Below, piece after piece: positions 1-64,000 of a DNA stretch of 64,000 bases. The DNA lies in the NCBI GenBank assembly GCA_003220675.1, contig QHTD01000055.1, positions 18,722 through 82,721 of the forward strand, written 5' to 3'. The notes beneath the pieces were generated by a model. It had not been told where the DNA came from. It saw nothing but the letters and a program-made list of their open reading frames with translations, and made no database searches. This DNA is from Candidatus Rokuibacteriota bacterium (GTDB taxonomy: Bacteria > Methylomirabilota > Methylomirabilia > Rokubacteriales > CSP1-6). Position 1 is the first letter of the stretch; each line of letters opens with the position of its first letter. A program made the position numbers and the translations under genes.

Positions 1-148
1 GCTGGTGCTTCTTGACCATGTTGATCTTCTCGACCAGCACCCGCCCGTCACCGAGGAGGACGCGCAGCACCTTGCCTCGCTTGCCGCGCTCCTTGCCCGC
101 GATGACGGCGACCGTGTCGCCCCGACGGACGTGGCTCGTGGACGCCAT
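1..148 (-). CDS. rplX: 50S ribosomal protein L24, N-terminal part (gene runs off the left edge)
   Basis: Minus-strand translation from ATG at 148 gives [49 protein letters not shown], a KOW-motif L24 N-terminus. ATGA overlap with the rplN stop; canonical position after rplN. Confidence 0.9.
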
Positions 149-516
149 CAGATGACCTCCGGCGCGAGCGAGATGATCTTCGCGAACTGCCGCTCGCGGA
201 GCTCGCGCGCGACCGGGCCGAAGATGCGCGTGCCGACCGGATTCTCGTCCGGCTTGAGGAGCACGACCGCGTTGCGGTCGAAGCGGATGTACGAGCCGTC
301 CTTGCGTCGGACCTCCTTCACCGTCCGGACCACCACCGCGCGGGCGACCTCGCCCTTCTTCACGGTCCCGTCGGGCGCCGCTTCCTTCACGGCCACGATC
401 ACGGTGTCCCCCAGGGACGCGTAGCGCTTGTTGGAGCCACCCATCACGCGGATGCACTGCACCCGCTTGGCCCCCGAGTTGTCCGCCACGTCGAGCATCG
501 AGCGCGGTTGGATCAT
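148..516 (-). CDS. rplN: 50S ribosomal protein L14
   Basis: 122-aa [27 protein letters not shown]... is unmistakably L14; spc-operon order. Confidence 0.97.
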
Positions 517-520
517 GGAC

Positions 521-769
521 TCAGGATGCGCGGCTCAGGATCTTGCGGATCCGCCAGCGCTTCTCCTTCGACAGGGGCCGGGTCTCCTCGATCAGGACGC
601 GGTCCCCGACCCGGCTCTCGTTGGCCTCGTCGTGTGCCTTCAGCCGCTTCGACGCCCGGACGACACGCTCGTACTGCGGATGGCGGTACACGCGCTCGAT
701 CCGTACGACGCGCGTCTTCTGCATCGCGTCGCTCACCACCACGCCTTGCCGGGTCTTGCGCTCGCCCAC
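521..769 (-). CDS. rpsQ: 30S ribosomal protein S17
   Basis: 82-aa ORF with the [19 protein letters not shown]...[10 protein letters not shown] pattern typical of S17; lies between rpmC and rplN. Confidence 0.95.
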
Positions 770-773
770 GCGG

Positions 774-962
774 CTACCCCTTCCTCTCGCGGAGCACCGT
801 GTAGACGCGCGCGAGATTCCTCCGGGCCTGGCCCAGCCGCGACGGGTTCTTGGCCACGCCCATCGAGAGCTGGAACCGCAGCGTAAAGATCTCCTCGCCG
901 AGCTCGCGCGCCTTCTGCGTGAGCTCCTCGTCGGAGAGATCGCGCCACTTGCTCGCCTTCAT
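774..962 (-). CDS. rpmC: 50S ribosomal protein L29
   Basis: 62-aa [34 protein letters not shown]... is L29-like; GAGGAG Shine-Dalgarno upstream. Confidence 0.93.
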
Positions 963-1030
963 CGCCGACGCTCCTCGAACGCGCGCCCCGCGTGCCGCGC
1001 CAGAGGCGCCGTCCCGGCTCGGGCCGCCAT
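959..1030 (-). CDS. hypothetical 23-aa junction-bridging ORF (rplP/rpmC spacer)
   Basis: ATG at 1030-1028 overlaps the rplP TGA (TGATG). Reads [23 protein letters not shown]. Its TGA at 961-959 overlaps the rpmC ATG (ATGA). No evidence of expression. Confidence 0.25.
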   Translation of the reverse strand: MAARAGTAPLARHAGRAFEERRR

Positions 1031-1446
1031 CAGAGCGTCCGGGTGCGCATCACGAACTTCGTCGCGATGGCCATCTTCTGCGCGGCCGTCCGGAACGCCG
1101 CGCGCGCCACGTCCTCCGGCACGCCCTGCATCTCGTAGATGATCCGCCCGGGTTTCACGACGGCCACCCACTCCTCCGGGTTGCCCTTGCCCTTGCCCAT
1201 CCGGGTCTCGGCCGGCTTCTTCGTCACGGGCTTGTCGGGGAAGATCCGGATCCAGATCTTGCCGCCGCGCTTGAGGCTCCGCGAGAGCGCGACGCGCGCC
1301 GCCTCGATCTGCCGGTTCGTCACCCAGCCCGGCTCGAGCGCCTTCAGTCCATACGCGCCGAACGCGAGCGTCGCGCCACGCTGCGCGGTCCCCTTCATCC
1401 GCCCCCGCTGGGCCTTCCGGTACTTGACGCGCTTGGGCATCAGCAC
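1030..1446 (-). CDS. rplP: 50S ribosomal protein L16
   Basis: 138-aa [22 protein letters not shown]... is L16. Confidence 0.97.
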
Positions 1447-1458
1447 GCGAGAGCTCCC

Positions 1459-2103
1459 TCACGCTTCCGCCGGCGCGGCGCGCAGCACTTCGCCCTTGAA
1501 GATCCAGACCTTCACACCGATCGTCCCGTAGGTCGTGTGGGCGGTCGCGAGCCCGTAGTCGATGTCCGCGCGGATCGTGTGGAGCGGCACGCGGCCGTCG
1601 CGGTACCACTCCTTGCGCGCGATCTCGCCGCCGCCCAGCCGCCCCGCGCATGCGATCCGGATGCCGTCGGCGCCAAGGCGCAGCGCGGACGTGACCGCCT
1701 TCTTCATGGCGCGGCGGAACGCGACACGCTTCTGGAGCTGGAGCGCGACGTTCTCCGCCACAAGCTGGGCGTCGAGCTCGGGGTGGATGACCTCCTCGAT
1801 GTTGAGGTAGATCTCCTTGGCCGTCCGCGCCTGCAGCTCGTTCTTCAGCTTCTCCACCTCCGAGCCCTTCCGTCCGATGATGATGCCCGGCCGAGCGGTC
1901 GAGATCGTGATCCGCGCCCGGTTGGCCGAGCGCTCGATGTCGATCTTGGAGATGCCCGCGTGGTAGAGCTGGTCCTTGATGTAGCGCCGGATCTTCACGT
2001 CCTCGTGCAGCAGGCCCGCGTAGCCCTTCGTCGCGAACCAGCGGGAGCTCCAGGTCCGCGTCGCGCCGAGGCGGAAGCCGATCGGATGCGTCTTCTGGCC
2101 CAT
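1459..2103 (-). CDS. rpsC: 30S ribosomal protein S3
   Basis: 214-aa [16 protein letters not shown]...WSSRWFA... is S3 with a KH domain. Confidence 0.97.
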
Positions 2104-2105
2104 CT

Positions 2106-2636
2106 CTATCTCTTCTCCTTGGACTTGGGACGCTTGGACTTCCCGGCGCCCTTGGCCGCCGCCGTGGTCCTCGGCCGGGCCGCGGCGCGCTCCTTCGTGG
2201 CGGCCGACGCACCCGAAGCCGCCGGCGCGCCAGCCGGCCCGGCCTGCCGTGCGGCCGGCGCGCTCTCGCGGGGCGGCGGGACGGGCCGCGCGGCGCCGTT
2301 GGTCTCGTCACTCACCCCGATCGTGAGATGGCTGGACCGGTGCCGGATGAAAAAGGCGCGCCCCATCGCGCGCGGCTGCACGCGCTTCATCGAGGGTCCC
2401 CCGTCGGCCACCGCGTGGACGACGCGGAGGTCGTCGAGGTTGCGCACCTGGTGGTTGTGCTCGGCGTTGGCGATCGCCGACCGGAGGACCTTCTCGACGA
2501 TCCGGGCCGCGGCGCGCGGCGTGTACTGGAGCGTCGCCAGCGCCTCGCCGACCGACTTCCCGCGAATCTGGTCGAGCACGAGCCGCGCCTTACGAGCGGA
2601 CACGCGGACGAAGCGGGCCCTCGCGAGCGTACGCAT
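2106..2636 (-). CDS. rplV: 50S ribosomal protein L22 with a long Ala/Pro/Lys-rich C-terminal tail
   Basis: 176-aa ORF. The first ~110 aa are L22-like ([23 protein letters not shown]...). About 65 extra low-complexity residues end in [11 protein letters not shown]. Confidence 0.93.
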
Positions 2637-2640
2637 GGCG

Positions 2641-2934
2641 CTACGTCTTCCCCGTGGGCGAGGTCGCGGCCTTCTCGGCCGCGCCGTGCGCCTTGAACGT
2701 GCGGGTCATCGCGAACTCGCCCAGCCGGTGGCCGACCATGTTCTCGGTGACGTAGACCGGGATGAACTTCTTGCCGTTGTGGACGGCGAGCGTATGGCCC
2801 ACGAACTCCGGCGCGATCGTCGTGCGGCGCGACCAGGTCTTCAGCACCTTCTTCTGGCGGCTCCGGTTCAGCTCCTCCACCCGCGCCAGGAGGGTCTCGT
2901 CGATGTACGGCCCCTTTTTGAGCGAACGCCCCAT
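2641..2934 (-). CDS. rpsS: 30S ribosomal protein S19
   Basis: 97-aa [19 protein letters not shown]...[29 protein letters not shown] is S19. Confidence 0.97.
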
Positions 2935-2943
2935 GGCCGGTTC

Positions 2944-3768
2944 CTATTTCCTCCGCCGCGTCACGATGTCGCGGTCCGAGGGCCTCGCCCCGCGGCGGGT
3001 CTTGTAGCCCTTGGTGGGCTTGCCCCACGGGGTCATCGGGTGGTTGCCCTTGCCTTTGCCCTCGCCGCCGCCCATCGGGTGGTCGACAGGGTTCATCACC
3101 GTACCGCGCACTGTCGGGCGGAAGCCGAGCCACCGCACCCGGCCCGCCTTGCCGATCGACACGTTCTCATGATCGAGATTGCCCACCTGGCCGATCGTCG
3201 CCATGCAGGCGACCGACACCATCCGCACCTCGCCCGACGGGAGCTTGAGGGTCGCCCGCTCGCCCTCCTTCGCCAGGAGCTGCGCCTGAGCGCCAGCGCT
3301 CCGGCACATCTGCGCGCCGCGGCCCGGCTGGAGCTCGACGTTGTGGACAAGCGTGCCGACCGGGATGTTGCGGAGCGGCAGCGCGTTACCAGGCAGGATG
3401 TCGGCCTGCGGCCCGGACATGACCGTGTCACCCACCTTGAGCGCGAGGGGCGCGATGATGTAGCGCTTCTCGCCGTCGCGGTAGTGGAGCAGCGCGAGCC
3501 GGGCGGAGCGGTTGGGATCGTACTCGATCGCCGCCACGCGGGCCGGGACCCCGAACTTCTCGCGCCGGAAGTCCACCGTCCGCAGCATCCGTTTCGCCCC
3601 GCCGCCGCGGTGGCGGACGGTGATCCGCCCGTACGTGTTGCGCGCGCTCGTCCGCCGCTTCGGCTCGAGCAGGCTCTTCTCCGGCTCCTTCTTGGTGATC
3701 TCCTCGTTCGTGACGTACGTGAGGTACCGGCGGGCCGGCGAGGTCGGCTTGAGGGTGCGGATTCCCAC
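2944..3768 (-). CDS. rplB: 50S ribosomal protein L2
   Basis: The L2 sequence ([13 protein letters not shown]...GGGEGKGKG...) lies in the 2944..4245 ORF. I place the start at the GTG at 3768-3766, with GAGGGAG upstream. The longer ORF would run through rplW and the repeat array. Confidence 0.94.
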
Positions 3769-3773
3769 GGCGC

Positions 3774-4067
3774 TCAGGCTCCCTCGACCAACTCGATCTT
3801 GTGACCCGGCTGGAGCTTCACGATCGCCTTCTTCCAGTTCGCTCGCCGGCCCTCGAAGCGCCCCATCCGCTTGAGCTTCCCCTCGAACGACGCGGTCCGG
3901 ACCGACGCGACCTTGACGTTGAACACCGCCTCGACAGCGACGCGGATCTCGACCTTGTTCGCATCCGGCCGCACCTTGAACGCGACGGTGTTCTGCTCTT
4001 CCTTCTGGCGCATGCTCTTCTCGGTCATGAGTGGGCGGATCAGGATCTCGCGGGCCGCGCGGGTCAT
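3774..4067 (-). CDS. rplW: 50S ribosomal protein L23
   Basis: 97-aa [35 protein letters not shown]... is L23. Confidence 0.95.
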
Positions 4068-4306
4068 TGTAGCGGGCCCCGCGAGGCCGGAACCATCGGT
4101 GGGTGGCCCGAGAGGCGGCGCGCTCCGGCTCCGTTCCGCTTGCCGCTCTCCATTCCATCGGACCCCCGCGAGGCCGGAACCATCGGTGGGTGGCCCGAGA
4201 GGCGGCGCGCTCCGGCTCCGTTCCGCTTGCCGCTCTCCATTCCATCGGACCCCCGCGAGGCCGGAACCATCGGTGGGTGGCCTGCCGTCGGCACGCGCAG
4301 CTTCAT
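4064..4306 (-). CDS. hypothetical 80-aa junction-bridging ORF across the repeat array (rplD/rplW spacer)
   Basis: The ATG overlaps the rplD TGA (ATGA at 4306-4303). Reads [41 protein letters not shown]...ASRGPLQ. Its TGA overlaps the rplW ATG (ATGA at 4067-4064). The 87-bp repeat period equals 29 codons. Confidence 0.3.
4077..4282 (-). repeat. Perfect tandem array, 87-bp unit x about 2.4, member of the junction repeat family
   Basis: The motif gcgaggccggaaccatcggtgggtggcc recurs at 4081, 4168 and 4255 (period 87). Units 1 and 2 are identical base for base. The array fills the normally tiny rplD-rplW spacer. Confidence 0.9.
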
Positions 4307-4932
4307 CCCGCCAACGCCTGTTCCAGCGCCTGGAGCGCGGCGCGATCGCACACCACGCGCCGCGCCCTCAGTAATTGGTAGACCGAGACATGCGCCGGCG
4401 TCTCGACGATCAGCCACGGCACATTGCGCGACGCGCGCGCCAGGTGCCCGTCGAGCTCGTGAACGACCAGGAGCGTCGGCTCGCCCTTGAGCCCGAGCGC
4501 ACCGAGCTGCGCCACGAGGGACTTGGTCTTGCCGTCGGCGACGTCGAGCGCCTCGATCACGGCGAGTCCGCCGTCGGCGATCCGCGCCGCGACCGCGGCT
4601 CGCAGCGCCTCTCGGCGCATCGCGCGCGGCAGGTCCTGCTCGTAGCTGCGCGGCTTCGGACCGAAGGGCTTCCCGCCGCCCTTCCACTGGGGCGCGCGGA
4701 TCGAGCCCTGACGCGCGCGACCGGTCCCCTTCTGTTTCCAGGGCTTCCTGCCGCCGCCCGAGACCTCGCTGCGGCCGCGGGTGGCGTGAGTGCCCGCGCG
4801 CCGGTCGGCCAGCTCGCGCGTGACCGCCTGATGGAGCAGCGGCACGCGGATCTCGACGCTGAAGACGTCGCCCTTGAGCTCCATCGTCCCCGCCTGCTTG
4901 CCCGTCGCGTCTAGGACCGGTACGGTCGGCAT
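4303..4932 (-). CDS. rplD: 50S ribosomal protein L4
   Basis: MPTVPVLDATGKQAGTMELKGDVF...GGGRKPWKQKGTGRARQGS... is L4. The ATG at 4932 lies 2 nt after the rplC stop. Confidence 0.95.
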   Translation of the reverse strand: MPTVPVLDATGKQAGTMELKGDVFSVEIRVPLLHQAVTRELADRRAGTHATRGRSEVSGGGRKPWKQKGTGRARQGSIRAPQWKGGGKPFGPKPRSYEQDLPRAMRREALRAAVAARIADGGLAVIEALDVADGKTKSLVAQLGALGLKGEPTLLVVHELDGHLARASRNVPWLIVETPAHVSVYQLLRARRVVCDRAALQALEQALAG

Positions 4933-4934
4933 GG

Positions 4935-5609
4935 CTACTTCTTCTCCGCGGCCTTCTGCTGGGCTCGGGTCAGCTTCACGCTCTTGCGGATCATCACCAC
5001 GGAGCCGTTCGCCCCTGGGATCGCGCCGCGGACGAGGACGAGGTTCTGCTCGGGCATCACACGCACGACGCTGAGGTTTAGCACGGTGCGGCGCTGGCCC
5101 CCCATGCGTCCCGGCAGGTGATGGCCGGGCCAGACGCGCGACGGGTCCGACGAGGCGCCGATCGAGCCGGGCGCCCGGTGGAACATCGAGCCGTGGGTCG
5201 CGTCGCCGCCGTACCAGCCGTAGCGCTTGACGCCGCCCTGGAAGCCCTTGCCCTTCGAGACGCCGACGACATCCACGAGCTCGCCCGGTTGGAACACCTC
5301 CACCGTGAGCGCCTGTCCCACCTGGTAGCCCTGGAGCTTCTCGGCCTTCTCGAGCCGGATCTCGCGGACGACCCGCATCGGGGCAACGTTCGCCTTCTTG
5401 AAGAGGCCCGCCTCGGGCTTGGACACGTGCTTCTTCTTGGCGCCAAAGCCGAGCTGGAGCGCGTCGTAGCCATGGGTGTCCTTGGCCCGGATCCCCACGA
5501 TCGTGCATGGCCCCGCCTCGATGACGGTCACGGGCACCTGGTTGCCGTCGTCGCCGAAGACCTGGGTCATACCGATCTTGCGGCCGATGAGCCCCTCCTT
5601 GCGCGCCAT
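4935..5609 (-). CDS. rplC: 50S ribosomal protein L3
   Basis: 224-aa ORF MARKEGLIGRKIGMTQVFGDDGNQVPVTVIEAGPC... is L3. Confidence 0.97.
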   Translation of the reverse strand: MARKEGLIGRKIGMTQVFGDDGNQVPVTVIEAGPCTIVGIRAKDTHGYDALQLGFGAKKKHVSKPEAGLFKKANVAPMRVVREIRLEKAEKLQGYQVGQALTVEVFQPGELVDVVGVSKGKGFQGGVKRYGWYGGDATHGSMFHRAPGSIGASSDPSRVWPGHHLPGRMGGQRRTVLNLSVVRVMPEQNLVLVRGAIPGANGSVVMIRKSVKLTRAQQKAAEKK

Positions 5610-5860
5610 CAGCTTATTCGGAGGGGGCCTCGACGGCCCCGACCTTCTCCACCACTGGGGGAGGCGGCGGCAAAGCCGCCGCTCGAAGGCCCGGCCGCAG
5701 GACGATCAACACGGCCCAGATACGAGTCGGCGAGGGGCCGCGAGTCCAAATGGCGAGCATCGCGAGGCCCGAGGGAGGAGCCGACCGGAGCGTACGCGGT
5801 TGTACGTGAGGATCGGCGACGACCGAGAACGAAGCGAGGCGACGCCAGTTGGACTCGCAT
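5609..5860 (-). CDS. hypothetical 83-aa junction-bridging ORF (rpsJ/rplC spacer)
   Basis: ORF-track entry 5609..5860. Its ATG shares one base with the rpsJ TGA (TGATG), and its TGA shares one base with the rplC ATG (TGATG). Ends ...GRRGPLRIS. Low-complexity sequence; expression unknown. Confidence 0.3.
   Translation of the reverse strand: MRVQLASPRFVLGRRRSSRTTAYAPVGSSLGPRDARHLDSRPLADSYLGRVDRPAAGPSSGGFAAASPSGGEGRGRRGPLRIS
5616..5690 (-). repeat. Divergent copy of the junction repeat family (terminal module)
   Basis: In the gene direction, GCCGCCGCCTC...GGGGCCGTCGAGGCCCCCTCCGAATAA aligns by eye with the family end GCGCGCCGCCTC...GGCCTCGCGGGGCCCGCTACAATGA. Confidence 0.35.
5740..5858 (-). repeat. 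119-nt inverted-repeat (hairpin) element directly after the rpsJ stop
   Basis: Arms gcgagtccaaatggcg (5740-5755) and cgccagttggactcgc (5843-5858) pair at 15 of 16 positions around 87 nt. The interior holds a nested stem CCGAUC/GGUCGG and a CGUAC/GUACG hairpin. Confidence 0.6.
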
Positions 5861-6180
5861 CAGAGCTTGATCTCGACGTCGACGCCGGCGGGCAGGTCGA
5901 GCTTCATCAGCGAGTCCACGGTCTGAGGCGTGGGATCGACAATGTCGAGGAGTCGCTTGTGGGTGCGCATCTCGAACTGCTCGCGCGAGGTCTTGTCGAC
6001 GTGTGGGCTCCGCAGCACGGTCCAGCGGTTGATGATCGTCGGCAGCAGCACCGGCCCCGAGACGCGGGCGCCCGTCCGGCGTACCGTCTCCACGATCTCC
6101 TTGACCGACCGATCAAGCAGCTGATGATCGTAGGCCTTCAGGCGGATGCGGATTTTCTGATCGGTGGTCAAGGTCGCCAT
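5860..6180 (-). CDS. rpsJ: 30S ribosomal protein S10
   Basis: 106-aa ORF ...[31 protein letters not shown]... is S10. Confidence 0.97.
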
Positions 6181-6183
6181 GCG

Positions 6184-7377
<1,194 letters not shown>

Positions 7378-7421
7378 CCCTCACTTCCTCCCGTTGGCAG
7401 TCACGATTGCGACAGTCGAAG

Positions 7422-7497
7422 TGGAGCCCATGTCCGGGATTGAACCGGAGACCTCGTCCTTACCAAGGACGCGCTCTGCCGACTGAGCTACATGGGC
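7422..7497 (-). tRNA. tRNA-Thr (anticodon GGT)
   Basis: The reverse complement GCCCATGTAGCTCAGTCGGCAGAGCGCGTCCTTGGTAAGGACG...GGTTCAATCC...GGGCTCCA folds as a cloverleaf. Anticodon loop TTGGTAA; encoded CCA. Confidence 0.9.
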
Positions 7498-7526
7498 GAA
7501 CGAAAAACTCGCGGGCCCAAAATTCC

Positions 7527-7601
7527 TGGAGCGGGAAACGGGATTCGAACCCGCGACCCCCAGCTTGGAAGGCTGGCGCTCTGCCGCTGAGCTATTCCCG
7601 C
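7527..7601 (-). tRNA. tRNA-Gly (anticodon TCC)
   Basis: The reverse complement is GCGGGAATAGCTCAGCGGCAGAGCGCCAGCCTTCCAAGCTGGGGGTCGCGGGTTCGAATCCCGTTTCCCGCTCCA. Anticodon loop CTTCCAA. Confidence 0.9.
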
Positions 7602-7631
7602 CCCTCCGAGTCACGTGTGCGTCAACCGAGA

Positions 7632-7717
7632 TGGTGGGGAGGGGAGGATTTGAACCCCCGAAGGCGTACGCCAGCAGATTTACAGTCTGCCCCCTTTGGC
7701 CACTTGGGTACCTCCCC
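7632..7717 (-). tRNA. tRNA-Tyr (anticodon GTA), long variable arm
   Basis: The reverse complement is GGGGAGGTACCCAAGTGGCCAAAGGGGGCAGACTGTAAATCTGCTGGCGTACGCCTTCGGGGGTTCAAATCCTCCCCTCCCCACCA. 86 nt; anticodon loop CTGTAAA. Confidence 0.9.
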
Positions 7718-7799
7718 GAATCCGCCGGCACGCGATGAGAACCCCTCGAATCTCGAGTGCATGGCTCGGCTCGCCTAGTGGCTGCGCCTCGCACTGCCA

Positions 7800-7874
7800 T
7801 GGCGCTGGCGGGAGGATTTGAACCCCCGACCCACTGCTTACAAGGCAGTTGCTCTGCCCCTGAGCTACGCCAGC
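7800..7874 (-). tRNA. tRNA-Thr (anticodon TGT)
   Basis: The reverse complement is GCTGGCGTAGCTCAGGGGCAGAGCAACTGCCTTGTAAGCAGTGGGTCGGGGGTTCAAATCCTCCCGCCAGCGCCA. Anticodon loop CTTGTAA. Confidence 0.9.
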
Positions 7875-7888
7875 ACAGACAAAATTTC

Positions 7889-7917
7889 ACTCTAATTGCG
7901 AAGCTTCGTTGAGTCAA
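7889..7917 (-). promoter_or_regulatory. Candidate sigma70-type promoter for the tRNA-tuf-S10 transcription unit
   Basis: The minus strand reads TTGACT, a 17-nt spacer, then TAGAGT in an unusually AT-rich patch about 15 nt upstream of tRNA-Thr(TGT). The -35 box overlaps the rlmB stop codon. Confidence 0.45.
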
Positions 7918-8681
7918 GGAGTTTCGGCCTTTGGCCGCCTCTGACGGGCCACCTCGTAGCAGAGGACTGCCGCCGCAGCGGCGACGTTGAGCGAACCGAT
8001 CGTCCCCGTCATCGGAATCGTGAGCAGGACGTCGCAGGTGCGCGCCACCAGGGGTCTCACGCCCTCCCCCTCGCTCCCCAGCACGAGGCACAAGGGGCCG
8101 GTGAGATCCGCAGCCCAAGGGGAGACCCCATTCGAGACAGAGCTCCCATAGATCCAAATCCCTGATTTTTTCATGGCTTCCAGGGCACCCACGAGGTTCG
8201 TCTCGCGAGCGACCGGGACGTACTCCAGGGCCCCCATCGCCACCCGAGCTGCAGCGCCCGTAAGGCCGACTTGGTGGTGCTTGCCGACGATCACGCCGTG
8301 GGCGCCGAAGGCCCCGGCCGTTCTCAGGATCGCCCCGAAGTTCCGGGGGTCCTGGATCCGGTCGAGCGCCAGGAAAAAGGGCGGCTCGCCGCGCTCGCCG
8401 GAGATCCCGAGGAGCGCATCGAGCTCGACGTACTCACCCGACGCGACCCGCGCCACGACGCCCTGGTGGCGGTCCGTGCCGGCAATCGCCGTGAGCTGCT
8501 CACGCGTGCGGTAGGAGACCTTGACGCCGGCGCGGCGCGCCAGCGCGACAACCTCGGCGAGCGGGCCCCGCCCGCCCGCGAGCACCGCAATCTCGTCCAC
8601 GCGCCGCCCGCCGCGGCGGAGCAGCTCGCGGACCGGGTTCCGCCCCCAGACGCGGTCTTCCGTCACGCGCTCTTCCGTCAC
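7914..8681 (-). CDS. rlmB: 23S rRNA (guanosine-2'-O)-methyltransferase, SpoU/TrmH family
   Basis: 255-aa ORF with an N-terminal L30e-like substrate-binding part (GRNPVRELL) and a C-terminal SPOUT knot (LVLGSEGEGVRPLV...IPMTGTIGSLNVAAAAAVLCYE). It follows cysS, as in Bacillus. Confidence 0.85.
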   Translation of the reverse strand: MTEERVTEDRVWGRNPVRELLRRGGRRVDEIAVLAGGRGPLAEVVALARRAGVKVSYRTREQLTAIAGTDRHQGVVARVASGEYVELDALLGISGERGEPPFFLALDRIQDPRNFGAILRTAGAFGAHGVIVGKHHQVGLTGAAARVAMGALEYVPVARETNLVGALEAMKKSGIWIYGSSVSNGVSPWAADLTGPLCLVLGSEGEGVRPLVARTCDVLLTIPMTGTIGSLNVAAAAAVLCYEVARQRRPKAETP

Positions 8682-10084
8682 GCGCTCCTCCGGGTGACGC
8701 GCGGCCCGCTCGGGGTGTCCTCAACACTGAAGCCGCGCCCCTGGATTTCGTCGCGGAGCTGGTCGGCGTGCCTCCAGTCGTGGCGCGCGCGCGCCTGGCC
8801 TCGCTCCTGCACGAGCCGCTCGATCTCAGGCGGGGCGCCAGAGGGCTCATAACCGCGCTCGAGGAACCCAAGCACGCGCATCAGGTTCGTCATCTCCTGA
8901 ACACCCACAATGACGGCGGCGCGTGCGCCGGCGTCGACGGACGCGTGCTCGGCATACTCGTACAGCACGTGGCTCAGCTCGAAGAGCACCCCGAGGGCCT
9001 GGGGCGTATTGAAGTCGTCGTCCAGCGCCGCCACGAACCGCGTGCGGAACGTACGGAGCTCGTCGGGCAGCGTCGAATCGCCCCCCGCGCCCGACCAGAA
9101 CGTCTGAACGTCGTGGATCAACCGGGTGAGCCGCTCGACGGCGCGCGCCGACTCCTGCACACGCTCTTCTGACCACTCGATCGGGTGGCGGTAATGCGTG
9201 CCGAGCACGAAGAGCCTAAAGGCGTCGGGGTCGTGACGCTTGACGAACTCCCGAATGGAGAGGATGTTGCCTAGCGACTTCGACATCTTCTCGGCCCGGA
9301 AGGTCACCATCCCGTTGTGGAGCCAGTAGCGTGCCAGCGGGCGCCCGGTGTCGGCCTCGGACTGGGCGATCTCGCACTCGTGGTGGGGGAAGATCAAGTC
9401 CTCACCGCCGCCGTGGATGTCGAAGGATTCCCCGAGATACTTCATCGCCATCGCGGAGCACTCGATGTGCCAGCCGGGGCGGCCGGGTCCCCACGGGCTC
9501 GGCCAGGCCGGCTCCCCGGGCTTCGACGATTTCCAGAGGGCGAAGTCGCGGGGATCGCGCTTGCGCTCGTCGACCTCCACCCGGGCGCCGGCGAGGAGCT
9601 CGTCGAGGTTCTTGCCCGAGAGCCGTCCGTACGGTGGGAAGCGCCGGATCTCGAAGTACACGTCGCCGTCCACGGTGTAAGCGAACCCTTTGGTGACGAG
9701 GCGCTCGATCAGCGCGACCATCTCGGGGATGTGCTCGGTGGCCTTCGGCTCGACGTCGGCTGGCGCGACCCCGATCGCCGCCATGTCCTCGCGAAAGGCC
9801 TGGACGTAGCGCTCGGAGAGCTCGGCGGCCAGAACGCCCTCGGCGTTGGCCCGCCGGATGATCTTGTCCTCGACGTCGGTGAAGTTCCGGACGAACGTGA
9901 CGCGGTAGCCCTTGAAGCGGAAGTAGCGCTGGATGACGTCGAAGACCATCGCGCTGCGCGCGTGGCCCACGTGGGAGAGGTCGTACACCGTCACGCCGCA
10001 CGCGTAAATGCGCACGTGGCCGGGGGTGAGGGGAACGAACTCCTCCTTCTTCCGCGTCAGCGTGTTGTAGACCCTCACGCTCAC
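8678..10084 (-). CDS. cysS: Cysteine--tRNA ligase
   Basis: [17 protein letters not shown]...[18 protein letters not shown] (HIGH-type motif) and EKMSKSLGN (KMSKS). The GTG at 10084 overlaps the ispF stop (GTGA). An in-frame GTG at 10078 is an alternative start. Confidence 0.93.
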
Positions 10085-10560
10085 GCGGCGACTTCCACGC
10101 TCGCGACCGCCATCGCGGCGATGCCCTCGCGCCGTCCGAGGAGCCCGAGGCCCTCGGGGCTCTTGGCCTTCACGCTCACACGGTCCGCGTCGAGCCCCAG
10201 CGTCTCGGCCAGCCGCTTGGCCATCTCGTCGAGGTGCGGCGCGAGCCGCGGCGCCTCGGCGAGCACCGTCGCGTCCACGTTGACGAGTCGCCCGCCGCGC
10301 GACGTCACGAACGCGACGACGTGCTGGAGCAGCGCCAGGCTCGAGATCCCGCGGTAGCGGGAGTCGCTGTCGGGAAAGTGGCGGCCGAGGTCGCCAAGCG
10401 CGAGCGCCCCCAGAAGCGCCTCCGCGATCGCGTGCGCCAGCACGTCGGCGTCGGAATGGCCGCCGAGGCCCCGAGCGCTCGGCACCGTCACACCGCCGAG
10501 GACGAGCGGCCGGCCGTCCACGAGCGGATGGAGATCGAACCCCAGGCCGACGCGCGTCAC
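10081..10560 (-). CDS. ispF: 2-C-methyl-D-erythritol 2,4-cyclodiphosphate synthase
   Basis: [45 protein letters not shown]... is the IspF signature. The GTG start overlaps the ispD stop. Confidence 0.93.
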   Translation of the reverse strand: MTRVGLGFDLHPLVDGRPLVLGGVTVPSARGLGGHSDADVLAHAIAEALLGALALGDLGRHFPDSDSRYRGISSLALLQHVVAFVTSRGGRLVNVDATVLAEAPRLAPHLDEMAKRLAETLGLDADRVSVKAKSPEGLGLLGRREGIAAMAVASVEVAA

Positions 10561-11237
10561 CGGCCCGCCAGGGCGCGCGCCCGCCGGAGATCCTCGGGCG
10601 TGGTGATTTTGACGTTCTCCGCGAGCCCGCGCACCACCCGTACCGGGTGGCCGAGGCGCTCGACGAGCATCGCGTCGTCGGTGCCGACGACGCCGTCGCG
10701 CCGCGCCTTCTCGTGCGCCTCGCGCAGGAGATCGACGCGGAACGCCTGCGGCGTCTGCACCGCCCAGAGCTCCGAGCGGTCGAGCGTCGCCTCCACCCGC
10801 TCGGCACGCACCCGCTTGACCGTCTCCGTGATCGGCAGCGCGCAGATCGCCGCGCCCTCCTCGACGGCAGCGCGCACGGCGGCGTCGATGAGGCGCCGCG
10901 TGATCAGCGGGCGGACCGCGTCGTGCACCACGACGATCTCCACGTCCTCGGGCGCGGCCTGCAGCGCAAGCCACACCGAGTCCTGGCGCGTGCGCCCGCC
11001 GACGACGACGGTGAGGCGCGTGTGCTTCGCCACGGGCCCGAGGATCCGCCGCGCGCGCGCCGCCCAGGGCTCGGGCACGGCGACGACGACGGCGCGCACC
11101 GCCGGGTGGTGGGCGAAGTGGTGCACGGTCGCGGCCAGGATCGGCATCGTCCCCAGGCGCAGGAACTGCTTGGGCGTACGGGCGCCGAAGCGCGTGCCGA
11201 CACCGCCCGCGGGGACGAGCGCGGCCACCTTAGGCAT
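10557..11237 (-). CDS. ispD: 2-C-methyl-D-erythritol 4-phosphate cytidylyltransferase
   Basis: 226-aa [26 protein letters not shown]...[10 protein letters not shown]... is IspD. Confidence 0.9.
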
Positions 11238-12345
11238 CGCCGCGCTCCCGGGCCGCGGCGGCCGACGGCGCGTCGTCGCGCGTGCGCGTGAAGATCATCC
11301 GGCCCGCCGGCGTCTGCAACACGCTTGTCACGACCACCTCGAGCGCCTGGCCGATGGAGCGCTTACCCTGCTCGATGACGACCATCGTGCCGTCGTCGAG
11401 GTACGCGACGCCCTGACCCGGCTCCTTCCCCTCCCGCAGCACCTGGACGGTCATCGCCTCGCCGGGGATCACCATCGGCTTCACCGCGTTCGCCAGCTCG
11501 TTGACGTTCAGCACGGCCACGCCGCTCAACTCCGCCAGCTTGTTCAGGTTGTAGTCGTTCGTGACGACCTTGCCCCCGCGCGTCCGCGCCAACTCGAGGA
11601 GCTTCTCGTCTACCTCCGCGACGCCGGCGAAATCCACCTCCGCGATCTCGACCCGGAGGCCGGGCATCCGCTGGAGCCGCCCGAGCACCTCGAACCCGCG
11701 CTTGCCCCGGTTGCGCTTCAGCACGTCCGGCGAGTCGGCGATGCGCCGGAGCTCGCGCAGCACGAAGCCGGGGACGACCAGGGTGCCATCGAGGAATCCC
11801 GCCCCGCAGACGTCGGCGAGCCGGCCGTCGATGATCGCCGAGGTGTCGAGGATCTTGTCGAGCCCGCGGAGCCGGCCGGCCACGGGGAAGAGCCGCCCCG
11901 AGATCGCCGACAGATCGGCGAGCCGCCCGAGCGCCACCGCGGCGCCGACGTACGCGCCGAGCGCCGCCGCCAGCCCGACGACGGCGGCGTGCCCGCGCTC
12001 CATCAGAAGAGCCGCGACGAGGCCCAGGACCAGCCCGGCCCCGAGGCCGGTGAGCCCGCCCGCGACGCCCCAAAACAGGCGCTCGATCGGGAGCGACGCG
12101 GCGAGCACCTCGAGCAGGGCCGCGACGCCACCGGCGAGCGCGCCGACGGCGACGCCGGCCGCGACGGGCGCCCCCAGCACGCGGGCCGCCGCCCCACCGG
12201 CCGCGGCCGAGACCACCAGCACGAGCAGCCGGACGACGTTCCTGGTCAGGACGGTTGACCCGCCATCAGCCGAGGAGCGCCTCGAGCGCGCCGTTGACTG
12301 TGGCCACACCGCGGACCTCGAGGGGAAACTTCGCGCCGGCACCAA
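11230..12345 (-). CDS. Membrane-anchored PIN + TRAM domain protein (YacL-like)
   Basis: About 4 N-terminal TM helices, a PIN motif ([16 protein letters not shown]...[11 protein letters not shown]) and a C-terminal TRAM-like beta domain. The start is uncertain: ATG 12345 or GTG 12309, and both overlap radA. Confidence 0.8.
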
Positions 12346-13633
12346 CGCCGCTCTTCGGCACGACGCAGCGCCGGAAGCCGAGCGCGGCCGCTTCCTTCAG
12401 CCTGATGTCGAGCCCCGTCACCGCGCGCACCTCGCCCGTGAGCCCGACCTCGCCCAGCACGACGACGTCGCCCGGCACCGGCCGGTCGAGGTAGCTCGAC
12501 GCGGCGGCCAGGACGATGCCGAGATCCGCCGCCGGCTCCGTCACGCGGCCGCCGCCCGCGACGTTGACGAACACGTCCTGGCTCGCGAGCGGCATGCCGA
12601 CACGCTTCTCGAGCACCGCGAGCAGAAGGCAGACCCGGTTGTAGTCGGCGCCGAGCACCGTCCGCCGCGGCGTGCCGAAGGACGCGCGCGCGACGAGCGC
12701 CTGGAGCTCGAGCAGCAGCGGGCGCGTGCCTTCGAGGCTCGAGACGATGACCGAGCCCGGCGCGTCGCCGGGCCGCTCGGCGAGGAAGAACTCCGACGGG
12801 TTCGTCACCTCCGCCAGCCCTCCCTCGCCCATCTGGAAAACGCCGATCTCGTTGGTGGAGCCGAAGCGGTTCTTCACCGCCCGGAGCACGCGGTAGGCGT
12901 GGTGGCTCTCGCCCTCCAAGTAGAGGACGGTGTCCACGAGGTGCTCGAGGACGCGCGGTCCCGCGAGCGCCCCTTCCTTCGTCACGTGGCCGACGAGGAA
13001 CGTGGCGATCCCGAGCCCCTTGGCGAGCATCATGAGGCGGGCGCCGCACTCGCGCACCTGAGCGACGCTGCCCGGCGCGGACTCGAGCTCGGGGAGAAAG
13101 ACGGTCTGGATGGAGTCGACGACGAGCGCGCGGGGCTTCACGTCGTCGAGCTGGACCTGGACGGCAGCGAGGTCGGTCTCCGTCCAGAGGAGCAGGCCGT
13201 CCGCGGCGATCCCGAGCCGATCGGCGCGCATCTTGACCTGCGCCGCCGACTCCTCCGCCGATACGTACAGGACGGGCGGCGTGACCTGCGCGAGCGCCCG
13301 CGCGGCTTGAAGCAGCAACGTACTTTTCCCGATTCCCGGATCCCCTCCGACCAGGACGAGCGAGCCGCGAACGACGCCGCCGCCGAGGACGCGGTCGAGC
13401 TCGCCGATGCCGGTGCGGACGCGGTCGTGCGGCTCCATCGTGATGTCGCGCAGCGGCCGCGGCCGCCCCTCCGCGGCAGGCGCCCGCCAGGCGCCGCGCG
13501 CCGGCGCCGCGCGCTCCTCCACGAGCTGGATGTAGCCCGCGCCGGCCCGCAGGCAGTCGGGGCAGGTGCCGGGCTTCGGGCTCGCGTACCCGCACTGCTG
13601 GCAGCGGTAGACGCTAGCGTCGCGTGCTGTCAC
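12266..13633 (-). CDS. radA: DNA repair protein RadA (Sms)
   Basis: 455-aa ORF with an N-terminal zinc ribbon ([19 protein letters not shown]), a Walker A motif ([10 protein letters not shown]), the KNRFG motif and a Lon-like C-terminus. Confidence 0.95.
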
Positions 13634-14804
13634 CCTTCGACTCCGCGCCCTGCTCGCCGAGGCTCCGGATGAGCGACCGGAGCAGGAAGGACCGTTCGGC
13701 GCCCTCGAGGATCGTCACGAGCCGCTCGTAGATCGTCGGGTCGGCGATGAGCGCGCCGATCGTCCCCTCGCCGTCCTTGACCTTCTCGCTGATCGCCTTG
13801 AGGTTCGTCACCGCGACCTTCAGGTCCTGCACGGCCCCACGCAAACCGCCGTCGTCCCCGTCAGCCACGAGCGCACCGAGCGCGCCGCGCCCCCCGGCGA
13901 CCCGGTTGGACACGTCGCGGAGGTTCCGCGTGACGGTCCGGAGGTTCTCGAGCGTCTCCGTATACTTCGGGTCGAAGAGGAGCGCCGGGAGCATGCCCTC
14001 CTCGGCGCCCGGACGGTCGATCAGGCGCCCGACCCGGTCCATCGCCGCCGCGAATCGCTTCGCGGCGGCGGTCCCGTCTGGCGAGAGGAGCACGCCCGCG
14101 GCGCCCTGGCCCTCGGCCACGCGATCGACGAGCTTCTGCGTCGTCGTGACCGCCTCGTTCAAGCGCTTGAGCGCCACCGGCTCCTCGAACAAGAGGGCGT
14201 GAGCCCAGCCACGCCCGTGCTCGACTTGATCGACGACGCGGCTGATCTTGTTGACCGTCGTCGAGACTTCCGCGACGAGCTTCGCCCGGTTCACATCCTC
14301 GACCGTCTTGCGAAGCGCCGCGACGAGCGCCGCGGCGTCCCTCGTCATGTCGGCGCCCTGCGTCAGCACACGGGCGAAGTCGCTCGGGTCGCGCGCGGCG
14401 AGGACCTCGCCAGGCTGGAGGGGCGGGGTCGCGGTCGTTCCCACCGTGACCTCGACCACCTTGTCGCCGAGCAACCCCTGCGTCTCGATGCGCGCGATCG
14501 AATCCTTGCGGATGCGGTCGGCGTAGCGCCGGGCGATGTTGAGGTCGACCCGCACCTTGCCGCCAGGCTGGCCCGGCAGGTGCACGCCTCCGACGCGGCC
14601 GATCTGCACGCCGGCGAGCCGGACCGTCGCGCCTTCCGTGAGCCCGGCGACCTCGGTGAAGTCGGCGTGGATCGTGTAGCGCGCCTCGAAGAGCCGCGCC
14701 CGCGCGCCGAGAGCGTACACCATACCGAGGAAGGCGGCGAGCGCCACGAGGACAAATAGGCCGACGCGGAACTTCACGGCGAGCTCGCGTTGCTCCTCAC
14801 TCAT
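13614..14804 (-). CDS. mlaD: MlaD/Mce-family substrate-binding protein of an ABC lipid transporter
   Basis: 396-aa ORF with one N-terminal TM helix, then an MCE domain (YTIHADFTEVAGLTEGATVRLAGVQIGRVGGV) and a long helical C-terminal region. It follows mlaE-mlaF. Confidence 0.8.
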   Translation of the reverse strand: MSEEQRELAVKFRVGLFVLVALAAFLGMVYALGARARLFEARYTIHADFTEVAGLTEGATVRLAGVQIGRVGGVHLPGQPGGKVRVDLNIARRYADRIRKDSIARIETQGLLGDKVVEVTVGTTATPPLQPGEVLAARDPSDFARVLTQGADMTRDAAALVAALRKTVEDVNRAKLVAEVSTTVNKISRVVDQVEHGRGWAHALLFEEPVALKRLNEAVTTTQKLVDRVAEGQGAAGVLLSPDGTAAAKRFAAAMDRVGRLIDRPGAEEGMLPALLFDPKYTETLENLRTVTRNLRDVSNRVAGGRGALGALVADGDDGGLRGAVQDLKVAVTNLKAISEKVKDGEGTIGALIADPTIYERLVTILEGAERSFLLRSLIRSLGEQGAESKGDSTRR

Positions 14805-14863
14805 CGCCTCACCTCGCCTTCGGCTGCGGCTCGCACTGCCATATTCATCGCCTCACCTCGCCT
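14801..14863 (-). repeat. 19-bp direct duplication of the mlaF/mlaD junction, creating a 15-aa bridging ORF
   Basis: tcatcgcctcacctcgcct occurs at 14801-14819 and 14845-14863. The ORF at 14848..14801 reads MNMAVRAAAEGEVRR. It has its own copy of the SD, and its TGA overlaps the mlaD ATG. Confidence 0.7.
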
Positions 14864-15596
14864 CGCCGGCCAGGAAGGCCTGGACGGCGGTGTCGGTCGT
14901 CTCGAGCACCGCGGCCACCGGACCGAGCGTCGCGAACCGTCCGGCGATCAGCACCGCCACGCGATCGGCGACGGCTTTGGCGAGCTCGATGTCGTGGGTG
15001 ACCACGATGGCGGTGTCGCACACGCCGGCGCGCAGCTCCCGGATCAGCTCGCCGACGAGCTTGGCGTTCGTGGGATCGAGCCCGCCGGTCGGCTCGTCGA
15101 ACAGGAGCACCTCCGGCTCGACGGAGAGCGCGCGGGCGATGCCGACGCGCTTCTTCATCCCGCCGGACAGCTCCGCCGGCCGGAGCCCGAGCACCTCGCT
15201 CCCGAGCCCCACGAGCGAGAGGTTACGCACGACCCGTTCCCGGATCTCGGCCTCCCCCAGGCTCGTGTGCTCCCGCAACGGGTACGCGACGTTTTCGTAC
15301 ACGGAGAGCGAGTCGAAGAGCGCCGCACCCTGGAACACGAAGCCCATCCGACGGCGGAACAGCAGGAGGTCCTCCTCGGAGAGACGCTCGATCGCGTGGT
15401 CGAAGACGCGGATCTGGCCCGCGTCGGGACGGATAAGGCCGGCGACCAGCCGCAGGAGCACCGTCTTCCCCGAGCCGCTGCCGCCCATCACGACGAGCGT
15501 CTCGCCCTTGGCGAGCGCGAACGAGACGCCGCGGAGCACCTCGACCGGCTCGAAGTCCTTCCACACGTCGATGGCCTCGACGATCGTCTGCGCCAC
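14853..15596 (-). CDS. mlaF: ABC transporter ATP-binding protein, MlaF-like
   Basis: 247-aa ORF with Walker A (GGSGSGKT), the ABC signature (LSGGMKKRVGIARAL) and Walker B (LLFDEPTGGLD). Confidence 0.88.
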   Translation of the reverse strand: MAQTIVEAIDVWKDFEPVEVLRGVSFALAKGETLVVMGGSGSGKTVLLRLVAGLIRPDAGQIRVFDHAIERLSEEDLLLFRRRMGFVFQGAALFDSLSVYENVAYPLREHTSLGEAEIRERVVRNLSLVGLGSEVLGLRPAELSGGMKKRVGIARALSVEPEVLLFDEPTGGLDPTNAKLVGELIRELRAGVCDTAIVVTHDIELAKAVADRVAVLIAGRFATLGPVAAVLETTDTAVQAFLAGEAR

Positions 15597-15602
15597 AGGG
15601 CC

Positions 15603-16364
15603 TCAGTAGAAGAGCGTCAGGAACAGCTTGGTGAGGAAGAAGTCGGAGACGATGACGCCCATCGTCACGTGGACGACCGTCGCCGTCGTCGCGCGCCCGA
15701 GCCCCTCGGTGCCGCCCTCGGTGGAGAGCCCGTTGTAGCAGCCGATCAGCGTCACGATCGCGCCGAAGAAGACCGACTTCCCAACGCCCGTGAAGAAGTC
15801 CTTCGGCACCACCCAGTACGTGGTCGTGTTCCAGTAGGCGTAGAGGTCCGCGCCGCGCTCGACGGACATGATCACCATGCCGCCCAGGACGCCGACCGCG
15901 TCGGTGAGGACGGTGAGCAGCGGGAAGACGACGAGCGACGCGAGCACGCGCGGGACCACGAGGCGCTTGACGTAGTTCACGCCGAGCGTCCTGAGCGCGT
16001 CGATCTGCTCCGTGACCCTCATCGAGCCGAGCTCCGCCGTGATCCCCGAGGCGACCCTGCCACCGACGAGGATCGCGGTCAGCACCGGCCCGAGCTCCCG
16101 GAGGATCGCGAGGGCCGCGACCGGGCCCACGTAGGTCTCGGCGCCGAAGCGCGCCATGTTCACCGCGCTCTGGATCGTGAACACCATCCCCGTGAAGATC
16201 GCCGCAGTGAGCGCGACGCCGAGCGACTGCACGCCCATCGACTCGATCTCGCGGAGGATCAGCCGGAAGTACTTGGGCGGGAGCGCCAGGCTCCGCAGCA
16301 CGCGGCCCGTGAGGAGGCCGAGTCCGCCGTACCAGACGACCGTGCGCATCAGGTAGAGTTCCAC
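15603..16364 (-). CDS. mlaE: ABC transporter permease, MlaE-like
   Basis: 253-aa polytopic ORF with MlaE-type motifs (...QIDALRTLGVNYVKRLVVPRVLA...), upstream of mlaF. Confidence 0.88.
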   Translation of the reverse strand: MELYLMRTVVWYGGLGLLTGRVLRSLALPPKYFRLILREIESMGVQSLGVALTAAIFTGMVFTIQSAVNMARFGAETYVGPVAALAILRELGPVLTAILVGGRVASGITAELGSMRVTEQIDALRTLGVNYVKRLVVPRVLASLVVFPLLTVLTDAVGVLGGMVIMSVERGADLYAYWNTTTYWVVPKDFFTGVGKSVFFGAIVTLIGCYNGLSTEGGTEGLGRATTATVVHVTMGVIVSDFFLTKLFLTLFY

Positions 16365-16368
16365 CCCA

Positions 16369-16875
16369 TCACTCCGCCGCGAAGCTGTCGACCAGCCCGC
16401 GGAACGCGGCCCGCCAGGTCTCGAAGGACGCCGGCGGCGCGACCAGGGCGAAGTCGTACACGCACCGCCCGTCCTTCAGCACGTACGTCTCGACTCTCGT
16501 GAGCGCACCACCCGTGGCGAGGCGGCCGTCGAGCACAGCATGGGCGGTGCGCCGCCCGTTGACCGAGACGTCCCCCCACTCGACGATGGCACGGCTCTGA
16601 AACCCTATCAAGAGGTGTCGCGACAGCGCCTCCAGCCGCGGCGCCGGTGCCTGGCCCCCGCATGTTGCGTGGGCCAGCATCGCCGCCGGCGCCGCGTGGT
16701 GCCTGAGCTCGAGGTCCGCCCGGCTCGCGTCGACCACCGTCCACTCGGCCCCCGGGAGTCCGACGCGGTAGCCCTTGGGCGAGTGGAAGACACCGCTCTC
16801 GATCCGCCTGCCGGCGCACCCGGCAGTCACGACAACGGCCGCGAGGGCGAGCGCCACGACGCCGCGCGCTCCCAC
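16369..16875 (-). CDS. Hypothetical lipoprotein, first gene of the mla-like unit
   Basis: 168-aa ORF with a lipobox-type signal (ALALAAVVVTAGC). I recognise no other motif. A 4-nt gap separates it from mlaE. Confidence 0.6.
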   Translation of the reverse strand: MGARGVVALALAAVVVTAGCAGRRIESGVFHSPKGYRVGLPGAEWTVVDASRADLELRHHAAPAAMLAHATCGGQAPAPRLEALSRHLLIGFQSRAIVEWGDVSVNGRRTAHAVLDGRLATGGALTRVETYVLKDGRCVYDFALVAPPASFETWRAAFRGLVDSFAAE

Positions 16876-16881
16876 CGTCCC

Positions 16882-17532
16882 CTAACGGTCCGGCGTGGTC
16901 CGCTCCGCGTGCCGCCGCGCGAGTTCCTCGACCACCTCGCGGAACGGGATCGCCCGGGCGCCGAGCAGGACCAGCGTGTGGAACCAGAGATCGGCCGCCT
17001 CCTCGATCAGACGCCGATCGCCCTCACCCCCGAGCGCCGCGGTGATGACCTCGGTCGCCTCCTCGCCGATCTTGCGGCAGATTGCCGCCTCGCCCGCCGC
17101 GAGGAGCCCGGCGACGTACGAGCCCGACGGCGGGTTCGTCTTCCGCGTCTCGATCGTCCGCTCGAGCCGCTCGAGCATGTTCGCGGGCGGCTGTGACCCG
17201 GGCGGGCCTCCGCCCGCCTGGAGGGTCGTGAAGAAGCAGGTACGCTGCCCCGTGTGACACGCGACGCCCTCCTGGTGGACCTGCACGAGCAGCGCGTCCG
17301 CGTCGCAGTCGGCGTAGACGGCCTGGACGTGCTGGGTGTGGCCGGAGGTCTCGCCCTTGCGCCACGGGACGCCGCGCGAGCGCGACCAGAAGTGGGTCAC
17401 GCCGCTCGCGAGCGTCTTCTCCACCGCCGGCCGGTCCATCCAGGCCACCATCAGGAGCTCGCCCGTGTCCGCCTCCTGGACCACGGTGGGGATCAGGCCC
17501 TGCGCGTCGAACGTGAGCTCCTCGACCCTCAT
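16882..17532 (-). CDS. hisIE: Bifunctional phosphoribosyl-AMP cyclohydrolase / phosphoribosyl-ATP pyrophosphatase
   Basis: [32 protein letters not shown]...CHTGQRTCF (HisI) followed by ...[24 protein letters not shown]...LWFHTLVLL (HisE). ATGA overlap with hisF. Confidence 0.93.
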
Positions 17533-18302
17533 GGCTCGCACCGCACCTCGACGCCGCGCGCCCCGAGATAGGCCTTGGCCTCCGCGATGGTGTGGAGGCC
17601 GAAGTGGAAGATGGACGCCGCCAGCACCGCGTCGGCGCGTCCCTCGACGAGCCCCTCGTAGAGGTGCTCGAGCGAGCCGGCGCCGCCAGAGGCGATCACG
17701 GGCACCGAGACCGCGTCGGAGACGGCGCGCGTGAGCTCGAGGTCGTAGCCGTCCTTGGTGCCGTCGCGATCCATGCTCGTGAGGAGGATCTCGCCCGCGC
17801 CGAGCGTGACCACCTCGCGCGCCCACGCGACCGCGTCGCGCCCCGCGGGACGCCGGCCGCCATGGGTGTAAACACCCCAGCGCTGCCGCGTTCCCCGGCC
17901 CTCACGACGCGCGTCGATGGCGACCACGATGCACTGGCTCCCGAAGCGCTCGGCCGCCTCGCGGACGAGCGCGGGGCGCTCGAGCGCGGCGGTGTTCAGC
18001 GAGACCTTGTCGGCCCCCGCCCGCAGGAGCCGTCGCACGTCGTCGATCGAGCGGATGCCGCCGCCGACGGTCAGCGGCATGTAGATGCCCTCGGCGGTGC
18101 GGCGCGCGACGTCGAGCATGATCTCGCGCGCCTCGTGCGAGGCGGTGATATCGAGGAAGACGAGCTCGTCGGCGCCCTGCGCGTCGTACGCGAGCGCGGC
18201 CTCGACCGGGTCGCCCGCGTCGCGCAGGTCCACGAAGCGGACACCCTTGACGACCCGGCCGTCCTTGACGTCGAGGCACGGGATGACGCGCTTGGCTAAC
18301 AT
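17529..18302 (-). CDS. hisF: Imidazole glycerol phosphate synthase cyclase subunit
   Basis: 257-aa [37 protein letters not shown]... is HisF. Confidence 0.96.
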
Positions 18303-18437
18303 TTATTGTAACGGGGTCCGCGAGGCCGCCACACTCCGGGGGTGGCCTGATCCAGGCGCGACCCGGCTCCCTTCCTCTCCCGCCCTCACGCCGGGCATCC
18401 GCGAGGCCGCCCCACTCCCCAACGCCCTTTGCGTCAT
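18303..18437 (-). CDS. hypothetical 44-aa junction-bridging ORF (hisA/hisF spacer)
   Basis: The ATG overlaps the hisA TGA (ATGA at 18437-18434). Reads [44 protein letters not shown]. Its TAA at 18305-18303 directly abuts the hisF ATG. Confidence 0.3.
18313..18428 (-). repeat. Junction repeat family copy (H-C-H) filling the hisA-hisF spacer
   Basis: The plus strand reads ggggtccgcgaggccgccacactccgggggtggcctga ... cggctcccttcc ... gcgaggccgccccac. This is the same module order as 4077-4282, 21715-21830 and 51908-52015. Confidence 0.7.
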
Positions 18438-19156
18438 TTGGCCAGCTCCCGCAGGGCCTCGGTGAGATCGATCGCGCCGGTGTAGAGGGCGTGCCCCACC
18501 ACGCAGCCCTCCACGCCAGGCACCTCGGCGAGCCGTCGCAAGTCGTCAAGGCGCGCCACGCCGCCAGACGCGAGGACTGGCACGGCGACCGCGCGGGCGA
18601 GCCTCGCGGTCTCGTCCACGTTGGGCCCGATCCCGGTGCCGTCGCGGGTCACGTCCGTGTACAGGAGCGCAGCCGCTGCCGCGTTGCGGGCTCGCGTCCC
18701 TACATCGATCACGGTCTCGCTCGTGACCTCGGTCCAGCCACGGACCGCGACGCGCGACCCCCGCCCGTCCACGGCGACGATCACCCGTGCCGGCCAAGTC
18801 CGGCAGACCTCGCGGAGGAACTCCGGATCCAGCGCGGCTCGCGTCCCCACGATGGCCCAGCGCGCGCCGGTCTCGAGCGCCAGCCCGACCGCCTCGAGAT
18901 CGCGCAGGCCGCCGCCCATCTGCACGGGGACTGGGGAGACCGCCGCCACGATCTTGGCGACGAGCGCGGTCTGGCGCGGCTCGCCGGCGAACGCGCCGTC
19001 GAGATCCACGACGTGGAGCCGCCCTGCGCCGAGCCTCGTCCAGGACACGGCCGTCGCGACCGGATCCTCGGAAAAGACGGTCTCCTGGTCGCTTCGGCCC
19101 TGACGGAGCCGCACGCAGCGCCCGTCGCGGAGGTCGATGGCGGGAATGACGATCAC
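18434..19156 (-). CDS. hisA: ProFAR isomerase (1-(5-phosphoribosyl)-5-[(5-phosphoribosylamino)methylideneamino]imidazole-4-carboxamide isomerase)
   Basis: [33 protein letters not shown]... is HisA. The GTG at 19156 overlaps the hisH stop (GTGA). Confidence 0.93.
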
Positions 19157-19794
19157 CGGGCGCCACCCTTCACGATCGCCGCGAAGTTCTCGAGCAGCCG
19201 GAGCCCCCAGCGCTGGCTCTTCTCCGGGTGGAACTGGGTCGCGTAGATCCGCCCCTGCTCGATCGCCGCGGCGAATGTGACCCCGTAATCGCACCACGCC
19301 GCGCGAAGGATCGGGCGACCCGGAGCCGGGCTCGCGGCCCCCGCGACAACGGGGTAATAGGAGTGGACGAAGTAAAAGCTGGCCCCCGGCGGGATCCCCT
19401 CGAAGAGGCGCAGGTCGCCCGCGTGGCGGACGCGGTTCCAGCCCATGTGCGGGACTTTCCGGCCCGGCGGGAACCTCTGCACCAGACCCGGGATCACGTC
19501 GAGGCCGCGCCCCTCGCCGAACTCCTCGCTCGTCGAGAACAGGAGCTGGTAGCCCAGACAGATGCCGAGAAAGGGCCGGCTCCCGTCCAGCGCCCGCCCG
19601 AGCGCCGGCAGGAGCCCCAGGCGCTCGAGGTTCTCCATCGCGTCGTGGAACGCCCCGTCGCCGGGGAGCACGACGGCGTCCGCCTCGTCCACGGCCCGCG
19701 GATCCTGGGTCACGACCGCCGGGATGCCGACGCGGGCGAACGCCTTCTCGACGGAGCCGAGGTTGCCCCGACCGTAGTCGACGACGGCGATCAT
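19153..19794 (-). CDS. hisH: Imidazole glycerol phosphate synthase glutaminase subunit
   Basis: MIAVVDYGRGNLGSVEKAF...FLGICLGYQLLF...THSYY-like motifs. I place the start at the ATG at 19794. Confidence 0.95.
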   Translation of the reverse strand: MIAVVDYGRGNLGSVEKAFARVGIPAVVTQDPRAVDEADAVVLPGDGAFHDAMENLERLGLLPALGRALDGSRPFLGICLGYQLLFSTSEEFGEGRGLDVIPGLVQRFPPGRKVPHMGWNRVRHAGDLRLFEGIPPGASFYFVHSYYPVVAGAASPAPGRPILRAAWCDYGVTFAAAIEQGRIYATQFHPEKSQRWGLRLLENFAAIVKGGAR

Positions 19795-19798
19795 AGGC

Positions 19799-20404
19799 TC
19801 ACAGGGCTCCCTTCGTGGACGGGAGGACACCCGCGATCCGCGGATTGATGCGCGTCGCTTCGGCGAGAGCGCGACCGACCGCCTTGAACACCGCCTCCGT
19901 GATGTGGTGGAGGTTGTGGCCGTAGTGCATGGTCACGTGCAGCGTGAGCTCGGCGTTGAAGGCGAAGGCGCGGAAGAACTCCTGGAGCAGGTCGAGGTCG
20001 AAGTTCGACACGCGCGTCCGCGCCACCGGCACGCCGAAGACGAGGAACGACCGTCCCGACAGGTCCACCGACGCGGCGATGAGCGCCTCGTCCATCGGGA
20101 CGAACGCGGTGCCGTAGCGGACGACGCCCTTCTTGTCGCCGAGCGCCAGCCGGAGCGCCTGCCCGAGCACGATGCCGACGTCCTCGACCGTGTGATGCTG
20201 GTCCACCTCGACGTCCCCCTGCGCCTCGACGGTGAGGTCCATCAGGCCGTGCTTTGCCCACGCCTCGAGCATGTGGCTGAAGAACGGGATTGGCGTGTGC
20301 ACCTTCGAGGCGCCGGTGCCGTCGAGGTTGAGCTGGAGCGAGATCTCCGTCTCCTTGGTCTTGCGCTCGACGCGGGCCTGCCGTGCCGTCGTCTCCGCGC
20401 TCAT
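19799..20404 (-). CDS. hisB: Imidazoleglycerol-phosphate dehydratase
   Basis: ...RVERKTKETEISLQLNLDGTG...HHTVEDVGIVLGQAL...HHITEAVFKAVGRAL is monofunctional IGPD. ATGA overlap with hisD. Confidence 0.95.
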   Translation of the reverse strand: MSAETTARQARVERKTKETEISLQLNLDGTGASKVHTPIPFFSHMLEAWAKHGLMDLTVEAQGDVEVDQHHTVEDVGIVLGQALRLALGDKKGVVRYGTAFVPMDEALIAASVDLSGRSFLVFGVPVARTRVSNFDLDLLQEFFRAFAFNAELTLHVTMHYGHNLHHITEAVFKAVGRALAEATRINPRIAGVLPSTKGAL

Positions 20405-21768
20405 TCGCTCCTCCCTGGGTCGTTCCCGAGCCGTAGCTCGGCCGCGCGCCCGTGCCCGGCGAGCCCCTCGATCCGCGTGAGCGTCCTGAGATGGGGCGCG
20501 GCGGCGGCGAGCCCGCGCAGCGAGTACTCGATGACGCTCGAGCGCTTGACGAAATCCTCTGTGCCGAGCGGCGACGCGAAGCGCGCCGTGCCCGCGGTTG
20601 GGAGGACGTGGTTGGGACCCGCGACGTAGTCGCCGACCACCTCCGGGGTGTGGCCGCCCACGAAGACCGCTCCCGCATGGCGGACGCGCGGCACGAGAGC
20701 CGCGGGGACGCTCACCATCAGCTCGAGGTGCTCCGGCGCCAGGCGGTTGGCCAGCTCGACCGCGTCGTCGAGCGACGCCACGCGGATCAGCGCGCCGTTG
20801 GCCTCGAGTGCCCGCGCGGCGATCTCGCGGCGCGGCAGCGTGGCGAGCTGGCGCTCGAGCGCCGCCGCGACGCGCGCCAACAGGTCCGCCGCGTCCGTGA
20901 TGCAGAGCGCGCGGGCCATCGGGTCGTGCTCCGCTTGCGCGAGCATGTCGGCCGCCACCCACGCGGGATCGGCGGCGCCGTCGGCCACGACGACGATCTC
21001 GCTCGGCCCCGCCACCATGTCGATGCCGACCTCGCCGAACACGCGCGCCTTCGCCAACGCCACGTAGATGTTCCCGGGGCCGACGATCTTGTCGACACGG
21101 CGGATCGTCGCCGTGCCGTACGCGAGCGCCGCCACCGCCTGGGCCCCGCCGAGGCGATAGCCCTCGGTGACGCCGGCGAGGCGGGCGGCGCCGAGTATCG
21201 CGGGCTCGACGCGGCCCCCGGGGCCCGCCGGCGTCACGAGCACGATCTCGCGGACGCCCGCGACGCGCGCCGGCACCGCGGTCATCAACACCGTGGACGG
21301 GTATGCCGCGCGCCCCCCTGGCGCGTAGATCCCCACCCGGTCGAGCGCCCGGACCTCCTGGCCGAGGACGGAGCCGTGCTCGTCGGTGAGGCGCCACGAC
21401 TTCGGCGCCGCCACCGCATGATAGCGCTCGATCCGCTCCGCCGCGTAGGCCAGGGCCGCGCGGACCTCGGGCGCGAGCCGTCGCTCCGCCGTCTCGAACT
21501 CGTCCGGAGTGATTACGAGCTCCGTCGGCGTCGCCGCGGTGAAGCCGTCGAAGCGCGCGGTCAGCTCGAGGAGCGCCGCGTCGCCGCGGGCGCGCACGTC
21601 GGCCAGGATCCGGTCGACCGCCCGGTGGATCTCGGGTGGGACGGCCGCCGGCGAGCGCGCGAGCGCCTCGACAACGGCACCAAGGCCGAGCTGCCGCGCG
21701 TCGATCACGCGGATCGGGTGGGCTGAGACGAGAGGCGAGTCGGCTCCGTTCCGCTCGTCGCTCTTCAT
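20401..21768 (-). CDS. hisD: Histidinol dehydrogenase; first ~17 codons derive from the junction repeat
   Basis: HisD body (...AAYPSTVLMTAVPARVAGV...QAEHDP...). The called ATG at 21768 lies inside the repeat ([18 protein letters not shown] parallels [18 protein letters not shown]). The true start may be further downstream. Confidence 0.9.
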   Translation of the reverse strand: MKSDERNGADSPLVSAHPIRVIDARQLGLGAVVEALARSPAAVPPEIHRAVDRILADVRARGDAALLELTARFDGFTAATPTELVITPDEFETAERRLAPEVRAALAYAAERIERYHAVAAPKSWRLTDEHGSVLGQEVRALDRVGIYAPGGRAAYPSTVLMTAVPARVAGVREIVLVTPAGPGGRVEPAILGAARLAGVTEGYRLGGAQAVAALAYGTATIRRVDKIVGPGNIYVALAKARVFGEVGIDMVAGPSEIVVVADGAADPAWVAADMLAQAEHDPMARALCITDAADLLARVAAALERQLATLPRREIAARALEANGALIRVASLDDAVELANRLAPEHLELMVSVPAALVPRVRHAGAVFVGGHTPEVVGDYVAGPNHVLPTAGTARFASPLGTEDFVKRSSVIEYSLRGLAAAAPHLRTLTRIEGLAGHGRAAELRLGNDPGRSE

Positions 21769-21830
21769 TCCAACGCCCCTGGGGCCGCCACACTCGGTGG
21801 GTGGCCTGAGACAGTCGCTGGGTGGCGCCG
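21715..21830 (-). repeat. Junction repeat family copy absorbed into the hisG 3' end and hisD 5' end
   Basis: The plus strand reads gggtgggctgagacgagaggcgagtcggctccgttccgctcgtcgctcttcattccaacgcccctggggccgccacactcggtgggtggcctgag. The core ggctccgttccgct is identical to the 4130 copy. Confidence 0.65.
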
Positions 21831-22457
21831 TGCGCGCCCCATCTCCTCGATGAGACCGGTCACCCGCGCGTGCTCGGTCTTCATCGACGCGCGGTTCACG
21901 ATGACGCGGGCCGTCGAGCGCGTGATCTCCGCGACCTCGACCAGCCCATTCACGCGTAGCGTCTCCCCCGACTGGACCAGATCCACGATACGCTCGGCGA
22001 GCCCCACGAGCGGCGCCAGCTCGACGGAACCGTCGAGCCGCACGATCTCGACCTGGACACCGCGGTTGGAGAAGTAGGCCTCGGTGAGCCGCGGGTACTT
22101 GGTGGCCACCCGCACCCACGACCACTTCGACGGGTCGTCACGCTCCCAGAGCTCTCGCGGCTCGGCAACGACGAGGCGGCAGAAACCGAACCCCAGATCG
22201 AGCGGCTCGTACACGTCCGGCTCCTGCTCGAGAAGGATGTCCTTGCCGACGATCCCGAGATCCGCGGCGCCGTAGAGGACGTACGCCGGGATGTCGGCGG
22301 GCTTCAGGAACAGCACGCGCAGGTCGCGCTTCGGGTCGGTGAAGATCAGCCTGCGCGAGTCCTCGTCGATCCCCTCCACGCCAACGTCGCGCAGGAGCAC
22401 CAGCGCCGGGTCCAGCAACCGGCCCTTGGGGAGCGCGAGCGTGAGCACGTCTTTCAT
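21765..22457 (-). CDS. hisG: ATP phosphoribosyltransferase, short form; last ~22 codons derive from the junction repeat
   Basis: [22 protein letters not shown]...[15 protein letters not shown]... is HisG. The C-terminal ...[21 protein letters not shown] is repeat-encoded. ATGA overlaps with murA and hisD. Confidence 0.9.
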
Positions 22458-23710
22458 GCGCGCCGCACGATCCGGGCCCCGAGCGCTCCGAGCTTGACCT
22501 CGAGGCGCTCGTAACCGCGGTCCAGGTGGTAGACGCGCGCGACGATGGTCGTCCCACGCGCGGCCAGCCCCGCGAGCACGAGCGCGGCGGAGGCGCGCAG
22601 GTCGGACGCCATGACCGGCGCGCCCTGGTAGCCGGGCACGCCGCGGACAATCGCGATGGCGCCCTCGGTCTCGATACGGGCGCCCATCCGTGCCAGCTCG
22701 GCGACGTGCATGAACCGGTTCTCGAAGATCGTCTCCGTGACACGTGACTGGCCGTCGGCCAGGCCGAGCAGCGCCATGACCTGCGCCTGCATGTCCGTCG
22801 GGAAGCCCGGGAACGGGCTCGTCGTCACGTCGGCCGGGCGCGGCCGCTCGGGGCAGCGCGCGCGGACCCACGTCGGCCCCATCTCGAGAACCACGCCGAT
22901 CTCGTCGAGCTTGGCGAGCACCGACGAGATGTGGTCGGGCACGAGGTCCGTGACCGTGACGTCGCCCCCCGTGATCGCCGCCGCGACGATGAGGGTCCCC
23001 GCCTCGACGCGGTCCGGGACGACGCGGTGCACGGCCCCGCCGAGCTCGACGACGCCCTCGATCTCGATACGCGCCGTGCCGGCGCCCTGGATCCGCGCGC
23101 CCATGGCGGTGAGCAGCGTCGCCAGGTCGACGACCTCGGGCTCGCGCGCCGCGTTCTCGATGACGGTCGTGCCTTCGGCGAGGACCGCCGCCATCATGAG
23201 GTTCTCGGTCCCGGTCACCGTCACCAGGTCGGTCGTGATGCGCGCGGCCTTGAGCCGGCTCGCCCGCGCGCTGACGTAGCCGTTCTCGATCGCAATGTCG
23301 GCGCCGAGCTTCTGGAGCCCCTTGAGGTGCTGGTCGATCGGGCGCACGCCGATGGCGCAGCCGCCCGGCAGCGCGACGCGCGCCGTGCCGTGGCGGGCGA
23401 CGAGGGGGCCGAGGACGAGGACCGAGGCACGCATGGTCGAGACAAGCTCGTACGGCGCGAGGTCGCTCGTGACGCGCGCGACCTGCACGCGGAGCCCGCC
23501 GGCGATGCGGGAGACCCTCGCGCCGACAGTCTCGAGGAGCCTCCCCATTGTGCGCACGTCGGCGAGGTCGGGCGCGTTCGCGAGCGTGACCGGCTCCGAC
23601 GTCAGGAGCGCAGCGGCCATCGCCGGCAGGGCAGCGTTCTTGGCCGCGCTCACCTTCACCGTGCCAAGGAGCGGGACGCCGCCCTCGATCTCGAGCCGCG
23701 CCGGCATCAC
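22454..23710 (-). CDS. murA: UDP-N-acetylglucosamine 1-carboxyvinyltransferase
   Basis: 418-aa ORF ...[24 protein letters not shown]...[19 protein letters not shown]... is MurA. Confidence 0.96.
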
Positions 23711-24582
23711 GCCCTCCCCGCGACGAACCGGTCCACGCCCGCGAGGTCGGCGCGGACCGCCACGCTCCCGAACCCCGCCGCGCGGAGGATCCCGGCGACG
23801 GCGTCAGCCTGGTCGCCGCCGGCGGTCTCTAGAACCAGCGGCGCCGAGGGCCGCAGCGCCTCACGTGTGGACACGACGATCTGCCGGATGACCGCGAGCC
23901 CATCGTCGCCGCCGTCCAGCGCCAGGCGGGGCTCGTGACACCGGATCTCCGGCTCGAGGCCCCCGACGAGGACGCTCGGCAGGTACGGCGGATTGCTCAC
24001 GATGAGATCGGCGCGGGCCCGTCCCAGCGCGCCGGCGAGGTCGGCGACGACGACGCGGACGCGCCCCGCGAGACCGAGCCGCCGCGCGTTTTCCCGCGCG
24101 ACGACCGCAGCGGCCTGCGAAACATCGCTCGCGATCACCTCGACGTCACCGCGCTCCGCGGCGAGAGCGCACGCGATGGCGCCCGAGCCCGTGCCCAGGT
24201 CGAGGGCGCGCAGGCGGACGCCGTCGCGCCGCGCCGGCAGGAGCCCGAGCGCCCACTCGACCAGCGTCTCGGTCTCGGGCCGGGGGACGAGCACGTCCGC
24301 CGTGACGCGGAGCCGCAGCCCGCGGAAGGCCTCCCAGCCCAGGATCTGCTGAAGGGGCTCGCGTCGAGCTCGCCGCCTGACGGCGGTCGCGTAGCGCGTG
24401 GCGACCGGCGCGGGAAGCGCGCGGTCGAGATCGAGCTGGGCCTGGAAGCGACCGACCCCAAGCACGGCGGCGAGCAGCCACTCGGCGTCCACCCGCGCGG
24501 TCGGGATCCCGGCGGCAGAGAGGAGCTCGACCGCGGCGGCGAGCTCGGCGCGGCGCGTGGGCGTCCCCGGGGCGGCGCGCAT
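23707..24582 (-). CDS. prmC: Peptide chain release factor N5-glutamine methyltransferase
   Basis: ...[15 protein letters not shown]...VSNPPY (NPPY motif), immediately downstream of prfA. The ATG at 24582 shares one base with the prfA stop. Confidence 0.85.
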
Positions 24583-25655
24583 CAGCTCGCCACCCGCGTG
24601 AGCCGCTCCGCCTGTTCCGCCGCGGTCAACGCATCGATCACGTCGTCGAGGTCGCCCTCCAGGACCGCGGGGAGGCGGTGGAGCGTCAGGCCGATCCGGT
24701 GGTCGGTGACACGCGCCTGAGGGAAGTTGTAGGTACGGATCCGTTCGCTCCGCTCTCCGGTGCCCACCTGGCTCCTTCGATCGGCGGCGATCGCGGCCTG
24801 CTGCTCCTGCTGCGCGCGCTCGAGGAGCCGCGCCTTGAGGACGCGCATCGCTTTCGCCCGGTTCTTCATCTGCGAGCGCTCGTCCTGGCACGTGACGACG
24901 AGCCCGGTCGGGAGATGCGTGATGCGCACCGCGGAGTCGGTCGTGTTGACGCCCTGCCCGCCCGGCCCGGAGGAGCGGTAGACGTCGACCTTGAGGTCCC
25001 TATCGTCGATCTTGACCTCGACGTCCTCCGCCTCGGGGAGCACGGCGACGGTGACGGTCGACGTGTGGATCCGGCCGCTCGCCTCCGTCACCGGAACGCG
25101 CTGGACGCGGTGGACGCCGCGCTCGAACTTGAGCCGGCTCCACGCCCCGCGCCCGTGCACGAAGAGGACCACGTCCTTGAAGCCGCCCGTGCCGGTCATG
25201 CTGGCGTCCATGACCTCGATCTTCCAGCGCTGGCGCTCGGCGTACTTCGTGTACATGCGCGCCAGGTCCGTGGCGAACAGCGCGGCCTCCTCGCCGCCCG
25301 CGCCGGCGCGAATCTCGACGAAGACGTTCTTCTCGTCGTTGGGATCGCGCGGTAGGAGCAGGCGCTTCAGCTCGTCCTCGAGCGCCGCCTGGCGGGCGGC
25401 GAGGTCGTCCACCTCGGCCTGAGCGAGCTCCACGAGCTCGCGGTCACCGCCCTCCGAAAGGATATGGCGGGCCTCCCCGAGCCGCTTCAACACCTTGCGG
25501 TACTCGGTGAACCGCTCCACGGTCTCGACCGTCTCGGCGTGCTCCCTGCGGAGACGCGCGTACTCGGCCGGCTGCGCGAGGATGGCGGGATCGGACAGCA
25601 TCCGGGCGATCTCGTTCGACCGCTCTTCGATCTGCCGGAGCTTGTCAAACAGCAT
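24582..25655 (-). CDS. prfA: Peptide chain release factor 1
   Basis: 357-aa ORF with the PVT tripeptide ([14 protein letters not shown]) and the GGQ motif ([17 protein letters not shown]). Confidence 0.97.
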
Positions 25656-25675
25656 CGGGGCTCAGCGCCTCCCGC

Positions 25676-25709
25676 AAACAGAAAACCGGCTGGAGCCCAC
25701 CCCAGCCGG
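25676..25709 (-). terminator. Intrinsic terminator downstream of rpmE
   Basis: The minus strand reads CCGGCTGG-GGTGGGCT-CCAGCCGG followed by TTTTCTGTTT. It starts about 15 nt after the rpmE stop and ends about 20 nt before the prfA ATG. Confidence 0.6.
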
Positions 25710-25723
25710 TCGCGGAGCGTTCG

Positions 25724-25936
25724 CTACGACGACGCGCTCTGCCGCTTGTATTTCCGCTGAAAGCGCTCGACGCGCCCGGCAGTGTCCACGAGCTTCTGCT
25801 TGCCGGTATAGAAGGGATGGCACTTCGAGCAGATCTCCACCCGGATGTCGGGCCGGGTCGAGCGGGTGCGGACGACCTCGCCGCACGCGCACGTGATCGT
25901 CGTCTCCACGTACTCCGGATGAATACCCACCTTCAC
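25724..25936 (-). CDS. rpmE: 50S ribosomal protein L31 (Zn-ribbon type)
   Basis: From the GTG at 25936 (GGGAGGTG SD 5 nt upstream): [48 protein letters not shown]... The TTG start at 25990 in the ORF track is unlikely. Confidence 0.9.
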
Positions 25937-25961
25937 GATCGCCACCTCCCGCGAGAAGACA

Positions 25962-25990
25962 ACGATACCAGTACGGGACGAAAAAGGCAA
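25962..25990 (-). promoter_or_regulatory. Candidate sigma70-type promoter for rpmE
   Basis: The minus strand reads TTGCCT, a 17-nt spacer, then TATCGT, about 25 nt upstream of the rpmE GTG. Confidence 0.3.
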
Positions 25991-26077
25991 AGAGCGCAGG
26001 AACTTGGCCGCTTCGAGCGCGGGCTCTGCCCGTGCCTCCCCCCAAAAGGGGGAGAGGGAAGGCCCCCTCCGACGTGG

Positions 26078-27394
<1,317 letters not shown>

Positions 27395-28607
27395 CGGGCT
27401 CCGGGCGCGGCTTCTAGAGGCCGCGTGCTAGTGAAATGGTTACGCGACGACAGCAGATTTCCTGCGGGGTTAGGAAGATAACGGCAAGCATTAGCTTCCC
27501 ATCCTGGCGACGAATTGTCAACGATTTTTCACAGGCGGACCTCGATGACGGCCCGCTGCTTGATTTCTTTGAGCCAGGCCTCCAGGCGCGCTTCGTACTT
27601 CTCCCGGAACAGGATCTCGCGGATCTGCGCCTTGGCCCGGACCAGCCCCTCCCCCTCGAGGCTCTCCTTTGACTCGAGCCGGAAGAGATGGTAGCCGAGC
27701 GACGACCGGTACGGGTTGGAGACCCCGCCCGGCTCCAGGCTCAGGATCTGCGCCTCGATGTCCTGAGCCAGCTCGCCCCGCTTGAGTATTCCGAGGTCGC
27801 CGCCGTCTTTCGCGCTGGCGTCGCGCGAGTGCCGGCGAGCGAGCTCGGCGAAGTCGGCCCCCTGAACCGATTGGGTGCGGAGCAGCTCGCCCCTGATGCG
27901 CGCGGCCTCCCAGGCCGCGTCGGAGGGGCCGCCCTCCGGCACGATCAGAATGTGCCGCGCATGGTAGGCGAGGCCGGTTTCGAGCTTCTGCCGGTTGGCC
28001 TCGACGTACTTGGTGATCTCGGCCTCGGTCACCGAAATCCGGAGCCGCACCTTCCTGTTGATCACACGCGCCACGCGGAGCTCGTCGCGGACCCGCTTCT
28101 TGATCGCCTCCATGGTGAGGCCCTGCGCCTTGAGGAGCTTCTCGAACTCCTCGCGACTCCGCACCTCCAGCTTCTTGATCCGCTCCGTCAGCTCCTCCTC
28201 GACCTCGGCCTCATCCACCGCGATCTTCTCGCGCTCGGCCTCCTGGACCTGGAGCCGGTTCTCGATCATCTTCGTGAGGAACTGCTGGACGAACTCGTCC
28301 GAGGCCGGTGCCTCCTGGTGAGTCTGGTACCGGTACGCGGTGATGGCCTCCTGGAGCTCGCCCAGGGTGATCGCGTCGTTGTTGACCACGGCGACGACGC
28401 GGTCGGTCACGTCCTCGTCCTTGGGCTTCGCCGCGGCGCCCGGCCCCGGCGGTCGCGCCTCCTTCGGTGCCTCCGGCGCCTCCACCGCGGCGACGATCGG
28501 CTGGGGCTTGGGTTCGTCCTTTGTCCTGCCGAGCCACGGCATCCACGACGGCGCCGCGCAGCCGCCCAGCGCAAGCGCGAGCAGCCAGGCCGCCGCGGGC
28601 CGACGGA

Positions 28608-31829
<3,222 letters not shown>

Positions 31830-31894
31830 CGAACGAACAACCCTACCCTACCACGCCACCGGCGCCGCTTCGGGGCGACCGCTCGCGGATCCGG

Positions 31895-32545
31895 CTAGCG
31901 CGAGCCCTTCGCCAAGTAGAAGCTGAGGGTCTCCAGCTCGATCGAGAGGTCGACGTTCTTGAGCCGGACCTCGCGGGGGACCTTGAGGCGCGTCGGCGCG
32001 AAGTTGAGGATCGCCCTGATCCCCGCCGCCACGAGCTGGTCGGTGACGGTCTGGGCCGACTCGGTGGGCACGGCGATGATCGCGATCTGGGCGCCGCGCG
32101 CCTTGATCTCGCGGGCCACGTCACGACTCGTGACGATCGGCACGTGGTCGACCTCGCGCCTGGCCTTCGCCGGGTCGTCGTCGACGATCGCCACGATGCG
32201 GAAGCCCTGGCGGGCGAACCCCTTGTAGCGAAAGAGCGCCGAGCCGAGGTTGCCGAAGCCGACGAGGACCACCGCCCACTCACGGTCGAGCCCGAGGATC
32301 TTCTGGAGCTCGGCCTTCAGCCCCGACACGTAGTAGCCGATGCCGCGGACGCCGAACTCCCCAAAATAGGCGAGGTCCTTGCGGACCTGCGCCGAGTTGA
32401 GGTTGAAGCGATCGGCGAGCTCCTGCGAGGAGACGGTCTTGACGCCGTCCTCCTCGAGCTGGAGGAGGCAGCGCGTGTAGACCGAGAGACGACGGATCGT
32501 CATCTCGGGGATCCTGGGAAGCCGAGAGCTCGGGCGTGGCGCCAT
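31895..32545 (-). CDS. rex: Redox-sensing transcriptional repressor Rex
   Basis: ...IPEMTIRRLSVYTRCL...SSQELADRFNLNSAQVRKDLAYFGEFGVRGIGY (wHTH), then a Rossmann fold VVLVGFGNLGSAL. I place the start at the ATG at 32545. Confidence 0.9.
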   Translation of the reverse strand: MAPRPSSRLPRIPEMTIRRLSVYTRCLLQLEEDGVKTVSSQELADRFNLNSAQVRKDLAYFGEFGVRGIGYYVSGLKAELQKILGLDREWAVVLVGFGNLGSALFRYKGFARQGFRIVAIVDDDPAKARREVDHVPIVTSRDVAREIKARGAQIAIIAVPTESAQTVTDQLVAAGIRAILNFAPTRLKVPREVRLKNVDLSIELETLSFYLAKGSR

Positions 32546-32555
32546 CTCTTCAGGC

Positions 32556-32587
32556 GGCGCATCGCGCGCCGATGCGCGCAATGCGCC
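32556..32587 (-). other. GC-rich 32-nt palindrome (stem-loop) between atpE and rex
   Basis: ggcgcatcgcgcgccgatgcgcgcaatgcgcc pairs GGCGCAT/ATGCGCC and CGCGCGC/GCGCGC around a CGAT loop. No U-tract follows. Function unknown. Confidence 0.4.
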
Positions 32588-32604
32588 GATGCCCCGGATC
32601 GTCG

Positions 32605-32922
32605 CTACCTGATCGGCTGCACGAACAACAGAATAATGCCGATGACCAGCATGTAGATCGCGAGCGACTCGATCAGCGCCAGGCCGATGATCATCGCGGT
32701 CTGGATGCGCGCGGCCGCGCCCGGCTGCCTGCCCATGGCCTCCACCGCCGCCGCGATCGCTCGACCCTGCCCGAGCCCGCAGAGTCCGGACGCGATCGCC
32801 ATTCCCAGCCCCGCGGCGATGACCGCGAACGGCCCGATCCACCCGCCGCCCGCCTCGGCCGCGAACGCCAATCCCGGAACCCCGAATACCGCCATCCCCG
32901 CCAGAATCAGTGAACGTCGCAC
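32605..32922 (-). CDS. atpE: F0F1 ATP synthase subunit c with a signal-peptide-like N-terminal extension
   Basis: The C-terminal 75 aa form a typical c-subunit hairpin ([18 protein letters not shown]...[23 protein letters not shown]). They are preceded by [27 protein letters not shown]. Confidence 0.9.
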
Positions 32923-32949
32923 GAACGCCTCCTGTGTACGTGTGGTGTG

Positions 32950-33729
32950 CTAGTGGTGGTGAGCCTCGTGCCCCTCGACCGCCCCCGCGATGTACACCAT
33001 CGTCAACAGCACGAAGATGAACGCCTGGAGGAACGCCACCAGGATCTTCAGCGGATAGATGAGGACGATGTTGAACGCGACGATCATCACGGCGCCGACG
33101 CTGCCGAGGACTGCCCCGGCGGCGCTGCCCGACAGCGCCCAGCCCAAGAGGCCGTCCAGCCCCATGAGGAAGAACATCATGGCGAGCAGGATGTGGCCGC
33201 CAAACATGTTGCCGAAGAGCCGCACCGTCAGTGACAGCGGCCGTGCCAGGTGGGTGAACATCTCGATCACGAACATCAGGGGCTTCAACAGAAGCGGCAC
33301 CGGCCCCGTGAAGTGCTTGAGGTACGCGATGAGGCCGTGCTTCCGGATGCCGATGTAGTGGTACGTGCAGAAGACGACCAGCGCACAGGCGGCGGTCGTG
33401 TTGAGGTTGGCCGTGGGTCCCGCCAACCCCGGGACGAGCCCGAGAAGGTTGCCGCAGAGGATGAACAGGCCCAGGGTCGCGATGAGCGGCAGGTAGGGGC
33501 GCCCCTGGGGCCCGATGACCTCGTCGATCAGCTGCTCGCACTGCACGAGCACCACCTCGAGCACGTTCTGCACGCCCCGCGGCACCAGCTCGAGTCGACG
33601 TGACGCGACGAACGCGAGCGCCGTCAGGACGATCATGACGAGCCACGTGTACGTCACGTGGTCCGGGACGTAGCCCGGCCAGAAGATCCCGGGCAGCCGG
33701 ACGATCGGGGGATGCTCGATGATCTCCAC
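32950..33729 (-). CDS. atpB: F0F1 ATP synthase subunit a
   Basis: Polytopic protein with the a-subunit signature ...LARPLSLTVRLFGNMFGGHILL... The GTG at 33729 lies 2 nt after the atpI stop. Confidence 0.93.
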   Translation of the reverse strand: MEIIEHPPIVRLPGIFWPGYVPDHVTYTWLVMIVLTALAFVASRRLELVPRGVQNVLEVVLVQCEQLIDEVIGPQGRPYLPLIATLGLFILCGNLLGLVPGLAGPTANLNTTAACALVVFCTYHYIGIRKHGLIAYLKHFTGPVPLLLKPLMFVIEMFTHLARPLSLTVRLFGNMFGGHILLAMMFFLMGLDGLLGWALSGSAAGAVLGSVGAVMIVAFNIVLIYPLKILVAFLQAFIFVLLTMVYIAGAVEGHEAHHH

Positions 33730-33731
33730 GG

Positions 33732-34082
33732 TCAGCGCTCCCGGCTCGCCGCGCGCAGCCCCTCGACGATCACCGCGCAGGGAAGCACGCTGAGCCCGGC
33801 CAGCAGCGCGACCGGATGCGCCCACTCGAGCGCGAGCAGCACCGCGCACGCCGCGGCGAACGCGGCGAGGCGGAGCCCGGCGCCGACCAGCCACGCCCCG
33901 CCCGCGACGCCGGCGCTCGACGCGACCGCGACCGCGCGCGCGGCAAGCCAGCGGAAGTTCACGACGGCGAGCGCGCCCCCGGCGAGGACGCCGAGGGCGG
34001 CCGTCGAGCCCCCGAGCCACCCGGCCGGGGCCGCGAGGAGGGCGACGAGCGCGCACGTCGCCGCCGTCACACGCGCCGTCAT
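33732..34082 (-). CDS. atpI: ATP synthase protein I (AtpI-like small membrane protein)
   Basis: 116-aa hydrophobic ORF with a VVNFRWL motif, in the canonical slot before atpB. The start at ATG 34082 was chosen because it does not overlap atpZ. Confidence 0.6.
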   Translation of the reverse strand: MTARVTAATCALVALLAAPAGWLGGSTAALGVLAGGALAVVNFRWLAARAVAVASSAGVAGGAWLVGAGLRLAAFAAACAVLLALEWAHPVALLAGLSVLPCAVIVEGLRAASRER

Positions 34083-34083
34083 G

Positions 34084-34320
34084 TTACTTGGAGTCATCGA
34101 GCTCCCGCTCCGCACGGCTGACCGACCGAAAGAGATTCACGAATCCGGCGGCGATTCCCATGCCGAGGCCGAGCAGCGTGAGCCAGGGTTTGGTGCCGAG
34201 CCAGCCATCCGCATAGTACCCGGCGCCCAGGCCGATCACAGTCGCCAGCACCAGCGTGAGTCCGATCGAGGACAGCTCGCCGAGCGCTCTCCAGGTGCCC
34301 TTTTCCCCGGGCGGCGCCAT
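34084..34320 (-). CDS. atpZ: AtpZ/AtpI-family small membrane protein
   Basis: 78-aa ORF with two TM helices (LGELSSIGLTLVLATVIGLGAGYYAD...WLTLLGLGMGIAAGFVNLF), first gene of the F0 cluster. Confidence 0.7.
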   Translation of the reverse strand: MAPPGEKGTWRALGELSSIGLTLVLATVIGLGAGYYADGWLGTKPWLTLLGLGMGIAAGFVNLFRSVSRAERELDDSK

Positions 34321-34359
34321 GTGAAGAAGGACACTAGCACATCGCTACCGCCCACACAA
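34319..34359 (-). promoter_or_regulatory. Candidate promoter with an overlapping Rex-box-like palindrome upstream of atpZ
   Basis: The minus strand reads TTGTGT, a 17-nt spacer, then TGC-TAGTGT (extended -10). ATGTGAAGAAGGACACTA at 34319-34336 matches TTGTGAAnnnnTTCACAA at 11 of 14 specified positions and overlaps the atpZ ATG. Confidence 0.3.
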
Positions 34360-34423
34360 GCTGGCGCAAGTGGCTGATTTTCCAGCAGCGTTTCGGCATC
34401 CTGGCCAGCCCCCTCGGCACAAC

Positions 34424-34867
34424 CTACCCGAACATCCCGCCCATGCGCTTGCCGGCGATTCGGTTGATGACGACGACGCTCACGGCCGCGACGAGAATGA
34501 GGATCGCGCCGAGCGCCGCCGCCTCGTTGGCGCTGCCGGCGATGTAGAAGGAGAAGATCCCGACGGTGAGCTTCTCGAACAGCGCCGACTCGCCGCCCCA
34601 GAAGACGTCCACCTCGGGCCTGCCCTTCCACTCGACGATGCGCCCGTAGGCCACGGGCGTTCCCGCCGGGATCGCGCTCACCTTCACCGTGACGTTCCAC
34701 TTCTCCTTCGCGTAGTCGGCGAACGCCTTGAGCGCCGCGTCGTGGATGAACTTCGACACCGGAGTGATCAGCGCCAGCTCGCTCTCGATGGGCGCCTGGG
34801 CCGCCGCGCCCACGGCCGCACCGAGCACCAGCATCAGCGGAAGCGCCAGGAGCCGGAGTCGTCGCAT
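34424..34867 (-). pseudogene. In-frame fusion remnant of an ABC transporter (binding-protein N-terminus + permease C-terminus)
   Basis: 147-aa ORF. It has a signal peptide plus a family-1 solute-binding N-terminus (...VKVSAIPAGTPVAYGRIVEWKGRPEVDVFWGGESALFEKL). This is joined to a typical permease last helix (IFSFYIAGSANEAAALGAILILVAAVSVVVINRIAGKR). Confidence 0.55.
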
Positions 34868-34878
34868 GGGTCCTCTCC

Positions 34879-36390
34879 TCATTGGGGTCGCTCGTCCGCC
34901 CAGCCCCGCGCGCGCTCCACCGCGCGGCGCCAGCCCTCGCAGCGCGCGGCGCGCGTCGCGGGGTCCATCGCGGGCGTGAACGTCCGCTCGATCGTCCAAC
35001 GCCGGCTCAGGTCGTCGAGCGATCGCCACAGGCCCGCGCCCAGCCCCGCCAGGTACGCGGCGCCGAGCGCGGTCGTCTCGATCACGCTCGGCCGCAGCAC
35101 CGCAACGTTCATGATGTCCGCCTGGAACTGGCAGAGAAAGTCGTTCGCCGCGGCGCCGCCGTCCACCCGCAGCTCCCTCACGCCGATCCCGGCGTCGGCC
35201 GCCATCGCCTCCAGCACGTCGCGGCTCTGGAAGGCGATCGCCTCGAGCGCGGCGCGCGCCAGGTGCGCGCCCGTCGTCCCGCGCGTCAGCCCGACGATCG
35301 TCCCGCGCGCGTACATGTCCCAGTACGGGGCGCCGAGCCCGACGAAGGCCGGCACGAAGTAGACGCCGGCCGTGTCGTCCACCGACCGGGCCATCGCCTC
35401 GCTCGCCGCCGCGTGCGTGAAGAGCCCGAGACCGTCGCGCAGCCACTGGATCGCCGCGCCGGCGATGAACACGCTGCCCTCGAGAGCATACGTCGTGCGG
35501 CCGCCGATCCGCCACGCGATCGTCGTGAGGAGTCCCCGCGACGAGGCCACCGGCGTGGTCCCCGTGTTGAGCAGCATGAAGCACCCGGTGCCATAGGTAT
35601 TCTTGGCCGCGCCGGGCGCGTGGCACGCCTGGCCGAAGAGCGCCGCCTGCTGGTCGCCGGCGATGCCGGTGACCGGCACGGCGCGCGGGAGCCACCCGAG
35701 GTCCGAGGTCTCGCCGAGGGTGCCCGCGGAGGGGAGAACCGCCGGCAGCACGGCGCGCGGGACCCCGAGGAGCTTCAGCATCTCGTCGTCCCAGTCTCCC
35801 GTCTTGAGGCTCAAACAGAGCGTCCGCGAGGCGTTGCTGGCATCCGTGGCGTGCACGCGGCCGCCGGTGAGCTTCCAGAGGAGCCACGCGTCCACGGTGC
35901 CGAACGCGACGTGCCCGCGCTCGGCGCGGGAGCGCGCGCCGGGGACCTCGTCGAGCACCCAGCCGATTTTGGTGCCGGAGAAGTAGGCGTCGAGGACGAG
36001 CCCGGTACGTTCTCTCACGAGCGGCTCGGCCCCCTCGGCGCGCAGGCGCTCGCAGATCGGCGCGGTCCGTCGGCACTGCCAGACGATCGCGCGGTGGAGG
36101 GGCGCGCCCGTGGCACGGTCCCAGAGGATGGTCGTCTCGCGCTGGTTGGTGATCCCGATCGCCGCCACCTCGGCGCCAGCGATGCGCGCCTCCCCGAGCG
36201 CGGCGCGCGCCGCTCGCTCGACGGTCGTCCAGATCTCCTCGGGGTCGTGCTCGACCCACCCGGGCCTCGGGAAATACTGCGGGAGCTCGGCATAGCCGCG
36301 CGCGAGGACACGGCCGTCGGGGTCGACGACCAGCGCCGTCGAGCCTGTCGTGCCCTGGTCGAGCGCGAGAACGTAGCGGCGGGCCGTCAT
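34879..36390 (-). CDS. glpK: Glycerol kinase
   Basis: 503-aa [24 protein letters not shown]...[14 protein letters not shown]... is FGGY-family GlpK. Confidence 0.97.
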
Positions 36391-36412
36391 CGATCGGGCG
36401 CGCGGCGCGCGG

Positions 36413-36490
36413 TCATCGCCCCCGCAGGCGCTTGGCGAGGCCCGGGCGGTCGGTCATCACGATATCCACGCCGAGGTCGATCCGCGTGCT
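36413..36490 (-). pseudogene. Relic C-terminal tail of a second glycerophosphodiester phosphodiesterase, in frame behind the ugpQ stop
   Basis: The 25 codons after the ugpQ TGA read [25 protein letters not shown] then stop. This parallels the ugpQ end LVELGVDVLTSDRPDVARRVLGRAP but is only about two-thirds identical at the DNA level. Confidence 0.55.
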
Positions 36491-37297
36491 TCACGGCGCC
36501 CGCCCGAGCACGCGCCTGGCCACGTCGGGGCGGTCGGAGGTGAGGACGTCCACCCCGAGCTCCACGAGCCGCCGCATCGCAGGCTCCGCGTTCACCGTCC
36601 AGACGCCCAGGAGCAGCCCGGCGGCCCGCGCCGCCTTCACGACTGCGTCGTTGACGAGCGTGTACTGGAGGCCGGCATCGGTCGCGCCGGCTGCCGACGC
36701 CCAATCGACCGCGTTCTCGGGGCGCGCGCCCGCCTGCCTGACGTGGCGGGCCGCCACGAGGAGCGCCGTGCGCTGGCCAGGGACGAGCGCGCGGATCGCG
36801 GTCACGACGTCGGGGTTGAACGCCATGATGGTCGACCGCGTCAGGAGCCCTGCCCGCCGGAGCGACGCGACCAGCCGCGCCTCGAGGCCCTCGTAGCGGG
36901 CGCCCGGTACGGCGGTGGAGCGGCGACCGCGCCGCTCGTAGCGGACGCCGAAGCCCGCGACCGGCCCCTTCACCTCGACGAGGAGCCCGGTCCGCGACGG
37001 CGCCACGAGCGCGAGCACGTCCTCGAGCGTGGGCACACGCTCGAGGGTGAGCGCGCCGTCGGGCCCCTTGAGCCGCGCGCGGCCGACCTCGGCCACGGAG
37101 CGCGCGGCGACGGGCCCGGTCGTGTCGGTCGTCCGGTCGAGCGTCGGGTCGTGGATGACCACGAGCGCGCCGTCGGCGGTCTGGTGGACGTCGAACTCGA
37201 CCAGGTCGCTCTCGAGCGCGAGTGCCTGCCGGAAGGCGAGGAGGCTGTTCTCGGGCCAGAGGGCCGCGCCACCCCGATGGGCCGCGAAGCGCGTCAT
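36491..37297 (-). CDS. ugpQ: Glycerophosphodiester phosphodiesterase
   Basis: MTRFAAHRGGAALWPENSLLAFRQAL...VEFDVHQTADGALVVIHD... are GDPD motifs. ATGA overlap with ugpE. Confidence 0.88.
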   Translation of the reverse strand: MTRFAAHRGGAALWPENSLLAFRQALALESDLVEFDVHQTADGALVVIHDPTLDRTTDTTGPVAARSVAEVGRARLKGPDGALTLERVPTLEDVLALVAPSRTGLLVEVKGPVAGFGVRYERRGRRSTAVPGARYEGLEARLVASLRRAGLLTRSTIMAFNPDVVTAIRALVPGQRTALLVAARHVRQAGARPENAVDWASAAGATDAGLQYTLVNDAVVKAARAAGLLLGVWTVNAEPAMRRLVELGVDVLTSDRPDVARRVLGRAP

Positions 37298-38172
37298 TTC
37301 TCGGTCTCGATGAGGCCCTTCACGAACCAGCGCTGCATGACCACGATCACCCCCACCGGAGGCAACAGCACCATCATCGCCGCCGCCATCGCAACGTTCC
37401 ACTCCGGCAGCTGCGAGGTTCGCGGCACCAGCGACTCGATGCCGATGACCGCCGTGCGCATCTCCGGGGTATTGGTGATCATCAGCGGCCACAGATAGTC
37501 GTTCCAGCCATAGACGAAGAGGATGACGAAGAGCGCCGCCATGTTGGCCTTCGACAGCGGCAGCAGGATCGACCAGAGGAAGCGCATGGGGTGAGCACCG
37601 TCGAGCTGGGCGGCCTCGGCCAACGAGTCCGGCATGGTCTGGTAGAACTGCCGGAAGAGGAAGGTTCCGGTCGCCGACGCCATGAGCGGTACCGTGAGCC
37701 CCCAGTAGGTGTTCACCCAGCCGAGCACGCTGATGACCTGGTAGGTCGAGACGATCCGCACGGGCACCGGGAGCATCAGCGTGACGAAGATCATCCAGAA
37801 GACGACCTGCTTGCCGCGGAAGTTGAAGTACACGATCGCGAAGGCCGAGAGCAGCGAGATGGCGATCTTGCCGAACGCCACGCCGAGCGCCACGATCGCG
37901 CTGTTGAGCAGCAGCCGACCCATGTGCGCGCGCTGCCAGGCCTCGGCGTAGTTCGAGAAGAGTGCCGTCGACGGCCACGGCCGCGGTGGCAGGCTCGTCA
38001 CCTGCGAGAGCGTCTGGGTGCTGATGACGAACGCGTAGTAGAGCGGAAACGCCAGCACGGCGACGGCCGCGAGCAGGATCGCGTGGGCGACGATCCCGCT
38101 CCAGTCGCGCGCCTTCACGCGCGATGGCGCGCCGATCGCGAGGGCGGTTGGCGGTGCGAGCGTCCGCGCCAT
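37294..38172 (-). CDS. ugpE: sn-glycerol-3-phosphate ABC transporter permease
   Basis: 292-aa polytopic ORF with an EAA loop (LAEAAQLDGAHPMRFLWSILLP), downstream of ugpA. Confidence 0.9.
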   Translation of the reverse strand: MARTLAPPTALAIGAPSRVKARDWSGIVAHAILLAAVAVLAFPLYYAFVISTQTLSQVTSLPPRPWPSTALFSNYAEAWQRAHMGRLLLNSAIVALGVAFGKIAISLLSAFAIVYFNFRGKQVVFWMIFVTLMLPVPVRIVSTYQVISVLGWVNTYWGLTVPLMASATGTFLFRQFYQTMPDSLAEAAQLDGAHPMRFLWSILLPLSKANMAALFVILFVYGWNDYLWPLMITNTPEMRTAVIGIESLVPRTSQLPEWNVAMAAAMMVLLPPVGVIVVMQRWFVKGLIETEK

Positions 38173-39053
38173 CAGTAGGTCACCCTCTTCTCGGCGAAGC
38201 GGAACTGGAAGGCGGTGAGCAGGATCACGAGCGCCATCAGGACCACCGACTGCGCCGCCGAAAAACCGAGCTGCAGCCCTTCGAAGCCGTCCTTCCACGC
38301 GCGGTAGACCAGGATCGAGGTCGCGTCGCCGGGCCCACCCTGCGTCACCGAATGGATCAGGCCGAAGGTATCGAAGAACGAGAAGGTCATGTTGAGCGTG
38401 AAAAGAAAAAACGTCACCGGCGAGAGCAGCGGGAAGGTCACCGCGAAGAAGCGCCGGATCGGCCCCGCCCCGTCGACGCTGGCGGCCTCGAGGACCGAGG
38501 CCTCGATCGCCTGCAACCCCGCCAGGTAGAAGGCCAGGTTGTAGCCGAACTGTTTCCAGATGGCGGCCATGACGATGAGCGTCATCGCCACCCAGCCCTT
38601 CAGGAACCAGTTGAACTGGTAGGCCGTGACGAATGACAGGACCCACGGCAGGATCCCGTAGGAGGGATGGAAGATGAAGAGCCAGATGATGCCGGCGATC
38701 GCGGGTGCGATGCCGTAGGGCCAGAGGAGCAGCGAACGGTAGACCGCCAGGCCGCGGATCTTCGCGTTGGCAAACGAGGCGAGCAGCAGGGCCAGCGCCA
38801 GCCCGGCGAACGTCACCACGAACGAGAACACGAAGCTGGTGAGCGCGCTCCGGAGGTAGGCGGGGTCGCGGAAGAGCCGCTCGAAGTTGGCGAAGCCGGC
38901 CCAGATGAGCCGGTCACCGAAGGGCGAGGCGCGGTAGAGCGAGAGCCGGAGCGAGTCGAAGGCGGGCCAGAAGAAGAAGGCGAGCGTGACCGCGACCTGC
39001 GGCGCCACGAGAGCGTATGGCAGCCACCGGTTCCGGAAGACGAAGCGCTTCAT
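38172..39053 (-). CDS. ugpA: sn-glycerol-3-phosphate ABC transporter permease
   Basis: 293-aa polytopic ORF with an EAA loop (VLEAASVDGAGPIRRFFAVTFPLL). Confidence 0.9.
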   Translation of the reverse strand: MKRFVFRNRWLPYALVAPQVAVTLAFFFWPAFDSLRLSLYRASPFGDRLIWAGFANFERLFRDPAYLRSALTSFVFSFVVTFAGLALALLLASFANAKIRGLAVYRSLLLWPYGIAPAIAGIIWLFIFHPSYGILPWVLSFVTAYQFNWFLKGWVAMTLIVMAAIWKQFGYNLAFYLAGLQAIEASVLEAASVDGAGPIRRFFAVTFPLLSPVTFFLFTLNMTFSFFDTFGLIHSVTQGGPGDATSILVYRAWKDGFEGLQLGFSAAQSVVLMALVILLTAFQFRFAEKRVTY

Positions 39054-39074
39054 CGCGGGTGGCCGTCCCGCCCC

Positions 39075-40385
39075 TCACTTGTAGAGCGCGGCGAACTCCT
39101 TAAGGATCTCGCCCGACTTCGCGACCGCGTCGTCCAGCCCCTGCTTCGCCGCCTTCTTGCCGCTGAAGATGTTCTCCATCTGCTCCTCGATGGCGTCGCG
39201 GACGGAGGCGAAGTTGCCAAGGCGAATGCCCTGACTGTTCGGCGTGGTCTTGCCGCCGAGCATCTGGGTGACGGCGGTGCGCTGCGACGGGTTCTTCTGG
39301 AAGTGGCCGGAGGACTCCATCGCCTTCACCGCCGCGTTGGTCAGCGGCAGATAGCCGGTGACTCCCGCCCACCACGCCTGGTTCTCGGTGGAGGCCAGGT
39401 ACTTGAAGAACTGCGCGACGCCCTTGTACTCCTCGGGCTTGGCGCCCTTCATCACCCAGAGCGTCGCGCCACCGATGATCGAGTTGCCCTGCGGGTAGCC
39501 GCTCATCCGCGGCAGCGCTCCCGTCCCCCACGTGAACTTGCCATCGGAGGCGCGCGTCAGGTTGCCGATGTAGGCGGACGAAGAGAGGAAGATACCGCAC
39601 TCGCCGCCACCCATGTTGGCCTCGGCCTTGTTTAACCGGCCGTTGTAGGTGAACCAGCCCTCCTTCGCGCCCCGCTGGAGGAGCTCCATCATCGTGACGC
39701 CAAAGGCACCGTTGATCTGAAGTCGGGTGGCGAGGCCGTCGAACCCGTTGGCGTGATCGGCAAACGGCTGGTCGTGGAGCGCGTACATGTTCTCGACCAG
39801 CGTCCACGACGGCCAGGCGGCGCTGAAGCCACACTTCGCGCCGGCGCCGGTGAGTTTCTTCGCGATTGCTTCCACCTCGTCCCAGGTGGCCGGTGGCGTG
39901 TCGGCAAGGCCCGCTTTCTTGAAGAGGTCCTTGTTGTAGAAGAGGATCGGCGTCGACGAGTTGAACGCCATCGAGTAGAGGTTGCCGGCCGTCGAGTAGT
40001 AGCTCTTGACGGGACCGATCAGGTCGTTCCAGTCGACGGCGATCCCGTTGTCCCTCATCAGCTGGAAGACCGGATACACCGCGCCCGAGGAGAGCATCGT
40101 CTGCGTGCCGACCTCGAAGACCTGCACGATGTGCGGCGGCTGCTTGGCCCGGTAGGCCGCGATGGCGGCGTTCAGCGTGTCCGGGTAGGAGCCCTTGTAG
40201 ATCGCCTTCACCTCGTACTCGTTCTGAGAGGCGTTGAACTTGGCGGCGATCTCGTTGACGCGCTCGCCGAGCACCGCGGTCATCGCGTGCCACCACTGGA
40301 TCTCGGTCCTGGCGAGCGCGGGCGCGGGAACGCCCACGAGGAGGACCACGGTCAGGACGAGGACGATGCCGGCCCGTCGCTCCAT
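39075..40385 (-). CDS. ugpB: sn-glycerol-3-phosphate ABC transporter substrate-binding protein
   Basis: Signal peptide followed by TEIQWWHAMTAVLGERVNEIAAKFNASQNEYEVKAIYKGSY..., which is UgpB-like. I chose the ATG at 40385 (GGAGG 6 nt upstream) over 40403. Confidence 0.9.
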   Translation of the reverse strand: MERRAGIVLVLTVVLLVGVPAPALARTEIQWWHAMTAVLGERVNEIAAKFNASQNEYEVKAIYKGSYPDTLNAAIAAYRAKQPPHIVQVFEVGTQTMLSSGAVYPVFQLMRDNGIAVDWNDLIGPVKSYYSTAGNLYSMAFNSSTPILFYNKDLFKKAGLADTPPATWDEVEAIAKKLTGAGAKCGFSAAWPSWTLVENMYALHDQPFADHANGFDGLATRLQINGAFGVTMMELLQRGAKEGWFTYNGRLNKAEANMGGGECGIFLSSSAYIGNLTRASDGKFTWGTGALPRMSGYPQGNSIIGGATLWVMKGAKPEEYKGVAQFFKYLASTENQAWWAGVTGYLPLTNAAVKAMESSGHFQKNPSQRTAVTQMLGGKTTPNSQGIRLGNFASVRDAIEEQMENIFSGKKAAKQGLDDAVAKSGEILKEFAALYK

Positions 40386-40436
40386 GAGAGCCTCCGTGAT
40401 CAATCACCGGTACAGGTGACGTGCCAAGTGCGCCGC

Positions 40437-40445
40437 ACTATAGCA
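40437..40445 (-). promoter_or_regulatory. Candidate extended -10 promoter element for ugpBAEQ
   Basis: The minus strand reads TGC-TATAGT about 50 nt upstream of the ugpB ATG, in the 76-nt glpD-ugpB spacer. The -35 box is weak (TAGGAC). Confidence 0.3.
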
Positions 40446-40461
40446 CACGCGCGCGACGGTC

Positions 40462-42087
40462 CTACGCCGTCTTGAACCTCTGCGAGCGCGCGACGTGGGC
40501 GCGGTAGGCGTCCAGCTCCGCCTCGAGCCGCCGCGGCGTCCAGCCGAGGAGCTGGCCCATCCGGCGTCCGATCGGCTCCGCGCAATCCGTCCCCTGGCAG
40601 CGGCTCGTGCCGATGCCCGTGCGCCGGAGCAGGAAGTCCTGCAGCGACACGGCCATCTCGTCCTGCACGGCGAGGTGAAGCTGCGCGACGATGTCGGGAT
40701 TCCGGGGGCACAGCCGGTCGGCGCCGCCGGGGACTTTGCCCGCGAGGTCGATGACGCGCGGATACGCCCGCCCGTAGAGCATCACGAGCGTCTCGAGCGT
40801 CTCGCGGGCGAGCCCCGAGCTCGCGACCTCGGCGGACACGTCGAGCCAGGTGTGCGCCTCGACGCGCCCAGGCTCCTCGTCGAGCCCGTCGAGCGTAAAC
40901 CGGTCGGTGCGCGCGGGCGCACGGCGGCCGAAGGTGCGCATGACGCGATCGCCGAGCTGGGCCGCGAGGCTCCGGAAGCAGGTGAGCTTGGTCCCCGTGA
41001 TCGACAGGAAGCGCCCGCCCGCCTCCGTCACGACCTTGTGCGCGCGCGAGACGTCGGACTCGCGCTTGCCCTCCTCGTACGAGAGCGGCCGCACACCCGC
41101 GTACGTGTAGGCGACGCTCTCCACGGCGACGCGCGGATCCGGCAGCACCCGTCGCACCTCGCCGAGGAGGTAGCTCACCTCGTCCCGCGTGGCGTGCACC
41201 CGCTCGAGGTCACCATCGAAGTCGGTGTCGGTCGTGCCGACGAGCGAGAACTCACGCCACGGGATCACGAAGATCATCCGGCCGTCGCTCGTCGAGTAGT
41301 AGACCGCGTGGTCCGTGAGCCTGGGGAGCAGGCAGTGGATGCCCTTCGTCCGGCGGACAATGCGTCGGCCGCGCTCCTGGACACCCGCGAGCGCCCGAAG
41401 CTCGTCCACCCACGGCCCCGTCGCGTTCACGAGGGCCCGCGCCCCGAGCGTCGCGACGCGGCCGGTGACGAGGTCGCGCACGCGGACGCCGGCGGGGGCG
41501 CCGCCCGGCGCGTGGACGACCTCCTCCACCTGCGCGTAGTTGAACGCGCGTGCGCCGTGCCGGCAGGCCGAAAGCACGTTCTCCAGGCAGAGGCGCTCCG
41601 GGAAGACGAGCAGGTCGTCGACGTAGTAACCCGCGCCCCGGAGGTTCTCGGCGCGGATCGCAGGCTCGAGGCTGAGCGTGTCGATCGGGCGGAGGACGCG
41701 GTACCGCTCGCGGCCCCGGCCCGGCGCGAGCCAGTCGTAGAGCGTGAGGCCGATCCGCACCTTGATGAGGCCCCGCGAGGCGTCGCGGTAGATCGGCACC
41801 AGGAACGGGAGCGGCCGGACCAGGTGGGGCGCGAGCCGGTTGAGCGTCTCGCGCTCGCGCAGAGACTCGCGCACGAGGGCGACGTCGAACAACTCGAGGT
41901 ATCGGAGCCCGCCGTGGATCAGCTTCGACGAGCGGGACGTGGTGGCCCCGGCGAAGTCGCCCTTTTCGACGAGCGCCACCGAAACGCCGCGCAGCGCAAG
42001 GTCGCGCGCGACGCCGGCGCCCGCCATGCCGCCGCCGATCACGACGACGTCGTAGTCACCGTCGGCGAGGGCAGAGGGCCGCGTCAT
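40462..42087 (-). CDS. glpD: FAD-dependent glycerol-3-phosphate dehydrogenase
   Basis: 541-aa ORF with YDVVVIGGGMAGAGVARDLALRG (FAD fold), ...SSKLIHGGLRYLE... and a GlpD C-terminal domain. Confidence 0.93.
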   Translation of the reverse strand: MTRPSALADGDYDVVVIGGGMAGAGVARDLALRGVSVALVEKGDFAGATTSRSSKLIHGGLRYLELFDVALVRESLRERETLNRLAPHLVRPLPFLVPIYRDASRGLIKVRIGLTLYDWLAPGRGRERYRVLRPIDTLSLEPAIRAENLRGAGYYVDDLLVFPERLCLENVLSACRHGARAFNYAQVEEVVHAPGGAPAGVRVRDLVTGRVATLGARALVNATGPWVDELRALAGVQERGRRIVRRTKGIHCLLPRLTDHAVYYSTSDGRMIFVIPWREFSLVGTTDTDFDGDLERVHATRDEVSYLLGEVRRVLPDPRVAVESVAYTYAGVRPLSYEEGKRESDVSRAHKVVTEAGGRFLSITGTKLTCFRSLAAQLGDRVMRTFGRRAPARTDRFTLDGLDEEPGRVEAHTWLDVSAEVASSGLARETLETLVMLYGRAYPRVIDLAGKVPGGADRLCPRNPDIVAQLHLAVQDEMAVSLQDFLLRRTGIGTSRCQGTDCAEPIGRRMGQLLGWTPRRLEAELDAYRAHVARSQRFKTA

Positions 42088-42899
42088 GTCGTGTGAACAA
42101 GCTCCCGGACCGATCCTAGCACGGCGTCGGGCGCGATCTCGGCGATGCGCGGGTCGTCGGCGCGCGTGACCCCGCTGAGCACGAGGACGGTCGCGAGCCC
42201 GAGGCGCTTGCCCATCACCATGTCCGTCTCGACGCGGTCACCGACCATCGCGCACTCGCCCGCCGGCAGGCCGAGCCGCTCGAGCGCCACCTCGAGGATG
42301 ATCGGTGACGGCTTGCCGACGATGACCTCGACGCGAGCGGCCGTCACGGCCTCGACGGCCGCGATCATGCCCGCGCAATCCGGGATTTCGCCCTCCTCGG
42401 TCGGGCACGTCCGGTCGGGGTTGGTCGCGATCAGGCGCGCGCCGCCCCGCACCGCCTGGAGCGCCGTGCAGAGCTTCGCATAGTCGAAGGTGCGGTCGAA
42501 CGCGATCGCGACCCAGCGGACGCGCGCGTCTGTGCGGACCTCGAAGCCGTGGGCGCGGAGCTCGGCGACGAGCGGCGGCTCCCCGATCACGAACACCGGG
42601 GCGCCCGGATCGAGGCGGCGCAGGTGGCGCGCCAGCACGAGCGAGGAGTTGATCACGTCGTCCGCGACGGCGGGGATCCCCAGGCGCGTCAATTTCTCTG
42701 CGTAGCCGGCGCGCGTGTCGAGCGGCTTGTTGGAGAGGAACGCCACCCGCCGCCCAGCCGCGCGGAGCGCCGCGATCGTCTCGGCGGCGCCCGGGATCAG
42801 CGCCTCGCCCCGGTACACGGTGCCATCGAGGTCGAAGAGCCAGCCGCGGTGCGGCAGTTTGAAGGACGCGGAGCGCGTGGCTCGGACCCGCGGGTTCAT
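42084..42899 (-). CDS. HAD-IIA family phosphatase (NagD-like)
   Basis: 271-aa ORF with WLFDLDGTVY (DxDGT), ...FLSNK..., and ...VGDRVETDM. Confidence 0.8.
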   Translation of the reverse strand: MNPRVRATRSASFKLPHRGWLFDLDGTVYRGEALIPGAAETIAALRAAGRRVAFLSNKPLDTRAGYAEKLTRLGIPAVADDVINSSLVLARHLRRLDPGAPVFVIGEPPLVAELRAHGFEVRTDARVRWVAIAFDRTFDYAKLCTALQAVRGGARLIATNPDRTCPTEEGEIPDCAGMIAAVEAVTAARVEVIVGKPSPIILEVALERLGLPAGECAMVGDRVETDMVMGKRLGLATVLVLSGVTRADDPRIAEIAPDAVLGSVRELVHTT

Positions 42900-42908
42900 C
42901 CCTCGGCG

Positions 42909-44366
42909 CTAGCGCACGAGCGGGGCGACGGCGGCCTGCGCGAGGTCGACGAACGGCGCGGGAACGACTCCCAGCGCCACGATGCCGACCAGCGCGACGA
43001 CCAGCGCGAGGGCGCCGGCGAGCGAGGGGGTGTACGCGACCGGCGTGCTCTCGGGCGCGCGCATGTACATGTAGACGACGACCCGCAAGTAATAGTAGGC
43101 GGCGAGGGCGGAGTTGAGGACGGCGGCGACGGTGAGCCAGAGGTACCCCGCCCGCACCGCGGCAGCGAAGACGTAGAACTTCCCGACGAAGCCAGCGAGC
43201 GGCGGGACGCCGATGAGCGACAGGAGGAAGAGGCCGAGCGCCGCCGCGAGGACCGGATGGCGCTCGGCCAACCCCGCGTAATCGCCGACCTCCACGGCCT
43301 CGTCGCGCGCGCGCTCGCAGAGGGTGATGACGCCGAAGGCGCCGGCGGTCGTGAACGTGTACGTCAGCAGGTAGAAGAGCACTGCGCCCGCGCCGCTCAT
43401 CCCCCCGGCGACGAGCCCGACGAGCATGTAGCCCGCGTGCGCGATCGACGAGTAGGCGAGCATCCGCTTGAGATTCGACTGCGCGATCGCGGCGACGTTG
43501 CCCACGGTCATCGTCAGCGCGGCGACGATCCAGAGCAGCGCCGTCCAGTCGGGCTGCGCGCCGCGGAACGCCACGGTCAGGACGCGGATCAGCGCCGCGA
43601 ACGCGGCGGCCTTGGACCCGGTGGCGATGAGCGCCGTCACGCTCGTCGGCGCCCCCTGGTAGACGTCGGGCACCCACATGTGGAACGGCACCGACGAGGT
43701 CTTGAAGCCGAGGCCGACCAGCAGGAGACCCATCCCGATCATGAACAGCGGGTCGTGGCTCCGCCCGGCGGCGGCCGCCGCGATCCGGTCGAGGTTCGTC
43801 GTCCCGGTCGCGCCGTACATCAGGGCGATGCCGTAGAGCAGGAACGACGAGGCGAAGGCGCCGAGGATGAAGTACTTCATCGACGCCTCGCTCGACGCCA
43901 GCGCCTGCGTGAAGAGCCCCGCGAGGACGTAGAGCGACAGCGACATGAGCTCGAGGGCCAGGAACAGGACGACGAGGTCGCCCGCGGCGGCGAGCAGCAT
44001 CATGCCGGCCGTCGCGAAGAGCACGAGCGCGTAGTACTCGCCCGACTCCGCACCGCTCCGCCGCAGGTAGTCCATCGAGAGCAGCAAGATCAGCGCGGCC
44101 GCATAGCAGATCACGACGTTGACGAACAGGGCGAAGTTGTCGAGCACGACCATGTCGGAGAACGCCCGGCCGGGCGTGCCCCAGCGTGCGAGTGTCGCGA
44201 GGAGCGCGCCCACGACGCCCGCGAGCGCGACCGGCCCGATGAGCTCTCTGGCCTGGTGAAGCGGCAGCAGGTCGAGAAGCAGCACGAGCGCACCGGCCGC
44301 CAGCACGATCAGCGTGGGCAGGAGGGGCCCGAGGAGGACCACGGGAAAGACGAGGTCGGCCGTCAC
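42909..44366 (-). CDS. nuoN: NADH-quinone oxidoreductase subunit N
   Basis: About 485-aa polytopic antiporter-like protein (...FKTSSVPFHMWVPDVYQGAPT...). The GTG at 44366 overlaps the nuoM stop. Confidence 0.92.
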   Translation of the reverse strand: MTADLVFPVVLLGPLLPTLIVLAAGALVLLLDLLPLHQARELIGPVALAGVVGALLATLARWGTPGRAFSDMVVLDNFALFVNVVICYAAALILLLSMDYLRRSGAESGEYYALVLFATAGMMLLAAAGDLVVLFLALELMSLSLYVLAGLFTQALASSEASMKYFILGAFASSFLLYGIALMYGATGTTNLDRIAAAAAGRSHDPLFMIGMGLLLVGLGFKTSSVPFHMWVPDVYQGAPTSVTALIATGSKAAAFAALIRVLTVAFRGAQPDWTALLWIVAALTMTVGNVAAIAQSNLKRMLAYSSIAHAGYMLVGLVAGGMSGAGAVLFYLLTYTFTTAGAFGVITLCERARDEAVEVGDYAGLAERHPVLAAALGLFLLSLIGVPPLAGFVGKFYVFAAAVRAGYLWLTVAAVLNSALAAYYYLRVVVYMYMRAPESTPVAYTPSLAGALALVVALVGIVALGVVPAPFVDLAQAAVAPLVR

Positions 44367-45862
44367 TGGGCCACGCTCGCCTTCGCCCGCACCTGGGCGA
44401 TCAGCGCCTCGAGCGTCGCCTCGGTCTTGCCGGTGAAGGCCGTCGGGTAGACGCCGATCCAGACGATCAAGACCACGACGGGCACGAGCAGGGCCCACTC
44501 GCGGGGCGAGAGGTCGGGAAGGGAGCGGTTCGCCTGGTGGGTGACCTCGCCGAAGATCACCCGCTGGTACATCCAGAGCAGGTAGACCGCCGCGAAGACG
44601 ATGCCGCTCGTGGCGACCGCGGCGAGCCACGGGCTCGTCTGGAACGCCCCGACCAGGACGAGGAACTCGCCCACGAACCCGTTGAGCCCCGGCAGCCCGA
44701 GCGACGACAGGACGACGACCATGAACAGCGCCGAGAAGGCGGGCACCACGCTCCAGAGACCGCCGAAGTCGGCGATCAGGCGTGTGTGCCGGCGCTCGTA
44801 GATCATGCCGACCAGGAGGAACAAGGCACCCGTGCTGAGGCCGTGATTCACCATCTGGATGACGCCGCCCACGAGCCCCTGGGGGGTGAGGGTAAAGATG
44901 CCGAGCATCACGAAGCCGAGATGGCTCACGCTCGAGTACGCGACGAGCTTCTTCATGTCGGGCTGCACGGTCGACACCCACGCGCCGTAGACGATTCCGA
45001 TCACCGCGAGTGCGAACACGAGCGGGCCGAACCAGAGGCTGGCGTCGGGGAACAGCGGCAGGCAGAAGCGCAGAAAGCCGTACGTCCCCATCTTCAGGAG
45101 GACGCCCGCCAGGATCACGCTGCCCGCCGTCGGCGCCTCCACGTGCGCGTCCGGGAGCCATGTGTGGAACGGAAACAGCGGCACCTTGATCGCGAACGCG
45201 AGCGCGAAGGCGGAGAACATCACGTTTTGCGCCAGCCCCGGCGGGATCACCCAGCGCGTCAGCGCCGGGAGATCGAAGGTGTAGGTGCCGGTCGCCGCGC
45301 CGTGCTGGTAGTAGAGCGCCAGGATCGCGACGAGCATGAGGACGGAGCCGACCATCGTGTAGAGGACGAACTTCACCGCGGCGTAGATACGGTCGGCGCC
45401 GCCCCAGACGCCGATGATGAAGTACATCGGGATCAGCATCGCCTCCCAGAAGACATAGAAGAGGAAGAGGTCGAGGCTCACGAACACGCCCAGCATCCCC
45501 GTCTCGAGGATCAGCATGGTGACCACGAATTCCTTCCACCGGTCCTCGATCGCGTGCCACGCAGAGGCGAGGGCCACCGGCATGAGGAACGTCGTCAGGA
45601 GCACGAGCAGGAGGCTGATGCCGTCGATGCCGAGGTGGTAAGAGATCCCGAAGTCCGGCATCCACGCCCGGGCCTCTTCGAACTGGAAGTCGGCGACGTC
45701 GCCGTCGAAGCCGACGTAGAGCGGCACCGAGAGCAGGAGCGTCGCGAGCGTCACGACGAGCCCGCCGACCTTGAACGCCGAGGCGACACGCCGCGGCACG
45801 AGGAGCAGGACGAGGCCGCCGAGCGCCGGGAGGAACGTCACCGCCGTGAGCAGCATCGTCAC
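44363..45862 (-). CDS. nuoM: NADH-quinone oxidoreductase subunit M
   Basis: 499-aa polytopic ORF (...FAIKVPLFPFHTWLPDAHVEAPTAGSVILAGVLLKMG...). Confidence 0.95.
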   Translation of the reverse strand: MTMLLTAVTFLPALGGLVLLLVPRRVASAFKVGGLVVTLATLLLSVPLYVGFDGDVADFQFEEARAWMPDFGISYHLGIDGISLLLVLLTTFLMPVALASAWHAIEDRWKEFVVTMLILETGMLGVFVSLDLFLFYVFWEAMLIPMYFIIGVWGGADRIYAAVKFVLYTMVGSVLMLVAILALYYQHGAATGTYTFDLPALTRWVIPPGLAQNVMFSAFALAFAIKVPLFPFHTWLPDAHVEAPTAGSVILAGVLLKMGTYGFLRFCLPLFPDASLWFGPLVFALAVIGIVYGAWVSTVQPDMKKLVAYSSVSHLGFVMLGIFTLTPQGLVGGVIQMVNHGLSTGALFLLVGMIYERRHTRLIADFGGLWSVVPAFSALFMVVVLSSLGLPGLNGFVGEFLVLVGAFQTSPWLAAVATSGIVFAAVYLLWMYQRVIFGEVTHQANRSLPDLSPREWALLVPVVVLIVWIGVYPTAFTGKTEATLEALIAQVRAKASVAQ

Positions 45863-47734
<1,872 letters not shown>

Positions 47735-47740
47735 CGCGTC

Positions 47741-47770
47741 ATGCTAGCGAGAGGTCGCTCTGGGTGTCAA
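47741..47770 (-). promoter_or_regulatory. Candidate sigma70-type promoter giving a leaderless or near-leaderless nuoL mRNA
   Basis: The minus strand reads TTGACA, an 18-nt spacer, then TAGCAT. The -10 box ends 6 nt before the nuoL GTG, and no Shine-Dalgarno lies between them. Confidence 0.35.
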
Positions 47771-47809
47771 GCAAGCGCCCGGCCGGCAGCATGGTATCAT
47801 TCAGTTCTC

Positions 47810-49213
47810 GTGCCCAAGCGGTCTCGCTCGAAGGCCTGGCTCATCGTCGTCCTGCTCGTGCTGCTCGCCGCCATCGGTTCCGTGTCGTATCTCGGCTGGC
47901 GCCAGTCGGTGCGGGGTGTCGTGTCCGTCACCACACCGCCGCGGTTCGTGGGACACAAGACCGCGTTCGTGTTCACGCTCGAGGCGGCCCGCGGCAACGT
48001 CGCGCGCGTCGAGATCCGCATCGTCCAGGGCGGCAGCTCCTCGGTCGTCGCCAAACAGGAGGGCACGTTCGGGCAGCGCGTCGAGGTCCCCTTCGTGCTG
48101 GAGAGCGCCACGCTCGGTCTGCGCGAGGGGAGCGCCAGCCTCGAGGTGTGGGCGCGCGACGATTTCTGGCGACCGCTCCGCCCGCACGAGCGTGCGATCG
48201 CGAGCTACCCGGTCACGGTGGATCTCACGCCGCCGAAGATCGAGCTCCTCGGCGCGACGCGATACCTTTCTCAGGGCGGCAGCGGCCTCGTGGCGTTCCG
48301 CGTCACCGGCGCCTCGCGGACGACGGTGAGCGCGGGCAAGCTCGTCGAGCCGAGCTTCGCGTGGGGCCCGCCGGAGCGCGGGACTCGCGTCGCGCTGATC
48401 GCCCTGCCCTGGGACCTCCCGCCGGGCACGGCGCTCACGATCACCGCGGAGGACGAGGCCGGCAACGTCGCCTCGCGGGGAATCCCGTCGGAGCTTCGGC
48501 CGCGGCGGTTCCCGCGCGACTCGATCGAGCTCAAGGACGCGTTCCTCGAGGCGAAAGTGCCGGAGCTGCTCCCGCAGCGCCAGCCGTCGCAACCCCTCGT
48601 CGACAGCTTCCTGATCATCAACCGCGACCTCCGGCGCCAGGCGGAGGAGACGAAGCGCCGGATCGGCGCGACGACCGCCGACCAGCCGCTCTGGGAGGGA
48701 CCGCTCGTGCCGCCGCGCAAGACGAAGGTCTTCGCAAACTTCGCCGAGACCCGCACCTACCGCTACGCCGGCCGCGACATCGACACGCAGGTGCACTACG
48801 GGTACGACCTGGCCTCCACGAAGCAGTCGCCCGTGACGGCCGCGAACCGCGGCGTCGTGGCCTTCGCCGACCCGCTCACGATCTACGGCAACACCGTGAT
48901 CCTCGACCACGGGCTGGGGCTCCAGACCCTCTACGCCCACCTCTCGTCCATGGAGGTCAAGGTCGGCGACGAGGTGGCGAAGGGCCAGGAGCTCGGGCGC
49001 ACGGGGGCCTCGGGGCTCGCGCTTGGCGATCACCTCCACTTCGAGGTGCTGGTCCATGGGGTGTCGGTGACGCCGATCGAGTGGTGGGACGCGAGGTGGA
49101 TCCGCGACCACATCACGAAGCCGCTCCTCGACGCGGGGCTGTCCGAGATCGGCAGCCGCGAGGAGCCGGGCGGGCGCGCGCCCGCGCGGAACGCCCAGCG
49201 CCCCACGCCCTAG
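47810..49213 (+). CDS. M23 (LytM-type) metallopeptidase with an N-terminal membrane anchor
   Basis: From the GTG at 47810: VPKRSRSKAWLIVVLLVLLAAIG..., with the C-terminal LytM motifs HYGYDLAS and GDHLHFEV. The upstream part of the 46691..49213 ORF is antisense to nuoL. Confidence 0.85.
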   Translation: MPKRSRSKAWLIVVLLVLLAAIGSVSYLGWRQSVRGVVSVTTPPRFVGHKTAFVFTLEAARGNVARVEIRIVQGGSSSVVAKQEGTFGQRVEVPFVLESATLGLREGSASLEVWARDDFWRPLRPHERAIASYPVTVDLTPPKIELLGATRYLSQGGSGLVAFRVTGASRTTVSAGKLVEPSFAWGPPERGTRVALIALPWDLPPGTALTITAEDEAGNVASRGIPSELRPRRFPRDSIELKDAFLEAKVPELLPQRQPSQPLVDSFLIINRDLRRQAEETKRRIGATTADQPLWEGPLVPPRKTKVFANFAETRTYRYAGRDIDTQVHYGYDLASTKQSPVTAANRGVVAFADPLTIYGNTVILDHGLGLQTLYAHLSSMEVKVGDEVAKGQELGRTGASGLALGDHLHFEVLVHGVSVTPIEWWDARWIRDHITKPLLDAGLSEIGSREEPGGRAPARNAQRPTP

Positions 49214-49306
49214 GGGGCGCGTCGGAGGATCGAGGAGCGCCACGGCTTAGCCGGGGTGCTCCGAGCGTTGGGGGGCTTGGGGGGCCATCTCGGGGCCCCC
49301 CATTTC

Positions 49307-49972
49307 CTAGAAGGACCCGAACTTCTCGTACGCGTCGAGCGGCGTCATCCCCCGCCGCACCGCGGCGCGCACCTTGTTCTCGGTCCCGACGAGCTTCTCG
49401 CAGCGCACGAGGACCTCGTGGGCGACGCGACGCGGGACGACCACGACCCCGTCCCAGTCGCCGACGACGATGTCGCCGAGCGCCACGCGCACGCCGCCGA
49501 TCGTCACCGGCTGCCCCCAGTCACGCACCCGCCAGCGGCCCACCGAGTCCTGCGGCGTACGGTAGCGGACGAACGTGGGGAAGCGGAGGCGGGCGACGGA
49601 CGCGGCGTCGCGCGTCGAGCCGTCGATCACGGCGCCGCGGACCCGGCGCGCGCGGAACCACGCGGCGGAGAGCTCGCCGAAGTGGGCCGCGGTGTTGTCG
49701 CTGGATGCTAACACCAGGACCGAGTCGGCGGGGACCGCGCCGAGCATCTTGAGGAAGAGGCGTAACGTCGCGTCACGCTCGCGCGGCGTACCGCGGTGGG
49801 GCCGTCCCCGCGCGGTGAAGGCGTAGCCGGCCAGCCGCATGTCGACGGTGAGGGGCTGGATCGCCGCGGGCAGCGTCTGGCGCTGGAGCCCCAACTCGTC
49901 CAAGACATCGGTGATCGCGGGGGTATAGATCCGCGCGAAGCGGCGCGGCAGGTTGTCCGATCGACTCGTCAT
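49307..49972 (-). CDS. RraA-family protein (HMG/CHA aldolase-like)
   Basis: 221-aa ORF ...HFGELSAAWFRARRVRGAVIDGSTRDA...VRVALGDIVVGDWDGVVVVP is the RraA/aldolase fold signature. Confidence 0.8.
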   Translation of the reverse strand: MTSRSDNLPRRFARIYTPAITDVLDELGLQRQTLPAAIQPLTVDMRLAGYAFTARGRPHRGTPRERDATLRLFLKMLGAVPADSVLVLASSDNTAAHFGELSAAWFRARRVRGAVIDGSTRDAASVARLRFPTFVRYRTPQDSVGRWRVRDWGQPVTIGGVRVALGDIVVGDWDGVVVVPRRVAHEVLVRCEKLVGTENKVRAAVRRGMTPLDAYEKFGSF

Positions 49973-49996
49973 CCCTCGCCCTCCCGGGCAGGGATT

Positions 49997-51196
49997 CTAG
50001 CGCACGAGGCCAGTCACGAGTGCCTTGGGCGGGACGAAGTCGCCGATCACCCCGAGGAGGACATCCAGAAGGCCCGGTCGCTGCGCGAGGACATGGGCGG
50101 TGAGGTTCGCGAGACCGCGGTGCGAGATGACGAACTGGAGCGCGCGCGTCACCCGTGCCTTGCCGCCGAAGGCCAGGCGCCGGGCGCGGCGATAGGCGGC
50201 GAGGGCTTGCCGCGAACAGTCGCCGCTGCGAAGCGCTCCGACCGCCGTCTCCACCGCGAGCTCGGCGCCGCGGAGCGCGGCGTAGATCCCCTCGCCCGTG
50301 AATGGGTCGACGAACCCCGCGGCGTCGCCTACGAGGAGGACACCGCCCACGCGCGGCGCGTCCACCTCGTATGCGAGCGGGCCCATCGCGCCGACCGGCG
50401 CCACGATCCGCGCGCCGGCGAGCCGCCGGGCGAGGTGCTGGAGGTGCTTGGCCCGCGCCGTGAAAAACGTTTCGAGGCGCCCGCTCCACGGCGCCGCATG
50501 CGCGAGCGGCACGACGATCGAGAGGTTCCCCCGGTCGGCCGCGACCGGATTGATGATCGCGTAGTCGGGGGGGTCCACGAAGACCTCGCCGTAGTCGCGA
50601 CAGCCGTCGAGACCCGACACGTAGGTCACGAGCGCCATGCGCTTCAGACGATGACCGTGCCGGAGCCCGAGACGCTCGGCGACGACGGAGGCGCGGCCGT
50701 CGGCGGCGATCACGAGCCGCGCGCGCAGCCGCGCGGCGCGCCCATCGCGGTCGACCGCCACCACGCCCCTGACCTCCCCGCGCTCCACGAGGACGTCGAT
50801 GACGCGCACGTGCTCCCTGAAGTCGATCGGGAGGGCCCGCACGCGCTCGACGAGCGCCTCGTCGAGCCGCGCGCGCTCGATCGCCATCGCGTGCTCGCGG
50901 TACGGCCGCCAGTCGCCGACCGTCCGGTACGTGCCGATGACGACCGTGCCGTCAGGCGCGGTGATCCGCATCCCGGCGAGCGGCGTGGCCAACCCATCCA
51001 CCGTCTTCAACACGCCGAGGCGGTCGAGAACGCGCGGCGCCTCCGGGCTCAGGTACTCGCCGCAGATCTTCGGGCGCGGGAAGCGCGCGCGGTCGAGGAG
51101 CTGCACCGCGACGCCGTGCTCGGCGAGCAGGATCGCCGTCGCGGCGCCCGCGGGCCCCGCGCCAACGACGATGACGTCGGCCGCCCCGGTCGTCAC
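49997..51196 (-). CDS. FAD-dependent oxidoreductase, geranylgeranyl-reductase/aromatic-hydroxylase-like
   Basis: 399-aa ORF with DVIVVGAGPAGAATAILLAEHG (GxGxxG), ...CGEYLSP... and a GD motif (LLVGDAAGFVDPFTGEGI). Confidence 0.85.
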   Translation of the reverse strand: MTTGAADVIVVGAGPAGAATAILLAEHGVAVQLLDRARFPRPKICGEYLSPEAPRVLDRLGVLKTVDGLATPLAGMRITAPDGTVVIGTYRTVGDWRPYREHAMAIERARLDEALVERVRALPIDFREHVRVIDVLVERGEVRGVVAVDRDGRAARLRARLVIAADGRASVVAERLGLRHGHRLKRMALVTYVSGLDGCRDYGEVFVDPPDYAIINPVAADRGNLSIVVPLAHAAPWSGRLETFFTARAKHLQHLARRLAGARIVAPVGAMGPLAYEVDAPRVGGVLLVGDAAGFVDPFTGEGIYAALRGAELAVETAVGALRSGDCSRQALAAYRRARRLAFGGKARVTRALQFVISHRGLANLTAHVLAQRPGLLDVLLGVIGDFVPPKALVTGLVR

Positions 51197-51888
51197 GCCG
51201 CGACCGCCACGAGCCTGCCGTAGAGGGGATAGGCGCGGACCGTGAGCGTCGTGATCCCCGCCTTCTGCGCGAGCGCGGCGAGCTCGGCCGCCGAGTACGC
51301 GCGCCGCACGGAGAGCGGCCCGTCATGGCGCGAGATCGGGTGGCATCGGAGGAGCCGCGTCGCAAGCCACACGAGCCCGAGCGCCAGGCGCGTGCGCAAG
51401 AGGTCGTTCACGATGACTGCGCGCCGCGCCGCCGCCGCCATCTCCCGCAGGCTGGCCACGGCCGCGTCGGGCTCGAGGTGGTGCAGCGTGAGCGCGCTCG
51501 TCACGACGTCCGCGGCGCCCTCTCGGAGGGGCAGCGCCGTCGCGTCGGCGACGACGAGCGAGATCTCCGGATAGGCGGCGCACGCGCGGCGCGCCAGCGC
51601 CAGGGTCTCCACATCCCGATCGACCACGACCACGCGAATCGCCCGGCGCGCGCCCCGCGCCCAGTCGACCAGGCGCACGCCGAATGCAGCGTGGCCGCCC
51701 CCCACGTCCACGGCGACGAGCGCGTCGCCCCCAGGGACCGCAGCGACGACGCGACAGATCTCGCGTAATGTGAGCGCGTAGCCGCCGAACCAGGCGTTGA
51801 GCCGGTCGATATCGGCGAGCGACGCGACCCGGTCCGCCAGCGCCACCGGGCGGTCGAGGATCTCCAGCGCCCCATCGGCCCGGTCCAT
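51193..51888 (-). CDS. Class I SAM-dependent methyltransferase
   Basis: Motif I VAVDVGGGHAAFG and post-I VVVVDRD. I prefer the ATG at 51888 (MDRADG...). The ORF-track start, GTG 51921, lies inside the junction repeat. Confidence 0.8.
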   Translation of the reverse strand: MDRADGALEILDRPVALADRVASLADIDRLNAWFGGYALTLREICRVVAAVPGGDALVAVDVGGGHAAFGVRLVDWARGARRAIRVVVVDRDVETLALARRACAAYPEISLVVADATALPLREGAADVVTSALTLHHLEPDAAVASLREMAAAARRAVIVNDLLRTRLALGLVWLATRLLRCHPISRHDGPLSVRRAYSAAELAALAQKAGITTLTVRAYPLYGRLVAVAA

Positions 51889-51907
51889 CAGTTGTGGCGA
51901 GGTCCGC

Positions 51908-52015
51908 GGGGCCGGTGACACTCCCGGGTGGCCTGAGCCAGGTGCGAGCGGCTCCGTACCGTTATCACCATCGCTCTAAGCCCCAAGGCCGGTCGCACTC
52001 CCAGGCCAGTGCACC
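51908..52015 (-). repeat. Junction repeat family copy in the PKS-methyltransferase spacer
   Basis: The plus strand reads ggggccggtgacactcccgggtggcctgag ... gcggctccgtaccgtt ... aaggccggtcgcactcccaggcc, the same H-C-H order and orientation as the other copies. Confidence 0.6.
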
Positions 52016-52029
52016 ATTCGCCATCCCCG

Positions 52030-53055
52030 CTACCATCTGAGCAACGCGCCCTCGGCGGCGAAGCCGGGGCCGAGGCCGATCATGAGCCCCCATTCGCCGT
52101 CGAGCGGCGACTCGTTCCGGAGCGTCTCCTCGAGCACGAAGAGGATCGTCGCGGAGGACATGTTGCCGTAGCGACGGAGCACCGCGCGCGAGTGTGCCAC
52201 CTGGGCCTCGCTCAGCTCGAGGAGCATCCGCGCGCGATCGATCACGCGACGTCCCGCCGAGTGGAGCACCCAGTAGCGGACGTGCTCGCGCTTGAGCCCC
52301 TGCGTCGTCAGGAGGGCCTCCGCCATCTCGCCCATCATCTGAGCGCCGATCTTGCGGACGTCCTTCGACAGGACGACGCGCGGCCGCCCACCCGGATACT
52401 CGAACCCCATCGCGTCCAGGTGCTCGGGGCGGAAGAGTGTGCGGTGGGCGACGATCGCTGGCCCGGCGCCTTCCGTCGCCAGCGTCGCGGCCCCCGCGCC
52501 GTCGGCGAAGATCGCGTTCGCGACGGCGCTCTCGAGCCGGTCGTCGAGGAAGTAGGCGGCGGAACAGATCTCCGCGGAGACGACGAGGGCGCGGCGGCCG
52601 GGGAACGCGCGCAGGTAGTTCGACGCCTGCTGGAGGGCCACCATCGCCGAGGCGCAGCCCGTGTCGCCCACGTGGACCCGCTGGATATCGGGCCGGCAGC
52701 CGAGGCGGCCGATCAGGTGAGCGTCGAGGCTGGGCGTGAGCCGTCCGGTGCACGTCGTCGTCGCGAGGAAATCCACGTCGCGCGGCTCCCAGCCGGCACG
52801 CGCGAGCGCACCGCGCGCTGCCGCCTCGCCCAACTCGAGCGCGCCGCGCCGGAACCTGTCTTGCAATCCGTCCACGCTCTCGTCCGGGCGGAACGTGGCG
52901 GGGTCGATATAGAGGTAGCGCCCCTCGATCTCACTCCGGCTGAAGAAGCCTCGGCGCTGGGCGTCGCCGTAGCCCGCGAGCGCCAGCAGGTCGGCCTGCG
53001 CGTAGCGATGAGGCGGCGTCGCGGTCGCGACGCCGGTGATGCGCGGGAGCGCCAT
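52030..53055 (-). CDS. Type III polyketide synthase (chalcone/stilbene synthase family)
   Basis: 341 aa from the ATG at 53055 (GGAAGGAAGG SD). The Cys-His-Asn triad contexts are DTGCASAMVA, VLHSAGRRVID and YGNMSSATILFVL. Confidence 0.93.
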   Translation of the reverse strand: MALPRITGVATATPPHRYAQADLLALAGYGDAQRRGFFSRSEIEGRYLYIDPATFRPDESVDGLQDRFRRGALELGEAAARGALARAGWEPRDVDFLATTTCTGRLTPSLDAHLIGRLGCRPDIQRVHVGDTGCASAMVALQQASNYLRAFPGRRALVVSAEICSAAYFLDDRLESAVANAIFADGAGAATLATEGAGPAIVAHRTLFRPEHLDAMGFEYPGGRPRVVLSKDVRKIGAQMMGEMAEALLTTQGLKREHVRYWVLHSAGRRVIDRARMLLELSEAQVAHSRAVLRRYGNMSSATILFVLEETLRNESPLDGEWGLMIGLGPGFAAEGALLRW

Positions 53056-53124
53056 TCGACCTTCCTTCCCTCGAGGCTTCGCGTAAGATGAGAGCACTCC
53101 GAGCATACTGCGAGGGTCGAGACC

Positions 53125-53649
53125 ATGCCACTGTTCAGCTTCGAGGGAAAAAGCCCGAAGGTCCATCCGTCCGCCTTCGTCGCGCCAACCGCGGTGCTCG
53201 TCGGCGACGTCACGGTCGAGGAGAACGCGTCCGTGTGGTACAACGCCGTGCTCCGCGCCGACTTCAACCCGATCGTCGTCCGCCGGGGCGCGAACGTGCA
53301 GGATTGCGCCGTCGTGCACGTCACGCCGCGCCAGGGCACGGAAGTCGGAGCGGGAGCCACGATCGGCCACAACTGCACGGTCCACGCGGCCACCCTGGGC
53401 GAGGAGTGTCTGATCGGGAACGGGGCGACGGTCCTCGACGGGGCCCGCGTCGGGGCGAGAGCGATGGTGGCTGCGGGAGCGCTCGTGACACCAGAGACCG
53501 AGATTCCCGACGGGATGCTCGCGATGGGCACGCCGGCGAAGATTCGCGGGCCCCTCGCCGGCACGCCGGCCGAGTACTGGGTGCGCGTCAACCCCGAGGC
53601 GTACCAGGCGCTCGCCCGGCGCCACCGGGCGTCCGTCAAGCCCAGCTGA
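53125..53649 (+). CDS. Gamma-carbonic-anhydrase-like / left-handed beta-helix (hexapeptide) protein
   Basis: 174-aa ORF MPLFSFEGKSPKVHPSAFVAPTAVLVGDVTVEENASVWYNAVLRAD... is YrdA/PaaY-like. Confidence 0.88.
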   Translation: MPLFSFEGKSPKVHPSAFVAPTAVLVGDVTVEENASVWYNAVLRADFNPIVVRRGANVQDCAVVHVTPRQGTEVGAGATIGHNCTVHAATLGEECLIGNGATVLDGARVGARAMVAAGALVTPETEIPDGMLAMGTPAKIRGPLAGTPAEYWVRVNPEAYQALARRHRASVKPS

Positions 53650-53653
53650 CGCC

Positions 53654-54235
53654 ATGGCGATCAAGCGGATCGCGTTCCTCGTGTTCCCACGGCTGACGCT
53701 CCTCGACTTCGTCGGCGCCTACGACGCCCTGCGGCGGATCGCGGCGATGTCCATCGACCCGGCTGTGACGCACCGGATCATCGGCACCGAGCCCGAGATC
53801 ATCGATGAAACAGGTCTCGTGATGAAGCCCGACGCGGTGTACGAGGACCTCGCGTCCTTCGATCTGCTCTACGTGCCCGGAGGCTTCGGCACGCGGACCC
53901 TGATGGACGACAGGCACCTGCTCGACTACCTCAAGACGTGGGGCTCGGAGCGTCCGCTCGCCTCGGTCTGCACGGGCGCACTGCTGCTCGGGCAAGCGGG
54001 GTACCTTCGCGGCAAGCGGGCGACGACGCACCACCGCGCGTTCGATCTCTTGCGCCCACTCTGCCGCGAGGTCGTGACGGACCGGCGCATCGTGGACGAG
54101 GGACAGGTCGTGACCGCGGGCGGCGTCGCCTCCGCGCTCGACCTCGGGCTCTACTTGGTCGAACGGTTTTGGGGCCTCGCGGCGCGCGAGAAGATTGCCG
54201 CCCAGATGGAGTATCGCGCGTACTCCGCCGTCTGA
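53654..54235 (+). CDS. DJ-1/PfpI family protein
   Basis: 193-aa ORF with IAFLVFPRLTLLDFVGAYD and the nucleophile-elbow context LASVCTGALLLGQAG. Confidence 0.85.
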   Translation: MAIKRIAFLVFPRLTLLDFVGAYDALRRIAAMSIDPAVTHRIIGTEPEIIDETGLVMKPDAVYEDLASFDLLYVPGGFGTRTLMDDRHLLDYLKTWGSERPLASVCTGALLLGQAGYLRGKRATTHHRAFDLLRPLCREVVTDRRIVDEGQVVTAGGVASALDLGLYLVERFWGLAAREKIAAQMEYRAYSAV

Positions 54236-54267
54236 GCGAGGCGGCGGTTCGAAAGGAGAGCGTCGTG

Positions 54268-54696
54268 ATGATCGATCCCGCCGTCCTGACCGCGCATCAC
54301 AAGGGCTGTCTCCCCGAGCTCTTGGGCATGCGCTTCGTGGAAGCGACGAAGGACCGCGTGGTGGCCGAGCTCGCGGTCCGCGACGACCTCAAGACCATCG
54401 GCGGCAGGCTCCACGGCGGCACCCTCATGGCCCTCGCCGACACGGTCGCCGCCACGGCCACGTTCCTCAACCTACCGCCGGGCGCCGGCACGACGACGCT
54501 CGAGTCGAAGACCAATTTCTTCGCGGGGGTGCAGGAGGGCCTGGTACGCGCCACCTCCACGCCGCTCCACCGGGGCCGGACCACCATGGTGTGGGAGACG
54601 CGCGTCACCGACGCGTCGGGACGCCTGCTGACGCTGACGATCCAGACCCAGATGGTCCTCAGCGCCCCTGGAACTTCGGCGGCCGCTTCTCCTTGA
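54268..54696 (+). CDS. PaaI-family hotdog-fold thioesterase
   Basis: 142 aa from the ATG at 54268 (AGGAGAG SD): ...GRLHGGTLMALADTVAATA...TLESKTNFF... is the PaaI motif. Confidence 0.85.
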   Translation: MIDPAVLTAHHKGCLPELLGMRFVEATKDRVVAELAVRDDLKTIGGRLHGGTLMALADTVAATATFLNLPPGAGTTTLESKTNFFAGVQEGLVRATSTPLHRGRTTMVWETRVTDASGRLLTLTIQTQMVLSAPGTSAAASP

Positions 54697-55354
54697 ACGC
54701 GGCGACGCCCTCGGCATGGTCGGCGGTCTGGCGGACAATCGACATGTGCGAGCTGACGAGGTCGAGGTGCGTCCTGAGGTCGAGCTTGAGGCTCTGGTAG
54801 ACGAGGCGCTTGATCATGCGGATCGGGATCTGTGGGCCGTCGGCAATCTGCCGTGCCAGGGCGTAGGTCACCTCCTTCAGCTGCGCGTCCGGCACCAGGC
54901 GCTGCACGATGCCGAGCCGGTGGGCCTCGGGCGCCTCGATGAAGTCGGCAGTCCACAGGAGCTCGAGCGCCCTGGCCGGCCCCACCAGGCGGGGCAGAAA
55001 AAACGTATCGCCGTCGCCCGGCACGAGGCCCACGCGCACGTAGCCCGTGGAGAAGCGGGCCGACTCCGCGGCCACGCGCATGTCGCACATCACGCACATG
55101 CCCATTCCCGCGCCGACCGCGAGCCCGTTGACCATCGCGATGACCGGCTTGTCCATCGCCTCCAGCGCCTTTGGCACTCGGTGGACGCCCTCCCACAGGC
55201 TGTTCTTACCGTCGAGCGCGCTCGGCTCACCCTGCCGCATGCGTCCCACGTCGCCGCCCGAGCAGAACGCGCGGCCGGCGCCGGTGACGACGACGACGTT
55301 CACGCTGTCGTCGGCCTGGGCCTCGCCGAGCGACTTCGCCCAGGCGTCGATCAT
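54659..55354 (-). CDS. Enoyl-CoA hydratase/isomerase family protein, apparently N-terminally truncated
   Basis: The crotonase core is present (VVVTGAGRAFCSGGD...VIAMVNGLAVGAGMGM). The first ~30-35 residues seen in full-length crotonases are missing, and there is no SD. Confidence 0.7.
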   Translation of the reverse strand: MIDAWAKSLGEAQADDSVNVVVVTGAGRAFCSGGDVGRMRQGEPSALDGKNSLWEGVHRVPKALEAMDKPVIAMVNGLAVGAGMGMCVMCDMRVAAESARFSTGYVRVGLVPGDGDTFFLPRLVGPARALELLWTADFIEAPEAHRLGIVQRLVPDAQLKEVTYALARQIADGPQIPIRMIKRLVYQSLKLDLRTHLDLVSSHMSIVRQTADHAEGVAAFKEKRPPKFQGR

Positions 55355-56507
55355 CCCCGCGGTGGATATTGCGCAGGATTTCCGACGTGCCGGCGCGAAT
55401 GCCGCTCGCCCGCGCCAGCAACTCGTAGAACTCCCACTGCCCGTCGTCCGGCGCCCAGGGCGAGCCGGGGGCGATCTGCGAGTAGGGACCGATCACCTCG
55501 GTGGCGGTCTGCGCCAGGTCCTGGTCCACCTGGCTCCAGAAGAGCTTGGAGGTCGAGCCCTCTGGCCCGGGTGCGCCCCCGCGCAGGATGTTCGTCAGGC
55601 TCCGGTAGCCGTTGAGCTGGAGCGCCTGCTCGCTGGTCCAGAGGCTGGCGACCTTCTGGCGCACGATGGGGTCGGCGCTCTTCTTCTGCTGCTGGACCAG
55701 GCGGACCAGGCGGTGGAGCGCGTTGCGGAGCGATATATGTCGGATGAAGGTCAGGAGGTCTCTCTCGTATGCCAGCGTGGTGATCGCGACGCTCCACCCC
55801 TCATCGAGTCTCCCCACAAGGTGTTCCGACGGTACGCGGACGTTGTCGAAGAACACCTCATTGAACTCCGCCTCGCCCGTGATCTGTCGGAGCGGCCGGA
55901 CGGTGATGCCCGGCGTCTTCATGTCCACGAGGAGGAAGCTGATGGACTTGTGCTTGGGAGCTTCTGGACTGGTCCGCACGAGGAGGAAGCACCAGTCGGC
56001 GACGTGGGCCATGCTCGTCCAGACCTTCTGGCCGTTGACGACGAAGTGGCCGTCGTCGTGCTCCGCGCGGGTTTGGAGGTTGGCGAGGTCCGAGCCCGCG
56101 TTGGGCTCGGAGAAGCCCTGGCACCAGAGCTCCTCTGCGGTCAGGATCTTCGGCAGGAAGCGCCTCTGCTGGGCCGGCGTCCCGTGCTTCATGAGCGTCG
56201 GCCCGAGCATCGAGATGCCGCCGCGGTTCACGAACTGGGGCGACTCGGCGCGCGCCATCTCCTGGTAGAGGATGACCATCTCGACGATCGACGCGCCGCG
56301 CCCGCCGAACTCGCGCGGCCAGTCCATGCCGACGTAGCCCGCCGCGTGCATCGTCTTCTGCCAGGCGCGGAGCCTTCGGACCTCGTCGCGGTCGGCCCGC
56401 GAGGACGCGAACGCACGCCCGCGGAGATCGTCGGGCAGGTTCGTCTCGAGCCAGTGCCGAACCTCTTTGCGAAACTCCTCTTCCTGCTCGCTGAAGTCGA
56501 AGTTCAT
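55227..56507 (-). CDS. Acyl-CoA dehydrogenase family protein with an aberrant 3' end
   Basis: MNFDFSEQEEEFRKEVRHW...CQGFSEPNAGSD...IRAGTSEILRNI, then 43 Arg-rich codons read out of frame through the ECH gene instead of the usual short IAERxLGLP-type end. Confidence 0.78.
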   Translation of the reverse strand: MNFDFSEQEEEFRKEVRHWLETNLPDDLRGRAFASSRADRDEVRRLRAWQKTMHAAGYVGMDWPREFGGRGASIVEMVILYQEMARAESPQFVNRGGISMLGPTLMKHGTPAQQRRFLPKILTAEELWCQGFSEPNAGSDLANLQTRAEHDDGHFVVNGQKVWTSMAHVADWCFLLVRTSPEAPKHKSISFLLVDMKTPGITVRPLRQITGEAEFNEVFFDNVRVPSEHLVGRLDEGWSVAITTLAYERDLLTFIRHISLRNALHRLVRLVQQQKKSADPIVRQKVASLWTSEQALQLNGYRSLTNILRGGAPGPEGSTSKLFWSQVDQDLAQTATEVIGPYSQIAPGSPWAPDDGQWEFYELLARASGIRAGTSEILRNIHRGDDRRLGEVARRGPGRRQRERRRRHRRRPRVLLGRRRGTHAAG

Positions 56508-56514
56508 GGCCGCC

Positions 56515-57312
56515 TCACCACATGACGCATCCGCCATCGACCATGAGCGCCTGACCCGTGATATACCGGGCCTCGTCCGAGGCGAGGAACACCGCTGCCG
56601 CGCCGATGTCCTCCGGCTCCTGCTCGCACTTCATCGGCACGATGTCGGCGACGCGCTTCTCGAACACCTGCCGCGCCGTCATGCCTTTGAACGCCGGGTT
56701 GGTCTCCGCGATATGGGCGGCGAGCTTCTGCCAGAAGTCGGTCCACAGGACGCCGGGGCAGATCGCGTTGACGGTGATCCGGTGCGGCGCCAGCTCCTTG
56801 GCCACGACGCGGGTGAAGGTGATCACGCCCTGCTTGGCCACGCTGTACGGCGGCATCGTCACTGCCGCGAGCGGCCCCGCGATGGACGCGATGTTGATGA
56901 TCCGCCCCGCCTTCTTCTCGATGAAATACGGCGCGATCGCCTTGCACGTGAGAAACACCGATTTCGTATTGACCGCAAAGGCGCGGTCCCAATCTTCTTC
57001 AGTGTTGTTCGTGAACGGCATGCCGGGGGTCGACCCCGCACCGGCGTTGTTGACGAGGATGTCGATCTTCCCGAGCGTCTCGCGCGTGCGGTCGATCATG
57101 GCCTTGACGTCCGCGGAGCTCGTCACGTCCGCCTTCATCGCGACGACTTTGCGCCCGAGCGCTCTGACCTCGCTGGCGACCTTCTCCGCGTTCAGCACCT
57201 GGATGTCCGGGATCGCGATGTCGGCACCCTCGCGCGCCATCGCGAGCAGGATGCCGCGCCCGATGCCGCTGCCACCACCCGTCACGACGGCCACCTTGCC
57301 GGCGAGTCGCAT
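56515..57312 (-). CDS. Short-chain dehydrogenase/reductase (SDR)
   Basis: From the ATG at 57312 (AAAGGAG SD): MRLAGKVAVVTGGGSGIGRG..., NNAG and the YSVAK catalytic motif. Confidence 0.9.
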   Translation of the reverse strand: MRLAGKVAVVTGGGSGIGRGILLAMAREGADIAIPDIQVLNAEKVASEVRALGRKVVAMKADVTSSADVKAMIDRTRETLGKIDILVNNAGAGSTPGMPFTNNTEEDWDRAFAVNTKSVFLTCKAIAPYFIEKKAGRIINIASIAGPLAAVTMPPYSVAKQGVITFTRVVAKELAPHRITVNAICPGVLWTDFWQKLAAHIAETNPAFKGMTARQVFEKRVADIVPMKCEQEPEDIGAAAVFLASDEARYITGQALMVDGGCVMW

Positions 57313-57330
57313 GCGGATCTCCTTTGTGGC

Positions 57331-57405
57331 GGGGTCCCCGAGCACGGTCGGCGCGGTGGGTGGTCTGAGCGCGGCGCGCTCCGCCTCCGTCCGTACTCTA
57401 TAATC
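57331..57405 (-). repeat. Partial junction repeat family copy between SDR and the IlvD/Edd gene
   Basis: The plus strand reads ggggtccccgagcacggtcggcgcggtgggtggtctgagcgcggcgcgctccgcctccgtccgtactctataat and aligns with the 4090-4150 and 18313-18380 copies. The gene-direction end ACCCCGCCACAA lies 14 nt before the SDR ATG. Confidence 0.5.
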
Positions 57406-57424
57406 GGTGCCCCGGAGGGTTCCC

Positions 57425-59158
57425 ATGACAGCACACCCGCTCAGGAGCCGCAACTGGTTCGGGCGCAACGACCTCGACGGCTTCGTCCACCGCTCGTGGC
57501 TCAAGACGGAGGGGTTCAGCGATCTCGTCTTCGACGGCCGCCCCGTGATCGGTATCGCCAACTCCTGGTCCGAGCTGACCAACTGCAACGCCCATCTGCG
57601 GCAGGTCGCCGACGCAGTGAAGCGCGGCGCGTGGTCCGCCGGGGGGTTCCCCCTCGAGTTCCCCACCATCTCGCTGGGCGAGATCCTCATGAAACCGACC
57701 ACGATGCTTTTCCGGAATCTCATGGCGATGGACGTGGAGGAGTGCCTGCGCGCCTACCCGCTCGACGCCGTCGTGCTCCTCTCCGGCTGCGACAAGACGA
57801 CGCCGGCCATGCTCATGGGCGCCGCCTCCGCCGACGTCCCCGCGATCATGGTCACAGGCGGTCCCATGCTGCGCGGCAAGTGGCGGATGGAGGAGCTCGG
57901 CTCCGGCACCGACGTCTGGCGCCTCTGGGCCGAGCGGCGCGCCGGGCGAATGACGGACGAGGAGCTCTGCGAGGCGGAGTCGTGCATGTCGCGCTCGTCC
58001 GGCCACTGCATGGTCATGGGGACAGCCTCCACGATGGCCTCGATGGCCGAGGCGCTCGGCTTGACGCTCCCCGGCAACGCCGCGATCCCGGCGCCCGACT
58101 CCCGGCGCCTGGCGCTCGCCGAGCTGAGCGGCCGGCGCGCCGTCGAGATGGCGCTGGCCGGTGGGCCCAAGCCCTCGGAGATCCTGACGGCGCAGGCGTT
58201 CGACAACGCCATCCGCGCCGACATGGCGATCGGCGGCTCGACCAACGCGATCATCCACCTCGTCGCCATCGCCGGGCGGGTGGGCGTGCCGTTGCCGCTC
58301 GCGCGCTTCGACGAGCTGGCGCGCACGACGCCGTTCCTCGCGAACCTGCGCCCGTCGGGGAAGTACCTCATGGAGGACTTCTTCTACGCCGGCGGCCTGC
58401 CCGCCGTCCTGAAGGAGCTCCTGCCGCTGCTCCACGGCGACGCCCCGACGGTGAACGGCAAGTCCATGGCGGACAACGTCCGGGACGCCAGATGCTGGAA
58501 TGCGGACGTCATCCGACCGCTCGGGATGCCGCTCTCCCCCGAGGGCGGCACGGTCATCCTTTCCGGAAATCTGTGTCCCGACGGGGCGGTGCTCAAGCAG
58601 TCCGCCGCCTCGCCGCATCTCCTGACCCACCGTGGCCGCGCCGTGGTCTTCGAGGACCACGACGACCTCCACCGCCGCATCGACGACCCGGGGCTGCCGA
58701 TCGACGAGACCTCGGTGCTCGTGCTCAAGCACGCGGGGCCCAAAGGCGCGCCCGGCATGCCCGAGTGGGACGCGGCGCCGATCCCCGCGCCCCTGCTCAA
58801 GCGGGGCGTGAAGGACATGGTGAGGATCTCCGACGCGCGGATGAGCGGGACCTCGTACGGCACCGTGGTCCTCCACGTCGCGCCCGAGGCGGCGGTCGGC
58901 GGGCCGCTGGCGCTCGTCCGCGACGGCGACGAGATCGAGCTCGACGTGCCGAAGCGGAAGCTCACGCTCCGCGTGAGCGGTGAGGAGCTCGCGCGGCGAC
59001 GAGCGGCGTGGAAGCCACGGCCGCCTTGGTTCACCCGCGGCTACGGTCGCCTCTTCCTCGACCACGTGCTCCAGGCGAACGAGGGGGCGGACTTCGACTT
59101 CCTGCGCGGGCGAACCCCGGTTCGCGCGGAGGACACGGCGGGGCCGTCGCACAGCTAG
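57425..59158 (+). CDS. IlvD/Edd-family dehydratase (dihydroxy-acid or sugar-acid dehydratase)
   Basis: MTAHPLRSRNWFGRNDLDGFVHRSWLKTEGF...CDKTTPAMLMGA... I prefer the ATG at 57425 (GGAGGG SD) over the ORF-track start at 57407. Confidence 0.9.
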   Translation: MTAHPLRSRNWFGRNDLDGFVHRSWLKTEGFSDLVFDGRPVIGIANSWSELTNCNAHLRQVADAVKRGAWSAGGFPLEFPTISLGEILMKPTTMLFRNLMAMDVEECLRAYPLDAVVLLSGCDKTTPAMLMGAASADVPAIMVTGGPMLRGKWRMEELGSGTDVWRLWAERRAGRMTDEELCEAESCMSRSSGHCMVMGTASTMASMAEALGLTLPGNAAIPAPDSRRLALAELSGRRAVEMALAGGPKPSEILTAQAFDNAIRADMAIGGSTNAIIHLVAIAGRVGVPLPLARFDELARTTPFLANLRPSGKYLMEDFFYAGGLPAVLKELLPLLHGDAPTVNGKSMADNVRDARCWNADVIRPLGMPLSPEGGTVILSGNLCPDGAVLKQSAASPHLLTHRGRAVVFEDHDDLHRRIDDPGLPIDETSVLVLKHAGPKGAPGMPEWDAAPIPAPLLKRGVKDMVRISDARMSGTSYGTVVLHVAPEAAVGGPLALVRDGDEIELDVPKRKLTLRVSGEELARRRAAWKPRPPWFTRGYGRLFLDHVLQANEGADFDFLRGRTPVRAEDTAGPSHS

Positions 59159-59331
59159 ACCAGGGGCCGCCATTTCCTTGCTGGGAAGAACCTGGCCGGC
59201 ATGGTGGCCGCTCCACCACCGCTCGAGCCGCGGCCGCCCCACCAGCAGTCGCGCCCTCCTTCTACGTCAGCCACTTACGGCCGTCGTTTCAGGAAATCCG
59301 CCTGGCACCCGGCTTGCGTAGTCCACGTGTC

Positions 59332-59508
59332 ATGGACTGGATCAGCGAACTGTGGCGGACCTGCTGCATAGGGGAAGAGGCCTTCTGGAGGAGCACCAAC
59401 TTCTGGCTGACCGCGGCAGCGATCGTCCTCCCCTTCGGCTGGCTCCTCTTCGTGTTCAAGCTCACTCCGGTCCGCGTCCGCGCCACCTACTTCCGCGACG
59501 ATTCCTGA
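59332..59508 (+). CDS. Hypothetical 58-aa membrane protein
   Basis: MDWISELWRTCCIGEEAFWRSTNFWLTAAAIVLPFGWLLFVFKLTPVRVRATYFRDDS has one TM helix and high third-position GC. No clear SD. Its 3' end overlaps murQ by 22 nt. Confidence 0.3.
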   Translation: MDWISELWRTCCIGEEAFWRSTNFWLTAAAIVLPFGWLLFVFKLTPVRVRATYFRDDS

Positions 59509-60404
59509 AGCGCCTCGCGTAGGGAGCCCCCGGCTTCTCGAAGCACCCGCGCGGCGCCACGTGCGCTGAGCCCGCAGCGCGCCATCACGATCGCGACCCT
59601 CACGCTGCCCCCGGACTCCGCCAGCGCGCGCCGCGCGCGAGGGCGCCGGACGCCTGCGATCTCGGTGATCACGCGCACGGCGCGCTCCCTGAGCTTCGCC
59701 GAGCGCGGCTGAAGATCCACCATGCGGTTGCCGTAGACCTTCCCGAGCCGCGCCATGGCCGCGGTCGTCAGCGTGTTGAGAACGAGCTTGGTGGCGGTGC
59801 CGGCCTTGAGCCGGGTCGAGCCCGCGAGCACCTCCGGGCCCGGCGCGGGCGCGATGATGACGTCGGCCGGGGCGCCGCGAGTGGTCGTCGGGTTGCACGC
59901 GACCAGGACGGTGCGGGCACCGCGGCGTCGGGCGGCGGCGAGCGCCGCGCGCACGAACGGCGTGACACCGCTCGCCGACACGCCCACCACGACGTCGCCG
60001 TGCCTCACGCGCGCGCCGACGGCACGCGCGGCGGCGCGCGCGTCGTCCTCCGCGCCCTCGCGCGAGCGAAAGACCGCAGGGCGGCCGCCCGCCATGATCG
60101 CCTGCACGAGGCGCGGCGGCGTGCCGAATGTCGGCGGACACTCCGCCGCCTCGAGAACGCCGAGCCGGCCGCTCGTGCCGGCACCGACGAAGAACAGGCG
60201 GCCACCGCCGCCGAGCGCCGCGACGATCGCGTCCACCGCCGCCGCGATCTGGCGCCGGACGCGCGCCACCGCCAGCACGGCCCGGCGGTCCTCGCGGTTC
60301 ATCAGCGCGGCGACGCGGAGCGGCGTGAGGCGGTCGAGGGCGCGGCTCGCACGGTTCTCCTGCTCGGTGGCGAGCCGCGCGTAGGGAATTCGCGAGGGCG
60401 TCAC
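59487..60404 (-). CDS. murQ: N-acetylmuramic acid 6-phosphate etherase
   Basis: 305-aa ORF with a SIS domain (RLFFVGAGTSGRLGVLEAAECPPTFG...), MurQ-like. Confidence 0.93.
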   Translation of the reverse strand: MTPSRIPYARLATEQENRASRALDRLTPLRVAALMNREDRRAVLAVARVRRQIAAAVDAIVAALGGGGRLFFVGAGTSGRLGVLEAAECPPTFGTPPRLVQAIMAGGRPAVFRSREGAEDDARAAARAVGARVRHGDVVVGVSASGVTPFVRAALAAARRRGARTVLVACNPTTTRGAPADVIIAPAPGPEVLAGSTRLKAGTATKLVLNTLTTAAMARLGKVYGNRMVDLQPRSAKLRERAVRVITEIAGVRRPRARRALAESGGSVRVAIVMARCGLSARGAARVLREAGGSLREALQESSRK

Positions 60405-60430
60405 GCCCGCATGCTACTACTATCTGGCGG

Positions 60431-61603
60431 ATGCCCACCGTCCGATCCGGGCTCGAGGTCCTCGTCCACGACCAGCAGTCACTCCTCCAAGGCCGCCGCG
60501 TGGCGCTCCTCGCCCATCAGGCTTCGGTCGACTCTCGCTACGCTCACGCGGCCTCGCTGCTCGGCGACCTGCGGCGCGTGCGGCTCGTGCGGCTCCTGGC
60601 GCCGGAGCACGGGCTCTGGGGCGCGGCGCAGGACCATGCGCGCGTCGGGGCGACGCGCGACCCGGCGACGGGCCTGCCCGTGTTCAGTCTCTACGGCTCG
60701 CGTCCCGCGCCGACGCGGGCGATGCTCCGCGGGGCGGACGTCCTCGTCGTGGACCTTCAAGATATCGGCGCGCGCTACTACACCTTCGTTTGGACCATGG
60801 CGCTGTCGATGCAGGCCTGCGCACGGGTCGGTGTCGGCGTCGTCGTGCTCGACCGCCCCAACCCGCTCGGCGGCGCGGTCGTCGAGGGCAACGTGCCCGA
60901 CCCCGCCTTCGCGTCCTTCGTCGGGCTCTACCCGCTCCCCGCGCGTCATGGGCTGACGATCGGTGAGCTCGCGGCCTATCTCAACGAGCGTCACGCGCTC
61001 GGGTGCAACCTCACGGTGGCCCCGCTGAAGGGTTGGCGCCGCGCGATGCTCTGGGAGGACACGGGACTGCCGTGGGTGGCGCCCTCGCCCAACATGCCCA
61101 CGCCTGACACCGCTCGCGTCTACCCGGGCGGGTGCCTCGTCGAGGGCACCAATCTCTCCGAGGGGCGCGGGACGACGCGCCCCTTCGAGTGGATCGGCGC
61201 GCCCTACCTCGACGCCCACCGCTACGCCGACGCGCTCGAGGCCGAGCGACTGCCGGGCGTCCGCTTCCGCCCCGCGCGCTTCGTCCCCACCTTTCACAAG
61301 TGGGCCGGCCGGCTCTGCGACGGCGCGCAGGTGCACGTGACCGACCGCGCGCGCTTCAAGCCCTTCCTGACGGGCCTCGCCCTGATCGCCGTCGCCAGGC
61401 GTCAGGGGCGCAGGCACTTCGCCTGGCGCCGACCCCCGTACGAGTTCGAGCGCAGGCGGCTGCCGATCGACATCCTGTGCGGGACCGACGCGATCCGTCG
61501 CGCAATCGAGCGCGGCACGTCCATCGCGATGATCGAGCGCTCCTGGCGGCCCGACCTCACGCGCTGGCTCGGGGCGCGCGCCCCCTACCTGGCGTACCGG
61601 TGA
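60431..61603 (+). CDS. namZ: DUF1343-family exo-beta-N-acetylmuramidase (NamZ/YbbC-like)
   Basis: 390-aa ORF ...VALLAHQASVD...LLAPEHGLWGAAQD...VVDLQDIGARYYTFVWTM... are DUF1343 hallmarks. It diverges from murQ. Confidence 0.85.
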   Translation: MPTVRSGLEVLVHDQQSLLQGRRVALLAHQASVDSRYAHAASLLGDLRRVRLVRLLAPEHGLWGAAQDHARVGATRDPATGLPVFSLYGSRPAPTRAMLRGADVLVVDLQDIGARYYTFVWTMALSMQACARVGVGVVVLDRPNPLGGAVVEGNVPDPAFASFVGLYPLPARHGLTIGELAAYLNERHALGCNLTVAPLKGWRRAMLWEDTGLPWVAPSPNMPTPDTARVYPGGCLVEGTNLSEGRGTTRPFEWIGAPYLDAHRYADALEAERLPGVRFRPARFVPTFHKWAGRLCDGAQVHVTDRARFKPFLTGLALIAVARRQGRRHFAWRRPPYEFERRRLPIDILCGTDAIRRAIERGTSIAMIERSWRPDLTRWLGARAPYLAYR

Positions 61604-61610
61604 CGGAGCG

Positions 61611-61943
61611 CTAGCTCCCGAAGAGGCGCGCGAAGAACTTCTTCACGCTCCGGCCGAAGTCTACGGTGCCGTCACGGACCTGCTCCCAGGCGCTCTTGGC
61701 CGTGTGCTCCACGGCTTTCCCTGCCTTCTCGCCCGTCTCCTTGAGCGTCGCGCCCGTGGACTTCGCGCCCTCGACGACGGTCTTGCCGATGCCCTTCGCC
61801 GTCTCCTCGACACCCTGGCCGACCTTCTTGGCACCGCTCTCCACCTCTTTGGTGGCGGCCTTCACTTTCGAGTCGGCGGCGGCGGCAGGCAGGCCCAGGG
61901 CGAGGAGAAACGCGCACGCGAATACCATGGTCAGCGGTCTCAT
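61611..61943 (-). CDS. Secreted repeat protein (LEA/apolipoprotein-like amphipathic repeats)
   Basis: From the ATG at 61943 (GGGAGGTG SD): a signal peptide MRPLTMVFACAFLLALGLPAAAA, then repeated K/E/G/A/T-rich 11-mer-like units (KEVESGAKKVGQGVEETAKGIGKTVVEGAKSTG...). Confidence 0.6.
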   Translation of the reverse strand: MRPLTMVFACAFLLALGLPAAAADSKVKAATKEVESGAKKVGQGVEETAKGIGKTVVEGAKSTGATLKETGEKAGKAVEHTAKSAWEQVRDGTVDFGRSVKKFFARLFGS

Positions 61944-61990
61944 GCGACACCTCCCGATGACCATGGTATCAGCCGCGACGTGGTTGGAGG

Positions 61991-62467
61991 CTACCCTGCG
62001 TAGCCGCGCGAGCGCATGCAGCCTGCATAGGCCTCGCGGTACCGCTCATCGTGCTTCTTGCTCTCGTTGAGGCCATAGAGGGTGCCGCCGCCGGCGCCGA
62101 CCACGCTGCCGATTGCCGCTCCCTTGCCCGCGCCCTTGCCGCCGCCTGCGATGGCGCCGCCCGCGGCGCCCACAGCGGCGCCGACGACCGCGCCGACCGC
62201 GGCGTCCTTCACGACCTCGGCAGTCTTGTCACGGTCGCCGGTCTGCGAGGCCGCGTACCGGTTGCAGGCGTCGACGGCCGCCTGCGGCGGGATCGTCGAC
62301 GGCTGGGCGACACGGGGCGCTGGCGCGCTCGCCGTGCCAGTGCTGACGGCGGCCCTCGTGTCGTCGCCCACCCGGTTGGCGACGACGAGCCCGGTCACGA
62401 GCGCCGTCGCCATCATCAACGCCATCGCGATCGCAGTGACCTTCCACGGATCCCAGCTCCCGTTCAT
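61991..62467 (-). CDS. Membrane-anchored glycine-zipper protein
   Basis: From the ATG at 62467 (GGAGGAGG SD): a TM helix, an Ala/Pro linker, a Gly-zipper (GAVVGAAVGAAGGAIAGGGKGAGKGAAIGSVVGAGGG) and the C-terminal motif YREAYAGCMRSRGY. Confidence 0.65.
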   Translation of the reverse strand: MNGSWDPWKVTAIAMALMMATALVTGLVVANRVGDDTRAAVSTGTASAPAPRVAQPSTIPPQAAVDACNRYAASQTGDRDKTAEVVKDAAVGAVVGAAVGAAGGAIAGGGKGAGKGAAIGSVVGAGGGTLYGLNESKKHDERYREAYAGCMRSRGYAG

Positions 62468-62814
62468 CACTTGCCTCCTCCCCGGCCGCCGAACCCCGCA
62501 CAGCGGGAGCGATCGCCGCTCGAGCCGCACGCGTGGCCGCGACCTGGGTCGCTCGAGTTATCCGTCCTGCCGTAACCCCTTTCGCGAAGATGCGTCAGAC
62601 GATGAGTGCAGCGTGTACATGATCCCTGCACCGCCCGACACGCCGGCGCCGCTCGCGTGCAGTGCACGTGCCAGATCAGGCTGCTTGGAAATTCGATAGG
62701 TTCAGGCCCCCCGGTCTGATGGGCCGCGTCCGTGAGCGCGTCGCGGTGTCAGCTGCTTGACATGGAACGGCCTTCCCGGCGTACGACGATACGCGCGCGC
62801 GATACAATCGCGGC

Positions 62815-64000
62815 GTGGCGGACCTCGAGGACATCGTCGGCGAGCGGCTGATGTTCGGCCTACCGGGGCCGACGCTCCGTGACGAGGATGTCAGCCTCTT
62901 CAAGGAGACGCGCGCCGCGGGCCTCATCGTCTACAGGCGGAACTTTGACAGCCCCGCGGGACTCCTCCGCCTTCTCGGCTCCCTCGAGGGCGCGCTGGGG
63001 CGACGGCTGCTCGTCGCCACCGACCACGAGGGCGGACGCGTCGTCATGCTCGGCGGCGCCACGACGATCTTTCCCGACAACCTCGCGGTCGGCACGGCGG
63101 GCGAGGAGGCGTTTGCGCACCGCCAGGGCCTCGTGGAGGCGAGGGAGCTGCGGCGCCTCGGTGTGGATCTGAACCTCGCGCCCGTCCTGGACGTGCTCAC
63201 CGAGCGCTACAGCCCAAACATCGGCATCCGCTCATACGGCAAGGACCCGACGGTCGTCTCGCGCTACGGCGCGGCGCGGATCCGTGGCATGAAGCGGGGC
63301 GGCGCCTCGGCGTGCGCCAAGCACTTCCCCGGCAAGGGCCACGCGCCGCTCGATGCTCACTTGGCCCTGCCTACCATCGAGTCGACGTGGGCCGAGATGC
63401 GCGAGACCCATCTGCCGCCCTTCCTCGAGGCGATCGCGGCCGGCGTCGACTGCGTGATGACGAGCCATCCCGTCTATCCGAATCTCGATCCCGCGCGCGT
63501 GCCGGCAACCTTCTCGCGCCCGATCGTCGAGGACTGCCTACGCAATCAACTGGGGTTCCGCGGCGTGATCGTCACGGACGACCTGGAGATGGGCGCGATC
63601 GTGCAGAGCTGTCCCGTGGGGGAGGCGGCGGTCAGAGCGGCGCAGGCAGGCCACGACCTGCTGCTCGTGTGCCATACCGAAACCGCGCAGCGCGCCGCAG
63701 CCGCCGCACTCCTTGACGCCTACCGTGCGAACCGGCTCTCGCGGCGCGGGCTCGAGGCGGCCGTCGAGCGCGTGCGCCGGCTGCGCGAGCAGCGGGGCGC
63801 GCGATTCGAGGGCGGCCCGCCTGCCCGCGAGCTCGACGGCCCGCCGCTCGCGATGGCGATCGCCACGCGCGCGGTGACGCCGGTCACCGCCGGGGCTCCG
63901 GGCTTCCGACGCGCGCTCAACGGCAGCGTGACCGTGGTCTTCCCGCGCTTCTCGGAGCTTGGTCCGCGCATCACGATCGAGCCCGAGGTCGCCAACGAGC
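62815..64000 (+). CDS. nagZ: Beta-N-acetylhexosaminidase, glycoside hydrolase family 3 (runs off the right edge)
   Basis: This frame is open from 62761 to the window end and is absent from the ORF track because it has no stop. Motifs: LMFGLPG, VATDHEGGRV, KHFPGKGHAPLDAH, VTDDLEMGA. A GTG at 62815 is the likely start. Confidence 0.88.
   Translation, partial: MADLEDIVGERLMFGLPGPTLRDEDVSLFKETRAAGLIVYRRNFDSPAGLLRLLGSLEGALGRRLLVATDHEGGRVVMLGGATTIFPDNLAVGTAGEEAFAHRQGLVEARELRRLGVDLNLAPVLDVLTERYSPNIGIRSYGKDPTVVSRYGAARIRGMKRGGASACAKHFPGKGHAPLDAHLALPTIESTWAEMRETHLPPFLEAIAAGVDCVMTSHPVYPNLDPARVPATFSRPIVEDCLRNQLGFRGVIVTDDLEMGAIVQSCPVGEAAVRAAQAGHDLLLVCHTETAQRAAAAALLDAYRANRLSRRGLEAAVERVRRLREQRGARFEGGPPARELDGPPLAMAIATRAVTPVTAGAPGFRRALNGSVTVVFPRFSELGPRITIEPEVANE

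Follow-up and report, generated by a model that had tools for sequence, protein, structure and literature searches.

REP and BIME sequences are short, GC-rich, abundant and extragenic, and are mobilised by RAYT transposases; REPs are imperfect palindromes that usually lie after stop codons, in either orientation. Rickettsia palindromic elements (RPEs) are palindromic as well, but lie mainly within genes, where they are tolerated in frame. Correia, ERIC and BOX elements are small, non-autonomous, multicopy MITEs that are co-transcribed with their neighbours; their hallmarks are terminal inverted repeats or stem-loops, and we know of no relation of theirs to start codons or to reading phase. [quoted passage not shown] 1997, summarised in PMC12548453). 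According to that summary, MIRUs insert at start codons and contain an ORF that couples at -4 nt (ATGA) to the gene downstream. The original prediction had held that no known repeat behaves in this way, a claim of novelty that falls, since MIRUs as summarised there already do so. Termination–reinitiation coupling at ATGA or TGATG is also known from natural gene pairs and from synthetic bicistronic designs (PMC6728339; PMC12548453). The Rokubacteria element described below resembles the latter systems in its short leader ORF with a stop overlapping the next start and in a putative Shine–Dalgarno-independent delivery of ribosomes (PMC6728339; PMC12548453), but it is a dispersed repeat that supplies the leader ORF, and several such ORFs can follow one another in a chain.

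The DNA analysed was a stretch of 64 kb (the window), in which the following features were distinguished, each given with the evidence for it.

959..1032, minus strand: 71-nt insertion at the rplP/rpmC junction (ORF, relatives).
4064..4306, minus strand: H/C array at the rplD/rplW junction (HMM, pattern match, tandem-repeat and ORF analysis).
5610..5859, minus strand: 250-nt insertion at the rpsJ/rplC junction (ORF, relatives).
14801..14855, minus strand: one extra unit of a second repeat family at the ABC ATPase/MlaD junction (sequence comparison, ORF).
18303..18437, minus strand: partial H-C-H element at the hisA/hisF junction (HMM, ORF).
19314..19350, plus strand: antisense in-frame remnant of ~37 nt in hisH (weak HMM hit at 19323-19350).
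21716..21836, minus strand: eroded array in hisG/hisD coding sequence (HMM, gene reading).
51890..51963, minus strand: C-H copy in the spacer between a type III PKS-like gene and a methyltransferase gene (HMM).
57322..57405, minus strand: diverged C-H copy between SDR and ilvD (HMM, pattern match).

The predicted repeat family proved to be real. A family HMM recovered the same five sites in the window, with seven significant copies, every one of them on the minus strand (4064-4143, 4166-4229, 4253-4310, 18303-18378, 21777-21836, 51890-51963 and 57322-57405). The H pattern GGCCACCCN11CGGCCYCRSGG was present six times exactly and eight times with up to three mismatches in the window, where shuffles would give 1.39. 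Inspection of the window copies upheld the proposed H-C-H arrangement of modules, and their downstream end lay 0-13 nt 5' of the start codons of rplW, hisF, the methyltransferase gene and the SDR gene, as predicted. However, the more divergent copies proposed at 5616-5690, 59162-59255 and 963-1029 stayed below HMM detection even at E<10. A uniform orientation was confirmed for the seven HMM copies, but not for the window as a whole, because a degenerate antisense copy lies within hisH at ~19314-19350. Likewise, several sites are indeed cistron junctions, but the copy at 57322-57405 lies between divergent genes and that at 21716-21836 inside hisG/hisD coding sequence.

At rplD/rplW, the array begins with a 24-nt S-type head (4283-4306) on the ATGA of rplD, contains 2.4 copies of an 87-nt unit that are 100% identical (4077-4282), with H cores at 4253-4282, 4166-4195 and 4079-4108 and two C modules between them, and ends in a tail at 4064-4078, GGCCCGCTACA followed by ATGA, which is the start of rplW; an 80-codon ORF spans this array from ATGA to ATGA. 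The ORF of the hisA/hisF element has 44 codons, starts on the hisA ATGA and stops with TAA immediately 5' of the hisF ATG. The hisG/hisD array (partial H, H, C, partial H) encodes the last ~20 residues of HisG with the stop, as well as the start of HisD with its first ~18 residues, the stop and the start meeting at an internal GGAATGA junction of the array. The copy upstream of the methyltransferase gene ends in the tail CGCCACAAC, followed by TGATG with the methyltransferase start; under permissive criteria only, this junction shows a two-step relay. SDR (minus strand) and ilvD (plus strand) diverge around the copy at 57322..57405, the tail of which is followed by AGGAG and, ~12 nt further, by the SDR ATG. 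The hisH remnant consists of a tail joined to a head and lies after the FYFVHSYYP motif; at the same codon, hisH of the relative L100 carries two complete 66-nt antisense copies.

An ORF check of the window junctions found all five bridging ORFs that had been described, but the five bridged junctions do not form a single family: they include non-members by the HMM, and 14801-14848 belongs to a different repeat family. We also rejected the argument that five open frames imply a chance of (1/3)^5, because the junctions were picked post hoc and GC-rich DNA is permissive. Under permissive criteria, 7 of the 21 window spacers of at least 30 nt were bridged (1.8 expected), and one of these seven carries a 178-codon ORF that must be accidental, since its spacer holds four tRNA genes. 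The frame argument from the window alone is weak, and cross-genome data are needed before the pattern convinces.

Across genomes, we found 123 copies in 93 insertion clusters in 36 species-level assemblies (35 species-representative genomes and, in addition, JBGPIS01), of which 34 bear the label Rokubacteria or Methylomirabilota. The element is also present in metagenome contigs, with the same junction geometry. The downstream gene was co-oriented with the element in 76 clusters and opposed to it in 5 (binomial p about 2e-17), and 56 of the 93 clusters lay between two genes both co-oriented with the element, cluster counts that overstate the number of independent events because copies in one subfamily share descent. 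The downstream start codon directly abutted the ...CGCTACA end (offset 0) in 41 of 76 cases and lay within 6 nt of it in about 54. A Shine–Dalgarno-like motif preceded 6 of 39 downstream genes, versus 27 of 56 window genes. The host phylum is uncultured, the host operons include essential ones (S10, his), and the neighbouring genes are functionally unrelated among the sites.

The unit measures 65 nt in its short form and about 86-87 nt in its long form, and is made up of a variable 5' head, the core GGCCACCC-N-CGG-N6-CCGGCCTCGCGG and the tail CCCCGCTACA; in 95 copies, the nucleotides of core and tail were nearly invariant, and the head and the central 6 nt variable. Array periods of 65, 66, 80, 86 and 87 nt were seen, and one array had a period of 67 nt; some tandem periods of 66, 84 and 87 nt give read-through, not stop–restart. 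On its sense strand, the element is rich in C (C/G 1.43). No conserved hairpin was found in the units (RNAalifold consensus of -1.1 kcal/mol, 3 pairs, without covariation), single units folded no better than shuffled sequence on either strand (z from -0.5 to +0.8), and four units or arrays that were checked had no inverted termini. At the Rfam gathering score, the sole matches in the window were the four tRNAs, none of them in the element. Filled and empty sites differ as ATGA...ATGA, TGA...ATGA or TGA...TAA-ATG, with no fixed target-site duplication. In the 8-kb blocks of sequence surveyed around the cross-genome matches, neither a transposase nor an autonomous partner was identified, nor a rule of target duplication.

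The opposite strand of the element starts with TTGT(A/G)(G/A)CGGGG, recalling the REP head GT[AG]G; unlike REPs, however, the units have no consensus structure, and so no REP/BIME-type stem-loop, adjoin start codons and keep a single orientation. In contrast to Correia, ERIC and BOX elements, they have no inverted termini, and the MITE combination of terminal inverted repeats with a fixed target-site duplication is absent. In-frame uptake into HisH of L100 and into the termini of HisG, HisD and HisA resembles the behaviour of RPEs, but is a minority outcome for an otherwise intercistronic element. As far as the summary in PMC12548453 describes them, MIRUs are alike in being short direct repeats, single or tandem, with varying copy number, in lying within operons at start codons and co-oriented with the genes, and in their proposed benefit, insertion with a minimal effect on expression. 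From MIRUs as portrayed there, the element differs in its modular build, with a constant core and tail and a variable or truncated 5' head, in copies fused into protein termini or lying antisense inside a gene, and in the spread of its core over 36 species-level assemblies as opposed to one genus; it also differs in the comparative phase-preservation statistics supplied here. Being a direct repeat with co-directional intercistronic siting and an ORF overlapping the flanking stop and start, it may be regarded as MIRU-like in kind, a likeness that concerns behaviour, and with hosts among Rokubacteria/Methylomirabilota it would not be a MIRU sensu stricto.

Orthologous junctions in relatives, the comparison of which the original prediction had proposed, turned out to be empty sites with ATGA or TGATG overlaps. 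The rplD/rplW junction is a plain 4-nt ATGA overlap in five relatives, hisA/hisF is an empty TGATG junction in four, and hisG/hisD is an empty ATGA/GTGA junction in three, L100 being among both of the latter groups. A near-identical RplW allele has a single unit, versus three cores in the window array. The reading frames of HisG, HisD, HisA and, in antisense, HisH run through element sequence without a break. Clearly, it is polymorphic as an insertion and has been taken up into coding sequence.

The phase of the units was preserved as well. The start codon in the head was in frame with the stop in the tail in 44 of 63 units, 57-102 nt in length (21 expected), and indels compensated each other, giving head/tail offsets of -23/+43 and -25/+41 in place of the canonical -24/+42, so that subfamilies read one core in different frames. 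Counted per distinct head/tail offset class, about 18 were in frame and 13 out, which is a modest excess. A stop-to-restart relay was found at 50 of 61 element junctions and in 37 of 102 control spacers (Fisher 9e-9), by a criterion that is permissive in 70% GC DNA, as the 36% of control spacers that pass it indicate; upon a one-base frameshift in silico, relay success was ~0.5. Some of the 11 failures were gene-calling errors. Of 50 relays, 40 had their first restart at -1 (NTGA); the last restart was at -1 in 34 of 39. With an A at +4 of the downstream gene (41 cases), the relay ORF stopped on the overlapping NTGA; in the 9 relays where +4 was not A, a separate stop, TAA or TAG in 7 of them, lay 2-5 nt 5' of the start. 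Relays can also chain, as in ATGA, 22 codons, ATGA, 22 codons, ATGA. The predicted selection keeping expanded spacers open and in phase is largely supported: the comparative data from the 36 assemblies argue for it, but the frame statistics of the window do so weakly.

Taken together, these results suggest that the element is probably a spreading intercistronic repeat of a family specific to Rokubacteria/Methylomirabilota, tolerated since its mini-ORF preserves termination–reinitiation coupling. Such a repeat would spread to operon stop/start junctions, typically former ATGA or TGATG overlaps, land directly 5' of the start codon and amplify there in tandem, and its copies would persist because each holds a stop-free frame. 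The start of the mini-ORF would overlap the stop of the upstream gene (NTGA), and its stop would overlap or touch the start codon that follows (ACA-ATGA or ACAATAA-ATG). Having left gene A, a ribosome would then restart, read a filler of 20-90 codons and terminate on the start codon of gene B, so that the flanking genes would stay coupled and the C-rich spacer would probably be shielded from Rho. Translation of the mini-ORFs and coupling are suggested by the phase statistics and the few Shine–Dalgarno motifs, and the C-rich, unstructured sense strand is consistent with Rho protection. We infer that the element is mobile, as opposed to being multiplied by another copying process.

Relay function alone leaves the extreme cross-species conservation of the core unexplained. 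A near-invariant core and tail are what an enzyme recognition site would show, and the element might be a selfish MITE- or REP-like repeat, its position and orientation reflecting only the site preference of an enzyme, for instance for an NTGA/start context, and its in-phase ORF arising incidentally because units of one fixed length lie in GC-rich DNA that is poor in stops. The excess of A at +4 (41 of 50, versus 34 of 70 in the background) would suggest NTGA targeting, the canonical 65-nt unit could be in phase simply through descent, and control spacers and frameshifted junctions often pass the relay test. However, phase is held over many lengths by compensating indels, a separate stop is present where +4 is not A, the eroded arrays in hisG, hisD and hisA remain in frame, relay success is above both controls, and the hairpins or terminal inverted repeats used by REP/MITE enzymes are absent. 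We consider a purely selfish repeat unlikely. 

Quite improbable is a host cis-acting signal, in which the core would be an mRNA/DNA binding or processing site (for instance for operon-internal processing, anti-polarity or the tuning of expression) and the arrays tunable spacers. Conservation of the core in 36 assemblies with a freely varying head and 6-nt centre, siting in the S10 and his operons, and the copy number that differs at one junction would all fit such a signal, but the orthologous junctions of close relatives are plain ATGA overlaps without the element, the adjoining genes are unrelated in function, there is neither a conserved RNA structure nor an Rfam match, and the element also lies antisense inside a coding region. 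An artefact, whether from ORFs that arise by chance in spacers of high GC content or from misassembly of the repeats, is scarcely tenable: the ORF across the four tRNA genes shows that chance frames arise, and identical tandem units invite copy-number errors in assembly, but 36 independent assemblies, as well as metagenome contigs, show the family with the same junction geometry, the pattern is far commoner than in shuffled sequence, and orientation is strongly biased (76 versus 5). That the mini-ORFs are small-protein genes is barely conceivable. One frame does yield the recurring peptide ...SGHPRS..ASRTPLQ, both in the window and in the majority of copies, but a conserved-peptide reading is already contradicted by variability without codon periodicity (entropy of 0.61 at the first codon position, 0.49 at the second and 0.54 at the third), by subfamilies reading the core in several frames and by the non-synonymous variation of the central 6 nt.

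Other intercistronic inserts of the window lie outside the H/C family. The insertion at rplP/rpmC, with an ORF of 23 codons from TGATG to ATGA, had no match to the family HMM and, if it is related to the C module at all, is so only in degenerate form; in three relatives, this junction is an ATGA overlap. An ORF of 83 codons spans the rpsJ/rplC insertion, which likewise had no family-HMM match; the relative L199 has a homologous insert of 138 nt, and the spacer measures 9-18 nt in four relatives. At the ABC ATPase/MlaD junction, the unit of the second family follows the pattern GTGCGAGCCG...GGCGAGGTGAGGCG-ATGA, which includes a Shine–Dalgarno-like sequence of its own, and its relay ORF has 15 codons; in L199 and two other relatives, this second family is tandem.

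The DNA of the window has a GC content of about 70%, and nearly all its genes are carried by the minus strand. The H pattern of the repeat, GGCCACCCN11CGGCCYCRSGG, occurred in it six times exactly and eight times with up to three mismatches, against 1.39 matches expected. A family HMM built from 95 copies gave seven significant matches, all on the minus strand:

4064-4143, minus strand, H/C copy
4166-4229, minus strand, H/C copy
4253-4310, minus strand, H/C copy
18303-18378, minus strand, H/C copy
21777-21836, minus strand, H/C copy
51890-51963, minus strand, H/C copy
57322-57405, minus strand, H/C copy, between divergent genes

Clearly, the predicted repeat family exists in the window, and its H and C modules and H-C-H layout had been described correctly. 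The rplD|rplW junction (upstream gene named first) carries an array of 2.4 copies of an 87-nt unit, with 100% identity. According to Pfam, the genes flanking the repeats are rpsJ, rplC, rplD, rplW, rplP and rpmC; hisG, hisD, hisA and hisF; and genes for an ABC ATPase, an MlaD protein, a type III PKS-like protein, a methyltransferase, an SDR, ilvD and rho. The copy at 57322-57405 had been taken for one at a cistron junction, but the site is the spacer of divergent genes. The more divergent copies proposed at 5616-5690, 59162-59255 and 963-1029 did not match the family HMM even at E<10, and neither there nor in the other long spacers did a relaxed HMM, or blastn against all the loci collected, give a family match.

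The alignment of the 95 copies revealed a variable head at the 5' end, an invariant core, GGCCACCC-N-CGG-N6-CCGGCCTC(G/A)CGG, and a tail, NCCCCGCT(A/C)CA, after which the commonest sequence is ATGA. The 3' ends of the copies are precise and the 5' ends ragged. The heads are of these types:

short form, 24 nt or 23 nt, beginning on ATGA
form of about 45 nt, the C module of the original prediction, GGAATGAAgAGCG...CGGAGCCGGGTCGCGCCTCGTCTCA
truncated versions, many

A filler reading frame, or mini-ORF, would lead through the element from the stop of the upstream gene to the start of the downstream one, with predicted peptides such as MTPRAPAAGHPRS...ASRTPLQ. Variability across copies has no codon periodicity, indicating that the constraint acts on nucleotides and not on the peptide; this, together with reading frames that differ between copies, rules out a conserved micropeptide. 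A REP-like hairpin was ruled out as well: RNAalifold gave no consensus secondary structure (-1.1 kcal/mol, 3 pairs, zero covariation), and in the folding z-scores single units folded no better than shuffled sequence on both strands. An outward promoter in the tail (TACAAT) was rejected by reasoning only, as its -10-like hexamer overlaps the ATG and would place the transcript start inside the gene. Units were searched for terminal inverted repeats and the repeat for an Rfam match, and none was found.

A scan of species-representative genomes matched at least 116 blocks, and at least 72 of those listed, from at least 36 assemblies, contain true copies of the family. Among the matches listed, 34 of 36 assemblies are labelled Rokubacteria, Rokuibacteriota or Methylomirabilota, and one each Binatia and Vicinamibacterales; the RplW homologues and syntenic contigs are likewise labelled Rokubacteria or Methylomirabilota. 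Streptomyces and the other remaining matches were rejected as family members, as they lack the tail and are located in coding sequence. Our literature search for these repeats in Rokubacteria yielded no description of them, and the founding paper on the group gives 8-17% non-coding DNA and does not report repeats (PMC5712423).

The claim that the copies share one orientation and end at the next start codon was confirmed on these independent genomes. In 93 clusters among the matches listed, the downstream gene was co-oriented with the element in 76 and opposed in 5 (binomial p ~2e-17), and 56 of the 93 sit between two genes that are both co-oriented with it. The downstream coding frame has its start codon exactly after ...CTACA in 41/76 clusters, and within 6 nt in about 54/76. 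The replication strand, or a window with genes on one strand, is unlikely to account by itself for the orientation bias, as the loci from 36 assemblies, scored relative to the neighbouring gene, still gave 76 versus 5. Shine-Dalgarno-like motifs precede 6 of 39 downstream genes, compared with 27 of 56 genes in the window.

The original prediction had proposed comparing orthologous junctions to find empty sites, and the comparison did reveal them in relatives at rplD|rplW, hisA|hisF and hisG|hisD. At rplD|rplW, five relatives have a plain ATGA overlap, and in the window 239 nt lie between two ATGAs. A single short unit, translated, forms the N-terminal extension of three RplW proteins, one 100% identical to that of the window and two 88-91% identical; set against the window array, these extensions indicate that the copy number varies at this junction. 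The hisA|hisF junction is TGATG in four loci from relatives (L100, L119, L126 and L131), and the element is present there in the window and in two others (L120 and L122), in both of which HisA continues into the element and ends at its TAA. The hisG|hisD junction is ATGA or GTGA in L100, L118 and L120; in the window, the last HisG codons and the HisD start are replaced by an eroded array, and the overlap is now an internal GGAATGA junction. Genes have also absorbed the element: at L100 5812-5969, two complete 66-nt copies lie in hisH, antisense and in frame, after FYFVHSYYP, adding 44 residues (VVAGSARPDP...), and at that codon the HisH of the window has a remnant of about 37 nt (~19314-19350), or about 12 residues.

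Different, palindromic inserts, e.g. CTCGGAGCGCCacggcttcgccGGGGCGCTCCGAG, occupy hisA|hisF in L118 (~4090-4205) and L123 (~400-509); repeats of several kinds seem to land recurrently at this junction. At rplW in the window, an 11-nt inverted repeat with 91% complementarity (4053-4088) would allow the element tail GGCCUCGCGGG to pair with codons 2-5 (CCCGCGCGGCC), placing the AUG in a 14-nt loop; the same codons could also pair with each upstream core copy.

We counted the phase of those units that have a start/stop junction at both head and tail (n = 63). Head start and tail stop shared a frame in 44 of them, against 21 expected, and 43 of the 44 had no internal stop. This excess spans unit lengths from 57 to 102 nt and includes compensating indels: beside the canonical head/tail offsets of -24/+42 there are -23/+43 and -25/+41, so that all three phases are used to read one core. 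A relay test started from the upstream stop, sought a codon for restart at -4 to +9 nt from it and repeated this until the downstream frame was reached; it succeeded at 50/61 element junctions and at 37/102 control spacers of these loci (Fisher 9e-9, or 2.8e-10 with stricter limits on the restart). After a random one-base frameshift the test still succeeded in about half of the trials, indicating that the criterion is permissive in GC-rich DNA; nonetheless, the excess is genuine. The relays follow a stereotyped geometry, with the first restart at -1 (NTGA) in 40/50 relays, the last at -1 in 34/39, and a modal mini-ORF length of 22 codons. The choice of stop follows the downstream gene: where this has A at +4, the relay ends on an overlapping NTGA (41 cases), and the 9 relays without it have a separate stop 2-5 nt ahead of the start, TAA or TAG in 7. 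A at +4 is enriched in the downstream genes of relays (41/50, against a background of 34/70).

All five bridging ORFs originally predicted in the window exist, but are not of a single family; a second repeat and an insert of the type found in the relative's locus L199 are among them. The second intercistronic family is unrelated to the first. Its units, GTGCGAGCCG...GGCGAGGTGAG(N)C(N)-[A/G]TGA, are 44-55 nt long, and every unit has its own SD-like GAGGTGAG and start/stop overlap. The unit in the window is GTGCGAGCCG...GGCGAGGTGAGGCG-ATGA, and units are in tandem in the three loci from relatives:

window 14801-14855, second-family unit
L030, minus strand, near oriented 6183-6280, second-family units
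L096 2101-2210, second-family units
L199 4843-4962, second-family units

In L199, two such units link rplP to rpmC by an ORF of 38 codons that begins at TAGTG and ends at ACAATGA. The 250-nt rpsJ|rplC insert of the window (5610-5859) is homologous to a 138-nt insert at L199 380-517 and absent in four relatives; it contains GCGTACAAC(C/T)GCGTACGC, and the window copy is bridged by an 83-codon ORF and has two GC-rich hairpins, GGCGGCtttGCCGCC and GGGGCCgtcgaGGCCCC. The 71-nt rplP|rpmC insert, absent in three relatives, would at best be a degenerate C module. Overall, 7/21 window spacers are bridged, against 1.8 expected. However, one of the seven is a 178-codon ORF at 7378-7913 that begins on TTGA, crosses four tRNA genes (Thr, Gly, Tyr, Thr) and stops 6 nt before tuf, which indicates that bridging ORFs easily arise by chance in DNA of 70% GC and that the window alone is insufficient for the argument. 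A 100-nt spacer at 36391-36490, belonging to neither repeat family, holds a 35-codon ORF from GTGA to ATGA.

Coupling by termination-reinitiation is established at ATGA and TGATG overlaps (PMC6728339). For the MIRU repeats, as outlined in PMC12548453 (citing Supply 1997), the proposal is that the repeat inserts at start codons and its ORF is coupled downstream at -4 nt, so that expression is barely disturbed. The original prediction held that known REP, BOX, ERIC or Correia elements are not described as behaving in this way; the Rokubacteria repeats match the MIRU outline, and are thus a new family of a known kind and not a new kind. Their strategy of start-codon insertion with a coupled ORF would be the same, and the host phylum differs in being unrelated and uncultured. 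We adopt the MIRU-type explanation as the most economical: the repeat would insert at a start codon, its mini-ORF would couple to the downstream gene at -4 nt, and insertion would therefore barely disturb expression. The sense strand of the element is unstructured and C-rich (C 41%, G 29%; its C/G of 1.43 ranks among the top 7% of coding windows). In the absence of translation, such a strand would look like a site for Rho loading, which is consistent with the protection from Rho polarity suggested in the original prediction.

A broader reading, which we regard as improbable, would have phylum-wide mobile 'relay cistrons' that target the 4-nt stop/start overlap. Unrecognised machinery would read the invariant core and copy the element in a one-ended or RNA-templated way, which the constant, start-codon-anchored 3' end and variable 5' truncation would fit. 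Array length might serve the host as a heritable dial of translational coupling and subunit stoichiometry (S10, his), and at least two unrelated repeat families would have converged on one relay design.

If the MIRU-type relay is true, Rokubacteria would hold many independent natural insertions of filler cistrons between essential genes (at least 93 clusters, at least 36 assemblies), a much larger data set than that of MIRUs for how termination-reinitiation tolerates distance and sequence, and one that bears on what allows repeats to live inside operons. The MIRU strategy would not be confined to mycobacteria, having evolved or spread in a phylum that is unrelated to them and uncultured, where the second, SD-bearing family would do likewise. 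The repeats may also explain part of the 8-17% non-coding fraction of these large genomes (PMC5712423).

Annotation is systematically misled by the repeats, with wrong start sites and fusions as the outcome (RplW, HisG, HisD, SDR, HisA). Gene callers make RplW 20-50 residues too long through the element (window 3774-4306; proteins P0001, P0015 and P0039), and the extension of 50 residues (147 aa versus 97) is found in relatives that carry the element; in the window, our own gene call took HisG, HisD and the SDR into it in the same way, and gene callers in other genomes fused HisA to element sequence. In one pair of orthologous sites, L049 6340-6431 reads ...GTTACA-ATGACGCGC and L027 2722-2813 reads ...GCTACA-ACAACCCGC, indicating that the ATG is lost in L027. 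The L027 ORF is open through the element and for more than 700 nt upstream, and the element may have fused two genes here.

Follow-up and report, generated by a model that had tools for sequence, protein, structure and literature searches.

A dispersed, MIRU-like intercistronic minisatellite of soil Rokubacteria, with an array inside the S10 operon, as a putative relay of translational coupling

The rplD-rplW junction of the S10 operon in a Rokubacteria genome is occupied by a perfect tandem array of direct repeats, which proves to be one locus of a larger dispersed family. Elements of this kind, resembling the MIRUs of mycobacteria, are already known, whereas the family itself is apparently new. 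The reading that we favor, with a probability of about 0.7, is that of a dispersed, sense-oriented, MIRU-like intercistronic minisatellite that relays translational coupling from one gene to the next through bridging ORFs whose translation is predicted from the sequence.

We analyzed a stretch of 64,000 nucleotides (hereafter, the window), in which positions are counted from the first letter. TRF detects a single array at this junction (4077-4282, period 87, 2.4 copies, 100% matches, score 412), by far the strongest in the 64-kb window and the sole high-scoring one. An exact 28-mer occurs at 4081, 4168, and 4255, with 0 matches in 100 shuffles. The preliminary description had reported a perfect 87-nt x 2.4 array within the S10 operon, with two identical full 87-nt units; the TRF result and the 28-mer positions agree on the array, and the 100% matches bear out the identity of the units. 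Read on the coding (minus) strand, the order of the segments is A-B-A-B-A, with 32 nt in A and 55 nt in B (Table 1), and the rplD-rplW spacer that contains them spans 235 nt (4068-4302). An 80-codon ORF had been described as running from an ATGA on the rplD stop to an ATGA on the rplW start, and both junctions are indeed exact. The first of the two ATGAs is the site of the ancestral rplD/rplW overlap, because relatives without the insert have a single ATGA there.

The 3' end of the element contains no Shine-Dalgarno sequence ahead of the rplW ATG, and a scan of positions 3700-4700 revealed no promoter-like or terminator-like sites in the spacer. Both boundaries of the spacer, with rplD and with rplW, are crossed by metatranscriptome contigs. 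Given that such contigs span both edges and that no promoter-like or terminator-like site is present in the spacer, the insert belongs to the operon transcript, although the RNA libraries behind these contigs may contain DNA. The S10-L3 spacer, which was also considered, belongs neither to the same family nor to another dispersed repeat.

Table 1. Features of the rplD-rplW junction and the further loci of the repeat family in the window
Feature	Coordinates	Strand	Evidence
rplW (ribosomal protein L23, 97 aa)	3774..4067	-	Pfam PF00276, E 1e-33
Second ATGA: stop TGA of the bridging ORF overlapping the rplW ATG	4064..4067	-	read directly from sequence
Bridging ORF, 80 codons, C-terminal end PLQ*	4064..4306	-	open frame
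Segment A copy 3; the family 3' end GCTACA and the second ATGA come next	4077..4108	-	full-length nhmmer match 4067-4134, E 3e-10
Segment B copy 2	4109..4163	-	sequence
Segment A copy 2	4164..4195	-	nhmmer 4166-4221, E 1e-7
Segment B copy 1, 55 nt, with the family motif ACGGAGCCG	4196..4250	-	alignment to other family copies
Segment A copy 1, 32 nt, with the family core CAGGCCACCC	4251..4282	-	nhmmer family profile 4253-4290, E 3e-5
First ATGA: rplD TGA overlapping the ATG of the bridging ORF	4303..4306	-	read directly from sequence
rplD (ribosomal protein L4, 209 aa); stop TGA 4305-4303	4303..4932	-	Pfam PF00573, E 2e-63
Second family locus, hisA/hisF junction	18303..18437	-	nhmmer 18306-18370, E 1e-14
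Third family locus, hisG/hisD junction	21716..21818	-	nhmmer 21780-21818 and 21716-21749
Fourth family locus, upstream of a methyltransferase gene	51892..51957	-	nhmmer E 1e-9
Fifth family locus, divergent intergenic region	57324..57390	-	nhmmer E 5e-6

Aligned across related genomes, the junction takes one of two forms, a plain ATGA overlap or a diverged insert bridged by one ORF. The nearest species representatives are soil MAGs of Candidatus Rokubacteria (Rokuibacteriota/Methylomirabilota), with L4 identity of at most 75%. As the preliminary description had assumed, rplD and rplW normally abut: of 80 genomes, 77 have a negative gap or one of no more than 2 nt, as estimated from tblastn hits, L076 has a gap of 12 nt, and a long spacer is found only in two Rokubacteria, L022 and L023. 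In four other Rokubacteria (L021, L024, L025, and L030), a single ATGA overlap is read directly from the sequence, with a GGAGG ahead of it, inside the rplD coding end; in the window lineage, this GGAGG has decayed to GGAACAGG. The spacers of L022 (about 130 nt) and L023 (about 110 nt) are diverged versions of the insert, with 5' parts recognizably homologous to that of the window, and L122, which comes from another population and was found by the boundary pattern described below, carries a diverged one-unit element at the same junction. In each of these three relatives, one ORF bridges the two genes (about 45 aa in L022, 39 aa in L023, and 36 aa in L122), with a start codon that overlaps the rplD stop and a TGA that overlaps the rplW ATG. 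The presence of ATGA on both sides of the insert at the S10 locus, as against the single ATGA in the empty sites of relatives, could reflect a 4-bp target duplication or could simply be the sole way in which both genes stay intact.

The wider family was recovered from soil metagenomes with a B-A boundary pattern, ACGGAGCCG-N7-16-CAGGCCACCC, chosen so as not to match the S10 array of the window itself. The pattern occurs at at least 120 soil metagenome loci, and at least 107 arrays remained after chance matches had been removed. An nhmmer profile built solely from the units of these loci recovers all three S10 units (E values in Table 1) along with four other sites in the window; because this profile was derived from other loci only, the family membership of the S10 array is independently supported. 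The core unit, of about 66 nt, has the form ACGGAGCCGGGTCGC..CT....CAGGCCACCC-N14-GGCCTCGCGGACCCCGCTACAA, and a long form exceeds it by about 20 nt. Among the matches listed, 41 arrays consist of 2-4 units (27 with two, 10 with three, and 4 with four anchors), the tandem periods are 66 nt (15 arrays), 86 nt (7), and 87 nt (4), and periods of 1 mod 3 are rare (5/37). In the 86-nt arrays, each unit is a mini-ORF of 29 codons, such as MRSHMPNGAGTRPVSGHPPRAPGARTQME*, and an ATGA overlap ties it to the next, with examples in L134, L152, and L111; this linking accounts for the period of 90 - 4 = 86 nt. The 66-nt and 87-nt arrays are instead read through in one frame, as 22 and 29 codons, respectively. 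Family copies are always direct, none being inverted, and conservation among them concerns two nucleotide motifs and the way in which the ends are positioned with respect to the neighboring start and stop codons. A literature search on repeats of Rokubacteria gave nothing relevant, and this repeat family of soil Rokubacteria has apparently not been described so far.

In the window, a degenerate A motif has 7 matches against 0.03 expected. The four family sites beyond the S10 array are all on the minus strand, and two of them lie inside the his operon. The hisA/hisF junction is spanned by a 44-aa bridging ORF that begins with an ATGA on the hisA stop and ends with a TAA directly abutting the hisF ATG. 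At the hisG/hisD junction, the element has been absorbed into the coding ends and retains an internal ATGA (21768-21765). Together with rplD/rplW, the window contains three gene junctions at which the element is bridged by an ORF or absorbed. The fourth locus runs in frame into the ATG of the methyltransferase gene at 51888; the gene on its other side is a putative type III polyketide synthase gene, judged by eye. The fifth locus has the 3' end ACAA, and directly after it come AGGAG and a short-chain dehydrogenase gene, which starts at 57312.

The arrays show a strong orientation bias relative to the adjacent genes: among the matches listed, both flanking genes are co-oriented with the element in 59 arrays, compared to 10 in which both are opposite (p = 1e-9). 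The 3' end of the unit, ...GCTACA, is very often followed by ATGA or GTGA, where a long ORF with gene-like GC3 begins at the ATG or GTG and the frame of the element ends at the TGA. Array ends, among the matches listed, show an NTGA overlap with a gene-like ORF in 33 cases, a 1-nt overlap in 3, and an abutting start in 1, and an ACAA end followed by AGGAG and a start codon is found in 6 arrays. The fourth base, in the family register, is A in 31 of the 37 gene-like starts at the element end among the matches listed (p = 4e-15, against a background of 22.5% A at first codon positions), and it is this A that makes the NTGA stop/start overlap. Such enrichment of NTGA could come from an insertion-site preference or from target duplication, rather than from selection for coupling.

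ORF chains were followed by a forward walk from the stop of the co-oriented upstream gene, in which only overlapping or abutting stop/start pairs were allowed. Among the matches listed, 63 arrays were testable in this way, with a co-oriented gene ending at most 200 nt upstream. An unbroken chain reaches the downstream gene in 30 of these, and 4 more run off their contigs; the 30/63 exceeds a generous one-in-three frame null (p = 0.004), with the proviso that the arrays counted lack phylogenetic independence. Within a single array, too, the chains are inherited and not independent, because its units are copies of each other. Bridging is frequent but not universal, given that 29 of the 63 testable arrays are unchained and that 61 of 104 array ends, among the matches listed, have no abutting start codon.

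In the mechanism that we propose, an ancestral A-B-A element (148 nt) would have come to sit precisely on the ATGA once shared by the rplD stop and the rplW start, so that there is now one ATGA on each side. One 87-nt B-A unit would have been added very recently, when the direct A repeats recombined unequally or slipped during replication; the frame that opens at the relic ATG on the rplD stop still closes on the TGA overlapping the rplW ATG, because 87 nt equal 29 codons. We infer that the bridging ORFs are translated, such that ribosomes ending rplD would restart on the overlapping ATG, translate the repeat, and, on reaching the rplW start codon, terminate and begin anew. Termination and restart at both ATGAs would carry ribosomes from rplD to rplW, and rplW and the later genes would stay translationally coupled despite a 235-nt insert that has no Shine-Dalgarno sequence of its own. 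The bridging peptide would have no function of its own, and the conserved DNA motifs ACGGAGCCG and CAGGCCACCC are probably recognition sites for a spreading or recombination mechanism. More speculatively, and on balance doubtfully, this selfish Rokubacteria family, MIRU-like independently of the MIRUs themselves, might owe to its own NTGA-ending relay ORF the ability to colonize the most constrained junctions (rplD/rplW, hisG/hisD, and hisA/hisF), with the copy number acting as a tunable, fast-mutating setting of the downstream coupling efficiency and, hence, of stoichiometry.

The main rival of the relay is that the arrays are neutral selfish or minisatellite DNA, in which case the bridging ORF would be a by-product of insertion at ATGA or GTGA (with target duplication) into stop-poor, GC-rich DNA, and rplW would initiate independently. 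We consider this unlikely, although several observations are compatible with it, namely, the ATGA on both sides of the insert compared to the single ATGA in the empty sites, the many unchained arrays, and the lack of constraint on the peptide. Whichever of its three frames is read, the unit rarely contains a stop (4, 7, and 0 stops across 82 units), and long stop-free stretches are common in every frame of a 70% GC genome, so that the openness of an ORF is, taken alone, weak evidence. The bridging ORF has GC3 of 0.78, compared to 0.90-0.93 in the neighboring genes, and GC2 of 0.65, compared to 0.4-0.5 in real genes. The variability of the units by codon position (entropy of 0.83, 0.67, and 0.80 bits) shows no periodicity, and the majority of the differences between orthologous bridging ORFs are amino-acid-changing. 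Synonymous-looking changes seen by eye (CCN, TCG/TCA, CTA/CTC/TTA, and CAA/CAG) do not amount to a general signal, codon periodicity being absent. On the strength of these sequence comparisons, the peptide sequence is unconstrained. The neutral reading is weighed down, however, by the missing Shine-Dalgarno sequence before the rplW ATG, where the GGAGG of relatives is degraded, and by the 6 non-abutting arrays, among the matches listed, that end with AGGAG and a start instead; the appearance of AGGAG where there is no overlap suggests that initiation must be supplied one way or the other. Furthermore, chain-breaking periods (1 mod 3) are under-represented, and the insert persists at the junction across lineages with L4 only 75% identical. 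None of these points is decisive, but they weigh against the neutral alternative.

A different possibility is that the repeat acts as a structured RNA or DNA element, either a REP/BIME-like hairpin involved in mRNA stability or processing or an autoregulatory site for a ribosomal protein, with the ORF irrelevant. The element is transcribed with the operon and is sense-oriented and intercistronic, like many REPs; it has invariant nucleotide motifs, including ACGGAGCCG, whose reading frame differs between the 66-nt and 86/87-nt subfamilies, and a short AGGCC...GGCCT complement is often present. However, folding energies are no better than those of shuffled sequences (z = +0.21 for the spacer and +0.61 for a single unit), and RNAalifold on 30 diverse units yields -4.2 kcal/mol with a covariation term of 0.03 and 0 compensatory pairs. 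A mutual-information scan of diverse units likewise detected no compensatory pairs, the strongest column correlations not being Watson-Crick. At the gathering threshold, Rfam finds nothing in the spacer, its sole matches in the whole window being four tRNA genes outside the spacer; with the cutoff relaxed to E up to 10, the array region gives chance-level matches only. In addition, the copies are direct only, never inverted, and the occurrence of the element in unrelated operons (S10, his, and polyketide) argues against a regulator specific to ribosomal proteins. We therefore regard a structured element as highly improbable. Other classes of repeats were rejected as well: in a CRISPR array, the 55-nt B segments would be the spacers, but these do not differ from one another and belong to the dispersed unit itself; integron attC sites do not fit, given the lack of core or inverse-core motifs and the housekeeping operons; and terminal inverted repeats, as in a MITE, are absent at the element ends.

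L4 and L23 proteins identical to those of the window are encoded on many soil metagenome and MAG contigs, and in these sister assemblies the array is polymorphic in copy number. Of the 20 fetched loci, all with identical L4 and L23, 16 have a 148-nt spacer (A-B-A) and the other 4 a spacer of 235 nt. The recent duplication suggested by the preliminary description is corroborated by the 16 loci that lack one unit, as is its claim that a change of 87 nt never breaks the frame: the bridging ORF comprises 51 or 80 aa and is open in all 8 peptide haplotypes, 87 nt being 29 codons. The 235-nt form is present on different SNP backgrounds, and in two loci with this form, L008 and L020, the first A differs at two positions from the other two A copies; taken together, these observations suggest that one 87-nt unit has repeatedly been gained and lost between the direct A repeats. 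This copy-number difference between close relatives is evidenced at the level of assemblies, and it might be argued that the 2.4 copies in this contig are an assembly artefact, that is, a mis-resolved locus with 1.4 true copies. Indeed, the repeated A-B-A stretch (119 nt) is near short-read length, the majority of the sister assemblies show 148 nt, and contigs built at k = 31 break or collapse at the repeat; the joints in these contigs that skip 174 nt are graph artefacts across the 32-nt A. Nevertheless, we find an artefact hard to credit, because at least four metagenomes yielded the 235-nt form in independent assemblies, with differing SNP backgrounds and once with a non-identical first A. 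The B-A-B junction would not be derivable from the 148-nt allele at the k-mer sizes used, and one contig of run X5 covers 4143-4203 (B-A-B) with no mismatch, which adds weak support. Multi-copy arrays are, moreover, common in the family, as indicated by the anchor counts given above for the matches listed.

That the 80-codon ORF encodes a functional small protein is scarcely conceivable, despite a frame that is open in all alleles and in the diverged relatives and a recurring GHP...ASR.PLQ motif: among 5.8 billion proteins, no homologue was found at E <= 0.01, no Pfam family matches it, and the collection holds no exact record or gene call for it, whereas its composition is atypical, the variability of the units lacks codon periodicity, changes in the orthologous spacers are mainly non-synonymous, the 5' motif is read in different frames across the subfamilies, and the length shifts by 29 residues between close strains.

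The closest known counterparts of the Rokubacteria family are the MIRUs, 40-100-bp repeats present at 41 loci of M. tuberculosis H37Rv, 12 of which vary in copy number (PMC2734929). The MIRUs have been described as inserting at start codons, where the ORF of the repeat becomes coupled to the gene with a -4 spacing, an arrangement that would minimize the effect on expression (PMC12548453, citing Supply et al. 1997). The Rokubacteria repeats share with them units of 40-100 bp, dispersal in direct tandem arrays over many intergenic sites, sense orientation between co-oriented genes, small ORFs whose stop overlaps the downstream start at -4 (ATGA/GTGA), and a copy number that varies between close strains. 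The unit lengths of MIRUs, 77 and 53 nt, are 2 mod 3, and the same is true of the Rokubacteria unit that is chained by 4-nt overlaps, with its 86 nt. The host is different, an uncultured lineage of Rokubacteria/Methylomirabilota as opposed to the Actinobacteria that harbor MIRUs. Unlike MIRUs, the Rokubacteria family has three period classes (66, 86, and 87 nt), two of which rely on single-frame read-through instead of chaining; some of its copies are absorbed into the flanking coding ends, as in hisG/hisD; and one locus is inside the S10 ribosomal-protein operon. Considering that the hosts belong to different phyla and that the likeness rests on the described features, we classify the family as an analogue of MIRUs by architecture and not as a member of the MIRU family; sequence relatedness would not be expected.

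Other systems are similar in part. REP/BIME sequences of enterobacteria and pseudomonads, which are associated with RAYT, are imperfect palindromes, often arranged in inverted pairs, that act as RNA hairpins. Like these, the Rokubacteria repeats are short, abundant, transcribed, and intergenic, often within operons and sometimes clustered; in contrast to them, they are direct only, show no significant fold or covariation, and are defined by the overlap of their ORFs with the neighboring genes. Rickettsia palindromic elements (RPEs) are palindromic repeats inserted in frame inside coding sequences. They resemble the Rokubacteria family in being selfish and tolerated by keeping frames intact, as with the hisG/hisD copy, which adds residues to both proteins, whereas the Rokubacteria repeats are located at gene boundaries and are chiefly separate coupled mini-ORFs. 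Finally, translationally coupled upstream ORFs, including the short ORFs for 'ribosome delivery', have the same -4 stop/start overlap and a peptide sequence that is irrelevant (PMC12548453). The short ORF in Rokubacteria differs in that it comes from a repeated element of variable copy number and not from a locus-specific leader.

In a review of translational coupling, MIRUs are the sole case given of a mobile repeat that carries a coupled ORF (PMC12548453), and this idea has hardly been tested so far. The same architecture in an unrelated family from a distant, uncultured phylum would show that there is a general route for repeats to enter operons without breaking expression. An independent second example, one that reaches into the S10 operon, makes the notion of a 'coupling-preserving selfish repeat' testable, and the at least 107 arrays, with their three period classes, constitute a large natural data set on selection for frame continuity. 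In practical terms, the arrays are hypervariable markers by which Rokubacteria strains can be typed in soil metagenomes, and they are a predictable cause of assembly collapse and of mis-annotated gene ends, with spurious HisG/HisD tails and missed small ORFs. In the window, the element at the hisG/hisD junction adds a tail to HisG and a head to HisD, both of which lie outside the Pfam domains.

Additional sequence at the rplD-rplW junction takes different forms among the Rokubacteria and Methylomirabilota genomes compared. In the relatives (L021-L025; compared with window positions 4310-4345), the final rplD codons contain a Shine-Dalgarno-like GGAGG about 10 nt 5' of the ATGA stop/start overlap, whereas in the window lineage the corresponding position reads GGAACAGG. 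The GGAGG is retained in L022 and L023, both of which also carry the insert, the family element in this spacer. In L026 and L027, which are more distant, L4 has a low-complexity C-terminal extension of 45-60 residues. This extension ends across the L23 start, so that here the additional junction sequence belongs to the L4 reading frame instead of forming an ORF of its own; no motif of the family was noticed in the extension of either genome.

The rpsJ-rplC spacer of the window is also unusually long, at 250 nt compared with 10-28 nt in most Rokubacteria relatives, and is spanned end to end by an 83-codon ORF that shares bases with both neighboring genes, its ATG with the S10 TGA and its TGA with the L3 ATG (TGATG in each case). 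A homologous spacer of 151 nt, with a similar ORF inside, is present in L023. No similarity of this spacer to the A/B family, the dispersed intercistronic repeat, was found, and there are no further copies of it in the window and the compared sequences.

Copies of the A/B family also lie in the his operon. The element at the hisG/hisD junction encodes the C-terminal ~14 residues of HisG and the N-terminal ~18 of HisD; both proteins will thus carry non-homologous tails in automatic annotation. In some soil metagenome loci (L123, L177, and L141), tandem sub-repeats with periods of 34-39 and 60 nt consist of the 5' half of the family unit only (...GTGCCTAGAGCAGGCCACCC...), a pattern suggestive of slippage within the unit or of a truncated subfamily.

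Coordinates of the features in the window and the compared loci
Feature	Sequence	Coordinates	Strand	Basis
L22 homologue, 176 aa	window	2106-2636	minus	
rpsJ (S10)-rplC (L3) spacer with bridging ORF	window	5609-5860	minus	
Four clustered tRNA genes	window	7425-7874	minus	Rfam matches, 57-73 bits
Family copy, hisA/hisF junction	window	18303-18437		
Family copy, hisG/hisD junction	window	21716-21818		
L4 C-terminal extension, end overlapping L23 start	L026	1690-1930		
L4 C-terminal extension, end overlapping L23 start	L027	1770-1960		
Tandem sub-repeats shorter than the unit	L123	3773-3850		
Tandem sub-repeats shorter than the unit	L177	3376-3520		
Tandem sub-repeats shorter than the unit	L141	610-800		

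The L22 homologue of the window carries an Ala/Pro/Lys-rich C-terminal tail of ~60 residues and is far longer than typical bacterial L22. The tRNA cluster is located directly upstream of tuf, which is an ordinary arrangement.
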